This document shows positions 1-64,000 of a stretch of 64,000 nt of DNA, piece after piece. Source of the DNA: Prorocentrum cordatum (lineage: Eukaryota); contig CAUYUJ010000001.1 of the NCBI GenBank assembly GCA_963575745.1, forward strand, positions 62,001 to 126,000, read 5' to 3'. Under the pieces are notes generated by a model. The model ran no database searches. It was not told the origin of the DNA and saw nothing but the letters and a program-made list of their open reading frames with translations. Made by a program: the position numbers and the translations under genes. How positions within the stretch are numbered: the stretch's first letter is position 1; every line of letters starts with the position of its first letter.

Positions 1-112
1 ACCTCCTGGCCACACCCGAGCAGTGGGCGCGGGGGCAGGCCGGTCTTGCTCGCGCCGCCCTCTCGCTCGTCTCCCTTCTCGTCCCCTTCCCTCTCCGATC
101 ACCCCTTTCTCG

Positions 113-332
113 AGCAGTGGCGAAGCGTCCTGGCGTGCCAAGCAATGTTCTCAGAACCCTTTCTGTGGTTTCCACGAAATGTTCTGAGAACATTTCTGGC
201 TGAGACTGTCTTGTTTGAACGCATCGGGCGTATGTTCTAAGAACATTGCTTTTGTTATTAGAACAGCTTGGGGTTCTGAGAAAATTTCGTAGTAGGTTTA
301 TAGGAAGGCCGGGACGGTCGGTCCTTGCTCAA
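113..332. repeat. ~220-bp interspersed repeat with several GTTCTNAGAAC palindromes (inverted copy at 43077-43301)
   Basis: tataggaaggccgggacggtcggtccttgctcaa and agcagtggcgaagcgtcctggc recur as reverse complements at 43077-43301. Confidence 0.75.
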
Positions 333-445
333 TTTTCTCCGTGGTGCAGCACTGTGCCGTGGAGGGTGGAAGAGCACAGAAGCAGCAGAAAAATCCTCCC
401 AGTGGGTGCGGGAAGCGGGCGGGCATCCCCCCGGCTTCCCGAGAG

Positions 446-544
446 GCGCTGCGGTACTCGATGCGGCGGAAGACGTTCGGAAAGCCGCTCTCCGAGCACC
501 AAATGATCCGATGGAAGTTGGCCGAGATGTTGCGGCAGGTCGAG
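446..544 (+). CDS. Acyl-CoA dehydrogenase (host gene), internal exon A
   Basis: Translates ALRYSMRRKTFGKPLSEHQMIRWKLAEMLRQVE, matching the ACAD C-terminal motif Y...R..FG..(I/L)...Q.I...LA.M. AG acceptor at 444-445 (an alternative AG lies at 442-443); GAG|GC donor at 545. Confidence 0.9.
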
Positions 545-773
545 GCGCGCTCGCAGGGCACGGTCGGACCGAGGTATAAGATCGAGGTCGCTTCTGGGAG
601 GGTACTCTAATGTGTTTCGTGATTGTTGGATGTTTTTGTGCACCTTTGGGGGGGGGCTCGAATTTTCTTCGGCTTGGCCGGCGGAGGGTCTCGTGTTCTC
701 GGACGGATGTTTTTCTGTCTGTGGTCCGGTTGTGGGAACGAGTGTCGCCGTGAAGGAGGAGCGGGTTTGGCAG

Positions 774-1460
774 GAGGACGAGGAGGAGGAGAAGGGAGGA
801 GGGAGGAGCGTGTTTTTTTGGAGAGGGGGAGGAGGAAGAGGGAGGAGGAGGAGGGAGGAGGAGGGGAGGAGGAGAAGGAGGAGGAGGAGGAGGCGGAGGA
901 GGAGGAGTACGAGGGGGTCCGGCAGAAAAGAGGCCGCGATGGTTTTTTGACCGTCTCTGGGCTCCCAGGGTCCGCCCCCAGTCCAGGGGCCACGAAATAG
1001 CCAGCCCGAGGCGAGAAGTCCGCCTCGGGGAAAGCCGCAAGGTCCAGGACACGTTCTCCCATCATGAGGTCCTCCTCCTCCCTCCACCTCCTCCTCCTCC
1101 TCCTCCTCCTCCTCCGCATCCTCCTCCTTTTGCTCCTCCTCTTCCTCCTCCTCCTCCTGCTCCTCCTCCTCCTCCTCCCTTCTCCCTCCTCCCTCCCCTC
1201 CTCATCCTCCTCCATCTCCTCCTCCTCCTCCTCCTTCTCCTCTTCCTCCCTCCTCCTCCCTCCTGCTCCTCCTCTCCTCCTCCTCCTCCTCCTCCTCCTC
1301 CTCCTCCTCCTCCTCCTCCTCCTCCTCCTCCTCCTCCTCCTCCTCCTCCCTCCTCCTCCTCCCTCCTCCTCCCTCCTCCTCCTCCCTCCTCCTCCTCCTC
1401 CTCCTCCCTCCTCCTCCTCCTCCTTCCTCCTCCTCCCTCCTCCCTCCTCCTCCCTCCTCC
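774..1460. repeat. (GGA)n tract followed by (CCT)n tract (microsatellites)
   Basis: Visible runs at ~774-908 (GGA) and ~1070-1460 (CCT). Confidence 0.95.
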
Positions 1461-1482
1461 TCCGTAGCCATTTTGGCTCAAG
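1461..1482 (+). other. Perfect 22-nt dinoflagellate spliced leader at the 5' end of LINE-A
   Basis: TCCGTAGCCATTTTGGCTCAAG, 22/22 to DCCGTAGCCATTTTGGCTCAAG. Followed by GC rather than a GT donor, so it is not an SL RNA gene. Confidence 0.95.
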
Positions 1483-1792
1483 GCTTTTGGGTGCAGGTAT
1501 CCAGGATACCTGCGAAGCCTCGCGGGACTCGGCGGCCATACGTGCTCGCCCGCGCCGCCCTTGCTGGTGGCGTGCGGGCCGGCCGTGCTGCTGTGCTGTG
1601 GCGTGCGCCGCCCCCAGGGTGGGCGGGCGCACGACGGCGCCGGCGCCCGCAGTGCGCAGGGCGCGGCGCCGGCTGCGCGTGCGCGAGCCCGCCTGGCATA
1701 GGCGCGCTCGCGAGCGGCGCACGCAGTCGCGCACCTTGCTGCGCGTCGCCGCGGCAGCGGCGAGGTTGCGCGTGCACCACAGCAGCGGGATC

Positions 1793-3562
1793 ATGTCTGG
1801 CCGTGCTGGAGGTTATGGCAGCAAGGGCGGCGGCCAGGGCCGCAAGGGCGGCGGCAAGGGCAGCGCGGGCAGCGGCCACAGCGGGCAGAGTGGCAGCACT
1901 CCACCGTGGGCTGTGCCGCCGCCGCCACCAGGATGGTGGTGCCCGACGTGCGGAGGCCTCAATGGCCCGTCGGACCTGCTCTGCCGCACGTGCATGCCCC
2001 CGCCCGCCTGCGGGCCGCAGCACGGCGCAGCGGACCGCGGCAGCGAGGCTGGCGATCGACACGGCCAGCCGCGCGACCGCCACCGCCGTGCCTCCGGCTC
2101 GCGCCGCCGCAGGCGATCCAGCCAGACCAGGTCGACCTCCCGCGTGCGCTTCGCGGAGGACGAGGACGACGACGGCGAGGCCAATGAGGGCGGCCACTCC
2201 TCGGACGGCGGCGACGACGTGCTGCGCAGCCCGGCATTGGGCATTTTGCCCGCCCTGCCAGAGGCTGCCAAGGCTCACCCCGCCTGGGTCGAGCCGCCGA
2301 GTGAGGAGCGTGAGCTTGGAGCTCACCGCCGCTCGCTGCGCCAGATGGCCGCCGCCACAGGCAAACGCCTCCAGGCTGCGAAGGACTTAGGCATGTCGGC
2401 CGAGCAGATGCGCCCGCAGGAAGAGGAGTATGCCGTGCAGCTCTGTATGATCATTATCGCTCGGCCTTCTGGCGTGAGATGTGACAAGCAACGGTCATAT
2501 GTCCAGAGAGCGCAGCAGAAGCTGGAGAAAGCTCAGGATGCCGCCGCCGCAGCTCGTGCCGCCCTGGAGGACGCCGACGCCAAGGTCCAGCAGAGGTCGG
2601 CCGCCGTGGAGAGGGCCAGGACGCTGCTGGAACAGCTGGAGGCCATGCGCCCGCCTCCTGCTGCTGCTCATGAGGCAGCCGACGGAGACGTACCCATGGG
2701 CGGGGTGCCTAGCACACCGCCAGCGATGCCAGGCACCCCGCCCGACACAGCCCCGCCGATCGCCGCGCTCGCGGCGCTGCAGGCTGGGCAGCTGGAGCTG
2801 GGACAGGCGCTCGTGGGGCCCACGGGCTTGCTCGCGACGGTCCAGACGGAGTTGGCGGCGATGCGGGCCCAGGGCACTGCGGCATCGCATGCGGCCGCGC
2901 CAGAGGTTCGCCCGTTCGCTGGGCCACCGCAGCGCCTTGGGCCGGATGCGACACCCGCTGGAGAGCCTGCAGCGCCTGCGGCTGCGCATACGGCGGCGCC
3001 GCCGCCCGCGGCACCTGCAGCAGCCCCTGCTGCCGCCCCTGCGGCGGCCACCGCAGCCGCCCCCCCGGGTGCAGCCGCCGCCGCTGGCCCTGGGCAGGGC
3101 CCGCCAGCCGCCGCCGCCGACGGGGTGCATCCCGCGCAGCGCGGGCGCCAGGCCGCAGGCGTGCGCCCGAGGGCGCGCGGGGCAGAGGTCGTGGAGGCGG
3201 CGACAGATGCAGCTGATGCCGACGAAGAAGAAGAAGGATGGAAGAAGGTGGATGCAAAGAAGACTCGTGACGCCGAGGCGCGGAGGGCCCGTCGTGATGC
3301 CGAGCGCGCACGCCGACCGACTGGTCAACAAGGGCTTCGCGAGGCCATCGCGAGGCAAGAGGGAGTCGAGAGCCATCGTGGACGAGGCGCGATCCCTCCA
3401 GCTCCAGCAGGTCGCGCCGAGCTCGCCCACGAAGCTGGAGCTCCTGGTGCCGCCGCCGCTGCAGAACGCCGCCAGCGTCACAGTCGCAGCCACAGCCCTC
3501 GGCACACGCGTGCTGGTGGGGCCAAGGGATCAGATTCATCGGACCTGTCGGAGCTGGGGTGA
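1793..3562 (+). CDS. LINE-A ORF1 (gag-like): RanBP2-type zinc finger, coiled coil, Ala/Pro-rich and basic regions
   Basis: First ATG after the SL in this frame is at 1793 (MSGRAGG...). Contains WWCPTCGGLNGPSDLLCRTC and an E/Q/A-rich heptad region. Stop TGA 3560-3562. Confidence 0.8.
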   Translation: MSGRAGGYGSKGGGQGRKGGGKGSAGSGHSGQSGSTPPWAVPPPPPGWWCPTCGGLNGPSDLLCRTCMPPPACGPQHGAADRGSEAGDRHGQPRDRHRRASGSRRRRRSSQTRSTSRVRFAEDEDDDGEANEGGHSSDGGDDVLRSPALGILPALPEAAKAHPAWVEPPSEERELGAHRRSLRQMAAATGKRLQAAKDLGMSAEQMRPQEEEYAVQLCMIIIARPSGVRCDKQRSYVQRAQQKLEKAQDAAAAARAALEDADAKVQQRSAAVERARTLLEQLEAMRPPPAAAHEAADGDVPMGGVPSTPPAMPGTPPDTAPPIAALAALQAGQLELGQALVGPTGLLATVQTELAAMRAQGTAASHAAAPEVRPFAGPPQRLGPDATPAGEPAAPAAAHTAAPPPAAPAAAPAAAPAAATAAAPPGAAAAAGPGQGPPAAAADGVHPAQRGRQAAGVRPRARGAEVVEAATDAADADEEEEGWKKVDAKKTRDAEARRARRDAERARRPTGQQGLREAIARQEGVESHRGRGAIPPAPAGRAELAHEAGAPGAAAAAERRQRHSRSHSPRHTRAGGAKGSDSSDLSELG

Positions 3563-6500
3563 TGCGACATGACGGGCAGGCTTCGGGGAGTGAGGTGCTT
3601 GAGCCGCCAGTGCTGCCATCATCTCACAGCCTGCCCGCTGCTGGCCAACGGCCAGCCACGTCGCCTCGTCCCCACGCTCGGATGGAGTCCGAGCCTGGGC
3701 AGCCCCGATGCCCGATTCCCGACTGCAGTGAGCTTGTCAGGCAACTACGTCAGCCTTGGCAATCTAGTGCTTCTCTCTCCCCCGCCTTTCTCGGGCAGTG
3801 CCAGACGGCCGATCACTGTCTATTTCACCCATACCTTCACAGTAGTACGATTTCTTTTTTTGATACCCACGGAGCCTCCCCCCCCTCAGAGGATGAGCAG
3901 GTAGGTTGGGTCGAAATCCATACCGATGGGTCTGGAGGGTCTCGCCAACAATCCTTGGGAGAGCCACCGTCTTGGGCATGGTGTGTATTTACAGTTACTA
4001 CCTCGGGACGATATGTTTGCGAAGGTTACCTGTGTGGGATTGATCCTGATCTATCCAATTCCGTTGCCAGCCCCTCGGGTGCCGCTGAGTTTCAAGCAGG
4101 CCTGTGGCTGGTGCTATGGTTATTGCAAGCTGACGTTAGATTTTGCCAGTATCCCATTGTGGTGTACACAGACGACCAGCTTGTGGTGTCGACGGCGGCA
4201 GGTGGGACCCAGTATGCGTCATGTGGGGACTTTACGTGGCTTTTCGACGGTGCCTTGAAGTTGCTACGGCAGTATACGACGCTCACTTGGAATCACATCC
4301 TGGGACACAACGCCCACCCGTTAAATGAGCTTGCAGATACCATTGCACGGCTTGCCTCTATGGGCCTATTGCCGACTGTAGATGCAGACTTTCAACCGTG
4401 GTCAGTATTGCTTGCTGCCGCCGACCATGTACCTTGGTTATGGATTACTGCCAGCGCCAACGTCGGCTCAGGGGTATACCCGAATGTTGGTGCATGTGAA
4501 ATGCCGCGTCTCGCCCCTCCCCGTCTGGACCTTCAGACTGCTTTCTCGCCGCCTGCTGGACGCAGCCCGATTGACACGAGGGTGCCTCGTGATTCCTGTC
4601 CCTCAGGCGTGCTGTCCCTGCCTCAGGTACGATTCGCCGTGGCTAATGTGCTTACGTTACGGCCCCGCAGGAAGGCATCAAAGGGAAAAGGCGACAGCAG
4701 GATCAGATGCCGCAGCCAAGACGCGGCCGGACTCAACATGCCTGGCAGAATGCTCGCTCTTGCACATCAGTTCTCGTCTCGCCAGTTGCATCTTGTCGGC
4801 ACTCTTGAGACACGGCTATGCAGGAATGGTTGGACACCAGCAGGGGATTATGCCGTCATCACTGCCGCTGCCGAGGATCGAGGGAAGTTTGGAGTGGCCT
4901 TGTGGGTTAACATGCAGCATGAGTACGATGGTAGACACACTTTGGCGCGCCGTCATGTACGTGTGCTCAGTTTCTCGTCACGCCATCTGCTAGTTGCCAT
5001 TCGTGCACCTGGTCTCTGCATTGACGTGTTGGTTGGACATGCCCCTCACTCCCGTCGGCCACCAGACGAGATTCGAGGATGGTGGGATCAGGTTGCGTCA
5101 GTGCTCTCTGCTCGGGTTCAGCCAGCGCCGTTGCATTGCCTGCTTGATGCGAATGCCACGGTGGGCTCACAAGTATCAGACTCAGTGGGTGATGTGGCGC
5201 CCGAGGTTGAAAACTTCAATGGAGTGTGCTTCCATAAGTTTCTTCGGGATACCGAGCAGTGTGCAGTATCTACGTTTTTGCCGTCGTACTCTGGGGTACA
5301 CGGCACATGGTTACCGCCTGGGGCCCAGGGTCAAGCACCTAGACGTCGCATCGATCACATTACCACCCCCATCGGACAAATCAACAGCGTGGTGCATCAG
5401 GGTGTCGATGTCGATCTCGATCTGTCACTACGTCGGGACGATCACTTCGTGGTCACAGCTTACATGCGTATGCGCCATGCCGATCGGTACGAACCTGCCT
5501 TGCTATGGCCACGGTCTCGGCACGACACATCGAAGTATGACGACCCTGCCTGTCAGCAGGCCTTTGCACAGGCCCTACAGATGGTACCCCAACCCCCCTT
5601 CTCCATGCATCCGGACGACCATGCAGCACATTTGAATACGGCCTTGCTTGCGGCGGCTGAGTTAGCCTTCCCGCCTAAAGCGTCATTGTCCGGCCGCACG
5701 CCACAACATAGCTGGCTCTCCCAGGGCTCTCTAGACCTCATGGATCAGCGCACGCATGGCCGTCGTGCACTACGATACCTAAGGTCCAGTTTGTCGCGAC
5801 TGCTGCTTGCTACTGCCTTTGTGGCCTGGGCCTCTGACGGGGCCTCTGCGGGAGAATGGTTCTGTCACAGGATACACTGCAGGAGGTTCTCATATCGCGA
5901 CGGGCCCTCCCACCTACCTCTACTACAGTGCTGCCGTCGGATTGCGCAGGCGACCGACAGCGTACTGGATGCGACGAAGGCTTTCATGGTCCCACTACAG
6001 TCGCCCAGCGGGAAAATCAGCCTACCCCCGTTTACGACCGACCATGTCGTCGGTTTGCGCTACGTTGGGCGTCTCCCCACGTTGCACGAGCTGGCTGAGG
6101 CCCCCAGGGACCTACGGTATGACCTGGACATGATGTTGCGGTTCTACCTGGCGTGGTCTGGAGTTTTTTGGGCACTCAATCTGGTCTTTCTTCGGGGGGC
6201 CGCGTGCGTCATACAGACATCCACGGGACTCGACTCGGCTTGGCACTGTGCCAACATCGCCAAAGGGGTGCGCACAGCTTGGGACCGACGTCAGTTTGCC
6301 GAGGCATATGCCGCGCTGCGTCGGATCGGTGCAGGATCTAAGAGACGTCGATTCGAGCGAGTCCTTCCTGCTTTACAAGATCTTGCAGGTCAATCGATCG
6401 ACTCGGAACGACAGGTTGCACAGCGTTGGCAGCAGCACTTCGCAGGACTCGAGCATGCAGCTACGTTGCCCGTCACAGACGTGCCTACGTTCGCAGGACA

Positions 6501-9500
6501 CTTTGGGCGTACCCCCTATGCGCGCATGTCTGCCGAGCCCGTCAGCTTGTCAGCTATTCCCACCCTCGCCGAGTTCCAGTTCTCGTGCCGACAGGCGCGA
6601 CGGTCCGCCCCAGGATGCGATGGCATTGCAGGCGGCCTCTTGAAGGCCCACCCGACATTGATCGCCGAATACTACTACCCACTACAACTCAAGTTTGCTC
6701 TTACACTGGTAGAGCCGATTCAATGGAAAGGTGGATTTTATCGGGACCTTATCAAGTCTGGGCAAGCCGACCCGACGAAGTGCTCCAGTTCCAGGTCCAT
6801 TTTGGTCTCGTCACAACTTGGCAAGGCGTCTCGCAGATGCCTTCGGTCCCGACTACTACCATTTTTGGCCTCTGAGGCCGGGGAAACACAGTTCGGTGGG
6901 TTGCCAGGCCGAGGGACCACACATGCGTCTTTGGTGTTGCGAGTTGCACAGTCACTGGCCAAGATCAGACGGCAATCATTTGGTGCTCTCTTTCTGGACG
7001 TCGTACAGGCCTTCTACAGGGCCATTCGTGAACTCGTGGTGCGTGCCCATCGCGATTCCGACCTCGACGACATATCGGTTGCCGCCATTGTTCGTGCAGC
7101 AGGCTTGCCGCCCTCCGCCATGCAGCAGCTAACCGACCGACTCCGACAGAGAGCTGCGGCTCTCACCCGATCCAACGTCGACCCTCACACCGTCGCCCAG
7201 GTCGAGCAGTGCTATCAGGCACCCTGGTTCGTGTGTGAAGGATCAGGACAGGTTTCGCTCCCTCAACGCTCCTTTTTCCCCGGTCAACCTCTCGCTGATG
7301 TGCTCTTCGAGATACAGATGGCCGAGAGTATGCAGGAGGTGCGTGAGAAGCTTCTGACCGCTGGCTATCCCTATATGCTCCCGATGGCCACCCAGAGATC
7401 CCTCACAGCACTCAACGCCGAGGACCCCGATGACAGGCCCCCCGCAGAGATCCCTTTGGTCGATATCTCATATGCAGACGACGGCACCGTGATCCTCATC
7501 ATGCCCGCTGACCAGATTTACGGGGCCCTGTCCAGTTGCCTGGTCATTGTCTCAGACGCGTTTGCACGGTGTGGACACATTTTGAACCTCGGACCCTCCA
7601 AAACTGCAGCACTCATTATGTGGCGCGGACACGGTACCAAGCGTGCGCGGCATGCGGCATGGCACGAGCATGACGGACACATTTGTGGCGTATCGGACGT
7701 ACTTGGACCGCTTCGTGCGCCGATCGTACATAATTATGTGCATCTGGGCTCCGTATTCGATGCAGGCACTGCTATGGCCCCCGAGATTCGATACCGTGCG
7801 GCTACCACTGTCTCATCACTACAGGTACTTCGTCGCCGCGTTTTTGCAACGGACGAACTAGACCTCGCCCATAGGCTCGTGCTCGCAGACAGTCTAGTGC
7901 TATCCGGACGACTATACAACGCTGGCGCGTGGCCCGTACTGTCAGACGCCGAAGCTAAGCTGGCCCACGGTGAGACTATGAAGGTATATCGCGCAGCTGC
8001 CCGTGTTCGGTATTGCGAGGACGCGTCTCAGGTGTCCGACGCTCTGGTGCTTGCTAGGTTACGCAGGCCGGCCCCTGCTATCCTACTACGTGCAGCACGA
8101 CTCCGGCTATTGGGTTCACTTTTTCATACAGGACCCCTGCTGGCCTTTTCGGTTGTGGCAGCTGAGTGGCATGCAGCCGCCACCGACATGAAACGACGGC
8201 GCACGACCCTTGGACAATGGTTGCAGGATCTTGAGTGGTTGCGCCTTGCCACTAGACAATGTCAGGATTTACCCCCGCCCAAGGAGGACCTACAACCGTG
8301 GGAGGACCTCATGCGACGCAGCCTACCCGCCTGGAAGCGCATCATTCGCATCGGAGTGCATGCATATACACAGTACACGACGCGCAACACACTTGCAGCA
8401 CACATGGAGTCCCAGTTCTTTGATGAAGTACGCCCTGCGGGAGTGCCCCCTCGGGTATACACCGATGAACGTGGATGTATTATACAGCAGCCGCCGCCTG
8501 CCCCAGCACAGAGTATGGACTGCCCTTGGTGTGGGCAGTCTTTTGCCCGGCATCGGGCGCTACGCACACACGTGGCTCGCGTACATAGGCAACTAACTAC
8601 ACTTGCACGTGGCTATGCCAACCCGTCAGGGGTATGTCAAACATGTCTGCTCAGGTACAATGCACGGCCACATCTAGTGGATCATCTGTCGATCGATTCG
8701 CCTCGCTGCTTGCTGGCTGCTGTGCTGACTATGGTCAATCCAGCCTACCACCTACAGCTACCTGCCCAACCGATACTACCACGTGGACATACCACCAACG
8801 TACATATCCCTCGTCGCCACGTTGTCGTACCCACAGTTCGGACGCCGGGCCCCATCACCAAGATTGCGTTCGACCTTGCCGCGTTGGTGCCTCAGGAAGA
8901 TGCCCGCCGAGCCCTTTTGGAAAGTGACCCGTATCTCACTCCAGAGGCTTGTGCCGCACTCCTGCCACCACCACGGCCCGCTGCGGCCGAAGGAGATGCC
9001 TCTGAGCCAGGCCAACCACCACCGGTCTACCACGAGCGCTACCCGACGCGAATGTTCTTGACCGAGCAGTTTACCGACATTGCTGCTCAGGATTTGCCCA
9101 TTGCTATCCGACGGTCGGAATATTTCGTGCTTAACCTGCACTGTGGCCGACGACGGCCTGGTGACATCCAGGCCTGCCTCGAATGGACCGAGTATCATAC
9201 CGACTTCACCATTTCGGTTTTATCTATCGATATAGCGATCGACCCAGTACTAGGTAACATGATGCGACGCGAAACGCTGGAGGTATGGAAGGAGCATATA
9301 CGAGCCAGGCGAGTTGTCTTGTCAGGCGGCGGGCCACCCTGTGAGACGTGGTCAGCTATCCGTTGGTCCCCTGATGCAGGCCCTCCCCCCCTACGGTCCT
9401 ATGCCGATTTCTGGGGTTTGCAGGCCGTCACTCCCCGACAAATGGAGCAGTTACGTGTTGGTAACGAACTATTAGGGGCGATGATCGAACTGTTCGCCGT

Positions 9501-10443
9501 GCATCTCACCGTCGGTACCTCATGCTGGATGGAACATCCTATGCCTGCGCACTGGCGACCCGACTCCGTCAGTTCATTCTATTGCCCGCCCCTACGGGCT
9601 GTTATGGCATCCCCAGCAGCGTCGGTGACCGACTTCGATCAGTGCGAGCACGGTCAGGTTGCACGTGCACCTACAAGGATACTTGCACTGCGCATGGGCA
9701 CAATGCACGGACGCTTGTGCGAGACACCTGGGCGTGGACGTTGTTCTCACGGACGTGGGGCTCACGAGGTACTAATGGGGTTCGACAGGCGACGTGACGA
9801 GTGGCGTACGGCCAAAAAGAAAACCTACCCTCCGGCCCTATGTCAAGTCCTCGCAGACAGCATAATGGACGCAGTCAATCATATGCGCGTGACGTGTGCA
9901 GAGCATGATTGGCCAGAGGACATGAGGGAGGAGGAGGAGGAGCTCCGTGGGTCGCTTGCAGCTTTTTATGTTTCATGGGACCCGTACGTCGGTACGGACG
10001 AGTCCTGGGCCCCAGATTTTGTGTCGACGCGTGCTAGTCGGACTCGAGCGGATCCCGAGCGACATCGGTTCCTGCCACCTGAGCCGCAGTCGTCCTCTCA
10101 GCCCATGCCTGGAGTTGTTTTTGATCCCGAGGCTGAGGCCCGCCCCCCAGGGCCCATCGAGGCCTCGGAAGAGCAGGAGTACGCAGACGCTTTAGCGTTC
10201 CTCGATGGCACCATACCCCCTCAGCCAGGGGACTCCGAGCCACTGCATGAGCTTACCGCGTCCTCTCTTCCCCCTCCGCTCCCCCCTCAGCCCGTTGAGT
10301 TGACTGATGCGATGCGTGCACGTATTGCGGCTAACCGAGCACAGGCTCGAGAGCGACGCCGTCAACGGCTCGCACAACGCATCGCTCCCTGGACATTCCA
10401 GCCTGGATTCGGAACAGGTATTTTGGACATGCCCCAGGTCTAA
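3562..10443 (+). CDS. LINE-A ORF2 polyprotein: RNase H (~3907-4360), APE endonuclease (~4627-5460), RT (~6600-7760), two C2H2-like zinc fingers (~8520-8690), C5 DNA methyltransferase-like domain (~9120-9865)
   Basis: RNase H: IHTDGS, AAEFQA, YTDD, GHNAHPLNELAD. APE: ANVLTL, LETRL, LDANA, RIDHI, DDH. RT: QFGGLPGRGT, FLDVVQAFY, YADD, YVHLG. ZnF: CPWC...HVARVH. DNMT-like: GGPPCETWS, MEHP, DQC..G, YPPALC. 2293 codons with no stop. Confidence 0.92.
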   Translation: MRHDGQASGSEVLEPPVLPSSHSLPAAGQRPATSPRPHARMESEPGQPRCPIPDCSELVRQLRQPWQSSASLSPAFLGQCQTADHCLFHPYLHSSTISFFDTHGASPPSEDEQVGWVEIHTDGSGGSRQQSLGEPPSWAWCVFTVTTSGRYVCEGYLCGIDPDLSNSVASPSGAAEFQAGLWLVLWLLQADVRFCQYPIVVYTDDQLVVSTAAGGTQYASCGDFTWLFDGALKLLRQYTTLTWNHILGHNAHPLNELADTIARLASMGLLPTVDADFQPWSVLLAAADHVPWLWITASANVGSGVYPNVGACEMPRLAPPRLDLQTAFSPPAGRSPIDTRVPRDSCPSGVLSLPQVRFAVANVLTLRPRRKASKGKGDSRIRCRSQDAAGLNMPGRMLALAHQFSSRQLHLVGTLETRLCRNGWTPAGDYAVITAAAEDRGKFGVALWVNMQHEYDGRHTLARRHVRVLSFSSRHLLVAIRAPGLCIDVLVGHAPHSRRPPDEIRGWWDQVASVLSARVQPAPLHCLLDANATVGSQVSDSVGDVAPEVENFNGVCFHKFLRDTEQCAVSTFLPSYSGVHGTWLPPGAQGQAPRRRIDHITTPIGQINSVVHQGVDVDLDLSLRRDDHFVVTAYMRMRHADRYEPALLWPRSRHDTSKYDDPACQQAFAQALQMVPQPPFSMHPDDHAAHLNTALLAAAELAFPPKASLSGRTPQHSWLSQGSLDLMDQRTHGRRALRYLRSSLSRLLLATAFVAWASDGASAGEWFCHRIHCRRFSYRDGPSHLPLLQCCRRIAQATDSVLDATKAFMVPLQSPSGKISLPPFTTDHVVGLRYVGRLPTLHELAEAPRDLRYDLDMMLRFYLAWSGVFWALNLVFLRGAACVIQTSTGLDSAWHCANIAKGVRTAWDRRQFAEAYAALRRIGAGSKRRRFERVLPALQDLAGQSIDSERQVAQRWQQHFAGLEHAATLPVTDVPTFAGHFGRTPYARMSAEPVSLSAIPTLAEFQFSCRQARRSAPGCDGIAGGLLKAHPTLIAEYYYPLQLKFALTLVEPIQWKGGFYRDLIKSGQADPTKCSSSRSILVSSQLGKASRRCLRSRLLPFLASEAGETQFGGLPGRGTTHASLVLRVAQSLAKIRRQSFGALFLDVVQAFYRAIRELVVRAHRDSDLDDISVAAIVRAAGLPPSAMQQLTDRLRQRAAALTRSNVDPHTVAQVEQCYQAPWFVCEGSGQVSLPQRSFFPGQPLADVLFEIQMAESMQEVREKLLTAGYPYMLPMATQRSLTALNAEDPDDRPPAEIPLVDISYADDGTVILIMPADQIYGALSSCLVIVSDAFARCGHILNLGPSKTAALIMWRGHGTKRARHAAWHEHDGHICGVSDVLGPLRAPIVHNYVHLGSVFDAGTAMAPEIRYRAATTVSSLQVLRRRVFATDELDLAHRLVLADSLVLSGRLYNAGAWPVLSDAEAKLAHGETMKVYRAAARVRYCEDASQVSDALVLARLRRPAPAILLRAARLRLLGSLFHTGPLLAFSVVAAEWHAAATDMKRRRTTLGQWLQDLEWLRLATRQCQDLPPPKEDLQPWEDLMRRSLPAWKRIIRIGVHAYTQYTTRNTLAAHMESQFFDEVRPAGVPPRVYTDERGCIIQQPPPAPAQSMDCPWCGQSFARHRALRTHVARVHRQLTTLARGYANPSGVCQTCLLRYNARPHLVDHLSIDSPRCLLAAVLTMVNPAYHLQLPAQPILPRGHTTNVHIPRRHVVVPTVRTPGPITKIAFDLAALVPQEDARRALLESDPYLTPEACAALLPPPRPAAAEGDASEPGQPPPVYHERYPTRMFLTEQFTDIAAQDLPIAIRRSEYFVLNLHCGRRRPGDIQACLEWTEYHTDFTISVLSIDIAIDPVLGNMMRRETLEVWKEHIRARRVVLSGGGPPCETWSAIRWSPDAGPPPLRSYADFWGLQAVTPRQMEQLRVGNELLGAMIELFAVHLTVGTSCWMEHPMPAHWRPDSVSSFYCPPLRAVMASPAASVTDFDQCEHGQVARAPTRILALRMGTMHGRLCETPGRGRCSHGRGAHEVLMGFDRRRDEWRTAKKKTYPPALCQVLADSIMDAVNHMRVTCAEHDWPEDMREEEEELRGSLAAFYVSWDPYVGTDESWAPDFVSTRASRTRADPERHRFLPPEPQSSSQPMPGVVFDPEAEARPPGPIEASEEQEYADALAFLDGTIPPQPGDSEPLHELTASSLPPPLPPQPVELTDAMRARIAANRAQARERRRQRLAQRIAPWTFQPGFGTGILDMPQV

Positions 10444-12105
10444 CGTAGCTCGCTGCATACCGATTGGGATGGGTTTTGGTTGAGGATGAGGAGGTGGGAG
10501 GTTGTTGATTTTGTCAGTGCGCCTCGCTGTCCCATGCCCGCCCGATTGCCCCTACTCCACCACCCCGTTGCCAATACTTGTCGTAGCAGCGCTACCTAGA
10601 CAGCCTGTGGATGATGCTATGGTTCTTGCAAGCTGACGTTGGTTTTGCCAGTTTCCCCTTGCTGGAGGTTTCCGTGGGATACTTCCCCTCCCGTTAAATG
10701 AGCTTGCAGTTGCCATTGCACGGCTTGCCTGTTTGGGCCTGTTGCCGACCATATCGTGTGTGGTCCGCTCGTTCGAGCTTGCAGTTCCCCTCGTGCCTGT
10801 GTGTACGTGTTGATCCCTATCTATTTCACCCGTGCTCCCAGATGGCCGCCGCCATTGGCAAACGCCTCCAGTCTCCTAAGACCCAGGACCAGATGCGCCC
10901 TCTGGAAGAGGAGTATGCCCATGGGTCAGTTGGTCAACCGCTCGGCTTTGGCGTGAGATGTGACAAGCTTCGGTCTAGTGTCCTGAGAGCCAGGCAGACT
11001 GGAGTTGCTGGCGATGCCGCAGCTGTGGCTCGTGCCGCCATGGAGGAGTGGAGGATGAGGTTTAGAGGGCTGCAGCGGACGTGGGGGAGAGCAGAGAGCA
11101 GGGCGCGTGCGCGCGCCCCGCCGCCCCGCCGCCGCACGCCCGCCCCGCCGCCCCCGCCGCCCGGCGCGAGCGAGCGGCGCGGCAGTGTAGCAGCGAGCGA
11201 CTCCTCGCCTCTCCCCTCCGTTTTGTCAAACTTCAAGCCTTGGCCCGTGGGGGGCAGCGGCAGGGGGCTCGGTGAGCGTAGACCGTCGCTAACCACACAC
11301 CCGTTGCGTGTGGCACCGAGCCCCCGAGTGTCCGTCAGTCCGCGCGGCCGCCAGCCAGGTGCTCATGCGGCTGCGCGCCGCAGCCCTCGCCTGCCGCCAG
11401 CTTTTCTTGCTGTTGCCTTGCAGATAAGGTTCGGAGTCGTCGGGAGGGATGAGAGTGCAGTCCTCCTCAGCTCAGACAGTTGGCAGTTGGCTAGGTCCGT
11501 TGGTAGACGAGACCAAGTCGGACGGATCGAATGAGACTGCAGCGAGTCAGACGCAGCCGCCTTCTCTCCCCATCTTGCCCTCCCTCTCCAATGCCGTGAT
11601 CAGAGAGAATCGAGCCCTGGCGGACAGGGAAAGTTGGGAACACCGTGGCAGGACCGCCCCTCTGTTGTTCCGTACGCTCTCTCCTGACCACGGCTGAAAG
11701 TCAGCCAAGCTGGCGTTTAATGACTAGTGGAGGTTGGTGGGTTGTTTAAGGATACTTTGGAGGTGGGACTTGCACTCGGCGTTAAGCCCGAACTGTGTGC
11801 TGAGATGTACCTTGCCTTCGGTGCGAGATTCGAGTTTTAGTACGGACGCAGAAGCTGTCCATGCCAAATGCCTCCAGTCGATAGTGGCCGCGCCTCTGCC
11901 AGTGCCACACTGCTGCCTCGCATCCAGTCGCTGGCGCAGTTAATACTATGGGACTGGGTGGGTTTGTGCATTTCATGGGAGGTGGGATGGAGGTACTGTA
12001 CTGTGCTTGTTCACTTGGTGCCCGCGCAGCCATTTAAGTCTGCTAGCCGCAGCGCCGCTCTTTCTCTGACCGTCACCAGGCGAATCAGATGCGCAATCTA
12101 AAATC

Positions 12106-12500
12106 TCCCTCCTCCTCCTCCTCCTCCTCCTCCTCCTCCTCCTCCTCCTCCTCCTCCATCTCCTCCTCCCTCCGCCCTCCGCCCTCCTCCTTCCTCCCTC
12201 CTCCCTCCTTCCTCCTCCCTCTTCCCTTCTTCCTCCCTCCTCCCTCCTCCCTCCTCCGCTCTCCTCCCTCCTCCCTCCTCCTCTTTCATCCACCGCCCGC
12301 TGCCCCCTCCCCCGCCCTCGGCAGAGGGTGCCGATTATCACGACTGCTGCAACGCGACTGCCCAACTAAAGGGTGGAGGAGGAACAGGAGGAGGTGGACG
12401 AGAGAGAGAGGAACGAGAAGGAGAAGGGTGGATGCGGGTGCGAAGGAGCAACGAGACGAGGAGGTGGAGGCAGAGGGGAGGAGGAGAGGGAGGAGGAGTT
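12106..12500. repeat. (CCT)n then GA-rich low-complexity tract
   Basis: Directly visible. Confidence 0.85.
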
Positions 12501-13478
12501 TCATCGGCTGGCGTTGACTGCGGCGCCACCGCGCACTGCTTACCAGTGTGCCGGAATGTCCCGCCGCTGGCAATGGACGGGCCCAACGGCGATTGCGGGT
12601 TTGGTGGGGGTGATTTCGTAGGCAGTCAACCGTGGCCGTAGTGCACATCCTTCGCCTCCACAGACAGAGCAGCGGCGGCATCACCTGCTGGGGGCCAGAG
12701 GTGGGAACGTGAGCTCGCGGTTTCGCGCTTTGTCATTCCCGCCGATCGTTGTCTTTGCCCCGCAGATCGTCTCCAGACATGCTCGCGCCGGCCTCCAGAG
12801 GCCCCCGCCAGGTCCCGGGACCTTCGGAAGACGACTCGCGATAACCATGACCTTGGGGAAAGGGTCGGGTTTTCCCAGAACCTGTGTTGAGAACCTCGAG
12901 ATCTCCGAGATATCGCATGTCTGGGCCTGGAGCGAGGAGGGAGAATCGAGGAGGGAAGGAGATGGGATGGAAGCGGAGGCAGGAAAAAGGGGGTGAGAGG
13001 GTACCCACCGGTCGTTGAAACTAGGGATGTCTGCATTCCCATATCCCAGTTATGTTTAGGTGCCTTCCTACTTCGATCGACTAGCGTTTTTCCCTCTCTC
13101 CTCCTCTTGAGGGGGCGGGCGGAGCTCCAAAATACTTTCATCGTCTTCCTGTTTTCATGCTTCTGCCCACTTCTGCCGATCGATGTGTACGGAGAGAGGA
13201 GGCAGGATGATGATCGTGGGTTGCCAGAGGTGGTCCTGGGCCAAGGTGTCCCCAGCTTTTCGCGCCCGACTTTGAGCCCATGGGGCACACCCGAGGAGAA
13301 GGGATGGGAACGAGGGGCTCCAGCGCCGATCCGAGGAAGCCGCGCGGACCTCTGAATTTCTACATGTATGTCATTCACTGTTCCCAAACGGGAGGGATGA
13401 TAAGGAACAAAGACTGAGGAGGTAGAGGGGCTCCAACACCCCCCTATAACTGTGCACTCTGTCAGCGACCCTCCAGAG

Positions 13479-13520
13479 GCGCTGCACGACTACAACGAAC
13501 GCGTCGCCTTCCAGTACAAG
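13479..13520 (+). CDS. Acyl-CoA dehydrogenase, exon B (42 nt)
   Basis: AG|GCG CTG CAC GAC TAC AAC GAA CGC GTC GCC TTC CAG TAC AAG|GT = ALHDYNERVAFQYK; continues exon A in phase 0. Too short to appear in the ORF track. Confidence 0.85.
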
Positions 13521-14027
13521 GTTCGGAAGAGGGAGTAGGATGACGAAGAGGACTTATTATCAAGGAGGAAGAGGAGGAGCAGGAGAGGAGCGGCAGTCGC
13601 ACACCCGAGCAATCGTTTTGTTTTGCTTTCCCGGCAGGGTTTGGCAATGCTCTTTTCGGGCTCAACCCCGTGGTTTCGAATACGCAACGGATGAAGGCAG
13701 GAAGAGTTCGGCCTCTTCGAGGCCCCTCCGTGGCCGCAGGGCCCAAAAGGAACCTTCGGGGTGAAGAGCGAGCTTCGGGAAAGTCCCCGTGCCCAGGACT
13801 CGTTGCCCTGAGGAGCCCGAGGCTTCTCCCATACACCAGAAACTTGGGCCTACCAGGGACCCTGGGAGCGTGAATTACCTACCCCGCTTTCGCTTCCAGA
13901 CAAAACCAAGTCATACCACGCGCCTCCTGGTCAAGCGACCTGACTGGTGCGGGCCGTAGCCTGGTATCGTTTGGTATCGTTTGGAAGCGAGGGTGGTCAA
14001 AAGCGAGGTAGGTTCGTTTGCCTCCTA

Positions 14028-14202
14028 GAAGAAGAAGGAAAAAACACTGGCGCTCCGCGCGGAGTTGTTGGATTCGCGCCGGACCTCCCTGGCGCGGAGC
14101 GCCAGGGGGGCGCCCGAGGCGCCGCTGGGAGGGCCCAGGCGCGGATCCAAGAAGTCCGCGTGGAGCTCCAAAAGTTGATGCTTATGTTTCGTTTCCTTCG
14201 TC
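14028..14202. mobile_element. Palindromic MITE-like element, family P (also ~33405-33578, ~43581-43792, ~44095-44220, partial ~45288-45420)
   Basis: Long imperfect inverted arms GGCGCTCCGCGC(G/A)GATTTCTTGGA...TCCAAGAAATCTGCGCGGAGCGCC, with (GAA)n/(TTC)n ends in several copies. Confidence 0.7.
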
Positions 14203-14439
14203 GGGAGAAAAAAAGCACACCTCCGAGCGATGCCAAGACACCCTTGGGAAGGAGGAGGAGGAGGAGGAGGAGGAGGAGGAGGAGGAGGAGGAGGAGGAGG
14301 GAGGAGGGAGGAGGGAGGAGCGAGGAGCGAGGAGGGAGGGCCCGCCCTTTGGGGCACCCCATGGGCTGCGCTAGGCTCTCTCTCCCTCGGCGCTGGGGGC
14401 CCCTCGAAGCACCCAGCGCCCCACCAGATGGCCCAAGCG

Positions 14440-14600
14440 TGAAATCGGGCCTGTCCCTCTGCAGGAGGAATAATCAAAAATAGTCAAAAGATCGACGGGG
14501 GGCGATTTTACTACTACTTGTAAGTATTTGTTGGTGTATTTTTGCGTATGTTTTAATTTGTCTGCCAAAATCCGCCTGTAGGGGGACAGGCCCGACCTCA
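14440..14600. mobile_element. MITE family H (hAT-like, 8-bp TSD), copy 1
   Basis: TIR core TCGGGCCTGTCCC / GGGACAGGCCCGA; TSD CCCAAGCG / CCCAAGAG. Confidence 0.8.
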
Positions 14601-15449
14601 CCCAAGAGGTCGATTGCCTCAGGACCGCCCAAGAAGTTCAATCGGCGTTCCAGGAAGGGCCCAAGAGGACCTCCAAGGGGCCCCCCCCGGAGGCAGAATT
14701 CATGGGTTCCCATAAGATTGTCAAAGGGTTTTAGCGCTCTCGTTTTTTTCCATCATCCGACCACCCGAGACGGCTGAAGAGGCCGCCAAGTTTGTACCTG
14801 TGCAACCAAAGAGGACCCCAAGAGGACCCAAGACAGCCGAATGCCGAGCCAAGACGGCCGAGAAGGCCCCCAAGCCGGTTCAAAACACCCCGCAGATGCC
14901 CCAAGCGGAGCCCAAGAACGGGTTCCGGAAGCTTTCCCCCGCAAGGCGACCTTCGAGGAGGCTCCGGACATGCTCCGAAGAAGGCTTCAAGAAACTCATA
15001 GTAACCCTCAATACACCCCCAGATGCCTGCAGAGCCCCCCAAAAAAACTTCAAGACTGCCGCTCTGGGCCGTTTAAGGCTCTTGTGGAGGTGGGGAGGAC
15101 AGCAACGGGGGGGAGAGAGTAAGTAGTCGACGCGACGAGCCCTTTGTGGCCATCTCATACTCCTGTCTTGTTTCGCTGACGAACTCTGTCTATGAGCTTC
15201 TGGGTGTGAGTGCGGGCCCGCGTGCACGACAGGCGCGGCAATGACGACGGCGGCAGCGACGACTTCAGTGATGTTTTCGTCCTCGAGGGAAGTACACTTG
15301 GGAGGGCGAAAGGTCGTTCCTCTTGCTGTTCTCCCCGCGGCATCTCATGCAAGCGCGCGTGGCGTGGCTACGCCCGCTAGCTTGCGTGCTATTCCCGCTG
15401 CCTGCTGGCATTTAGGGGTGCCCAAACGCCACGCCGGCGATGTCGCGGT

Positions 15450-15950
15450 ATGAATTGGAGCGTGGGCCTTACTGCGAGTGAATATGAGTGTGGGTGAGCA
15501 GAGAGTGAGCCACTCGGAGTGTGAGCTAACCCGGGAACGATCGAACCTGAGTGTGGGCAAGTCTTGTTGGATATAATTCGTGTGAGTACGAGAGTATATG
15601 AGTATGAGCGAATCTGAATGCGAACGAGTCGATGTGCGAGTGGGTCTGAGTGCGACTGAGTCTGAACGCGAGTGGGTCTGAGTCATAGAATGATGAATAC
15701 ACATATGAGAACGAGCGAGCCTGGGTGCGAGGTAGTCTGCGTGCGACTGAGTCTGAGGGCTGGTGCGTCTTTGCGCGAGTGAATATGAGTGTGAGTTGGT
15801 CTGGGCGTGGGTGCGTCTGACTTCGAGCGAGTTTGATTACGGGAAACTAGGTCCGTACGGGTCCGAGTATGATCGGATCTGCGTATGAGCGGATCGGAAT
15901 GTCATGGGCGATTGTGAGTGAGTCGGAAGACGAAAGAGTGAGTCGACAGC
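15450..15950. repeat. Degenerate (GAGT/GAGTGT)-type low-complexity repeat
   Basis: Recurrent gagt/tgag/ctgagt motifs. Confidence 0.6.
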
Positions 15951-16916
15951 AGGGGGTCAGCAATGGGTGCTGAATGGCCCATCGGTGGCTTATGGACCGC
16001 CCACTCAAATGCTCAAGTATAGTTGGCATTCGCTAAGCGTTGGAATATTAAGACGAGAAAGCGACGCTCGAGTTTTGTCCGCTGGCGACAACGCGTCTCT
16101 TAGCCATCGTTGGCCGCCTTGATACGTCGCGAGCCATCGCCCGGGACGCATTGAAAGTCTGGCACGCCCAGAATGTGTGAATTCACATGTCGCGTTTTCC
16201 CAACATGTGCATTCACATGAGGTGTCCCCCCAAAGTGTGAATTTAAATTTGCAGGTGACCTATGTGAACGCATATGTTGCGATTCGCAGCGGATGGATTC
16301 CACCATGCGCGTGCCATCGACAAATGGGCTATGCGTTATCGCCAGCAGACAGAGCTCGAACATCGCATCTCCGCCCCAATATGCCTTGGCGCAGTGGATG
16401 CCAGATCGTTGGGGCGAGCAATGCACGGGCCATTCAAGGTCCATTGAAAACAAATTGTTGCGGACATGTATTTTTGTCTTTCAAGTGCTGATTAATAAAT
16501 CAAATGCGAATGAACGCGTCTGGGCGGGGATAAAATAGGAAAAGGTGCACGCGAGCGAGTGAGTGAGTGAGCGAGTGAAGACCACACAAGTCAAACAACA
16601 TGTTTCGGGATGGGGCAGAAAGAAGCAAACCTCCTGACGCATCCCCTCAATCTGACCGCGAATCCTGAAGTGTCGGAACCCTTGGCGGCTCCGTCTCGGG
16701 GTGCACAAGTGCCGCGATCATTGTCCACAAAAAGGAAAAACGTTTGGGACGGGGGGGCAGAGCGACGCCAACCCCTTGAAACACCTCCCCGAATCCTGCC
16801 ACGCGCGTTGCATCGTGGCACCATGAACTGTTCGAGGCACCCACGGAACCCATTTATTCGCGCGCAGTCCCAGGCTGAATCGGCCCCCCTGGGCCCAAGA
16901 GCGCTGCGTAAACGCC

Positions 16917-16938
16917 TCCGTAGCCATTGCGGCTTAAG
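16917..16938 (+). other. Degenerate DinoSL relic (19/22), probably heading an old retrocopy
   Basis: TCCGTAGCCATTGCGGCTTAAG; ATG 10 nt downstream (16948), followed by broken ORFs I cannot identify. Confidence 0.7.
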
Positions 16939-18486
16939 TTAGGCAAGATGCATCAAGCGCTGTGCAGTGCAGCGCACATGCGCGATAAGCTGAGCCCAGG
17001 GTATGCGAAGCTACCTGTCACCACTCTAGGCTTTGACGCTGGGGAATGCCGCAGATGAGGAACTGCTCAGGCGCGCCGGTCATGGCGCTGCAGCGGAAGA
17101 AGCCGCCACTCGCAGTGGCATGGTAGACCTCCAGTACTTTATGGACCAACGCGCCGCGTCGGAAAACGAGCTCCATGCCTGCGCGGCTGGGGCGCGGCGC
17201 AAGTGTGCTAGCCAGCTGGCCAATAGTGGATGCAGCTAGAAGGGGGGGTCGCTGCCGTGCCCCAGTGGGAACGCCTGTTATTGCACAGGGCACGGTGGTT
17301 TGAACGTGACAGCTACAGTCGAGTATCGCGGGGATATCGCCCAGACAGTCTTAATCTCAGTCCCAGATGTTGCAGTCGACATGCCAGGAATCGCGACGTT
17401 CATGGGGGGGGGGGGCAACAAAGACGCCCCTGTAATGTCGATGTATGCGCCAGAAGAATACCGCGAACAGCGAACCCTGTGATGCTGAAGATGTGTTTCG
17501 TGGAGGACTGATAATGTTACTGAGCAGTGCCCTCGCGACAATGAGCGCGTGGAGTCCGCGGGGGACAGCGCCGCGTCGCACAAATGCGCGAAGAATACGT
17601 TCGCAGTTTCAGCGCAAAGCTCAGACGTTCATGGGCATGGCCCTCGATCCCGTCAGCGAGGCACCTGTGGGTCACACCCTGGCATTCGAGATACCTTCCG
17701 AGACGGAGATCGCTCGGGGGGGCCGTGAAGAGATGTTCGAGGTTCTCAAATCGCAGGAGATGCCGGCTTCCTCGAGAGACGCGTAGAGGCGCAGTTACGC
17801 AACACATTTCCTGCCAGGGGGATGGATGGCGCGCTCGCGCAGAAATCAAGCAGGCGGCGCAGGCGGCGCAGGGCGAGGTGTACAGGTGAACAGATTGGGC
17901 CCATGGCATGGGGTGCCGCCGCCTTGGGCTCGGCTTTTTGATCATCGCGTTTACTTTCACAGGCTGCTTCGCGGCATCGCCGTTCTGGGTGTTTGCAGGG
18001 GGGCGCAAATGGTTAAAAATGGTGCTTGCTCATGTTGGGCGAACGATGATACTGGGCAGACCGCCTGCGCGTTGCGGCGAGGGTAGCGAGGATTGCGAGG
18101 GTGTTGTAGCGGCCGCCAATTTCTGCTCCACTTGCAGTTGGCGGGACAGCCAGCGATCATCTTGCTGCGAGTAAAAATTTTTCCTGGCGAAGGACCCAAC
18201 CATATGTAATTGTGAATACCGCAATTGTGAATATCTTCTCCGGTGGCGCTCCCCATGGGGCCACGAAGCGTGTGAAGGGTGTGCCGAAATGGGCGCGCCG
18301 GACGCGTGCGGGCAGACCCACTGGGACCTTTTTTTTTTAGTGTGGCCAAGCTCGCGCGGCGCGAGCTCAGGTTCAAGCAGCTGCCAAGGGGCCAGCTGTC
18401 AGGCGGCAGGCGAAAGCCTCGGGAGCCGAGCAGCAAAGGAGCGAGCTAGCCAAAAGGGCCAGCCCGCCGCTGCCGAGCCAGACCCG

Positions 18487-21400
18487 TTAGCCTGCCTCCG
18501 CCATCGGGCGCGCCAGCTTCGGCGGCAGCCCTTGCTTGATATTCGCAGCCTTCTCGAGGCGGTGCTGCAGGCCTCGAGCGGTCACGGGCAGCATGCACTC
18601 GGCGGACAAGCCCCTGTGCTTGCCGCCTATCACACGGGCATAGCAGTGGCAGCGCGTGCACACTCGATACCCATGTACAGTGCACACAGCGTGCCCGCCG
18701 CCGTCAACCCCTGGAACCCCTGTGCCTGCAGACGCAGAGGCCGAGGCTACGAGGGGCCCAGAGGGTCCAGGCGGGCCGGCAGAAGCAGTCGGGCCGCTGC
18801 TGTGCCGCGCGCTGACCGCGGGCACGGCAGAAGGCGCGGGAGCGGCCTCAACAGCAGGCGAAGCGGCAACCGAAGGGCAAGCGGCATCGCCAACGGTGGG
18901 TGCCCCGCCAGCTCGGCCAGCCTCACTCACGGCCCCGCTCGCACAGGAGCCAGACGCTGAAGCCAGCAGGTAATCGACCTTCCCCTGGAACGTCTTGAGA
19001 ATCTTGACCCTGGGCTCCCCGCTGCAGCCGATGGAGCCTCGGATCTCTTCCTCAGGGCTGCGGGCTCTGGACCTGCGTCCCCTTGGGAGCGGCGGTGCGT
19101 TCTGCGCGCCAGCCTCGCGCGCCGCAAGCGCTGCAAAGGCTGCGGCTGCTGTGGTCGCCGTCGGCATTGCAGCTCGAGCAGGCCCCATGCTCGCTGCGCC
19201 GCCAGAGTGAAGGGGCGCGCGCGGCCTGGCCACGCACGGCTTGGCCCAGAAGTGGGCCTTGATGTTGGCGCTATAGGCGGTCTTCAGGCAACGCAGGCAG
19301 TGGATGCCGCCGTTGGGGACCTCGACGACTTCATGGCCCGCGAGGTGGAGAAGGATCTTGCCATCCCGCCTGGCCGCCGCCTCGTCGGATACATCCGCAC
19401 GGGCATCTGCAGCCTGGCCCCCGGCAACTGCGACCCAGACAACGGCCGCGTACAGCATGGCCTGCCTCGCGCGAATCGCCTGCCTGATGTCGTCGGTGGC
19501 CCCCGTGTGGCTGGCGATGAACTTGGCACACCGATATGCTTCTATGTTGCCGCGCCCCGCTCTGGCTGTGACCAGCCCTTCTCGCACGTGCTGCACCGAG
19601 GCGTGGGCCTTGACCTTGACTACGCGCAAGCCACCTTCGCCAAACCCTCCGAAGTCCTGAATCGCGTGCCAAACGCGGACCCAGAGCTCGGCCCATGCTG
19701 ACTTGCTGCTCTTGGTGACATTCGGCCCGCGAGCGCTGACCCCGCCCACCACAAATGCCGCATCAATATGAGCCGTCACTGGTGGTAGACTGAATTTGAG
19801 AAGCAGGAGGAGCGCCAGCAACTCGCCCCCGTCGATGGACTGCAGCGGCCCCGCCAGCGGTGAGGCTGAGCACGCGTGGCTGAACCTGGCCCAGGGTCCA
19901 CGTTGTCACCCCCTGGTGGAAGGGCCACCACCGCACAACCAGCACAGGCAATCTGGGCCCCCCCGTCGATGAAGGCGCCGTCGGCGCACAGGTCAGGCAC
20001 AGCAAACGGCATGCCCTCCTCGTTGCCTTTGATCCACTGCGCGTGCGCAAGGGGGTCGTCACCAGGCGGTACCCTCCCTGCGCGAGGCTCGGGTAGCCAC
20101 AGCCGCTCAAACAGCGTTTTGATCGTGGTGGGGCCCTCCATGCCCTTGAAACGCTCCAGCTCTAAAGGTAGCGAGAGGTTGGGCCATGCATCCGGGCGCT
20201 CCATGTGTCGATGCCACAACGTGCCCAGCTTGTCGGGGCACAGGTAGCAAACCGAGTACGAGCTGAGGCCTGCCGCACAGCGCCTCTCATTCAGCCACTG
20301 ACCGTCGACCAGGCACGATCTGGCGCACCCAGCCTCGCTAGGGGTCAACGTCCTCCAGCTCCGCGCCACCTTGGTTGACCCGCGGTCCGTGTTGATCCAA
20401 CGTCGGACCTGTGGCAAGAAGACTCCCCTGGCTTCGAAGATGCCGTAGTGCGTGGACTTCGCTAGCTGTGCCAGCTGCCCGTGCTCGACGGACTTGGTGA
20501 CAATCTGCCTCACCGCCCACAGCGAGTGCACAGCCAAGTTGAGCTTCTCGCCAGCCTCGGAGACCCACTCGGTGAAGGTGGAAAGCGTGAAGCCGACCTT
20601 CTGCAGCGACTTGACCGCAGCACCGATCGGCCCGCGCACGTCAGACCAGTTCTTGGCCACCTTCACGTTCCACTCGAAGGTAGACCTGAGCATTGAAGTC
20701 GGGATCCACTGCTCCCAAACTGCCCGAGTCAACATCATCACGGGCCCAAGCGCGGCGGCGAAAATGGGGTCCAAGGTCTTGGCCCCCGAGAGCATCAGCA
20801 CTGCAGTGGCGCTCTTACCTGCTGGCCGAGCTTCTACGGCTCTGACCGTGATGGACCTCATGTTGGACAGCTCGCTCTCGTTGGGGCCTGTGCAGTTGAC
20901 GCCGTAGAGGGCCGATGGGGCGCAAACCAGTGCAGGCAACCTTGGCCGCCACTGTGCGCCCTTTCCTCAGCCCGAGAAAACTGCGCACCTTGCCCATGCG
21001 CAACTCGACAGTGGCGAACCGCTGTTGCCGAATCGCCCTCGCTGCGCGTCGCCCGTCAGCATGATCGATGCCTGGGTTCCGCGCGTGGCGGGCGCCTTGC
21101 ACGCCTGCAACCTTGCGCAGCCTCCTGGAGATGTTGCAGCGGACCCCAGCGGAGTTGCCCAGGACCCTGGACTTTTTGACGGCGATCTTGAGTTTCACTT
21201 GCTTTGAGTGCTGCACGAGGTTCCGCGTGGCACCAACCAGGTCGTCCTGCACTCTCTCAGTGCTGCCCCAGCGCTGCAGCACTAGGTCGTCCACTACGAT
21301 CGCTGGCGCGACAGCCCCGAACTTCGCGACCATCTCGTCCAAAGGTTGCAGCAGCATGAGCTTCATGAAGCCCGTGGCAAACGCATCCCCAGCGAGCACC

Positions 21401-23500
21401 GTCTGGTAGACCTGCAGCTCCTGCGAGCAGCACCCATCTAAGTGCAGGGCCCTCGGCGCGCGGTACAGCGAAATCTGCAGCTTGGCCAGCCACAGCGGGA
21501 ATCCGTACTTGCTTGGTGGCCGCTTGCACCAGGCCCTGGTGATAGATTTGCTCAAACGCTTTCCACAGGTCGAGCAGGATGCTGGCAGAGGCCCAGTCTT
21601 GGTCGGGATGTAGCTCCGCCATCACCGCGACCCACTCGGACCTCGTCTGCTGCTGCCACACCGCTCTGTCGCAAGAGCGACCCGCACACGCCCACCAGTA
21701 CGGCCTGTCAATGTCCATCTCCCACTTCTGCAGGAGGGGCCGCCTGAGCCTCTCATGCGCTCGTATCATCGCAGCAAGTAGGGCAATGGGACGAAGGCCT
21801 CCGTCGGCCTTGGGAATGAAGGCCATTGTTGCGATGAAAGAGCTGGGCCAGTCGGCCTTCGCCTCGATGGCCATGATGAGATCAATGAGCGCCTCGATGC
21901 CTTGGTCGTCCATGAGATTGAACTCACTGGGCCGCAGGCTGTCAAATTTGGGCCCCGACTGAGGCCTGAAGGACGAGATCACCTTCCGCAGCTCAGCGAC
22001 TGACGGCCTGTCTGGGCGCTCCCCGAGATCTTCTGGCCACGCAATGCGGTGCCGCGCAGGCTCCTGCTCGCGCGATGCCACTACATCCCAGTAGCCCGGC
22101 CACTCGTCCACTAGCATCTGCAGGCTCTGCTGGATGGTGGACGGTGGCTCGCCGTCTGGCTTGGCGGGCTTCGCGTTCCAGGCCTGCGCCATCTTGGTGA
22201 CCGCGTGGATGCCGCCTGTGCCCGTGGCCACGGAGTGCAGAACCCACTCGTTGTAGTTCTGCGATGCCTGGTCCATGTCAGCCTTGACCATCTTCTCCGA
22301 CCAGTTGAAGCAGGCTGCACTGAGAACGTCAAGCTGCGAGAGGGAGAAGCTGCTGGCCCCCGTAGCTATCACGTGAATGGCGCGCTGCATCTCGCTAAGC
22401 TCGGACGGGGGCCTGCTGGCCAGCTTGCGCAGGGCACGGAGTGCTCCCAGCCTCGTGAGCGGGCGCTCGAACTGCGCAGCATCCCTGAGGCAGGTGGCGA
22501 TCGCCCTGCACCACGTCGATGCACGCCTGACCCTCGGTAGCCTCGGCGGCGACGGCGCCGTAGCCGAAGTGCTTGCTAGCCAGGGTCGCTGCCCTCGGCC
22601 TGCGTACCTGTCGTGCTCGTGGTGGAGCCCGCAAGCGTCGATCATGTTGACCTCCGCCTGGCCGGTGAAGATGCGCCACATGCGGTCCAAGTCACTGGTG
22701 TTGGCGATCTTCTCACGCACCTCCTCCCAGGCAGGTGTGTGGTCTTGCGAGCAGCACGCTAGCGGCGTGGCCAGCGGGAGCTGCTTCGCTGCGCGCATGA
22801 CCGCGATGTCCTGGTGTCTGCTGGGCCCGAGCAGCTCGAGCGCGACAGTGTAGTGCGGGCTGAGGTCGAGCCCGTGGATGACGCTGGCCTCGGCCCCCCG
22901 AAAGCTTCTGGAGACCACAAAGTAGTCGATGACCCTGCCAGCTGGCCTGCATGTGGCCTCGGAGGGCGCTGCCACCACCGCCTGCGCGGCCTGGAGCCAG
23001 CCCGACTCCGCCAAGACCGACGGCTCCATGTTGAAGTCCCTTCCGACAGCGAAGGGCCTGTTGGCCGCCTGGAGCGCCCTGAGCACCACGTACAGCGTGT
23101 CCGCGTTGCTCTTGCTGAGGCCGACATTGACCTCCAAGTAGATGTTGACCCACGCAATGCCGCCTCTACAGGCGCCGTTGAAGTGGGAGATGATGGCTCG
23201 CCCTGGCACGAGCACAGCTGGCCTGCCAAGCAGGTCGAAGGGCCCGAGCCCGAGATGCTGGGGCGCCATCTGCACGAGGCCTCCAGTACCCTGGGAGCCT
23301 GGGCCAGCGTTGATCGCTGGCGCTGCCTCCGAGACCTATCCGAGCCTACAGAGCTGACCTTGTGCATCATGAGTGCGCCGCGAATCCACATGCGTCTCCT
23401 GGACGGCCGCGAAGTCGCAGTACCTGACAGTGGAGGTGCCCAGCAGGTTGGCGAACCGAGACCAGGCGTTGCAGTTGACGGTGAGCCCGACCCACCACCT
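18487..23500 (-). pseudogene. LINE-B ORF2 (APE-RT-RNase H), broken by several frameshifts
   Basis: Domains are spread over consecutive ORFs 21257-23275, 20815-21555, 19776-20939, 19763-20110 and 18487-19821 in different frames. Confidence 0.85.
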
Positions 23501-24726
23501 GCCTTGCTCGTCCGACCCGCGGGGTAGGGTCGACGACCGACTGCCGCCGATCGCCAAGCTGCTACCCTCCCGTGGTGCGTGACCGCTTGGCAGCCCTGAG
23601 GGTGTCGAGCGCATCCTGGAGCCGCTTCCTATCGTTGTCGTCTGCCGCACTGCCGGGGAGCCCTCCTGGATCGTCGCAGCCCAAACTTGTCGAAGGGGTC
23701 CCCTTCTGCCTGGGCCATAGGGGTGTCCTCTTGATCGGCCCCGCCAGCCACGCCTGCCCCTGCTCCTCCAGCTCCGCATGCGGCATGGCCGCCGCGCTGC
23801 TGTTCAGGCCCAGGGGGAGGGACTGCGGCTGCGGCCGAGGTGGCCATCTCGCCCAAGAGCGTGGCGAGGCCGTCCACGACTTCCGCCCCAGACTTGCCCT
23901 CGGTGTCGATAGTGGCGACCTTCTCTTTGAGCGTGCGGATGGTCTCTTCCACTGTGGTGGCCGAGTAGAGCTTGGCCGCCTGCTTCTTCGCCTCCTCGAG
24001 CTCCGCCTTGCGGTCAGCGAGGGCCTTCTCCGCGTCCGCGAGCGCCTCCAAAGCCTTGCGTGAGCTCTCCAGGAGACGTTCACGCTTAGCTGCTGCGTCG
24101 GCGACGGCGAGGGAGGCTTGGTCGACTGCCAAGGGAGCTGCCGCGCCTCTGTGCCCAAGACCCCAGCGGCTGCCTTTCGGCGTGCCAGCTCGACCTTTTC
24201 ACGACTGCTGCGGGAGAGGACGTCCTTGACGAGGTTGTACGACTCCAGAGCCATGGCGGCGTAGGCGGCGATCTTCTCGGGACCCAGGGCGACGGTGGTG
24301 CTGGCATTGGGCCCTCCACCGTTAGGTCCGAGCCCTTTGCCTCCACGCCCTGTGCCGCTGCCCTTGGGACCTCTGTGCCACGGAGCTCCTTCACTTCCGC
24401 CTCCGACAGCCCACTTGTGGCTTGATGTCGGCGTCGTTCGCAGCGGGCACGTTGCGGTCCGAATGCTTGCCCTTGCAGCCAGCCCTGATACAGAGTGAGA
24501 GGTGCTGCGGGGCATAGCCACCGCACCGCACGCACTGCCAGCACTTCGCCATGAGAGCACGACAGCCCAGGCAATCAGGCCGAGGAAGAAGATTGCGCAC
24601 CCTCGGGCAGACGAAGCAGGGGACGACCAGGGGCGGACCTGGCACCGCAAGAGGTTGGATTGCAAGCTCGGGGAACAGAGCTATCCCGTTTGCGCCTGGA
24701 GGTTTGCAGCCCCCCAAGCATTGGGT

Positions 24727-24748
24727 CTTGAGCCAAAATGGTTACGGA
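24727..24748 (-). other. DinoSL (21/22) at the 5' end of LINE-B
   Basis: Reverse complement reads TCCGTAACCATTTTGGCTCAAG and lies 3 nt from the TSD. Confidence 0.92.
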
Positions 24749-26425
24749 GACACCCACTGGGACCTTCGGTGGAGCTCCCTATGGGGCCACGAAACGTGCG
24801 AGGGGTGTGCCGAAATTGGTGTGCGGGACGCATGCGGGCACACCCGCTGGGACCTTCGGTGGAGCCCCCTACGGGGCCGCGAGACGTGCGAGGGGTGTGC
24901 CGAAATGGGTGTGCGGGACGCATGCGGGCACACCCACTGGGGCCTTCGGTGGAGCTCCCTATGGGACCACGAAGCGTGTGAAGGGGTCACGAAACGCGCG
25001 AGAGGTATGCCGGAATGGGCGTGCGGGACGCATGCGGGCACACCCACTGGGGCCTTCGGTGGAGCTCCCTATGGGGCCACGAAGCGCGCGAGGAGCATGC
25101 CGAAATGGGTGTGGGTGACGCATGCGGGCACACCCACTTCGACCTTCGGCGGAGCTCCTTGTGGGGCCACGAAACGCGTGAGGGGTGTGCCGACATGGGT
25201 GTGCGGGACGCATGCGGGCGGCAGCACTGGGGCCTTCGGTGGAGCTCCCTATGGGGCCACGAAGCGCGTGAGGGGCGTGCCGAAATGATTGCGCGGGACG
25301 CATGCGGGCACGCCCACCGGGACCTTCGGTGGAGCTCACTTTTGGGCCACGAAGCGTGTGAGGGGTGTGCCGAATTGGGTGTGCGTGATGCATGCTGGCC
25401 GCAGCGCTGGGGCCTTCGGCGGAGCTCCCTCTAGGGCCACCAGACGTGTGAGGGGTGTGCCGAATTGGGTGTGCGTGACGCATGCGGGCGGCAGCGCTGG
25501 GGCCTTCGGCGGAGAAACGTGTGAGGGGTGTGCCGAATTGGGTGTGCGTGACGCATGCGGGCGGCAGCGCTGGGGCCTTCGGCGGAGCTCCCTATGGGGC
25601 CACCAGACGTGTGAGGGGTGTGCCGAATTGGGTGTGCGGGACGCATGCGGGCGGCAGCACTGGGGCCTTCGGCGAAGCTCCCTATGGGGCCACGAAACGT
25701 GTGAGGGGTGTGCCGAATTGGGCGTGCGGGACGCATGCGGGCGGCAGCACTGGGGCCTTCGGCGGAGCTCCCTATGGGGCCACGAAACGTGTGAGGGGTG
25801 TGCCGAGTTGGGTGTGCGTGACGCACGCGGGCGGCAGCACTGGGGCCTTCGGCTGAGCTCCCTATGGGGCCACGAAGCGTGTGAGGGGTGTGCCGAATTG
25901 GGTGTGCGGACGCATGCGGGCGGCAACACTGGGGCCTTCGGCGGAGCTCCTATGTGGCCACGAAGCGTGTGAGGGGTGTGCCGAATTGGGTGAGCGGGAC
26001 GCGTGCGGGCGGCAGCACTGGGGCCTTGGGCCTATGGGGCCACGAAGCGTGTGAGGGGTGTGCCGAATTGGGTGCGCGGGACGCATGCGGGCGGCAGCAA
26101 TGGGGCCTTCGGCGGAGCTCCCTATGGGGCAACGAAGCGTGTGAGGGGTGTGCCGAATTGGGTGTGGGTGGCGCATGCGGGCGGCAGCACTGGGGCCTTC
26201 GGCGGAGCTCCTATGGGGTTTACGAAGCGTGTGAGGGGTGTGCCGAATTGGGTGTGCGTGACGCATGCGGGCGGCAGCCCTGGGGCCTTCGGCGGAGCTC
26301 CCTATGGGGCCACCAGGCGTGTGAGGGGTGTGCCGAATTGGGCGTGGGCGACGCATGCGGGCGGCAGCAATGGGGCCTTCGGCGGAGCTCCATTGGGGCC
26401 ACGAGACGCGTGAGGGGCGTGCCGA
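24749..26425. repeat. 90-bp tandem satellite, ~18 units (one further unit at ~18241-18330, on the far side of LINE-B)
   Basis: Period 90 (aggggtgtgc at 24801 and 24891; catgcgggca at 25031 and 25121). Unit contains ggggccttcggcggagctccctatggggccacgaagcgtgtgaggggtgtgccgaa. Confidence 0.95.
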
Positions 26426-26429
26426 AGTC

Positions 26430-29400
26430 GCGACCCAGGGCGGCATTGCAGCGCCCGTTGCGCAGGCAGCCTCGGTGGAGCATCTCGCGGGCCTCTACGG
26501 CGAGTTCGAGCTGCCTGCCGCCTACACGGAGAGGAGCAGCGCCTGCGAAGCATCCCTGGTAGAGATGCTCGCTCAGGCACCTGGCTGCGCTGGCGGCGGT
26601 CGGGCGCGGTCCTACAGCCAGCCGCTCGCGGCCTGGCCCCAGTCGACGAGAGCCGTCTCCACCTGCGACGTCGTCTCGGAGGCCGATTCCATCGCGTTGC
26701 AGGGTTGGAGGCAGAGTATGCCGAATCCCGAGTCGGTGGCAGCGGAGCTGCGGGACGCGCTGGGCATCGACCGCCCGCGCGTGGACCCCGAGCTGCGCTT
26801 CCAGCCAAACTCCCGCGCTCAGTTTTCGAAGCAGCTGGAGGCCCGAGACATAATCACGTGGCGGGCCGCCAGCCCTCAGTTTTCTCACTCGATCAGTTTA
26901 TTCTTCGTGGGGACCCAATCGCATGCTCAGGCTCGCGTTCGACATTCGGCTGGCCAGCAGCAGTTTCGCGGCGCCCCCGGCCACCAAGCTCCCCGCGCCC
27001 AGCGCGTGGGCTAGCGTCGGCTGCGGCGACAGTTTCGTGTTTGCTCAGTGAGACATCCAGCGCGCCTTCTATCACTCACGCTTGCCTGCAGGGACAGGGA
27101 TGGAGTCGCCGTTCTCGCTGCCTGCGATCTCCAACAGACACAACGGTTTCAAATCGATCAACGGGCTTCCCATCGGTATTAACGATTTCGCACAACGTTC
27201 GGTCACAGTTGATCCTATAAGGTGGAGTTGGGCGTTGCACTTCTGTCAGAGCGCCCTCGTCAGAGCTTTATCCGAAGTTGGTTTCGAGAGCAGCGCAACG
27301 AATGTTGATGGGGGCAGCCAGCGTCCGCTGGTCGATCACAATGATGCCACATCTGCCGGATAGGTTGACAACGTCTGCGTCGTCTGAAAGAATCCAGAGG
27401 TTTCCACTTCTCTGGCTCGTGCCGTTGCCGACCTTCTCACCTCCAGGGGTCTACATGTCTTGGGGTTCTCGGAGGCCGTGAGCAAGGGGGTCTTCACGGG
27501 GCTGCAGATCGACGGGCTGTCTGGGATCATCCGTTTTCGTCCCGATTGTCTCGCCCGAACTCGCCATGCCGTTCTGGGTCTCTTGCGACGTGGGCGGGCC
27601 TCCGCGGGGGCCCTCAGCGCGCTGGTAGGCCATTGTACTTGGGGGGTGATCTTGAGACGGAACGTCCTGGCCATCTCCAATTCGGTCTATCGGTTCATCA
27701 ACGTGGTCGGGGCTCAGCCGGCGCCTCTTTGGGCGTCTGTGGTCAGGGACTTGCGGGCCCCGGTGGCCCTGCTCCCGCCTGGAGTGCCTCTACCAGGTCC
27801 AGGTGGTCTTCACGGATCTGTGCCTCTGATGCGTCGCCGTGCGGAAAGGGGGTGCGAATCGAGAGGACATCCCCCCTGACTTGGTGTCAGAGGTCGGCCG
27901 CGTCGCCGAGAAGTCGAGGCGCCGCCAGGGCTCCAGCGCGCTTGCGAGGTCCCATGCCTTCGAGACCGTCGGCTCACATCGCGACGTCGCCGATCGTTGC
28001 CCGCATGCTGGCGCTTGCCGAGTCCACCCAAGCAGCCCTGCTCAGGCCTGTCAGAGCTTCTTGGAGGTTCCGGAGGCTGTCCTTTGTTCGACGGCTGGGA
28101 GATCATCCATTCGAGCAGGCGCTCTCGTTCAGCTTGCGACATCTTGCATTATGAAGCCGAGGCCCTGGGGTTCAGTGTCCACCACGCCTCCAGGACTCTA
28201 GGGGCCCACCATCGTCGCGTCGTTTGCCTCGTCGACAACTAGGCTCTAGCCCTCTCCGTCGGCAAGGGGCGTTCGGGCAGCCCGCGCCTCGCGCGCGCTC
28301 TGAGGCGCCTCTCTGGCATCGCTCTCGCATGCGGCTTGCGCGCGCTGGTGCGCCGGGCGCCCTCTGAACGGAAAGTCGCCGACAAGCCGTCGAGAGAAGG
28401 CTTCTTCGTCGGCCCGAGCTTCGAGCACTACATCCCGGAGCAGGTGTCGCGGCGACCGCGGCAGCCCAAGGGGCGCGGCCAAGGCCGCGAGGGCTCGGAC
28501 GGCCCACCCGGGGCCCTCCACCCTCTCGCGCGGGGGCAACGAACTACCGCGCCTGCGCCCAGAAGCCCCTGAGCTGGCGCTTCTGGACCGCGAGGGGCTT
28601 CGAGAGCAGCGCCGAGCTCGACGCCGTCCTGGTCGCGCACTTCGCCCACCTGTTCCTGGGCGGCTACGACGGCGCGACGGGCCGCGCCACGCTGGCCGCG
28701 CTGAAGCACCACAACACCGCCTTGCTGATCGGGAACAGGCCGCTGCCGCGGGCTTTTCGGGCGCTTCAGGGGCGGGCGAAGCTCGCCCCGCTTAAGATGC
28801 GCCTGCCGCTCCCGCGCGTGGCCATGTTCGCGATAGCGGGCGCCCTCCTGCCCCAGGGCCGCCTCGCGGAGGCCACCTTCGCAAGGATCGCGTTCGCCGC
28901 GTGCCTCCGCCCGAGCGAGGCCTACCGCCTCGCCGCCGCCTCGCTGATCGCTCCACGGATCGGGTCGAAGGGGGGCCACCAGCGCTGGGCTCCCTGGTGA
29001 ACGACGCCGCGAGCGGGAGGCCTGGCAAGACGGGGGTCACGGACGAGAGCGCGATCGTCGACGACCCCTTGCTGTGGCCGCTGCTCGACCCCCTTCGTCA
29101 GGGGCGACGACCCAAGGAAAGCATGTGGAGCTTCTCGCCCGAACAGGTCCGCCAGGCCTTCAAGCCTGCCCCGGCGACGCCGATTTCCACGGCGAGCAGG
29201 CGTCGCTGTATTCCCTGCGCCACGGAGGAGCGTCAGACGACCTCCTGTCGGGGCGTCGGACTCACAATGAGGTCAAGGACCGCGGCCGCTGGAGGACGGA
29301 CCAGTCGTTGAACCGATGCGCCAAGCGAGCTCCGACGCAGCGCGTCGGTGGAGTTCGGGGACAGGGTCGAGGCGAACTTCTTGCAGCTGATGGAGGAGAA

Positions 29401-30612
29401 GGCGCGGGCGGGCATCTTCTCGCTGCAGCTGCCGCCGCTTCCCCCTGCGCCCGCGCTGCCAGCCGCCAGGTCGGCGCCCGCGCTGACCGACCAGTGGGGC
29501 TTCGTTTGAGACGGCTCTGGCGGCGGGCCCACTCATACGCGTCTGCCATGCCTTACCATGTGACTTTGTGCATCTGCACGCCGAGTCGCATTCGTCGAGC
29601 TTGCGAATATCGTGGGTTTGGAACTTTTGCTAGCAACCTTGCTCGCCATCGCTTGGGGGACGCTGGCGACTCGACGCTACTGGACGCGTTGCTGGGCTGG
29701 GTGCGCTCGTCGGCGGCCCCCGGCCTATGGGCTTCCGCGCCGGCTGCGACCTGGGGGTGAGGAACGGCCCGCTTGCGCCGACTGGATGGCCCTCTGGAGG
29801 GGGCGAGAATCTCTGAGCCTGCTAGGCGTGCCACCCGAGTTGCTAACGCGCTCACCGCCGCCACCTTTTGGTTGATCTCGAAATGCATGTGTCGCAGGCC
29901 GTGATTTCTGCGCGCTCGGAAGCTTACCTGATCTGGAGACATTCCCTCCTTTCCCTTCTCCTTTCCCCCATCCTCCTCCTGCCCTCTCGACCCCTGCATG
30001 TTCTCAGGCCGCGTTGGACAGAGAATGTTCTGGGTCGGTTGGGGCGTTCGTGACCTCGACGGCCTCTCGCGTCGTTGCCTCTGCCCCCCAGACCTGCGTG
30101 ACCGCGCTGGCCGTCGTCACTTAGGAGGGAGGCCTCGGTCGTCCTGCGCTGGATGCCGCTGCTCGAGCGACCCGCGGTCTACCCCTTGAAGTAGCCACCG
30201 CAGGCGCGGACATGATAATGTCTGCCGCGCGGCAGTCACGCGCCGCCCGAGATAACAAGGTTTTTGGTCAATGAAGTTGCTCGGTTGTAGCCATGCGCGG
30301 AGACTAGCGTGCGGTGCCAAGTCTATGCTTCTCTTGCTGGCTGTGCACGCTCGAGTGCGCCCTCCGCCGCTATGCGCAAATATCGAAAAATATGGCCTCG
30401 AGAGATCCCACATGCCGCGACTTGCCGGCATTTGTGGTGCATGCGCGGCCGTATCTTTGTGTTCAAATTCTTCCCTGCCCCCCCCGCCCAATTTGAACAA
30501 TAAATTTAATCGTTGCCGAGTCGTTGCTTCTCTTGTTGGCTGTGCATTATCGAGGCTGTCCTTCGCCGCTCTGCACAAAGATAGACAAATCTGACCCCGA
30601 GAGATCCTACGC
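26430..30612 (+). mobile_element. YR-B: 5'-truncated, decayed tyrosine-recombinase (DIRS/PAT/Ngaro-type) retrotransposon related to YR-A
   Basis: Colinear fragments with YR-A: GEFELPA, VDPELRF, WSWALHFCQSAL, VGHCTWG, RNase H (YEAEAL, GKGRS), YR (CLRPSEAYRL, RPGKTG, YSLRHGGASDD, DRGRWRT). Diverged B1/B2 repeats at ~30326-30412 and ~30525-30612. Confidence 0.85.
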
Positions 30613-31402
30613 CATCATCATCACCATCACCGTCATCATTACCAGCACCATCACCATTAGCATCATCACCATCATCGCCAGCTTCACCGTCACCATCATC
30701 AACATCATGACCATCATGATCATCACACCCATCTGCATCATCACACGCACCATACGCATCATCATTACCATCATCAGTACCGTCACCGTCACCACCATCA
30801 CCACCACCACCACCACAGTTGTCAATACCAACCCCGTCACCATCTTCGTCACCATCATCAACACCACTAATATCGTCACAATTGCCATCGTCATCAGCAT
30901 CATCAACATCACCATCATCATCGCCACAACATCCCCATCATCACCATCATAAGGGCCACCATATGCATCATCATCATCACCATCACCATCATCATCAGCA
31001 TCGTCACCATCGCCACCATCATCATTTGCATCACCCTCAGCATCACCGTCAGCATTATCAGCATCGCCATCATCAGCATCACCATCGTCATCACCACCTT
31101 CATCGCCATCACTATTACCATCGACATCATCATCTTTACAGTTTCAGCATCATTAGCATCACCATCACCACCATCACCGCCATCACCAGCACTATCATCA
31201 TTACAATCACCTCACGATCCTCATCTCCATCACCCTCGACATCGTCATAATCATCCTTGTCATCATCGTCCGCATCACCACCATCATCATCACCGCCACC
31301 ATCGATCATCATCGTCATCATCACCATCATCATCATCATCATCACCATCATCATCATCAGCATCACCACAACCATCACCAACACCATCACCACCACCATC
31401 AC
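30613..31402. repeat. (CAT/CAC)n microsatellite
   Basis: Directly visible; abuts the right end of YR-B. Confidence 0.95.
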
Positions 31403-33824
31403 CGGCGGCGACGAGCGCGTTTGTTTCCAAAGCCATAGCTCCATGACTTCAAAGCACAGGTCCTGTACCCCGCGGAACGCTACACTCCAACACGAGTACG
31501 ATTTGCGCGCGCTTGAGGCGCGCTCCCTAGGAGGCAACAGAGGCGAAACCAGGGGCGGTTCCAATGTTAGCCAACTCTGATATCGGTTTCTGGACGGGAC
31601 TTCCATTACATAATATAGAAAACCGGCCTTTCCCAGCGCCGCAAATCGTGGTACCAGTGTGTCCACGGTCCCCTCTTCGACCTGTTAATGCAGGTCTCCA
31701 ATGGGCGCCAGATGGGCCATGCTGGCCTAAGATAGCCTTCGACGTGGCTCCAAGAGGTTCGATAAGAACCCAAGATGGCTTGGTGCCGCAGAAAGGAAAT
31801 TTCATTGAACAGCGTGAAAATATTTGGGCCGTTTCCGACAGGCTAGATTGCCCAACAGGGTTCTCAAAGGGCCCCAGAAAAGCTCCAAGATGTCGCCAAG
31901 AGCCCCCCAGAGCACCACGAGAGGGCCTCGAGAACGCCCCAATGGGCCCTGAGCGGCCCCTCGAATCCGCAGCACGGCCCAACAAGGATTCCCACGTTTG
32001 CCCCCAAACGGCCCCGACAGGCCCCAGGAGCACCCCAAGGGAGCTTCAGACCTGTCTCGAGCGCCCCCGCACAGCCCTCGGTCCGGGGCTCCGCCCAGTG
32101 AGGAGCTGCCTCTGGGGCCGCTCTCCGCGGCTGGCCGGGATGCGACCACACCGCCAGGCTGCCAGGCAGCCCCAGCCATGCAGGCGGCGAGGTGCTGTTG
32201 CGTGGGGCTGCGGCGAGGGGTTAACAGCAGCTCCCCCCGGCGGGAGGTCTTTGGACTGCGGGTCTCACAGCCAGTTGATCTCTTCTGAGTCCCCTCGGCC
32301 CACAGGACTGTTTTCTGGGGTGGCGGAAGGGCCGAGTTGGTGTGTTCACCCCGCTGAGGCTCGTAATTTTCTGGGGAGTGCATACTTCGCCGTTCCAGAA
32401 TGCTTTTCTCAGATCTTGCGGACGCCATTCCGCCGCGCGTTCGAGGGCAAGCGTCCGCGCAAATTCGCAGGCCACATTTTCCTCTATCACCTGACGACCG
32501 CACCTCATTGTCCCCGAGTGGCTCAGACAGACACCTCCCCAGCGGTTGTTTCCAGAGTCCAGAGGGCCCCAGAGTCGTTCATCAACCTCTCTCAGCTTGT
32601 CTGGTTCCCTTTGCAGCGAGTGCGATCAGTCAGGCTGGCCACGAAGGGCACGACCTCGTGGATCTCTCTCCTGTTGGATCTCGTGCCATCAAGTTGGGCT
32701 GGACCTCCGCCACCCCCTCTTTCCGGATGTCTGTCCTGATGATCCCCCCTCTGGTGTTACGTTCTTGATGCCGTCCTGATCCGAGCATGTTCTTTGGGTG
32801 GAGGGCAAAGGGTGAATCACACGAAGGATTGATTTTCGAGGTGCAATAGCCCGCATGGATTTCACCTTGAGCCCTCCACCCCAAGAAAGTGCTCATCTGA
32901 TGCACCTCTATGGCCAGTTGCCCTGTCTGTCTGGGCCGTGCGCTCGCCCACTGCAGGGCAATGGTAGGAGAGGGGATAGGTCAACCCAGGCATCCGGCTG
33001 CTCCCACTTTTCCCATGCGTGGGCCCCGAGGTCTGGACCTCTTCTCGAGAGACGGCTCCCCGTCTGCAGCCGTCTTCCTGACGGCCCCAAAGGCCCGGCG
33101 AGGGCCCCGGGGAGACCGAAATGACGACCACAAGCCGCCCGCTCCAATATCTCTTGAAGCGTCTCGAAGAAGAAGAAGAAGAAACGCCATAAACATAAAC
33201 TGTTTCGCAGGCCTAGAGACTGACACCAACACAAATATCGGCGGTGTTCCTCCACCGAGGGAAGAAAGATCCCGATCTCGGTGATGGTGGTAATATTCTG
33301 GCTTCCAAGGTGGCCGAAATATTACCACCAGCATCGAAATCCAGGATCATCTCCCCCTGTGGAGGCAGCCCCCTGTCTTGGTGTTGGTGCTCATTTCCAG
33401 GCCTTCAACTGTTGGCGCTCCGCGCGGATTTCTTGGATCCTCGCTGGGCCCCCCCTGGCGGCGCCTCCGGTGCCGCCCATGGCGCGCTCCGCGCGCCAGG
33501 GAGGGGGGCCCAGCGCAGATCCAGGAGATCCGCACGGAGCGCCAGAGGTTTGTGTTTGATGGCGTGTGTTCTTCTTTTGGGGTCGGATCTTTGGGGAGGG
33601 GGGGGCGCACCGACCCTCGCCCACTCCTCTCCGATGGGGGCCCGGTCGACCAGGGCGGTGCGGTCTCGCTGTCGCGGGGGCCTGCTGCCGGTCTGCCGGC
33701 AGCGTATCGCCGATTCCGGGTCGATGGTTCCTTCCCTGAGCCTGTCCAACCTGACGCACCGCCTCGTCTCTTCTCGGGGACGGCCAAGAGGGGGTTTTGG
33801 CTAGGGGGGGATCTCGAGGCCGGG

Positions 33825-33955
33825 GCCATGATAGTTCCCCAGATTTCATGGCGCCTCTTCGTATTTCGATGCGTCCCCTGCGTCCCCTGCCTCCCCGGGC
33901 CGCGCACATGCCGCCAGCCATGATGTGCGCCCCCTTCTCTTGGACCCCCCCTTCT
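33825..33955 (+). repeat. ~130-bp interspersed repeat (second copy ~38348-38470)
   Basis: ggccatgata..tccccagat.tcatggcgcctcttc...gccgccagccatg is shared by both loci. Confidence 0.65.
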
Positions 33956-34016
33956 GCGACGCCCCCGGTCTTCTGGCCCTCCTGTCTCGGTGCCGTTTGG
34001 GACGAGCTGGGCATCC

Positions 34017-34180
34017 TTAAGTCGGGCCTGTCCCTCTGCAGGAGGAACATTCAAAAATAGTCCAAAAATAGTCTGGGCACGATTTTTGGAGTAGTTATTT
34101 GTTTACCATTTGGGGACATGTTCGGGGTATTTTTTTATTGTTCGTCCAACATCCGCCTGTAGGGGACAGGCCCGACCTAA
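34017..34180. mobile_element. MITE family H, copy 2
   Basis: TTAAGTCGGGCCTGTCCC...GGGACAGGCCCGACCTAA; perfect 8-bp TSD GGGCATCC (34009-34016, 34181-34188). Confidence 0.88.
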
Positions 34181-34358
34181 GGGCATCCCCGAAACGCTAT
34201 CGGCGAGGCGCAGCCGCTGGAACGCACCCCGAGGGCGGAAAGCCGCCAGGAAGCTACGAAAACGCCTGACAAACTTCGGACCTCGAAACCGAGGAAGCTT
34301 CCCACCCTCGCTCGCCGCCGATCGTCTCCTCGGCTCTCACGTCTCGGTGCCGCCCATG

Positions 34359-34525
34359 CAGTGGAGGCCCATGCCAAGGAACACCCTGCTTGCCCCCAGG
34401 GTGCCCTGGGTTTCGATGGCTTCGCTATGGAAAGCGTGGCGTTCCCGCGCCAGAAATCAATGGCCGTCCTGGGGACTCAGGGTTGGGTTTCTTGTGGAAG
34501 GTTTCTTGTGAGCGTGCCCCTACTG
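34359..34525. mobile_element. MITE family T (Tc1/mariner-like, CAGTG ends), copy 1
   Basis: Homologous to 39108-39284 and 39488-39686; ends 22 nt upstream of ACAD exon C. Confidence 0.75.
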
Positions 34526-34547
34526 TATCCCTGCCCTCCCCCCCCAG

Positions 34548-34595
34548 GCGGGCGTGCCCGACAGCCGCCTGGGCTCCCAGTGCGCCCTGCTGAAG
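34548..34595 (+). CDS. Acyl-CoA dehydrogenase, exon C (48 nt)
   Basis: Pyrimidine tract CAG|GCG...CTG AAG|GC = AGVPDSRLGSQCALLK; supplies the conserved 'ALLK' preceding exon D. Confidence 0.85.
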
Positions 34596-34910
34596 GCCTG
34601 CCTCCCCCGGCTCCCGGGGGGGGTCAGCAGAGGGCACCGGGGTCGTTATCGGCGGCGAGGTTCGAGGCTGAGTAGGGTCGAGGGTCAGAGAGCGCCTTCC
34701 TCTGCAGGACCACCAACTAACACCGTCAAGGTGGGCAAGCGCCTCGCCGGTTGAGCCGACGAAGATGTGCAACATCCAACCATTCGTTAACGTCCAAAGT
34801 TTTGGCTTGACGCCGTGTGTGGTGCATCAGTTTCAGCTTGACTGAACAGGTTGGTTGCACCCCTTGACGTCTGTTTGGGGTCTTCTGCAGACCTGACCCC
34901 CCGGCCTCAC

Positions 34911-34980
34911 GGAGGAGGAGGAGGAGGAGGAGGAGGAGGACTTCCTCCTCCTCCTCCTCCTCCTCCTCCTCCTCCTCCTC
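34911..34980. repeat. Inverted microsatellite: (GGA)10 directly followed by a (CCT)n tract
   Basis: Directly visible near-perfect palindrome. Confidence 0.9.
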
Positions 34981-35784
34981 GAGGTTTCAGGTGTTCGAGG
35001 TTTTCCCGCGGCTTTGTCGAGTCTGAGGACGCGCCATGGGTGGCTGATAAAAAACGGGGAGGCAGCGACTGGTGCAGAACGGAGTTTCAGGTGTTTGAGG
35101 TTTTCCGGCGGCTTAGTCGATTCTCGGCGTCGGAGGACGCGCCATGGGGGGCCGATAAAAAATGGGGGGCAGCGAGGGACGCAGGAAAGAGGAACTTTAG
35201 GGCCCCGTCAAGGGGCCCTGTAGGGACCAGAAGGGCACCGTTCTGCCCCCCCCATGTATCGGCCTCGCTTTCCAGCCTCGAGCTGCGTTCCAGCAGCTGC
35301 GCCTCGCCGAGAGCTTTCGGGGGGTGACCAGAACGTCCCGACCGGCGGCCGGAAAGCCGAGCCATGACCCGAAAGCCACCAGGGTGCCAGCACCTTCGCC
35401 GATCAACCAGCCAGGCAACTCGATCGGCGGCGGGGGCAGAGCCCAGAATCCGTGGAACTCGTGGCGAAACCCGGACCCTACCCCGCCTCCCGTCGATTCA
35501 AGAGAATCGATGGTCGGTGGGGGCAGGGCCTGGATGTCGCCGCCCGGGTTGGGCACGGCCTCGAGCAGAGGGGCCGATGCTGAGTTCTGAGCCTGCCGGG
35601 AGGGCACGGGTCGCGGCCCGCCTCCTTCCTGGAGTCGGCGGCGAGCCTGGGGGGGAAACAGGAAGGAGAAGGCCTCCTCAAAAGGCTCGGAAGTCCCCCG
35701 GCCTTCTGAGAAGTGTTCTAGCACAAGAAACCTCTCAGATGGCGCGAAGGTTTCCGAGAAGGCCCGCCGCCTTCTGATAATCAC

Positions 35785-35928
35785 CGAGCGCGTTCCACTA
35801 CTCGCAAAGTGCTTACTCGCAAACGTCCGAGAAACACATGTCTGCTTCGATGGAATGTATCGTAGATCCCCCGCGGCGGCTCAAGGCCATTTGCGAGTAG
35901 TCACTTTGCGAGTAGTGGAACGCGCTCG
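35785..35928. mobile_element. MITE family Q with ~27-bp perfect TIRs (second, degraded copy ~40350-40492)
   Basis: CGAGCGCGTTCCACTACTCGCAAAGTG ... CACTTTGCGAGTAGTGGAACGCGCTCG. Confidence 0.8.
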
Positions 35929-37842
35929 TCTGGAGAAGGCCTTCTCCTTCTCGCTTCCCCCCCTCGCTCGCCGCCGACGGAGACGGGGCCCACCGCCCAC
36001 GGCGCCCGATGTATCAAGATAGAGCCGAGGCCAGGGCGCTGCGCTCTGCAGCACCGTGCCCTGACCGAGGGCAAGACAGTCGCATCGGGCACCGCCCTCC
36101 CCTCAGGAGGGGAAACAACACAGACACAAGTCAACGTCGACCCCCAGGAAAATATGGGAAGTGGGGGGGGAGACGAGCATCAAAAAATATAAGGAAAGGG
36201 GGAATCCTGTCATTTGTGTGTATTCATTTGTGGGTCCTGTGCCCCTTGAAAGAAAGTCGCATCGGGCACCGCTCTCCCCTCCCTCCCATGGCCGACGAGC
36301 GGACGCAGGGCTCGTTTCGATTCCTCCGATGCGGTTCGATTCGATTTCGATGGCCTCCGCTGCCGATCCGATTCGACTTGGGATTCCGATGTGGGCTGAG
36401 ATGTCTTGTTGGAGGCCTACTGGCCTGCCGATCTCTGCCGATTCGACTTCTCCCGACGTGGCTGCCGGTTTCCGCCGATCCGGTTCGTTTCGATTGCCGA
36501 TCCGACTCATCGTGCCGATTCTGGGATCTGCCACCCTCCCCTCCCTCCCACAGCCGGGCGGAGGACGGCCGATGCATCCGGAGGGAGAGAGGACTCCCCT
36601 CTCCCTCCGGATGCCTCGGTCGTCGTCCGCTCGGTCCTGTACTTCCCAGGACTTCCCAGGGTCGTGAGCGGAGTGGCTTCCAGGACTGGTACTGGTCCAG
36701 GACTTCCAGGACTTCCAGGCTCCTCTGAGAGGAGGCAGTCCTGGACTTCCCACGGCCGTGAACAAGGTCGCGACGACGAGGGTTCGGCAAGCCGTCACGC
36801 TCCGCGCATATCCCCGCCAGCCCATTCAGAAGACCTGCCCATGAGAGCCGACGGGAAGAAGGACGGAGAGACACGCAGCGGGCAGCCAGAGTGAACAGAG
36901 AGATCTTTGGGAGCAAGGGGGGGGGCCTTGGGAGGGCCTCTTCGGGCCATCCTTGGGGCTCGCGTGGGGGCGAGGGAAGGAGGAGGAAGAGGAGGAGGAG
37001 GAGGACGACGACGACGACGATGATGACGATGACGACCACGACGACGAGGAAGAGGAGGGAACGGAAAATGAAGACGATGAGGGCAAGGACGAGGAAGAGG
37101 AGGAGTAGGAGGAGGAGGACAACGAAGACGAAGACAGAGCCCTCAACATCGCCCCTTGGAGCCCTCTTGGACTCTCTTGGAGGATCTTAGGGTCCACTTG
37201 GGGCTCTTCTGGGGGATCTTGGGGCCCTCTTGGGGCCCTCTTGGAGCCCCCATGTCCCTTGGGAGCCCTCGAGGCCTCTTTGGGCCATGTTGGAGGCCAT
37301 CGATCAAAACGGGGGAGTCCTTTATGTTCCCCTCACGCCCCTCTGGGGCCATCAAAACCATCCCTTCACGCGAAAGTTGGCGCTCACGGGGCCGTCATGA
37401 GAGCCTCTTGGGCCCCCTTCGAGGCTCTCCTGGGCCAAATTTGGGGCCATCTTGAAGCCTCAACAGCGCACCTGAAGCGAACAGGCGAGAAGGCACAAAT
37501 CATAGATAGTCCTCGGGTGTTTGAAGGAGTTTGGCTTCTCGGGGAAGCGTTGACGGGGTCTCCGAGAGCAACTGGAACCGTTGTGTGGCCCTCTCGGGAC
37601 CTCCTGGAGGCACGTTGGAAGCTGTCTTGAATCATATTCGGGTGTCTTATAGGCCGTCTTGGACGCTCTAACCCCTCGCGGCCGGCCCCCCCCCCAAAAG
37701 AAAAACTCAGGGCGGTGAGGGGGAGGGTACTCCTTCATGAAAGGAAGATGGGGCTTTTGAAGAAGAAAGGCAACATCGGTAGACCACCTACGCCTGGATG
37801 GTCGGTGGGATGTTCGGCCTCACAGGACCCAGTGGCCTAGGG

Positions 37843-38001
37843 TTAGGTCGGACGTGTCCCCCTACAGGCGGAGTTTGGACGAATAAGAAGAAATGCCCAC
37901 ACAAGATTCAAACAACATTTGAAAATAGTCAAAAAATCCTGCCCAGGCAATTTTTTACTAGTTCTGAATATTCTTCCTGTAGAGGGACAGGCCCGACTTA
38001 A
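37843..38001. mobile_element. MITE family H, copy 3 (opposite orientation)
   Basis: TTAGGTCGG...CCCGACTTAA; perfect 8-bp TSD GCCTAGGG (37835-37842, 38002-38009). Confidence 0.88.
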
Positions 38002-39107
38002 GCCTAGGGCAGTCAGATTTCGATTCGTTTCAGGGCAGGCCCAGACTTCCGACGGGACCGAGTTGTGACGACAAGCGCAGAGCATGTTGCAAGAGGGAAA
38101 AACATACAGACACAATTAATCGTCGATCCCCCAGATAATATGCGAAGTTTGGGAAGTGGGGAAGACAAAGTACCAGAACATCTAGGAACATATGGGGAAT
38201 CTTGTTCTTTGTGTCCATTTGTTTGTGTGTCCCAGGGCCCCTTCAATGTTGTTCTGCAGAGGTGCCCCGACCTCTGGGTACTCGAGCATGTCGAGTCTTG
38301 TCTTGTTCGGGGGGTAATGATTGAGGGGAGGTGGATATCATGGCGGCGGCCATGATATCTCCCCAGATGTCATGGCGCCTCTTCTTGTTTCAATACGTCC
38401 CCGGCCCCGCCCCTGGGCCACGCACGTGCCGCCAGCCATGTTTGGCGCCCTCCCCTCTTGGACGCCCCCCTCTCGGCGGCCCCCGAAGTAGGCGGGGGAG
38501 GATCGAGGTCTTGGATGGTTCTGGCTATTTCTGGGCATGCGTGAACCCCTAGAGGCACCCCGGAAACCTGGGGTGAATGGGGTATCGGGAGGGAGTCGGA
38601 GGGAGGCAAGGCCCAGACCTCCGACGTCTTGAGCAAGTCAAGGCGTACGTGGTGTCTCGAACATGGTCGCGTCAGGAAGCCGTTTCAAGGCGCAGGACAA
38701 CGGACTCCGGACGAAGCAAGGGACCCAGATGAGATCGGTGGTCTGAGTGGGTGCGTCCTCGCATTGAGGCGTTGTATGTGCGTCCCGCCGCAGGGTGCGT
38801 TGGCATTTAATCGTTCGGCCTACCATGTGGACGTCGATCTCCCGCAAGAGCAGTGGATTACGTGATGATCGTGCCATGTGTTTGCCGACGTGAAGTTGAG
38901 CAATATCGCACAGGTGTGTGTTCATACTTCTGTTTGTTGTGCCGACTCCCTTGGGTCCTTCACACTTCCTGCGGAGGCGCTCCACTTGAACACCGCTCTC
39001 AGCACCGCCCCTCAAGCAGAAAGGATCCAGCTGCTTGAGTTCGTGCGGTCGGGCTTTGCGGATTATACACTTGCGCTTGTCCGTGATTGGCCCGCACTAA
39101 CGTAATA

Positions 39108-39284
39108 CAGTGCAGACCCATGCCAAGAAACACCCTGCTTGCCTCCAGGGTGCCCTGGGTTTCTTGAGTTTCGATGGTTTTGCGATGGAAAGCGTGACGT
39201 GCCCACACCAAAAAATCAATGGACGTCCTAGTGTCTCAGGGTTGGGTTTCTTGTGGAAGGTTTCTTGTGGACTGGCCTCCACTG
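39108..39284. mobile_element. MITE family T, copy 2
   Basis: TA|CAGTGCAG...CTCCACTG|TA. Confidence 0.8.
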
Positions 39285-39487
39285 TATACACCTGCGCTTG
39301 CCCGTGGTTGGCCCGTACTCGCGTGATACGACCAAGCGATAACAGGATTTCCCAGGTGGGTCGCAGCCCCTGCCTTTGGAAGTGGACGATTGTAAACAGA
39401 TGTTTCCGGTTCGCCGTCGTCGTTGACGCCGTCGAGGCCGCCAGGTTGCAGCCAACGACCCATCGGAGAAATGTTGTTTTAAGCGTA

Positions 39488-39686
39488 CAGTGGAGACCCA
39501 TGCCAAGAAACGCTTTGCTGGCCTCCTCCTTCTCCTCCTCCTGCGTCCTCCAGGGTGCCCTGGGTTTCTTGGGTTTCGATGGTTTTGCTGTGGAAGGCGC
39601 GACGTGCCCACGCCAAATCCATGGGCGTCCTGGGGTGTCGGGGCTTGGTTTCTCGTGGAAGGCTTCTTGTGGACTGGCCTCCACTG
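39488..39686. mobile_element. MITE family T, copy 3
   Basis: TA|CAGTGGAG...CTCCACTG|TA: perfect 8-bp TIR and TA TSD. Confidence 0.85.
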
Positions 39687-40258
39687 TACCCGCCCGATGT
39701 ATTTGTTGATCCCCGTCGTCGCGTGATCGCTGAGTTAGACAAGACAGGCCATACAAGACAAGACAGGCTGCGCGCCGTGGTGAGCGGCGTCGTCCTTCTG
39801 GCGCCCCCCCCCCCGTCGGCACCAAGAGACCGCGCATGCCCCGCGCCGATGGCAGTGGCGGGCAGTGGCACGGCCCCCCCGGCGGTCCAGGAGCTCGAAG
39901 GCAGTGCACCTTGCCTGGCAGGAGGGGGCGCTGCGAGGAGGTGTCTCTCGATGTCGCAGTGCGAGTAGGGGATCGACAACATAATCGATTTACACCAAAA
40001 TCAGATGTCTCGTCGAATCCACGGAAGAATACTCAGAGTCTTCAGTAGATACACGAGCACTCTACGTATTCGTCGTAGCTCCGATGGGGAAAATCAATTT
40101 GGGGGTAAATCAATTCTGTAGTCGACCCTCTACTGGAGCAGTGCGACGTCAGGGCTCTCTTGCTCTGCCCTGCCTGCCAGGACTGCCTGGCAGGCGCAAC
40201 TCCTGGGAAGGTGGAGATGCGGGCATCGGGGCCTGCCAGCGCCCGGGGCCAAAAAAGG

Positions 40259-40280
40259 CTTGAGCCAGAATGATTGCGGA
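40259..40280 (-). other. Degenerate DinoSL relic (18/22)
   Basis: Reverse complement TCCGCAATCATTCTGGCTCAAG; all four differences are transitions. No recognisable ORF follows. Confidence 0.6.
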
Positions 40281-41029
40281 GGTGGCGTTGCGTAAAGGCT
40301 CCTCTCCTGTGCAGTCAAGATGCTGAGATAAGGGCCACTTTCACTGATCCCGTTCCACTACTCGCAAAGTGCCTGCTCGCAAACGTCTGCAAAAAAGCAC
40401 ATGTCTGCTTTGGCGTGATGTATCGCAGATCCCCCGCGGCGGATCCAGGCCATTTGCGAGAGCTACCTTGCGAGTAGTGGGAACGCGCTCGTCTACAGTG
40501 AGGGCTCGGGGTCTTCGAGCCGTGCCCTGGGTCTGGGCTGGAGCCCCGTTCGTGGCCGAGGCTCGCCGTGGCCAGGAGAGCCCCTGATGCAGAAGGATGA
40601 CTGCACGTCGGCTCGGAAATACGGCCTCCCTCTCTCTCTCTGGCCCTCTCCCTCCATTGCATCTCTATCTCTCTCTCTCATGTTCTCCCTCTATCTCTTT
40701 CTCGCTCTCGCTATTCGTCTCGTTCGTGGTAGTGGTGTGCCCATGCCAGTGGTATTACGGTTCGTGCTATGTTTGTACCAGTACTACTCGTCGCCTTCGT
40801 ATTTGCATATCCGTATCATTATACTACGATTAAAAATAATACTCATAGCATCAGCATTGGGATTATCATTAGCAGTACCATTGCCATTAACAAATAAGGA
40901 TGCTAATGCGAATACTAGTCGAACTAATATGAATAATGATAACGTTCGCATTACGATTCGTAGTATTGATCATAGTATGGTTAGTTTGCTTGTTCTTCTT
41001 ATTAGTATTGTCCTTCGGCCCCGTCCGAG

Positions 41030-41108
41030 GTGCAGGCGTCGAAAACGTTCGAGTACTGCGCTCGGGAGGCATCACAGGTGTTCGGCGGCGCCTCTGTGGT
41101 GCGCGAAG
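41030..41108 (+). CDS. Acyl-CoA dehydrogenase, exon D
   Basis: AG|GTG CAG GCG TCG... = VQASKTFEYCAREASQVFGGASVVRE(G), the ACAD 'A.Q.FGG' motif. Donor GAAG|GC preferred; an alternative G|GT donor at 41115 would add 2 aa. Confidence 0.9.
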
Positions 41109-41452
41109 GCCGCGGTTCCTCTCGCGGGGGGTTGGGGGAGAGCTCTTTGCCCCACAGTCGTTCTTTGTCCTGCATTTCGTTCGTCCTCGATCTCCTCCTC
41201 CTCCTCCTCCGCCTCCTCCTCCCTCCTCCTCCTGCTCCTCCTGCCCTGATCTCTGACGAAACTGAGATGTGGTTTGTCGATCTGAGCGTTTGTCCTAGAT
41301 TTAAGCCTCCCCAGGCGCTACGGGGCCCCAGGACCATCAATCATGGATCGAGGGCGACAAACCAACCCCGGGGAAGGGATGGGGACCTCTGGGGCCGCGC
41401 ATTGGACAAACAAAATATGACGGCGGATATCAGGTTATGTTGCGAAGGCCAC

Positions 41453-42280
41453 GGAGGAGGAGGAGGAGGGGGGAGGAGGGAGGGAGGGAGGAGGAGGAGG
41501 AGGAGGAGGAGGAGGAGGAGGGGGAGGAGGGGGAGGAGGAGGAGGAGGAGGAGGAGGAGGAGGAGGAGGAGGGGAGGGAGGTAGGAGGAGGAGGAGGAGA
41601 GGAGGAGAAGGAGGAGGAGGAGGAGGAGGGAGGAGGAGGAGGAGGGAGGAGGGAGGAGGAGGGAGGAGGAGGAGGCGGAGAGGAGGAGGAGGAGCAGGAT
41701 ATGATCTGCCATGGTAGGAGATGGCAGAGAAGTAGTCGGCGGATGAGCAAAGGGGATGGGAGGCGTAGTGTGGGGGGGAGGCGGAAGTGGCGGGGAAGGG
41801 AGGGATGGATAGAGGGAGAGGCCATGGAAGCAAGAGAGGGGAGACGTGGATGGAGGACGTGGGGAGTATAGTTGGCAGGTCTGGAAGTGAAGAAAGAGGG
41901 AGGGAACAAGAAGGCGGGCCGGTTCACGCTCCACTGAAGTGGCTCGTCCTCTTCCTCCTCCTCCTCCTTCTCCCCCTCCTCTTCCTCCTCCCCTTCCTCT
42001 TCCTCCTCCTCCTCCTCCCTCCTCCTCCTCCTCCTCCTCTTCCTCCCTCCTCCTCCTCCTCCTCCTCCTCCTCCCCCCTCCCTCCTCTTCCTCCTCTCCT
42101 CCCTCCTCCTCCTCCTCCTCCTCCTCCTCCTCCTCCTCCCCACCTCCTCCTCCTCCTCCCCATCTCCTCCTCCTCCTCCTCCTCCTCATCCTCATCCATC
42201 ATCCTCATCCTCATCCTCATCCTCATCCTCCTCATCCTGCTCCTCCTCCTCCTCCTCCTCCTCCTCCTCCTCCTCCTCCT
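41453..42280. repeat. (GGA)n then (CCT/CAT)n microsatellite block
   Basis: Directly visible. Confidence 0.9.
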
Positions 42281-44274
42281 CGGGCTGCACCCAGGACGCC
42301 GACAGAAGGAACGCCTCTGCGCTCGGGAGGCGCTCGGGCTCCCGGGCCGCTCCATAGATTTGTCTCGTCGAGCTCGTTCGTGGCCCGGGCCCGCCGTGGT
42401 CAGAAGTGCCCCCCTCCTGCCTGGCTCTGCGCACTCCGAGTTTCTTAGTAAGCGTCGGGGGGGGTGCTCCCGCCGACAGCCCCACGCCGAACCCCGTCAC
42501 GGGCAGCCACCGCGCGCCGAAGGCGCTCCGACCCCCGTCGCAGCGCGACGGCGAGGCGAGGTTGAGCCCGTCGGGGGGGTCCCCCCCCACGCTTACCAAG
42601 AAACCCAGAGTACGAAAACTAGCACGGACACCGTGGTTCCACTCTCGTGCCAGAGTTGGGAGGAGTTCGGCCATTTGCGCGTCGAGGCAGCCTTGCACTT
42701 CGGAAGCTAGGTAGCGAACGTCCCTAAGCCGCTGCTCGCAACCTCATGGTATGTGGCAATGTTTTTGTGTGTTCTCTCTCTCTCTCTCTCTCTCCCTCTC
42801 TCTCTCTGGGCACAGTGTAGCAAACTACCTCCAGAGGTATCGAATTCAGGAGGCAGGGAGGCACAATTTCGCAAGTCGACCTAGGATTACATCCTGACAG
42901 CAAGTCGACCGTACGGAGCGGCAGGCCGCCGCGGCCGCCGCGCCCGCGGCGCCGACCCGCCGAGCGCCACGAGGAGCAGCGCCGCCGCTTCCTTTGCAGG
43001 ACAGGCCCGCGTCGCGTCGACCCGCGGCGACTTCGCCGCCGGCGTTCCAACGTCAGCGCCGCTGGAGATCCAGAATTTGAGCAGGGACCGACCGTCCCGG
43101 CATTCCTATAGTCATACCGCGAAAGGTTCTTAGAACCCCGTTCTAAGAACAAAATCACTGTTCTTAGAACATAGACCCGATGTGATAAACCAAGACGCTC
43201 CCAGCCAGGAATGTTCTAAAAACATGTCGTGGAAACCACAAAAAGTTCTTAGAACGTTGTTTGGTAGAGCTATTGGCGAGCCAGGACGCTTCGCCACTGC
43301 TTGAAGAATCGGTCGAGGTCGAACGTCCGAGAACCACCGCCTGTGGGATCGATCTTCGCGGACCTCCACAGGCAGTGGATGTGGATACGTTCGAGCCCCC
43401 GGGGGCCAACACATATCCATATCCACCGCCCGCTGGGGCACCAGGACCCCAGGATAATCCCCGCCTCGCAGAACGATCGGACGTTTCGAGTAACGGCCGA
43501 TCGTTCGAGGTTGCACGGTGCTCGCGGTGTCGGGAGCCAGAATCGGTCGAGGTCGTGCGATTGGACGCTTCGGGTCATTCGAAGAAGAAGAAGAAGAAGA
43601 AACGCCATAAACATAAACTGTTGGCGCTCCGCGCAGATTTCTTGGAACCGCGCTGGTCCCATCCGGCAGCGCCTCCAGCACCAACCTTGGCGCGCTCCGC
43701 GCGCCAGGCAGGGGTCCAGCGCAGATCCAAGAAATCTGCGCGGAGCGCCAAAAGTTTGTGTTTACGTAGTTATCCTTCTTCTTTTTCTTCTTGTGACGGC
43801 CGATCGTTCGAGGTTGAACGGTCCCCGCAGTGTCGGGAGCCAGCGCCGAAGTCTGCACGACACGAACCTGCCGCACATAGGGCGCAGCTGCGACGCGGCC
43901 GGCACCGCCTTCATCCCGATGGCGATGGAGGCCTGCGGCGGCGGCTGGGGCAAGCGGGCCCAGGACCGGGATCAGTAGTTCCAGAGCGGTCTGGAACGCT
44001 TCCTCAGCGCTCCGGAACGGCCGCGGCGCCCGGGGCATCCTCCAGAATCGCTGGATCTCTGGGATCCCCGACTTTGGGGGAACGAACTATGACATAGACA
44101 TGAAAGCTCAGAGGTCCGCGCGGAGTTCTGCCTCCGGCGCCGCCAGGGGGGTCCAGCGCGGATCCGAGATATGAAGGCGGAGGTCCGAGCTTGTATGTTT
44201 GTGTCAGCGTTCGTTCCCCTAGATTTATCCTGGCCAGATTTGTTGCCTCAGCCTGCCTCCGTGTTTCACCACCC

Positions 44275-44420
44275 ACCAAGCCACCCCAACCCAACCCGAA
44301 GGCTTCGATTTGCCCTCGATTTCCAGTGGGGGTGTCTGGGAACATTGGAAAAAAACATATGGAACCCGTACCCCCCAACACGAAACTCGGGTCTTCGGGT
44401 TGGGTTGGGGTGGTCTTGGT
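44275..44420. repeat. Hairpin/MITE-like element (related half copy from ~44755)
   Basis: accaagccaccccaacccaacccgaag ... cttcgggttgggttggggtggtcttggt inverted arms. Confidence 0.65.
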
Positions 44421-44573
44421 AGGTAGTCAGTGTTAGCAACGCGGCGCGCCTCGACCTGGCCGCCCTGGCGGTTCGCGCGGCGGACGCCACACAAGGGAAG
44501 AGCTTGCCGCCAGGGCGGCCTGCTACGGAGCAGGCCCAGCTCTCGCTTCTTCTTCACTCACTGCGCACCAGAC

Positions 44574-44753
44574 TCTGGTCGGGTATGTCCTTCTACAGGC
44601 GGATTTTGGAGGGCAAATTGAAAATAATCAAACAGACTATTCCAACATTGTATACTTATATTCTTATATAACACCAAAAACAAAAAAACGTCCCCATGTT
44701 ATGTCCGGACTATTCTTGAATATTCCTCCTGGACAGCGGCGTGCCTGACTTAG
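44574..44753. mobile_element. MITE family H, copy 4 (degenerate)
   Basis: Shares ctacaggcgga(t)tttgga and gaatattc(c)tcctg with copy 3; TSD CACCAGAC / CACCAGGC. Confidence 0.7.
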
Positions 44754-45587
44754 CACCAGGCCACCCCGACCCAACCCGCAGGCCCCAAGCTGCCCTTCAT
44801 TCCGAGTGGGGTGACATCCACGAACATGGAAAAAAACACGCACAGATGGAACCCGCATGCCCTCTGAGCTACAGTCAGCCCGCATCACAAGGATGGGCAA
44901 CCTCCCCAAGGCTACCCTGGTATCCTTGCCCCGTCGGCCCATCCTCGGCCGCTTCCGTTGGCTGCGCCCCGCTCGAGAAGCTTCGAAATGGGCGTCCAAG
45001 ACCCTTGCATCCTCATCGCGCAGCCTTCTGATGCGGACCGACTGTGGTCCACAAGGAATGCGCGCGGGTCGCACTCCGGAGGCTGCGGGCGCCACGCAGG
45101 GCACCCGCAGCCAGGGCGGCCGCTGAGACGGCGGCTTACTCGGCGGACTCCGCGCGAGGGGCCACGCGGCCGCCCCCAAGCCCGCCCCCCGCCCCCTCCG
45201 CCGAGCTTCCCTCCCGTCCCCAGACGGGGCCCCGGGTGACGCTTGGCGGTCGGCGAATGCCGCCGACGAGGAGCCCCGCCTTTTCCTCGAAGAAGAACGA
45301 ACGCTACAAACATCATAAAGTGTCAGCGCTCCGCGCGGATTTCTCGGATCCGCGCGGGGGCGCCCTGTCGGCGCCTCCGGCGCCGCCCCTGGCGCGCTCC
45401 GCGCGCCAGGATGGGGGGCCCACCGAGAAGGAGGCCTGGGGCGCGTCGTGGAGGGTCCTTCTCCTCCTCTTCCTCCTCCTCCTCCTCATCTTCCTCCTCA
45501 TCATCCTCATATTGCTGCCCGCGGCTTTTTGTGGCTCTCTTTCGGGCCGCACTACCATTCTCAAGCTTCTCAGGTGTCCTGCCTGGA

Positions 45588-45992
45588 ATGCAGGACCTCG
45601 CCCACCATGCAGCGGACGTCCTGAGGTTTGGGGCGCAGGCGCTTGGGGCCTCGCTGGTGGCGCGCGCTTCTGCGCCCAGTTGCGGGAACTGCTCCCCGCA
45701 TTTGGCGTGCCCTGCGCCGCCGGCCCTGGCTTGCCCTTCCTGCGTGTGCGCGGGCGCTGGCGGCCAGGTGGTGGAGCCCTCGTGCGCGGGCCTCGTGGCG
45801 GCCTACGCGGTGGCCGCCTGCACGGTCGGGCTCGCCGTCGGCGCTGTGGCAGGCGCCTTCTTGGCGCGCCGCGCGCTCGCACCGCCTCTCGAGCCTGCGA
45901 TTGGCGAGCTGCCCACGGAGGTGATCGACATCGCCGTCCTCGCTGCCGAGCAGGTGCGCCTTGCTCGCGCCAGAGCCCCAGCGCTGCAGTGA
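45588..45992 (+). CDS. YR-A ORF0: small Cys-rich protein with a predicted transmembrane helix (134 aa)
   Basis: MQDLAHH...SCGNCSPHLACPAPPALACPSCVC...GLVAAYAVAACTVGLAVGAVAGAFLA-RR...; its stop overlaps the next ATG (TGATG). Confidence 0.55.
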   Translation: MQDLAHHAADVLRFGAQALGASLVARASAPSCGNCSPHLACPAPPALACPSCVCAGAGGQVVEPSCAGLVAAYAVAACTVGLAVGAVAGAFLARRALAPPLEPAIGELPTEVIDIAVLAAEQVRLARARAPALQ

Positions 45993-47188
45993 TGGCGGGG
46001 AGCTTCCACGCCATACGCTACCGCGTCGGCGGTGTGGCCCTGTGGCACGAGCGTCTGGCACTCGGGGTCTCAGCGGGGTTCGCCTACGTCGTCACGCCCG
46101 ACTTCGACGACTACGACGAGCCGATCGTGGTGGGGCCCGACGTGCGGGCGGTGCTGCCGTTGGCTGGCCAGGGCGACACGCCTCCCGCGCTGGTCGGCGC
46201 CGCCGTGCATCGTTTTCGGCGCCTGCCGTCCGCCGCGGAGCTGTGGGCCGCCGTGGGTCGCTCTGCGGCTGCGGGCTACCCAATGCCACCAGATCCTCTT
46301 CCTCTGGCTCTCTCGGCGGCCAACGCGGCGGGCGCGCCTCCAGGACCCTTCCTTCTGGCCGACCCTGCTGCCGCGGCCGCGGCGCCGCCGGCGCCGCCTC
46401 TCGCACTTCCACCTGCGGCTGGTCCTGCTGCTCCCGTACCGCCTGGCGCCGTCCCAGGAGTCGCGGCGCTCGCCGCTGCGCTGGGACCCGTGCCACCTGG
46501 CCCTGCCGCGGCGCCGCCGCTGGCGCACGTGCCTGGAGCTGCTGCTGGCGGTCCTGCCGCGGTCGCTCCGCTCCCCGCGCCCGCTGGCGATTTCAGGGTG
46601 CTGCCGATGGCGATCAACATGCGGGGGGAGCGTGAGCGGAGGTTCGGCGAGACGGTGAACGGCCTCTCCGAGACCGAGGTGCAGGGCTGGCCAGTCCAGG
46701 GCCCACGGACGCTTCTCTGGTGCCTGTCCTTCATGTCCACCATTGCGGGAACTCCCACCGCGTGGCATCAGCGCTGGCTCACGTCCATGGCGTTGGCCGA
46801 CGACGACGAGCACGCCAAGCTCCACGAGACCTTGTGTCGGGTCCTGGACCTCGCCGTGGTCTACGATCAGCTGCAGGTGGCAGAGATGGCGTCGTTCGAG
46901 ATCGTCGCACGTCAGCTCCAGCTGCTGGAGGAGCGGGTGCACGAGAGTCGGTCGCTGCCCCAGACGGCCGCCGCTCCCAAGGCCAAGTCTGGAGCTAGGA
47001 GTGGTGCGACGGCCGCGGCCTCCAGCATCCCCGAGACGAGCTACTTCCTCGGCGCGGGCGTCTCCAAGGCGAACCTGTGCATCTCGCCGAGGCTGCTTGA
47101 GTACATTGCAGATCAGATGCGGGCGGAGGCCGCCATCAGCAAAGAACGTCGCAAGGCACGTGAGGAGCGTGCCTTGCGGGCGCCATGA
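45992..47188 (+). CDS. YR-A gag-like ORF
   Basis: MAGSFHAIRY...WHERL...VVTPDFDDYDE...WPVQGPRTLLWCL...YDQL...KERRKAREER. Lies between repeat A1 and pol; its stop overlaps the pol ATG (ATGA). Confidence 0.75.
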   Translation: MAGSFHAIRYRVGGVALWHERLALGVSAGFAYVVTPDFDDYDEPIVVGPDVRAVLPLAGQGDTPPALVGAAVHRFRRLPSAAELWAAVGRSAAAGYPMPPDPLPLALSAANAAGAPPGPFLLADPAAAAAAPPAPPLALPPAAGPAAPVPPGAVPGVAALAAALGPVPPGPAAAPPLAHVPGAAAGGPAAVAPLPAPAGDFRVLPMAINMRGERERRFGETVNGLSETEVQGWPVQGPRTLLWCLSFMSTIAGTPTAWHQRWLTSMALADDDEHAKLHETLCRVLDLAVVYDQLQVAEMASFEIVARQLQLLEERVHESRSLPQTAAAPKAKSGARSGATAAASSIPETSYFLGAGVSKANLCISPRLLEYIADQMRAEAAISKERRKAREERALRAP

Positions 47189-50100
47189 CGTCTGAGAAGT
47201 CCAGGCCTGGCTGCGGGGCGCGCTCCAGTGGCGCCAGTCAGGCACATTGCCCCATCGCTGCTCATCAATGGCGGCAGCGAGACATTTTCCCTCTCCGTCC
47301 TATCCCTGTGGAGCGGCGATCTGGTATCGCGTCGATGGGAGGTTCAGCCCGCGGACGGGCTGCAAAAGGTGCTGCCTGGAGAGAGTGGTACAACGATGCT
47401 GTGTCCACCCTCAACGACATGTACCACTGCGACCCTGATGACATGGTTGCTCCGCCTCCAGGTCTTCCTCCACGCGCTCGCAGCGACGCTGAAGAGTGCC
47501 TTGCTCAACAGTTTCGCGATTTTGAACTCCCCTCTGGATATTCCGAATCTCCTACCAGATGCGAGGCAGCCCTAGCAGAGTTGCTCGCGTCGGCGCCGGG
47601 GTACTCTGGTGAGTCTCGGGTAAGACCCTACAACAAGGAGCTCGTCTCCTGGCCGAAGCACGTGGCCCCCGTTCCCACGGCCGATCTCGTGTCCGACGCC
47701 GATCGTTCAACGTTGTCAGGGTGGAGGCAACAAATACTACGTGACCCTGCGGAGACAGCCGCTCTCAGGATGAACTCGGGCATCGGGTCGCCATACGTGG
47801 ATCCTCGCCTGCGGTTTCGCCCTCGGGAGCATGCTGATTTTTTGCTGCGCCTGGATCAGGCGGGCATGCTAGAGTTGGAAGTCGCCGAACGTCAGGCGGC
47901 GTACTCCACAGGTTTCTTCTTCGTCGAGAAGTCGAATGGCGTCAACCTGCGGCTCGTTTTTGATACGCGGGTGGCCAACATGTCCTTCTCTGCCCCTCCC
48001 TCTACGAGATTGCCGACTCCGTCGGCATGGAGTGCCCTCGAGGCGTCGAATGACTTCTACGTGGCGCAGGGTGACATCCAGTGCGCCTTTTATCACATGA
48101 AGCTGCCGCCCCAGCTGCACCGATACTTCTCCTTGCCAGTGGTCCAGAATCGGCACGCGGGTCTCCAGGTGATCAATGGTGTCAAGATCCCGACGAAGGC
48201 CTTTCTACAGCCGTTCGTGTCAGTGATGCCGATGGGTTGGTCGTGGGCTCTTCACTTCTGCCAGTCGGCTTTAACCGCGGCCATTCGCGACGCGGGGATC
48301 GATGACGATGCGATGCTGGTGGGCGGTGCAGCACCTCGTCCTCTGCGAAACGATACCGACGTCATCGCAGCGGGTTGCGTGGACAACTTCGCCACCGTGT
48401 CTCTCGATCCAGAGGTTGCCACCGCTTCGTGCCAGGCCATCCGCGACGTGCTGGTGGCGAGGGGCCTGCCCGTGGACGAGTTCGCCCCCGCGGCGCCTCG
48501 CGTCATCTTCACAGGCCTCGACATCCTGGGCGACGTGGGCGTCATCAGGTGCAAGGTGGACCGGTTGTGCAGGCTGCGCCAGGCCCTCCTCGGTCTACTC
48601 AGACGAGGCTATGCATCGCCGCTTGCGCTGTCCGCCGTGGTCGGTCATTGCACCTGGGGGATGATCACCAACAGGCCCATGCTGTCGATCTTCCATGCAG
48701 TCTACCGCTTCATGGGTCAGGACTCCCGTCGGGCTTTGCCGCTGTGGCCGTCAGTCGTCGCTGAGCTCCGCGCTGCTGCTTCCCTCATCCCTTTGTGGTG
48801 GGCTGATGTCAGGGCAGAGTGGGCGGCCACCACTTTCTGCAGCGACGCATCTCCCTACGGCATTGGCGTCTGTCGCAAGACCGTTGAGCAGGACGTGGCT
48901 GCAGCCGCAGGGCGATTGTCGGAGAGATGGCGCTACCGCTTCTCCGATGCCGTGCGCGCTCGTGCGCGCGCTTTGGGAGTCGACCCGAATGTTGTGTTGG
49001 AAGCGGCCGTGAGCAAAAACTGCCTCAAAGATTGCGAGCAGTGCCCGAGGCCTCCCGAGACCCATAGCAAGCCCCCGCTTACCGCATCATCATCACATCG
49101 AGGGATCGACGACGTTTCGCTGGACGGCTTCGACGAGGTTCCCGACTCGATCACGGCTCTCGACGGCTGGGCTACGATACACAGCGCACGTCATGCTAGG
49201 TTCGGTCTGGACATCATGCGATACGAGGCGGAGGCTCTGGGATTTGCGATGCGACACTCGGCTCGGTCTGGACGGCTTCGGCATCATCGCATCCTGTTCA
49301 CCGTCGACAATTTGGCTCTAGCCCTCGCTGCTGGCAAGGGGCGTTCTGGCGCCCGAGGGCTTCGTGATCCGCTACGTCGCCTCTGCGCCCTGTCGGCAGC
49401 CTCAGGCATTCGTCACGCAGTGCGATGGATCCCTAGCGAAAGCAATGCCGCTGACTCACCGTCGAGGACAGGCTTCTTTGTCGGGCCGACCTTTGAGGAG
49501 TACCAGGCGGCGGCCCCCCGAGCTTCGCCGCCACCGGGCTTCGACATCGACGGAGCTGAGGACCAAGACGCCGCCAAAGCCAGAACGGCTCGGGCAGGCA
49601 GCGCTCTCGGTCGTCGAGTCAGCCGCCGTGTCGGACACGACCATGGTCAACGACTGGGGCGCGGTCAAGAAGTTCGAGGAGTGGAGCCGTCAGACGCCCC
49701 AGACCATCACCACAGCGGCGGAGGTCGTTGTCATCCTAGTTACCTACTTCGTGAACCTCTTTCTGGTCAGTTTCGACGATGCTACGGGCCGAGTCGTGCT
49801 CGCCTCAGTGAAGCACTACCTGCGCCCGCCTATGGCGGGCACGGCGCTGTCCACGGGTGCGGCTCGCGCCTTGACAGGCTGGCGGAAGCTCGCGCCCCCG
49901 CAGATGCGACCCTCTCTTCCACGGGCGGCGATGGCCTCCATGGTGGGCGTCCTCGGTTCGTGGAAGCTCTTCGGCATGGCAGTGTTCATCAGGCTGATGA
50001 TCGACGCCTACCCGACGACCAACGCGGCCTATCGCCTGTCAGCGGGCGGCGTTCTTCGACCAAGACCCGATGCCACTCTCGGATACGGACGTCTGGCCCT

Positions 50101-51228
50101 GATCGTCTACGGCGCCTGCTTCGATCGCCCTGGGAAGACAGAGGATCGGCATGGGGGTGCGGCCGACGACTGCCCACCTCGTCGTCGCACCAGGGAGGAG
50201 GCCAAGGACCGCGGCCAGTGGAGAACGGACCCGAGCCTCTCCCGCCACACCAAGAGGGCTCGAGTGCTGCAGCAGATTGCCACTTTAGACCAGATCCTGA
50301 TCGGCCGTGGGCACGGGGTGGACTCGCTGATGGACGATCTCATGCTGCAGACCACCACCACGGGCGTCTTCTCTCTGCGACGGCCGCTTGCCGCGACGCC
50401 GACACCGCCAGCGGTCAGGCATCCGCCTCCGCAAGTGACAGCGCGGTGGGCCTCCGCCTGACACGGATTTGGCGTGCAGCCAGACGCGCGGCGACGCGGT
50501 CCAGGTACCTGCCCGCCTTGGTGGTTGGCGGCGACGGCGGCGCGGCTCGCGCGCTGCAGCGCCTCGGCTTCGGCGTGCTGCACTTGAGCGTGAGACGCCA
50601 GGCCACTGATGGCATCACAGATCCTTTAGTGATGAAGCGTGTGCTAGGCTGGATCCGTGCAGGCTGCATTTCGCGCGCGCGGGTGGGGCCCGACACGACT
50701 ACTTGGCTTCCTCAGAAGCCCGCTGTCCGTAGCATAGCTCGTCCCAACGGCCTGCCGATTTTGTCTAGTGCCCAGCTTCGATCAATTCACATTGCGAATC
50801 TATTTTGCAGTCAGTACGTGCGCCTCCTGTCACTATGTAGCAGCAATAAAGTTCCTGCCGCGCTGTGTCATCCAGATGCGTCTTTTATCTGGGATGTCCC
50901 AGCCTGCGCCGCTCTCGTTAGCCAGTGTTTGTCTGCTGCTGCTTTTGATGCATGTATGTTTGCTGGCCGTGTAAAGAGAAGATTTCGATTGGTGAGCTGG
51001 CATGTTAAGGACATGAATTCTCTTTCTGCTATCTGTTCGCCTGCCGACTCGCTCTGTTGTCGATCTGGGAAACGACATCTTGGCGAGCTCGGCATCCCAT
51101 CTCTAGATCGTCAGGTCCGCAGCAAAGCGTCGCGGCCCCCCGTCAATGTTCTAAGATGTGCCTGCGACAGGATGGCTCTCAGTGTTGATTCGCTTCGCTA
51201 CGTCGCTCAGCAGATCAAAACTATGTGA
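47185..51228 (+). CDS. YR-A pol: DIRS-type RT + RNase H, read through to a degenerate DNMT-like C-terminus
   Basis: RT: FFVEKS..LRLVFDTR, GDIQCAFY, MPMGWSWA, CVDNF. RNase H: SDAS, YEAEAL, VDN, WIPSESNAADSPSR. C-terminus: ITDP..VLGWIRAG, GPDTTTW, CHPDASFIW, DACMF. Confidence 0.85.
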   Translation: MTSEKSRPGCGARSSGASQAHCPIAAHQWRQRDIFPLRPIPVERRSGIASMGGSARGRAAKGAAWREWYNDAVSTLNDMYHCDPDDMVAPPPGLPPRARSDAEECLAQQFRDFELPSGYSESPTRCEAALAELLASAPGYSGESRVRPYNKELVSWPKHVAPVPTADLVSDADRSTLSGWRQQILRDPAETAALRMNSGIGSPYVDPRLRFRPREHADFLLRLDQAGMLELEVAERQAAYSTGFFFVEKSNGVNLRLVFDTRVANMSFSAPPSTRLPTPSAWSALEASNDFYVAQGDIQCAFYHMKLPPQLHRYFSLPVVQNRHAGLQVINGVKIPTKAFLQPFVSVMPMGWSWALHFCQSALTAAIRDAGIDDDAMLVGGAAPRPLRNDTDVIAAGCVDNFATVSLDPEVATASCQAIRDVLVARGLPVDEFAPAAPRVIFTGLDILGDVGVIRCKVDRLCRLRQALLGLLRRGYASPLALSAVVGHCTWGMITNRPMLSIFHAVYRFMGQDSRRALPLWPSVVAELRAAASLIPLWWADVRAEWAATTFCSDASPYGIGVCRKTVEQDVAAAAGRLSERWRYRFSDAVRARARALGVDPNVVLEAAVSKNCLKDCEQCPRPPETHSKPPLTASSSHRGIDDVSLDGFDEVPDSITALDGWATIHSARHARFGLDIMRYEAEALGFAMRHSARSGRLRHHRILFTVDNLALALAAGKGRSGARGLRDPLRRLCALSAASGIRHAVRWIPSESNAADSPSRTGFFVGPTFEEYQAAAPRASPPPGFDIDGAEDQDAAKARTARAGSALGRRVSRRVGHDHGQRLGRGQEVRGVEPSDAPDHHHSGGGRCHPSYLLREPLSGQFRRCYGPSRARLSEALPAPAYGGHGAVHGCGSRLDRLAEARAPADATLSSTGGDGLHGGRPRFVEALRHGSVHQADDRRLPDDQRGLSPVSGRRSSTKTRCHSRIRTSGPDRLRRLLRSPWEDRGSAWGCGRRLPTSSSHQGGGQGPRPVENGPEPLPPHQEGSSAAADCHFRPDPDRPWARGGLADGRSHAADHHHGRLLSATAACRDADTASGQASASASDSAVGLRLTRIWRAARRAATRSRYLPALVVGGDGGAARALQRLGFGVLHLSVRRQATDGITDPLVMKRVLGWIRAGCISRARVGPDTTTWLPQKPAVRSIARPNGLPILSSAQLRSIHIANLFCSQYVRLLSLCSSNKVPAALCHPDASFIWDVPACAALVSQCLSAAAFDACMFAGRVKRRFRLVSWHVKDMNSLSAICSPADSLCCRSGKRHLGELGIPSLDRQVRSKASRPPVNVLRCACDRMALSVDSLRYVAQQIKTM
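49560..50461 (+). pseudogene. YR-A tyrosine recombinase (overlapping frame, internally deleted, likely inactive)
   Basis: RALTGWRKLAP, DAYPTTNAAYRL (LRPSE lost), RPGKT fused almost directly to RHGGAADD, DRGQWRT, SRHTK (catalytic Tyr replaced). YR-B retains the segment deleted here. Start is approximate. Confidence 0.75.
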
Positions 51229-51551
51229 AAATTCAGTCAATGCGGCTTTCAGCCAGTGTGATGGGCTAGCCTAAGTACCTGGTGCATGCTTCCGCCGCCC
51301 TCGCCTGTTGCCGTGTCCTTTGCACAAAAAGGGACCCCCTGGCCTCGAGAGTTGCCCACATATTGCTGCCCGCGGCTTTTTGTGGCTCTCTTTCGGGCCG
51401 CACTACCATTCTCAAGCTTCTCCCGCCCACCCTTTGTCCCGCTCTAGAATGCCTTTCCTGGTGCATGGCGCCAGCATGCTCCCGCCGTCCTCGCCTGTTG
51501 CCGTGTCCTTTGCACAAAAAGGGACCCCCTGGCCTCGAGAGTTGCCCACAT

Positions 51552-52100
51552 CATCATCATCATCAGCATCAGCATCAGCATCATCAACATCAACATCATC
51601 ATCATAATCATCATCAGCATCATCATCATCATCGTCATCATCATCATCATCATCATCAACCTCAACATCAACATCAACATCATCATCCTCGTCCTCATCC
51701 TCATCCTCATCCTCATCGAGTTTCTCGTCATCTTCGCCCTCCTCCTCCCCCTCCTGTTCCTCCTGCTCCTCCTCCTCCTCCTCCTTCTCCTCCTCCTCCT
51801 CCTCCTCCTCCTCGATCGCTCTCCCTCCTCGAGCGTTCTACGTCCCAGATCGCTCATCCACCCCTCAGCGGCGCCTCTGGGAGGGAGGTCCCGAGCGTGT
51901 CGTAGAGCGCCACCTCCTCTGCGATCAGCCTTCCTCCCCGATCGGTCGTCCTCGTCCTCCTCGGCCCGTCTTCAAGTTCTATTCTTTGATTAGGAGCTTC
52001 CAGGCAGTTGATTCGGATCCTCTCGATTCTTCCCTCCTCCTCCTCCTCCTCCTCCTCCTCCTGGTCCTCCTGGTCCTCCTCCTCCTCGTGGTCCTCCTCC
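51552..52100. repeat. (CAT)n then (CCT)n microsatellites
   Basis: Directly visible; abuts the right end of YR-A. Confidence 0.9.
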
Positions 52101-53342
52101 TCCTTCTCTTCCCCGATCGGTCTCCCTCCTCGACCCATCTTCCTCCTCGATCGTTCCACGCTCCCCATCGTTCAGCATTGAGGAAATGGGTCCCGTGGGA
52201 GGCTCTCGGTGTGTTTGTTCCTCCTCCTCCTCTTCCCCCTCCTCCCGAGCCTAGAGAAGAGGAGGAGCAGAAAGAGGAGGAGGAGCAGGAGGAGGAGGAG
52301 GACTCGCGAGGACGGGTCCGCGAGACTCGAGGCCCCCCCCCCTCGCGAGGCCTTCTCCAGCGGCCATCTCTTCCTCCTGAGCCGTTGTCTGCTTCTCCGG
52401 GGGCCCGCGGAGGGCCCCGGGAGCTTGAGCAAACAGCGACGAAACTCGGGGCAAGTCGGCCGCGGCTGGCCGTTGCCGTCGCCGTCGGCCGCCGCCGTCG
52501 CCGCCGTCGTCGTCGAGATTCGGGGCGAGGATCGGTCACGCGCCGAGGGGGGCACGGGGAGGGGGGAGGGCTTCTTACGGGCACGCCTAGAAGGCTGAGG
52601 AGCAGCCTCCTCCTGAGAGGCCTCCCCCTCCCTACCCCCATAGCGCCGCCAAGAGGAGGAGGAGGAAGAGGGTTGAGGAAGAGGGCGAAAAGGACGAGAA
52701 ACCTGAGGAGGAGGCGGAGGAAGAAGAGGAGGATGAAGATCGGGTATAACCAGAACCCCAGGTAAGGGGACCCGGTTAGTGGCAGGGCCCCGGAGCCATT
52801 GAATTGGCCAGAATCACTAAACCAGGTCTGCGGTAGTTGGTGTTTCTTCGGGTGACGATAGTTCCGGATAGTGGAACGGGGCGGAGGGGGCGTTCCCCAG
52901 TACACATCACTAAACCAGGTTCGATTAAACCCAGTTCTGAGAAGATGAGAATGAAGAGGAGAAGGAGGGCTGAAAGGATAAGAAACTTGAGAAGGAATCG
53001 GAGGAAGAAGAGGAGGATGAAGAGGATGAAGAGGAGAAGGAGAAAGAGGAGGAGGAGGGCGAAAAGGACGAAAAGCCTGAGGAGGAGGCGGAGAAAGAGG
53101 AGGAGGAAGAAGAGGAGGATGAAGAGGAGGATGAAGAGGAGGCGGAGGAGGAGGAGGAGGAGGAGGAGGAGGAGGTGAGGAGGAGGAGGAGGAGGAGGAG
53201 GGCGACGAGGACGAGAAACTTGAGGAGGAGGAGGATGAAGGAGGAGGAGGAGGAGGAGGAGGACCCATTCCCTTCATGGCTGCTCGGTCCTCCGCCTCGA
53301 GCGCTCCTCCGCCCCGCGGCGCCCCCCGAGAGAGAGAGAGAG

Positions 53343-53410
53343 GCCCCGGGCGCGTGGTGGAGCGCCTCTACCGCGAGGTGCGGGCCCAGGCCATCCCCGG
53401 CGGCTCCGAG
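53343..53410 (+). CDS. Acyl-CoA dehydrogenase, exon E
   Basis: AG|GC CCC GGG CGC... = (G)PGRVVERLYREVRAQAIPGGSE, the ACAD 'ERLYR..R...I..G(T/S)' motif; phase 1 matches exon D; GAG|GC donor. The final exon(s) must lie beyond the window. Confidence 0.9.
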
Positions 53411-54047
53411 GCCGCGGGCGACGGCGAAGAGAACGAGGGGGCCGAGGAGGAGCAGGAGAAGGTTGACAACGACGACGACGACGACGAGGACGGCGAAGAA
53501 AACGAGGTTGCCGAGCCGGGGGAGGAGGACCACGACGACGAGGACGGCGAGGAAAACGAGGCGCCGAGCAGGAGGAGGAGGAGGAGGAGGAGGAGGAGGA
53601 GGAGGAGGAGGAGGAGGAGGAGGAGGAGGGAGGAGGAGGACGCCGCCGACGACGACGACGACGGCAAAGAGAACGAGTTGTCGAGCAGGGAGAGGACGCT
53701 GACGACGACGAGGACGACGACGACGACAACGACGACGACGACGACGACGAGGACGGCGGTGAGAACGAGGGGGCCGAGCAGGGGGAGGAGGACCGCGACA
53801 ACGAAGACACGACGACGACGACGACGAGGACGGCGATCAGAACTAGGGAGGAGGAGGACGAGGTCGAGGAGACTAGAGGAGGGGAGAACGGCGGACGAGG
53901 ACGAGGAAACCGGAAGACGGGAGGAGGAGGAGGAGGAGGAGGAGGCGGAGGAGGAGGAGGAGGAGGAGGAGGAGGAGGAGGAGGAGGAGGAGGAGGAGGG
54001 GAGAACGGCGGGGACGACGGCGACGAGGACGAGGACGACAAGGACGA

Positions 54048-54079
<32 letters not shown>

Positions 54080-54986
54080 ATGACGACGAGGCCTAGGGCG
54101 AAGAGAACAAGGTTGCCGAGCAGGAGGAGGAGGACGACGACGACGAAGACGACGACGACGAGGACGCCGAGGAGAAAGAGGGGACCCATCAGGAGGAGGC
54201 GGAGGAGGAGGAGGACGTCGACGACGTTGACGACGGCGACGAGGACGGCGAAGAGAACGAGGGCCGAGGACGACGACGCCGTCGACGACCACGACGAGGA
54301 CGAGGACCACGACGACGACGACGACGACGACGAGGACGACGAGAACGAGGGGGACGACGACGACGTCGACCAGGACGAGGGACGACGACGAGGAAGACGA
54401 CGACGACAACAAGGACGGCGAGGAAAACGAGGGGGCCGAGCAGGAGGACGTCGACTGCGACGACGGCGAAGACGACGACGACGACGACGACGACCACGAC
54501 CGCGACGACGACGACGACGACGGCGAGGTCGGCGAAGAGAACGAGGGGGCCGAGCAGGGGGAGGAGGAAGAGGACGTCGACGAGGACAGCCAGGAGAACA
54601 AGGGGACCGACCAGGAGGAGGACGGCGACGACGACGACGACGACGACGAGGACGGCGAGGAGGACGAGGTTGTCGAGCAGGAGCAGGAGGCAGACGACGA
54701 CGAAGACTGCGAGGAGAACGAAGTGGCCGAGGAGCAGGATGAGGACGACAACGACGAGGACGACGGGGACGGCGAAGAGAACGAGGTTGCCGAGCAGGCG
54801 GATGAGGATGAAGAAGAGGACGAGGACGACGACGACGACCACGTCGACGATGCTGACGACTACGACTACGACGATGACGACGAGGAGGACGGCGATGAGA
54901 ACAAGGGGGCCGAGGAGGACGAGGAGGACGAGGGAGAGGAGGAGGAGGAGGAGGAGGAGGAGGAGGAGGAGGAGGAGGAGGAGGAG

Positions 54987-55022
<36 letters not shown>

Positions 55023-55379
55023 TGCGGCGACGACGAGGGCGGCGGCGACGACGGCGAAGGGAGGAGGAGAAAATCAGGACGACGACGACGAGGACGGCGA
55101 GGAGAACGAGGGAGCCCAGGAGGAGGATGAGGAGGACGACAACGACGACGACGACAACGACCACGACGACGACGACGAAGACGACGAGGACGACGACGAC
55201 GAGGACGGCGAGGAGAACAAGGCCGCCGAGGAGGAGGACGACGACGACGAGGATGGCGACGACAACGAGGGGGCCGAGCACAAGGAGAAGGAGGAGGAGG
55301 AGGAGGACGACGAGGAGGACGACGACGAGGAGGACAACGTCGACGACGACGACGACGACGACCGACGACCAACGACGAC

Positions 55380-55436
<57 letters not shown>

Positions 55437-55728
55437 TAGTAGGAGGGCGAGAAAGGCGAGGAGAACGAGGGGGCCGAGCAGGAGGAGGAGGAGGACGACG
55501 ACCACGAGGACGACGACGACGGCGAGGACAGCGAAGGAAACGAAGGTGCCGAGTAGGAGGAGGAGGACCACGACGACGACGAGGAGGACGGCGAGGACAG
55601 CGAGGGGGCCGAGCAGGAGGAGGAGGAGGAGGAGGAGGACGACGACGAGGACGGCGAAGAGGACGAGCGGGCCGAGGAGATGGAGGACGACGACGAGGAC
55701 GACGACCGAGGACGACGACGACGACGAA

Positions 55729-55764
<36 letters not shown>

Positions 55765-55770
55765 GACGAG

Positions 55771-55812
<42 letters not shown>
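53411..55812. repeat. Complex GAG/GAC minisatellite with recurring unit GAGGACGGCGAGGAGAACGAGG(GG/TT)GCCGAGCAG (left part)
   Basis: The unit recurs many times in shifting frames. Confidence 0.9.
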
Positions 55813-55834
55813 TCCGTAGGCATTTTGGCTCAAG
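55813..55834 (+). other. DinoSL (21/22) at the 5' end of LINE-C
   Basis: TCCGTAGGCATTTTGGCTCAAG directly after (GAC)n. Confidence 0.92.
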
Positions 55835-55965
55835 GCCATGGTGATCCCGACGACCGCGAGTCCTTCGGGCGCTGTCGAGCGCGAGGGACGCCGCGCCCTG
55901 GGCCAGCTTCTTGCTTCGTTTCTTCGATGCAGCGTGGCCAGGCGGAGCGCGCGGGGCCTGCAACC

Positions 55966-57303
55966 ATGTCGGGCGACGGAACTGGAGCGCCGCCAACCTG
56001 GAGGCGCAGGGTGTACTGGGTCTGCCAGTGCAAGGAGTGGAACTGGTGTGACAAGAGGGCGACCTGCAAGTCGTGCGGGAAGGAGGCGCCAGCGTGGGCG
56101 AAGCGCCTGCGCGCGGTGCACCAGCCCCAGGCCGACGGGGAGGGCTTCGTCCAGCAGCCCAGGGGGCGTTCGCACCGGCGTGCAGCGCGCCGAGCTGGTG
56201 ACGCCTCTAGGACAGCCTCGGCCGCCAGCACCGTGCCGAGCAGCGCGCCCAACAGCAGGGGGCGGCCGCGGGGCGGAGCCAAGCCGCCGCCTTGGCGTGA
56301 GGAGCGCGAGGAGCAACCAGAGGAGCCCGCGTCGAGTCTGGAGCGCAGGCTCGAGGAAGCCCAGGCTCGCATCTCCAGCCTCCGCGAGGCGGTCGCCGTG
56401 GAGGGGACCAGCGAGGCCTTCCAGCGAGAGGCCATGGCGGCCCTCCTCGCAGCGGAGGCTTCGGCCGAGAGGGCAGAGGCCGAGCTCCGCGAGGCCCAGC
56501 GGCTCGGGAGGCCCCCCCACGCCGTCCTCCACGGAGGCGCCAACGCCATGCAGAAGGTCGAGAAGCAGATCACTGCAACCAGAGCCAAGCGTGAGCAGGC
56601 CGTGCAGCGAGCTGAGTCCCTCAGGGGGAAGATTGCGGCGACGCAAGAAGAGCTGGCCGAGGCCGAGTCCGCGGTCGAGGACTTCGACCGCCAGCTGGGC
56701 AAGCTCGAGGAGTCGAAGGCTCAGACAGTCCAGCAGGCGCTCCAGCGGGCCATTGAGGTGTGCGGAGGCCAGCGGCCCCTGGAGACCGCGGTCGGGGGCC
56801 TCGTCACCCAGGTCAGCCAGCTGGGTGAGATGCTCGGCCGCAACTCGGATGGCGTCGCGCCCAGGCCCCTGGAGATCATGGACATCATCACCACGCAGAG
56901 CGCAGCCATCTCGGACATGCTCCACCCCGCTGCGCCTGCTGCCGCGGCCTCGCGCTGGGCCGACGGCCTTGGCGGGGACGGGCTCGCCGTCGACGACGAG
57001 GAAGGCCCCCCCGCCCCAGCCGCTGGGGCCTCTGCCCCCGCGGTGCAGCGGCCGCCAGCGGAGACCGCAGGGCAGCAGGTGCGGCCAGGCCCGCCCACCC
57101 AGCGGGCGAGCCCAGCAGTGGGGCCCTACGGGCCAGCCGCTGCCCGCGGGCAGTCAGGCGCGGCGCTCGGCGCTTGGCCCCGGCCTGGCCAGGCCGAGCG
57201 CAGAATCCTTGAGGATGCCAGGGACGAGCACGAGGATGGCCAGGCCTTGGCTACCCTGGCAACTGCTGGGGGCTACGCTCCTATGGGCCCTCGTCGCTCC
57301 TAG
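55966..57303 (+). CDS. LINE-C ORF1 (RanBP2-like zinc finger + coiled coil)
   Basis: YWVCQCKEWNWCDKRATCKSC and a long E/A/Q heptad region; alternative ATG at 55927. Confidence 0.72.
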   Translation: MSGDGTGAPPTWRRRVYWVCQCKEWNWCDKRATCKSCGKEAPAWAKRLRAVHQPQADGEGFVQQPRGRSHRRAARRAGDASRTASAASTVPSSAPNSRGRPRGGAKPPPWREEREEQPEEPASSLERRLEEAQARISSLREAVAVEGTSEAFQREAMAALLAAEASAERAEAELREAQRLGRPPHAVLHGGANAMQKVEKQITATRAKREQAVQRAESLRGKIAATQEELAEAESAVEDFDRQLGKLEESKAQTVQQALQRAIEVCGGQRPLETAVGGLVTQVSQLGEMLGRNSDGVAPRPLEIMDIITTQSAAISDMLHPAAPAAAASRWADGLGGDGLAVDDEEGPPAPAAGASAPAVQRPPAETAGQQVRPGPPTQRASPAVGPYGPAAARGQSGAALGAWPRPGQAERRILEDARDEHEDGQALATLATAGGYAPMGPRRS

Positions 57304-60265
57304 CCGCTCGGCTGCAGCGACAGCCTGGGGACCCGCGCCGCCGCCGCCGCCGTCAGACTGGCCGAACTTGCACCAGACGCGAGGGGAGCCACGGCGGCAA
57401 GGCGGCCTCGCTCCTGGGCCGAGGTGCGGTCGGGACCGCCGAGGCGCCCCTCCGACGGCCTCCTGCGGGCAGACGGCGGGAGGATTCAGCCCTCCGACGT
57501 CGCAGCCGTCTGCCCCGCCCCATGGGAGTCGCGGAGCCGCTGCTGGGTTCACGCCAGCCGCCCCTGAGGCGAGAGTGGGCGGGGCTGTGCCAGCTTGTGA
57601 GAGGGCTGCCGGGCAGCCCCGTGCAGGCTTCGACGTGCTGGATCTCTACGGCAACACATGGGACCGTGCCATGGAGGTGCTCGAGGCCTACATCGTGCGG
57701 GAGGGCGCGCGCCTGCACCTCGTCACGGCCCAGGAGGGCCCCCTTGGGCCCCGCCAGCTGGAGAATGCTAGCCGCCGAGCTCGCGGCTTGGGCTACGCGG
57801 CCTTCTTGCATGATGCAGCGCCCACTGGACAGGCGGCCCCTGCCCACTCAGGAGGCGTCGGAGTACTTGCCCGTGAGGACCTTCAGGCGCGGGAAGCTCA
57901 GTGGCGAGTGCCAGGGGACTTCAAGCACCACATGATCGCCGAGGACCTGATCCACAAGGCTGGGCCTACGTCCAGTGTGATATGGGGGCGGACGGTTACT
58001 GGCGTGGCCGACGGAGAGTTGCGCGGTGGGCGAGTCACCGCGTGCCTCTGCGCGGGGCGGCTCCCCCGCGGCGCGGCCCTCGGCCTCAGGCTGCGGCGCG
58101 CGGAGCTCCGCCGGGGCCTCGACCTGGATCCGCTCGTGCTGATCACGGACCGCACGCTCTATATTCTTGCAGGGTGGTTGCACTCGGGCGAGCTCCCCCT
58201 GCCGATGCTCAGGGGTGCGCTCGAGGCTGCAGCTTCGCGGCGGGCGTCAGCAGCGGCGCCCTGGGTGCACCGCAACTTCCCCGTGGATGCAGCTGCCCTC
58301 ACCCTGGGCAGGATTGGCTGGTACTTCAGGTCCGAGCGGTGCCTCGTCACGGACGTCGGGGACATGCTGGACTCGACGCTGATGGGGCCGCGTGAGCTCG
58401 GCTTTGAGGCCTGCCTTGGGGCGAGGCGCGCCTCGGATCGGCATGAGATGCGAAAGCTGGCCAGTGCCTCTTCTTTGTATGGTTCCTCCCTTTGGGGTGC
58501 CTTCAAGGAGCTCATCGGGCCAGGAGGCAAGCTCAGCGAGCGCGAGACGAACGGGCTGGTCTCCCACCTCACGAACGCGCACTGGCCGCAGGCGAGGCTC
58601 CACGGCGCCCGCGGAAGCGGCCACGCCCGCTGCAGGCGCCTCTGGCACAGGATGTTCGAGTGCCCCATGCTTGCGGCCCAGCGGAGGGACTCGGTCTCGC
58701 CAGCGCTGATGTGGAGCGCTGTGCGGGTTCGCGCCCTCGGAGAGGCAGCAGGGGAGGACGTTGCTCGGTGCTGGTTGTCAGCGCCGCCGCCTCCTCAAGG
58801 GCCTCGCACGGACGCCATGGGTGTCTGGTGGATATGCAGGCCGCCCGACGACAAGCCCAATGGCAAGTTGAACGTGGACGGCTCGTCGGTCGACCCGCAG
58901 TTCTGCGCCTTGGGGCACGCGGGCTGGGCGATTGCTCAATGCGGCGACGACGGCAGCCTCATCGCGGGCGTCTACGGGACCGTCAGGAGGGTCCTCCGTC
59001 CACAGCAGGCGGCTCGTGGCGGTGAGGACTTCGCGGTCTGGAAGATGGTGAACTACGCGGGCCCTGCAGTCGAGGAGGTCAACATCGACTGCCACGGCAC
59101 GGCCGAGTGCTCGCGTAGGGGGCTGGCCTATGCGACGGGCCCGACCAAGGCCAACGCCCACCTCTGGAGCAGGAGCCTCGCCGCCTTCGAGCCTGGCGGC
59201 CCCAGGGTGAACAAGGTGGCCGCCCACGGCAGCAGGCAGGCGGCGCTCGACGGGCGACTCACGGAGGCGCAGAGGCGCAGCACCCTGCACGCCTACCGCC
59301 TCGCCAAGCTGGAAGCACGGCTGCACGCCCAGGGCGCCCAGACCGTGGGCGAACACTGCGCCTTGGCGGGCTTCGCCCAGGAACAGGCCTGCTGGGTGGG
59401 CCAGGCGGCGGTCTTCAGGCAGCACTTCGCGGAGAAGGACAGTGACCGCTTCCTCGAGTCCGACGAGAGGCGGCAGGTGCGGTTCGCCGATCAGGAGGAG
59501 CGGGCCGAGCTGCCCACTCCATGCAGGCCGACGGCGCAGCAGCCGCGAGTGGAGAGCGTCCGCTCGGCTTTGTTGCGCGGGCGGCCTCTCCATCACCACG
59601 GCTGGCATCCGCTGCCGCTGCCACTCCCTGACGCACGCGTGCTGCGGCGTAGGCGGGGAGTCCCAGGAGCTGGTGGCGTGCGGCAAGTGCGGCGCCGACA
59701 TGGTCCTTGGTGGCCAATCTGGAGGCCGCCCAAAGCTCAAGGAGCAGTGCATCGGCGAGAGGGCCACGGGGCAGCGCAACCAGCGCCGCCCCCGGGCTCG
59801 AGGGCTACACCCAAGTGGTCAACCACGCGGAGGTGTTCAGCAGCGCAGGGAGAAAGGTGCTGAAATCCCCGCGCTGAGGCTGCAGGGGCCGCTACCCCCA
59901 GCGGCCCAAGAGGCCTTCCAGGCATGGCTGGGCCTCGAGGGAGAGGAGGCGCCCCTGCAGCAGGTGGCAGCTCAGCAGCAGCAGCGTCGCGTGGTGCAGG
60001 CGGCTGCGAGCATTGGCCAACAACGAGGCCGACGGCAGCAGTGCAGCAAGGGACGGCGGGCAGCGCCCCGCGGGCCGCCATGCTGGCCGCGCACGGCCTG
60101 GACGTGCAGGACCTCGCCGAGCAGGTGCTGCCCGCCAACGCCGCCGCGTAGGGCCGCCGCGACCGCCCGCGGCGCGGCCGCGGCCCGCGCCCTGGCGGCG
60201 TGAGCTCGGGCGAGTAGGCTGCTCGCCTGGAGTCGCCTTCATGGCCCCGCGAATCGAATCGAATC

Positions 60266-60764
60266 GACGACGACGACGACTAGGATGACGACGGGAACAC
60301 GGCGCAGGATGACGACGACGACGAGGATGACGACGGGATGACGACGGTTTCCGAGCAGGAGGAGGAGGAGGACGACGATGATGACGACGATGCCGAGAAG
60401 AACGAGGTGGCTGGGCAGGAGGAGGAGGAGGAGGACGCCGACGACGACACGGACGGCGAAGAGAACGAGGGTGCCGAGGAGGTTGAGGAGGAGGACAACT
60501 GCGGCGACGACGACGACGGGAACGACGACTACGACAACGAGGACAGCGAAGAGAACGAGGTTGCCGAGCAGGGGTAGGAGGACGACGAGGACGGCGAGGA
60601 GAACGAGGGGGCCGAGCAGGAGGACCACCACGTCGTCGACAGCGAAGATAACGCGGGGTCCGAGGAGGAGGAGGTTGAGGAGGAGGGACGAGGACGTGGA
60701 GGAGAGGGATGACGACGACGACGCCGACGACGACGACGACGACGATGACGACGAGGACGAGGAG

Positions 60765-60797
<33 letters not shown>

Positions 60798-61999
60798 CAC
60801 GACGAGCAAGGCGAAGAAAACGATGTTGCCGTGCAGGAGGAGGACGAAGGCGACGAGGACGGCGAAGAGTTCGAGGTGGCACCGGAGGAGGAGGAGGAGG
60901 TGGAGGAGGAGGACGACGACGACGACGACGAGGACGGCCAGGAGAACGAGATTGCTAAGCAGGAGGGGGAGGAGGACGACGACGACGACGAGGATGGCGA
61001 AGAGAACGATTCGGCCGAGTTGGATGAGGAGGAGGAGGAGGAGGAGGAGGAGGAGGAGGAGGAGGAAAAGGAGGAGGAGGAGGAGGAGGAGGAGGAGGAA
61101 GCGGACGACGACGACGACGACGACGACGAGGGCGACCACGACGACGACGACGACGACGACCATGACGACGAGGACGGCAAAGAGAACGAGGTTGCCGGGC
61201 ATGTAAATGGGGATGCGACGACGAGGACGGTGAGGAGAACGAGGGGGCCGAGCAGGAGGAAAGCGACGACGACGTCGAAGCGGACGAGGGGGCCCAAGAG
61301 AACGAGGAGGAGGAGGAGGACGACGACGACGATGACGACGAGGACGACGAGGACGGCGAAGACGACGACGACGACGAGCACGGCGCAGAGAAATATGCTG
61401 CCGAGTAGGAGGGGGAGGACGACGACGAGGACGTCGAGGGGAACAAGGATGCCCATCAGGAGGGGAACGAGGAGGAGGACGACGACGACCACCACGACGA
61501 CGACGACGAAGAGGAAGAGGACGGCGACGAGAACGAGTGGGCCGAGGAGGGAGAGGAGGAGGAGGAGGAGGAGGAGGAGGATGATGAGGAGGAGAACGAC
61601 GACGACTATGACGGCGGCGGCTGCTGCGGCGGCGGCGGCGGCGACAAGAACAAGGTTGCCGAGCAGGAGGAGGAGGACGACGACGACGACGAGGAGACGA
61701 GGACGGCGACTAAGACGATGGGTGCCAAGCAGGAAGAGGACGACGACGACGACGACGACGAGGAGGGCGACGACGACGACGACGACGAGGACGGCGAGGA
61801 CGACGAGGACGGCGAGGAGAGCGAGGTGACTGAGCAGGAGGGCGACGACGACGATGACGAGAAAAGGAGGAGAAAAAAAGGTGGACGACGCCGACGACGA
61901 CGAGGAATACGAGGACGGCGAGGAGAACGATGGGTGCCAAGCAGGAGGAGGACGTCGACGACGAGGACGGCGACGACGACGACGACGTCGACGGCGACA

Positions 62000-62037
<38 letters not shown>

Positions 62038-62499
62038 GACGGCGAGGACGGCGAGGACGACGAGGACGGCGAGGAGACCGACGGGGCAGAGCAGGATGAG
62101 GACGACTGCGGCGACGACGGCCACGGCGAGGAGAACAAGAGGGCCGAGGAGGAGGAGGAGGAGGAGGAGGACGACGACGACAACGACGACGACGACGACG
62201 ATGACAACGATGACGAGGCCGAGGACGGCGAGGAGAACGAAGGGGCCGAGCAGGTGGAGGAGGAGGAGGACGACGACGACGACGACGAGGCGAACGAGGG
62301 GGGCGAACAGGATAACGACGCCGACGGCGAAGACTGCAAAGGAAACAAGGGGACCGAGGAGGAGTAGGAGGAGGAGGACGACGACGACGACGGCGAGGAT
62401 AACGAAGGGGCCCCAAAGGAGAAGGAGAGGGAGGCAGAGGAGGACGACGACGAGGATGTGGACGGCGAGGAGTTCAGGAGGAAGAGGAGGAGGCGGAGG

Positions 62500-62530
<31 letters not shown>

Positions 62531-63189
62531 CCACGACGAGGAGGAGGAGGTCGGCGACGATTTCGACGACGACTACGACGACGACTACGACGACTACGAC
62601 GACGACGAGGACGACGACGACGACGACGAGGACGTCGAAGAGATCGGGGGGGGCGAGCAGGGGGAGGACGACGACGACGACGACGAAGACGGCGAGGAGA
62701 CCGAGGGGGCCGAGGAGAAGGAAGACGACGACGACGAGGACGGCGACGACGCCGACGACATTGACGGCGACGAGAACGAGGTGGGGGGAGCCAGCAGGAG
62801 GAGGAGGAGGATGAGGACGTCGACGACAACGAAAACCAAGACGACGACGACGACGAGGACGCGGGCGAGGGCGAGGACGAGGACGACGAGGACGATGACG
62901 ACGACGACGAGGACGACGCCGAGGACGACGCCGAGGCCGACGGGGCCGATCAGGAGGACGACGACGACGACGAGGAAGACGAGGACGGCGAGGAGAACGA
63001 GGGGGCCGAGCAGGAGGAGGAGGAGGAGGAGGAGGAGGAGGAGGAGGAGGAGGAGGAGGAGGAGGAGAGGGAGGAGAGGGAGGACGACGACGACGAGGAC
63101 TGCGAAGCGAACGAGGGGGGCCGAAGAGGAGGAGGAGGAGGCGGAGGAGGACAACGACGACGATAACGAGGACGACGACGAGGATGACT

Positions 63190-63278
<89 letters not shown>

Positions 63279-64000
63279 TGGGGCGGCGAAGAGACCGATG
63301 ATGCCTTGCAGGTGGGGGACGACGACGACGACGACGTGGACGACGACGACGACGAGGACGACGACGACGACGACGACGACGAGGAGAGCGAGGGGTCCGT
63401 GCAGGACGAGGACGACGACGCCGACGACGCGGACGTCGCGGACGAGGCCGAGGAGGAGGAGGAGGAGGAGGAGGACGACGACGACGACGACGAGGTCGAC
63501 GACGTCGACGACGTCGACGACGTCGACGACGACGACGACGAGAACGAGAACGAGGTTGCTGAGCAGGAGTAGGAGGACGACGACGAGGACGGCGAGGAGA
63601 ACGAGGGGGCCGAGCAGGAGGAGGAGGACGACGACGACGATGCGGACAGCGAAGAGAACGAGGGGGCCGACGAGGAGGAGGAGGAGGCCCAGGCGGAGGC
63701 GGAGGAGTAGGAGGATGACGACGTCGACGACGATGACGACGACGACGACGTGGGCGTCGAAGAGAAAGAGGGTGCCGAGCAGTAGGAGGAGGACGACGAC
63801 GACGACGACGACGAGGACGGCGAGGAGAACGAGGGGGCCGAAAAGGAGGAGGAGGAGGAGGAGGAGGAGGAGGAGGAGAACGACGAGGATGACTACGACG
63901 ACGACGACGATGACAACGACGACGACGAGGAGGACAGCGAGGAGAACGATGCTGCAGAGCAGGAGGAGGAGGAGGAGGAGGACGACGATGACAACGAGGA
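60266..64000. repeat. Complex GAG/GAC minisatellite (right part)
   Basis: Same unit as 53411-55812; continues to the window edge. Confidence 0.9.

What the first reader, a model, noticed from the sequence alone, without database searches (positions are those of the whole stretch)
1461..60265. Three different LINEs each begin exactly with a full-length spliced leader: candidate trans-splicing-dependent, promoter-less retrotransposon strategy
Seen: LINE-A (1461, 22/22), LINE-B (24748 on -, 21/22) and LINE-C (55813, 21/22) all start at nucleotide 1 of DinoSL, at the target-site junction. They differ in domain order, 3' tail and target, and show no obvious sequence identity, so this is not one recent duplication. 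None sits in an SL RNA gene, unlike the SL-gene-targeting NeSL and SLACS/CZAR elements. Established: DinoSL is trans-spliced onto dinoflagellate mRNAs, and SL relics mark retrocopied host genes. Inference: the element RNAs are themselves SL-capped and copied to the very 5' end. Because the genomic SL ends in AG, it could act as the trans-splice acceptor in the next cycle. An element in a transcribed intron (A and C are sense to the ACAD gene) could then be released from host pre-mRNA, capped and given an identical 5' end without an internal promoter. I do not know of this being described as a general LINE strategy but cannot check the literature here.
Basis: partly seen in the sequence, partly recalled or inferred. 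Interest (0 to 1): 0.9.

Follow-up and report, generated by a model that had tools for sequence, protein, structure and literature searches.

The report
Dinoflagellate LINEs that begin with spliced leader
Three jumping-gene (LINE) insertions in a dinoflagellate genome each start with the 22-base leader that the cell normally splices onto its messenger RNAs, which suggests they were copied from leader-capped RNAs, but how such copies are switched on again is still untested.

Summary
Full DinoSL copies sit at 1461-1482 (+), 24748-24727 (-) and 55813-55834 (+), each exactly where a non-LTR retroelement meets its target; 0 matches are expected by chance. LINE-A (1461-~12106) is intact and multicopy, with the order RNase H, endonuclease, RT, zinc finger and an unknown C-terminal domain. 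LINE-B (24748-18329, -) is frameshifted and has a 15-bp target-site duplication and an A10 tail. LINE-C (55813-60265) belongs to the LINE-B clade and has lost about 609 residues including the RT. An unrelated full-length LINE in a foreign contig (L139) has the same build.

Best reading (0.8): these are target-primed reverse transcripts of SL-trans-spliced LINE mRNAs that reached the RNA 5' end. This is the process that makes SL-tagged retrogenes, acting on the elements themselves.

No RNA run was listed, the window's genome is not held, and the laid contigs do not resolve the junction. I found no paper that describes this.

Novelty: new variant of a known kind. Interest 0.6.

Side finding: giant-virus contigs carry over 100 DNA-encoded DinoSLs.

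The parts
1461..12106 (+). LINE-A, a full-length intact element inserted in (CCT)n
   Evidence: The SL sits at the 5' junction. (CCT)n lies on both sides and the 3' end reads ..AATCTAAAATCT with no poly(A). Multicopy contigs cover ~1480-12100 in 4 runs.
1461..1482 (+). DinoSL of LINE-A, 22/22 (the first 3 nt are shared with the CCT repeat)
1793..3562 (+). LINE-A ORF1 (589 aa), with a CxxC..CxxC zinc motif and an alanine/glutamate-rich coiled-coil-like stretch, both read by eye
   Evidence: Translation. Pfam gave only sub-threshold hits. The stop codon overlaps the ORF2 start as TGATG.
3562..10443 (+). LINE-A ORF2 (2293 aa), ordered RNase H, APE-type endonuclease, RT, C2H2 zinc finger and a conserved unknown C-terminal domain
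   Evidence: 39 homologues at about 25% identity carry RVT_1, RNase_H or Exo_endo_phos. The family profile hits human LINE-1 ORF2p at E=1.5e-12, R2 at 1.5e-10 and RNase HI at 3e-8. Of 14 aligned members, 7 have RVT_1, 6 RNase_H and 4 Exo_endo_phos. P0001 on its own gets no significant Pfam RT hit.
10444..12106 (+). LINE-A 3' untranslated region, holding a degenerate copy of an ORF1 segment at 10839-10988
   Evidence: 53% identity over 58 aa, E=4e-7; multicopy depth runs to ~12100
18329..24748 (-). LINE-B, a frameshifted element inserted in a 90-bp satellite
   Evidence: SL at 24748-24727. A10 tail at 18338-18329. Relatives P0045-P0048, P0075 and P0076 align colinearly over 23524-19468 across several frames.
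24727..24748 (-). DinoSL of LINE-B, TCCGTAACCATTTTGGCTCAAG, 21/22 (G7 to A)
24750..24764 (-). 5' copy of the LINE-B target-site duplication, GGTCCCAGTGGGTGT; one extra C at 24749 precedes the SL
18314..18328 (-). 3' copy of the LINE-B target-site duplication, GGTCCCAGTGGGTCT (14/15 identical to the 5' copy)
55813..60265 (+). LINE-C, an RT-deleted derivative of the LINE-B clade inserted in (GAC)n, ending in (GAATC)3
55813..55834 (+). DinoSL of LINE-C, TCCGTAGGCATTTTGGCTCAAG, 21/22 (C8 to G)
55966..57303 (+). LINE-C ORF1 (445 aa), with a zinc motif and a coiled-coil-like stretch read by eye
   Evidence: P0051 residues 1-382 are 80% identical to it
57569..59863 (+). LINE-C ORF2 remnant: the start of the endonuclease joined at ~57930-57940 to the post-RT and RNase H-like part
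   Evidence: P0052 residues 1-124 align to 57569-57940 and residues 734-1071 to 57920-58912. There are 327 homologues at E<=0.001. Relatives P0075 and P0076 carry Exo_endo_phos and RVT_1 ahead of the region they share with LINE-C.
16917..16938 (+). Degraded SL relic (19/22) with no recognisable coding sequence after it
40259..40280 (-). Degraded SL relic (18/22 by my count) with no recognisable LINE sequence after it
437..547 (+). Host exon piece matching the acyl-CoA dehydrogenase C-terminal domain (profile positions 30-66 of 150)
   Evidence: E=2.3e-8, above the Pfam cut-off
45257..51228 (+). A different RT-bearing retroelement with no SL at its edge, used as an internal contrast
   Evidence: ORFs. 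Homologues reach 97% identity and are named Prorocentrum cordatum, some with RVT_1. No SL match lies near 45 kb.

Best explanation
The three elements are APE-type non-LTR retrotransposon insertions in a genome whose closest database proteins are named Prorocentrum cordatum. Like host messages, their transcripts received the 22-nt DinoSL by trans-splicing. The LINE machinery then reverse-transcribed these RNAs at nicked target DNA, all the way to the RNA 5' end. Each full-length insertion therefore carries the SL exon as its first bases, directly against the target.

Shown here:
- the SL lies at the junction;
- only the exon part of the SL RNA is present;
- LINE-B has a TSD and an A-tail;
- the elements have LINE domains;
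- LINE-A is multicopy;
- an unrelated contig shows the same build.

Inferred: that trans-splicing of the element RNA is the source of the SL. No RNA was seen.

Open: how an SL-bearing copy is transcribed and processed again.
For: SL at the junction: with 0 matches in all 100 shuffles.

LINE-B carries the marks of a retrocopied, polyadenylated, SL-capped RNA. The order is a 15-bp TSD, one C, the SL, the element, A10, then the TSD again (14/15 identical).

Only the 22-nt exon is present. The next bases are element UTR, not the GTAC.. intron seen in the 32 of 278 distinct SL copies from public contigs that classed as SL genes or probable SL genes.

LINE identity:
- LINE-A: the family profile hits LINE-1 ORF2p at 1.5e-12 and R2 at 1.5e-10. 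RVT_1 is found in 7 of 14 members, RNase_H in 6 and Exo_endo_phos in 4.
- LINE-B: colinear tblastn matches to relatives that carry endonuclease, RT and RNase H domains.
- LINE-C: 327 homologues, and the deletion is mapped.

Independent case, L139: (GA)n, SL, an ORF1 with Zn_ribbon_RanBP (1.4e-7), an ORF2 with Exo_endo_phos (1.7e-9), RVT_1 (4.8e-11) and RNase_H (1.1e-5), then A6 and (GA)n again. It has no sequence similarity to LINE-A or to any of 89 other LINE proteins.

The RT-bearing element of another kind at 45-51 kb has no SL.

No ribozyme or other Rfam family lies at the 5' ends.
Against: - No RNA evidence: no RNA run was listed, so trans-splicing of LINE RNA is inferred and not observed.
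- For LINE-A and LINE-C the microsatellite flanks hide any TSD, and three bases of LINE-A's SL are ambiguous.
- The sibling-copy test failed. The laying tool skipped 1431-1468 as repeat, and the only contigs near the 5' end start at ~1480. I therefore cannot say that siblings also start with the SL.
- No other LINE turned up downstream of an SL. None of 67 ORFs of 180 aa or more downstream of metagenome SLs had an RT or endonuclease domain. Two tblastn screens and one phmmer screen found none either, although most of those contigs are only 1-2 kb long.
Confidence: 0.8

Rival explanations
1. The elements have no promoter. A copy lying in sense orientation in a transcribed region is cut out of the host precursor by SL trans-splicing at the AG that ends its own genomic SL. 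This restores an identical 5' end in every cycle.
For: All 4 full-length SL-first LINEs (A, B, C and L139) have exactly one complete SL and no truncated relic behind it. By contrast, 13 of the 278 distinct SL copies from public contigs carry SL plus CCATTTTGGCTCAAG relics, which mark re-splicing at the inner AG. Splicing at the terminal AG would leave no trace, so it fits. In LINE-A and LINE-C the terminal AG is followed by G, giving AGG, the common acceptor motif in P. cordatum (79.7% of acceptors; table passage of PMC10666404). No internal ribozyme was found. LINE-A is on the same strand as the ACAD exon upstream of it.
Against: There is no transcript evidence of any kind. The documented re-splicing of retrocopies uses the inner AG (passage of PMC12014239). 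A single SL fits first-generation copies from SL-less masters equally well. LINE-B lies antisense to the only host exon found. The flanks give no consistent polypyrimidine tract: (CCT)n for A, but purine-rich (GAC)n for C and (GA)n for L139.
Confidence: 0.27
2. Master-copy model. A few source elements have no SL in their DNA. They have their own or a borrowed promoter and an ordinary trans-splice acceptor just before the 5' UTR. The SL-bearing copies are their daughters and seldom or never act as sources.
For: It explains a single complete SL without relics in 4 of 4 cases. In both X1 and X5 the sibling contig near LINE-A's 5' end starts at ~1480, inside the final AAG of the SL (table 3, column from_end). 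An assembly graph would branch there if copies shared AG plus the UTR but differed upstream. LINE-B and LINE-C are defective copies.
Against: The contig start at ~1480 could also come from a single-base variant or from low depth, and no loose end was listed there. No SL-less copy was seen. A predicted protein, P0051, resembles LINE-C: it matches LINE-C's ORF1 and its post-RT part, with no match to residues 383-440. I did not check P0051 against full-length relatives, so this is only a hint that RT-less copies of this kind recur.
Confidence: 0.3
3. The SL in DNA acts as a core promoter element through its T-rich motif, so SL-bearing copies start transcription on their own.
For: The abstract and passages of Song et al. 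2017 (PMC5585692) report that TTTT, TTTG and TTGG parts of SL relics are preferentially kept upstream of retrogenes, and propose this as the reason retrogenes survive.
Against: Transcription starting at or after the SL would not restore a full SL at the same place unless trans-splicing also occurred there. Nothing in this window tests promoter activity.
Confidence: 0.1
4. The SL was added when the reverse transcriptase switched template from the end of the LINE RNA onto an SL RNA or another SL-bearing RNA, as in U6-L1 chimeras of mammals (recalled).
For: Template switching at RNA 5' ends is known for LINE reverse transcriptases (recalled; not checked here).
Against: A switch onto SL RNA would copy its intron part as well, yet only the 22-nt exon is present in all 4 cases. 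The join lies exactly at the splice junction, next to an apparently complete 5' UTR, and not at varied truncation points.
Confidence: 0.03

Closest known systems
DinoSL-relic retrogenes, also called mRNA recycling (Slamovits & Keeling 2008, recalled; Song et al. 2017, PMC5585692, passages; PMC12014239, passages)
   Same: The SL is encoded in DNA at the 5' end of a retrocopy, showing that a trans-spliced RNA was reverse-transcribed. Song et al. report the GO term 'RNA-dependent DNA replication' as enriched among SL-relic genes, so RT genes with SL relics were already counted in bulk.
   Different: Here the cargo is the retrotransposon itself, with its two ORFs, its own tail and its microsatellite or satellite target. 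Each SL is single and complete, not a relic array. The papers I read treat LINEs only as the presumed enzyme source. [quoted passage not shown]
SymbioLINE-Dnmt of Symbiodinium (de Mendoza et al. 2018, PMC5890265, passages)
   Same: These are dinoflagellate LINEs with TSDs, conserved 5' and 3' UTRs and no poly(A) tail, like LINE-A and LINE-C.
   Different: That paper's main text never mentions a spliced leader (0 occurrences), and its supplements were not read. Its DNMT lies in ORF1. LINE-A instead has an unidentified conserved domain at the end of ORF2.
SL-gene-targeting LINEs: SLACS, CZAR and CRE of trypanosomatids, and NeSL-1 of nematodes (recalled)
   Same: A LINE physically joined to a spliced-leader sequence.
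   Different: Those elements insert into SL RNA genes, so the SL is target DNA, and they use a restriction-like endonuclease. Here the flanks are (CCT)n, a 90-bp satellite and (GAC)n. No SL intron follows the SL, and the relatives carry APE-type endonucleases.
5' HDV-like ribozymes of R2, RTE and L1Tc elements (PMC4035085 and PMC3185411, abstract starts in search listing)
   Same: A known way for promoter-less LINEs to be released from host co-transcripts with a defined 5' end.
   Different: That route is self-cleavage and not trans-splicing, and it leaves no host-derived leader. No ribozyme match was found in the window or at the three 5' ends.
L1Tc/ingi Pr77 internal promoter (PMC1874656 and PMC8190864, abstract starts in search listing)
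   Same: A LINE living in another organism in which mRNAs are SL-trans-spliced.
   Different: L1Tc carries its own promoter and yields unspliced transcripts, the opposite solution to the one proposed here.
dinoRNAV transcripts with a 5' dinoSL, read as molecular mimicry (passage of PMC10235124 citing Levin et al. 2017)
   Same: A selfish genetic element of dinoflagellates that bears the host leader.
   Different: That is an RNA virus or endogenous viral element, not a LINE, and no junction anatomy is given.

Membership tests
Non-LTR retrotransposon (LINE), APE type | Reverse transcriptase of the non-LTR kind | tested here: met
   LINE-A: the family profile hits LINE-1 ORF2p at 1.5e-12 and R2 at 1.5e-10, and RVT_1 is found in 7 of 14 members. 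P0001 alone gets no significant Pfam RT hit. LINE-B: it aligns colinearly to P0045, P0075 and P0076, all with RVT_1 above the cut-off. LINE-C does not meet this feature because its RT region is deleted.
Non-LTR retrotransposon (LINE), APE type | APE-like endonuclease ahead of the RT | tested here: met
   LINE-A family: Exo_endo_phos in 4 of 14 members, best E 5.4e-11. LINE-B and LINE-C clade: P0075 at 1.2e-10, P0076 at 6.9e-9 and P0052 at 9.1e-6, all aligned to LINE-B and to the start of LINE-C's ORF2. None of the window's own ORFs reaches the cut-off alone.
Non-LTR retrotransposon (LINE), APE type | Target-site duplication and an A-rich or simple-repeat 3' tail, with no terminal repeats | tested here: met
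   LINE-B has a 15-bp TSD (14/15 identical) and an A10 tail. LINE-C ends in (GAATC)3 and L139 ends in A6. For LINE-A and LINE-C a TSD cannot be read inside microsatellites. No LTR-like pair flanking the elements appears among the 20 of 40 direct-repeat families shown.
SL-gene-targeting LINEs (SLACS, CZAR, NeSL) | Insertion inside an SL RNA gene, so that the SL is followed beyond the element by the rest of that gene | tested here: not met
   The flanks are (CCT)n, a 90-bp satellite and (GAC)n. No SL intron was found and there is no Rfam hit.
SL-gene-targeting LINEs (SLACS, CZAR, NeSL) | Restriction-enzyme-like endonuclease after the RT (feature recalled) | tested here: not met
   The relatives carry the APE-type Exo_endo_phos domain ahead of the RT.
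DinoSL-relic retrocopy | A DNA-encoded SL at the 5' end of an intron-less copy of a transcript | tested here: met
   LINE-B also has an A-tail and a TSD
DinoSL-relic retrocopy | The cargo is a host gene that does not encode the retroposition enzymes (definition in a passage of PMC5585692) | tested here: not met
   The cargo is the LINE itself.
   No RNA run was listed, no genome is held, and the laid contigs skip the junction.

The most novel reading that the evidence does not exclude
Dinoflagellate LINEs have given up promoters. Any sense-strand copy inside the long one-directional transcription units is released by SL trans-splicing at the AG that ends its own inherited SL. The element's 5' end is thus rebuilt exactly in every generation. 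This would be a third answer to the LINE 5'-end problem, beside internal promoters and HDV-like ribozymes. The same microsatellite-preferring machinery would then be the long-sought source of the SL-tagged retrogenes, which make up a fifth or more of dinoflagellate genes.
Probability: 0.25. Interest if true: 0.85.

Novelty: new variant of a known kind. Interest (0 to 1): 0.6.

Why it matters
If LINE RNAs are SL-trans-spliced and copied whole, three things follow.
- The SL becomes a built-in mark of full-length insertions, which can be used to find, count and date them in very large, repeat-rich dinoflagellate genomes.
- It ties the retrogene flood of dinoflagellates to specific LINE families and to their liking for microsatellite targets.
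- It raises a clear, testable question: can a retrotransposon live without a promoter by borrowing the host's trans-splicing?

In seven literature searches, and in the passages I read, I found no paper that describes the SL as the 5' end of LINEs. [quoted passage not shown]

Tried and rejected
- Whole-genome census: no genome is held for the window.
- RNA evidence: no RNA holder was listed.
- Laying contigs of 4 DNA runs on LINE-A. This showed a multicopy family: X1 gave 316 contigs, of which 68 were 99% or more alike, 152 were 95-99% and 96 were 90-95%. It also showed two internal-deletion joints. The tool skipped 1431-1468 as repeat, so it gave no verdict on whether siblings start with the SL.
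- Scan of metagenome contigs for the exact SL: 126 loci and 144 occurrences. tblastn with the window's LINE proteins and 39 homologues gave 0 hits. Pfam on 67 downstream ORFs gave 0 RT or endonuclease domains.
- The same scan of species-genome contigs and IMG/VR: tblastn gave 0 hits and phmmer with 90 LINE proteins hit only L139 itself.
- The genomes behind L139 and five other loci held no further SL-LINE.
- Search for relatives of P0001 in IMG/VR: none.
- Zinc-motif screen downstream of SLs: 3 of 277 contexts (L015, L057, L139). Only L139 reaches Pfam significance. The ORF1s share no significant similarity; the best pairwise E-value is 0.04. I therefore do not count L015 (SL plus two relics) as a LINE.
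- HDV-like ribozyme or any other RNA family at the 5' ends: none. tRNA genes: none.
- Further ACAD exons: none among the other 148 ORFs or the 39 ORFs.
- Identity of LINE-A's C-terminal domain: no PDB hit and no Pfam hit. The nearest named ESM Atlas cluster is DNA_methylase at 0.87, which is only a lead.

Full report
OBSERVATION

A search for the 21-nt DinoSL core with up to 3 mismatches found 4 sites. They are 1462-1482 (+, exact), 24747-24727 (-, 1 mismatch), 55814-55834 (+, 1 mismatch) and 16918-16938 (+, 3 mismatches). All 100 shuffles gave 0 matches. With the preceding T the first three read 22/22, 21/22 and 21/22. A fifth, degraded relic (18/22 by my count) lies at 40280-40259 (-).

ANATOMY OF LINE-A (1461-~12106, +)
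- It sits inside (CCT)n, which runs for about 400 bp up to the SL and resumes at ~12107. The element ends ..AATCTAAAATCT and has no poly(A).
- After a 310-nt UTR comes ORF1 (1793-3562). Its stop overlaps the ORF2 start as TGATG.
- ORF2 (3562-10443, 2293 aa) gets almost nothing from Pfam on its own. It does have 39 homologues at about 25% identity from Symbiodiniaceae and other sources, and these carry RVT_1, RNase_H or Exo_endo_phos.
- A 14-member alignment gives a profile that hits human LINE-1 ORF2p (1.5e-12), R2 (1.5e-10) and RNase HI (3e-8). RVT_1 is found in 7 of 14 members, RNase_H in 6 and Exo_endo_phos in 4.
- The domain order is RNase H, endonuclease, RT, C2H2 finger and a conserved unknown C-terminal domain. 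Homologue P0013 shows the same order.
- Contigs of 4 DNA runs from 4 studies cover the element from ~1480 to ~12100. In X1, 68 of 316 laid contigs are 99% or more alike, so the family is multicopy and partly young.

ANATOMY OF LINE-B (24748-18329, -)
- Read on the minus strand, the order is: satellite, GGTCCCAGTGGGTGT, C, the SL (TCCGTAACC..), the element..CACACT, A10, then GGTCCCAGTGGGTCT and more satellite.
- The 90-bp satellite array lies at 24749-~26500, with one more unit at 18238-18330.
- This is the classic footprint of target-primed reverse transcription of a polyadenylated RNA that carried the SL.
- Relatives with endonuclease, RT, zf-RVT and RNase H domains align colinearly over 23524-19468, but across several frames, so this copy is frameshifted.

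ANATOMY OF LINE-C (55813-60265, +)
- It sits in (GAC)n and ends in (GAATC)3.
- ORF1 (55966-57303) is read in a different frame from the long ORF that the ORF listing reports.
- Its ORF2 part has 327 homologues at E<=0.001.
- The 80-85% identical relative P0052 aligns with residues 1-124 and 734-1071 only. About 609 residues, holding the rest of the endonuclease and the RT, are therefore missing at ~57930-57940.
- P0075 and P0076, which carry endonuclease and RT domains above the cut-off, match both LINE-B and LINE-C. The two elements belong to one clade.
- Predicted protein P0051 resembles LINE-C: it matches ORF1 and the post-RT part. This hints that RT-less copies of this kind recur, but I did not check P0051 against full-length relatives.

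WHAT THE SL IS NOT
- None of the three is an SL RNA gene. Element UTR, not the GTAC.. intron, follows the SL, and Rfam finds nothing in the window.
- No HDV-like ribozyme or other family appears at the three 5' ends.
- A retroelement of another kind at 45257-51228 carries no SL at its edge. Its proteins are up to 97% identical to proteins named Prorocentrum cordatum.

AN INDEPENDENT CASE (L139)

Scanning public contigs for the exact SL turned up L139, a 9,096-bp, 70% GC contig filed in a bacterial MAG. Its layout is:
- (GA)n;
- the SL (21 nt, or 22 if a C is counted);
- ORF1 with a RanBP-type zinc ribbon (1.4e-7);
- a 2353-aa ORF2 with Exo_endo_phos (1.7e-9), RVT_1 (4.8e-11) and RNase_H (1.1e-5);
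- ..GGGTAAAAAA;
- (GA)n again.

It shares no detectable similarity with LINE-A or with 89 other LINE proteins. The SL-first build therefore recurs in at least three unrelated LINE lineages and in at least two sources.

MICROSATELLITE TARGETS

Among SL copies in public contigs that are not SL genes and have 24 nt or more upstream, some abut a microsatellite directly:
- 5 of 102 in metagenome contigs;
- 3 of 14 in MAG contigs;
- 0 of 121 in viral contigs.

Random positions in the same contigs do so far less often: 103 of 19,984, 43 of 20,000 and 24 of 20,000. The machinery that makes SL-tagged retrocopies thus seems to favour simple repeats, as LINE-A, LINE-C and L139 do.

MECHANISM

The best-supported account has three steps:
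1. The LINE RNA is trans-spliced like other dinoflagellate messages.
2. The element's enzymes copy it at a nicked target.
3. Synthesis reaches the RNA's 5' end, so the SL is built into the DNA.

The SL position, the exon-only content, the TSD and tail, and the LINE identity are shown. The trans-splicing step is inferred.

It remains open.
- In favour: 4 of 4 SL-first LINEs have one complete SL and no truncated relic. By contrast, 13 of 278 distinct SL copies in public contigs carry relics. A passage of PMC12014239 shows that re-splicing of retrocopies usually leaves CCATTTTGGCTCAAG.
- Against, or neutral: the same pattern fits daughters of SL-less master copies. No transcript data exist here. 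LINE-B is antisense to the only host exon found. The upstream flanks are not consistently pyrimidine-rich.
- One hint: the sibling contig in both X1 and X5 starts at ~1480, inside the SL's final AAG. This is what a graph branch between SL-bearing and SL-less copies would give, but a single variant would give the same result.

HOST CONTEXT

One exon piece of an acyl-CoA dehydrogenase lies at ~437-547 (+) (E=2.3e-8). No other piece was found among the remaining 148 ORFs of that call or the 39. The claim that LINE-A and LINE-C lie in sense introns of that gene is therefore unverified.

LITERATURE

Seven full-text searches were run. What I saw in each paper:
- de Mendoza 2018 (PMC5890265, passages): describes SymbioLINEs with TSDs, conserved UTRs and no poly(A). 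Its main text has no mention of a spliced leader. Supplements were not read.
- Song 2017 (PMC5585692, passages): finds 'RNA-dependent DNA replication' enriched among SL-relic genes, which hints at the same thing in bulk.
- The P. cordatum genome paper (PMC10666404, passages): has 0 mentions of retrotransposon.
- Statements about SLACS, CZAR, NeSL, Slamovits & Keeling 2008 and U6-L1 chimeras are recalled, not read.

I found no description of the SL as the 5' terminus of LINEs. Papers outside the held library, and supplements, may still bear on this.

VERDICT

The core inference, SL-capped LINE RNA copied in full, is well supported (0.8). It is a natural but apparently undescribed corollary of known biology. 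The promoter-less cycle is an attractive, untested extension (about 0.25). Novelty is a new variant of a known kind, and interest is 0.6.

Noticed in passing
L146-L263 (IMG/VR), also L002/L003, L017, L018, L043, L047 and L061-L063 (metagenome): Giant-virus MAG contigs hold many exact DinoSLs: 119 loci and 124 distinct copies with enough flank. Of these, 120 of 124 have A at SL position 1. Each lies directly behind an AT-rich promoter-like consensus (ATTTTTTATTTTTTATTTTTAAATA.AAATTTTA). The first ATG is a median 48 nt downstream. This looks like DNA-encoded mimicry of the host leader on viral transcription units, or capture of SL-cDNAs. One literature search (16 papers, titles and abstract starts only) showed no title on this.
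   Followed up: partly
L073/L074: A GC-rich metagenome contig with an NCLDV major capsid gene (PF04451, 4.9e-17) and two exact DinoSLs.
   Followed up: no
L139, L127, L130, L136, L141 and other loci: Bacterial and archaeal MAGs in the species-genome collection contain dinoflagellate contigs, among them a whole 8.9-kb LINE, SL RNA genes and SL retrocopies. This is bin contamination.
   Followed up: partly
L005, L019, L054, L059, L066, L070, L096, L116, L130, L139, L141: SLs that abut microsatellites directly. By a strict measure this holds for 5 of 102 metagenome and 3 of 14 MAG occurrences, against 0.2-0.5% of random positions. It suggests that SL-cDNA integration prefers simple repeats.
   Followed up: partly
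window 9000-10100 (P0001 residues ~1830-2150); window 50506-50922: LINE-A ORF2 ends in a domain conserved across its family (LHLFSGRRR.GD, GPPCETWS, EHPA.P). It has no Pfam or PDB match. It is weakly similar to the C-terminus of the other retroelement's ORF (E=0.019; a P0007 hit). The nearest named ESM Atlas cluster is DNA_methylase at 0.87, which is a lead only. The GPPC..WS motif recalls DNMT motif IV (recalled).
   Followed up: partly
window 45257-51228: An RT-bearing retroelement of another kind, with two long ORFs and proteins up to 97% identical to proteins named Prorocentrum cordatum. It has no SL at its edge. Its type (DIRS-like or LTR-like) was judged by eye only.
   Followed up: partly
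window 24749-26500 and 18238-18330: A 90-bp satellite array (about 19 units, 65-86% alike) split by the LINE-B insertion.
   Followed up: partly
window 3560-3564: In LINE-A the ORF1 stop and the ORF2 start overlap as TGATG. This layout suggests termination-reinitiation, as in some insect LINEs (recalled).
   Followed up: no
window 10839-10988: LINE-A's 3' UTR holds a degenerate copy of ORF1 residues 287-342 (53% identity, E=4e-7). By eye there are also RNase H-like fragments near 10610-10750.
   Followed up: partly
window 16917-16938 (+) and 40259-40280 (-): Two older, degraded full-length SL relics with no recognisable coding sequence behind them. This brings the total to five SL copies in 64 kb.
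   Followed up: partly
L015 (1-1807) and L057: L015 has an SL plus two truncated relics, followed by an ORF that opens with a CxxC..CxxC zinc motif like the LINE ORF1s. L057 has an SL behind (TGTAA)n-like repeats, followed by a similar motif. If these are LINE 5' ends, L015 would show repeated re-splicing of an SL-bearing element. Similarity is at motif level only.
   Followed up: partly
window 3161-10354 and 3990-10598: Contigs in runs X5 and X2 join across these points, skipping 7,192 and 6,607 bases, so internally deleted LINE-A copies exist. A 34-nt insertion variant at 11533 is seen in three runs.
   Followed up: no
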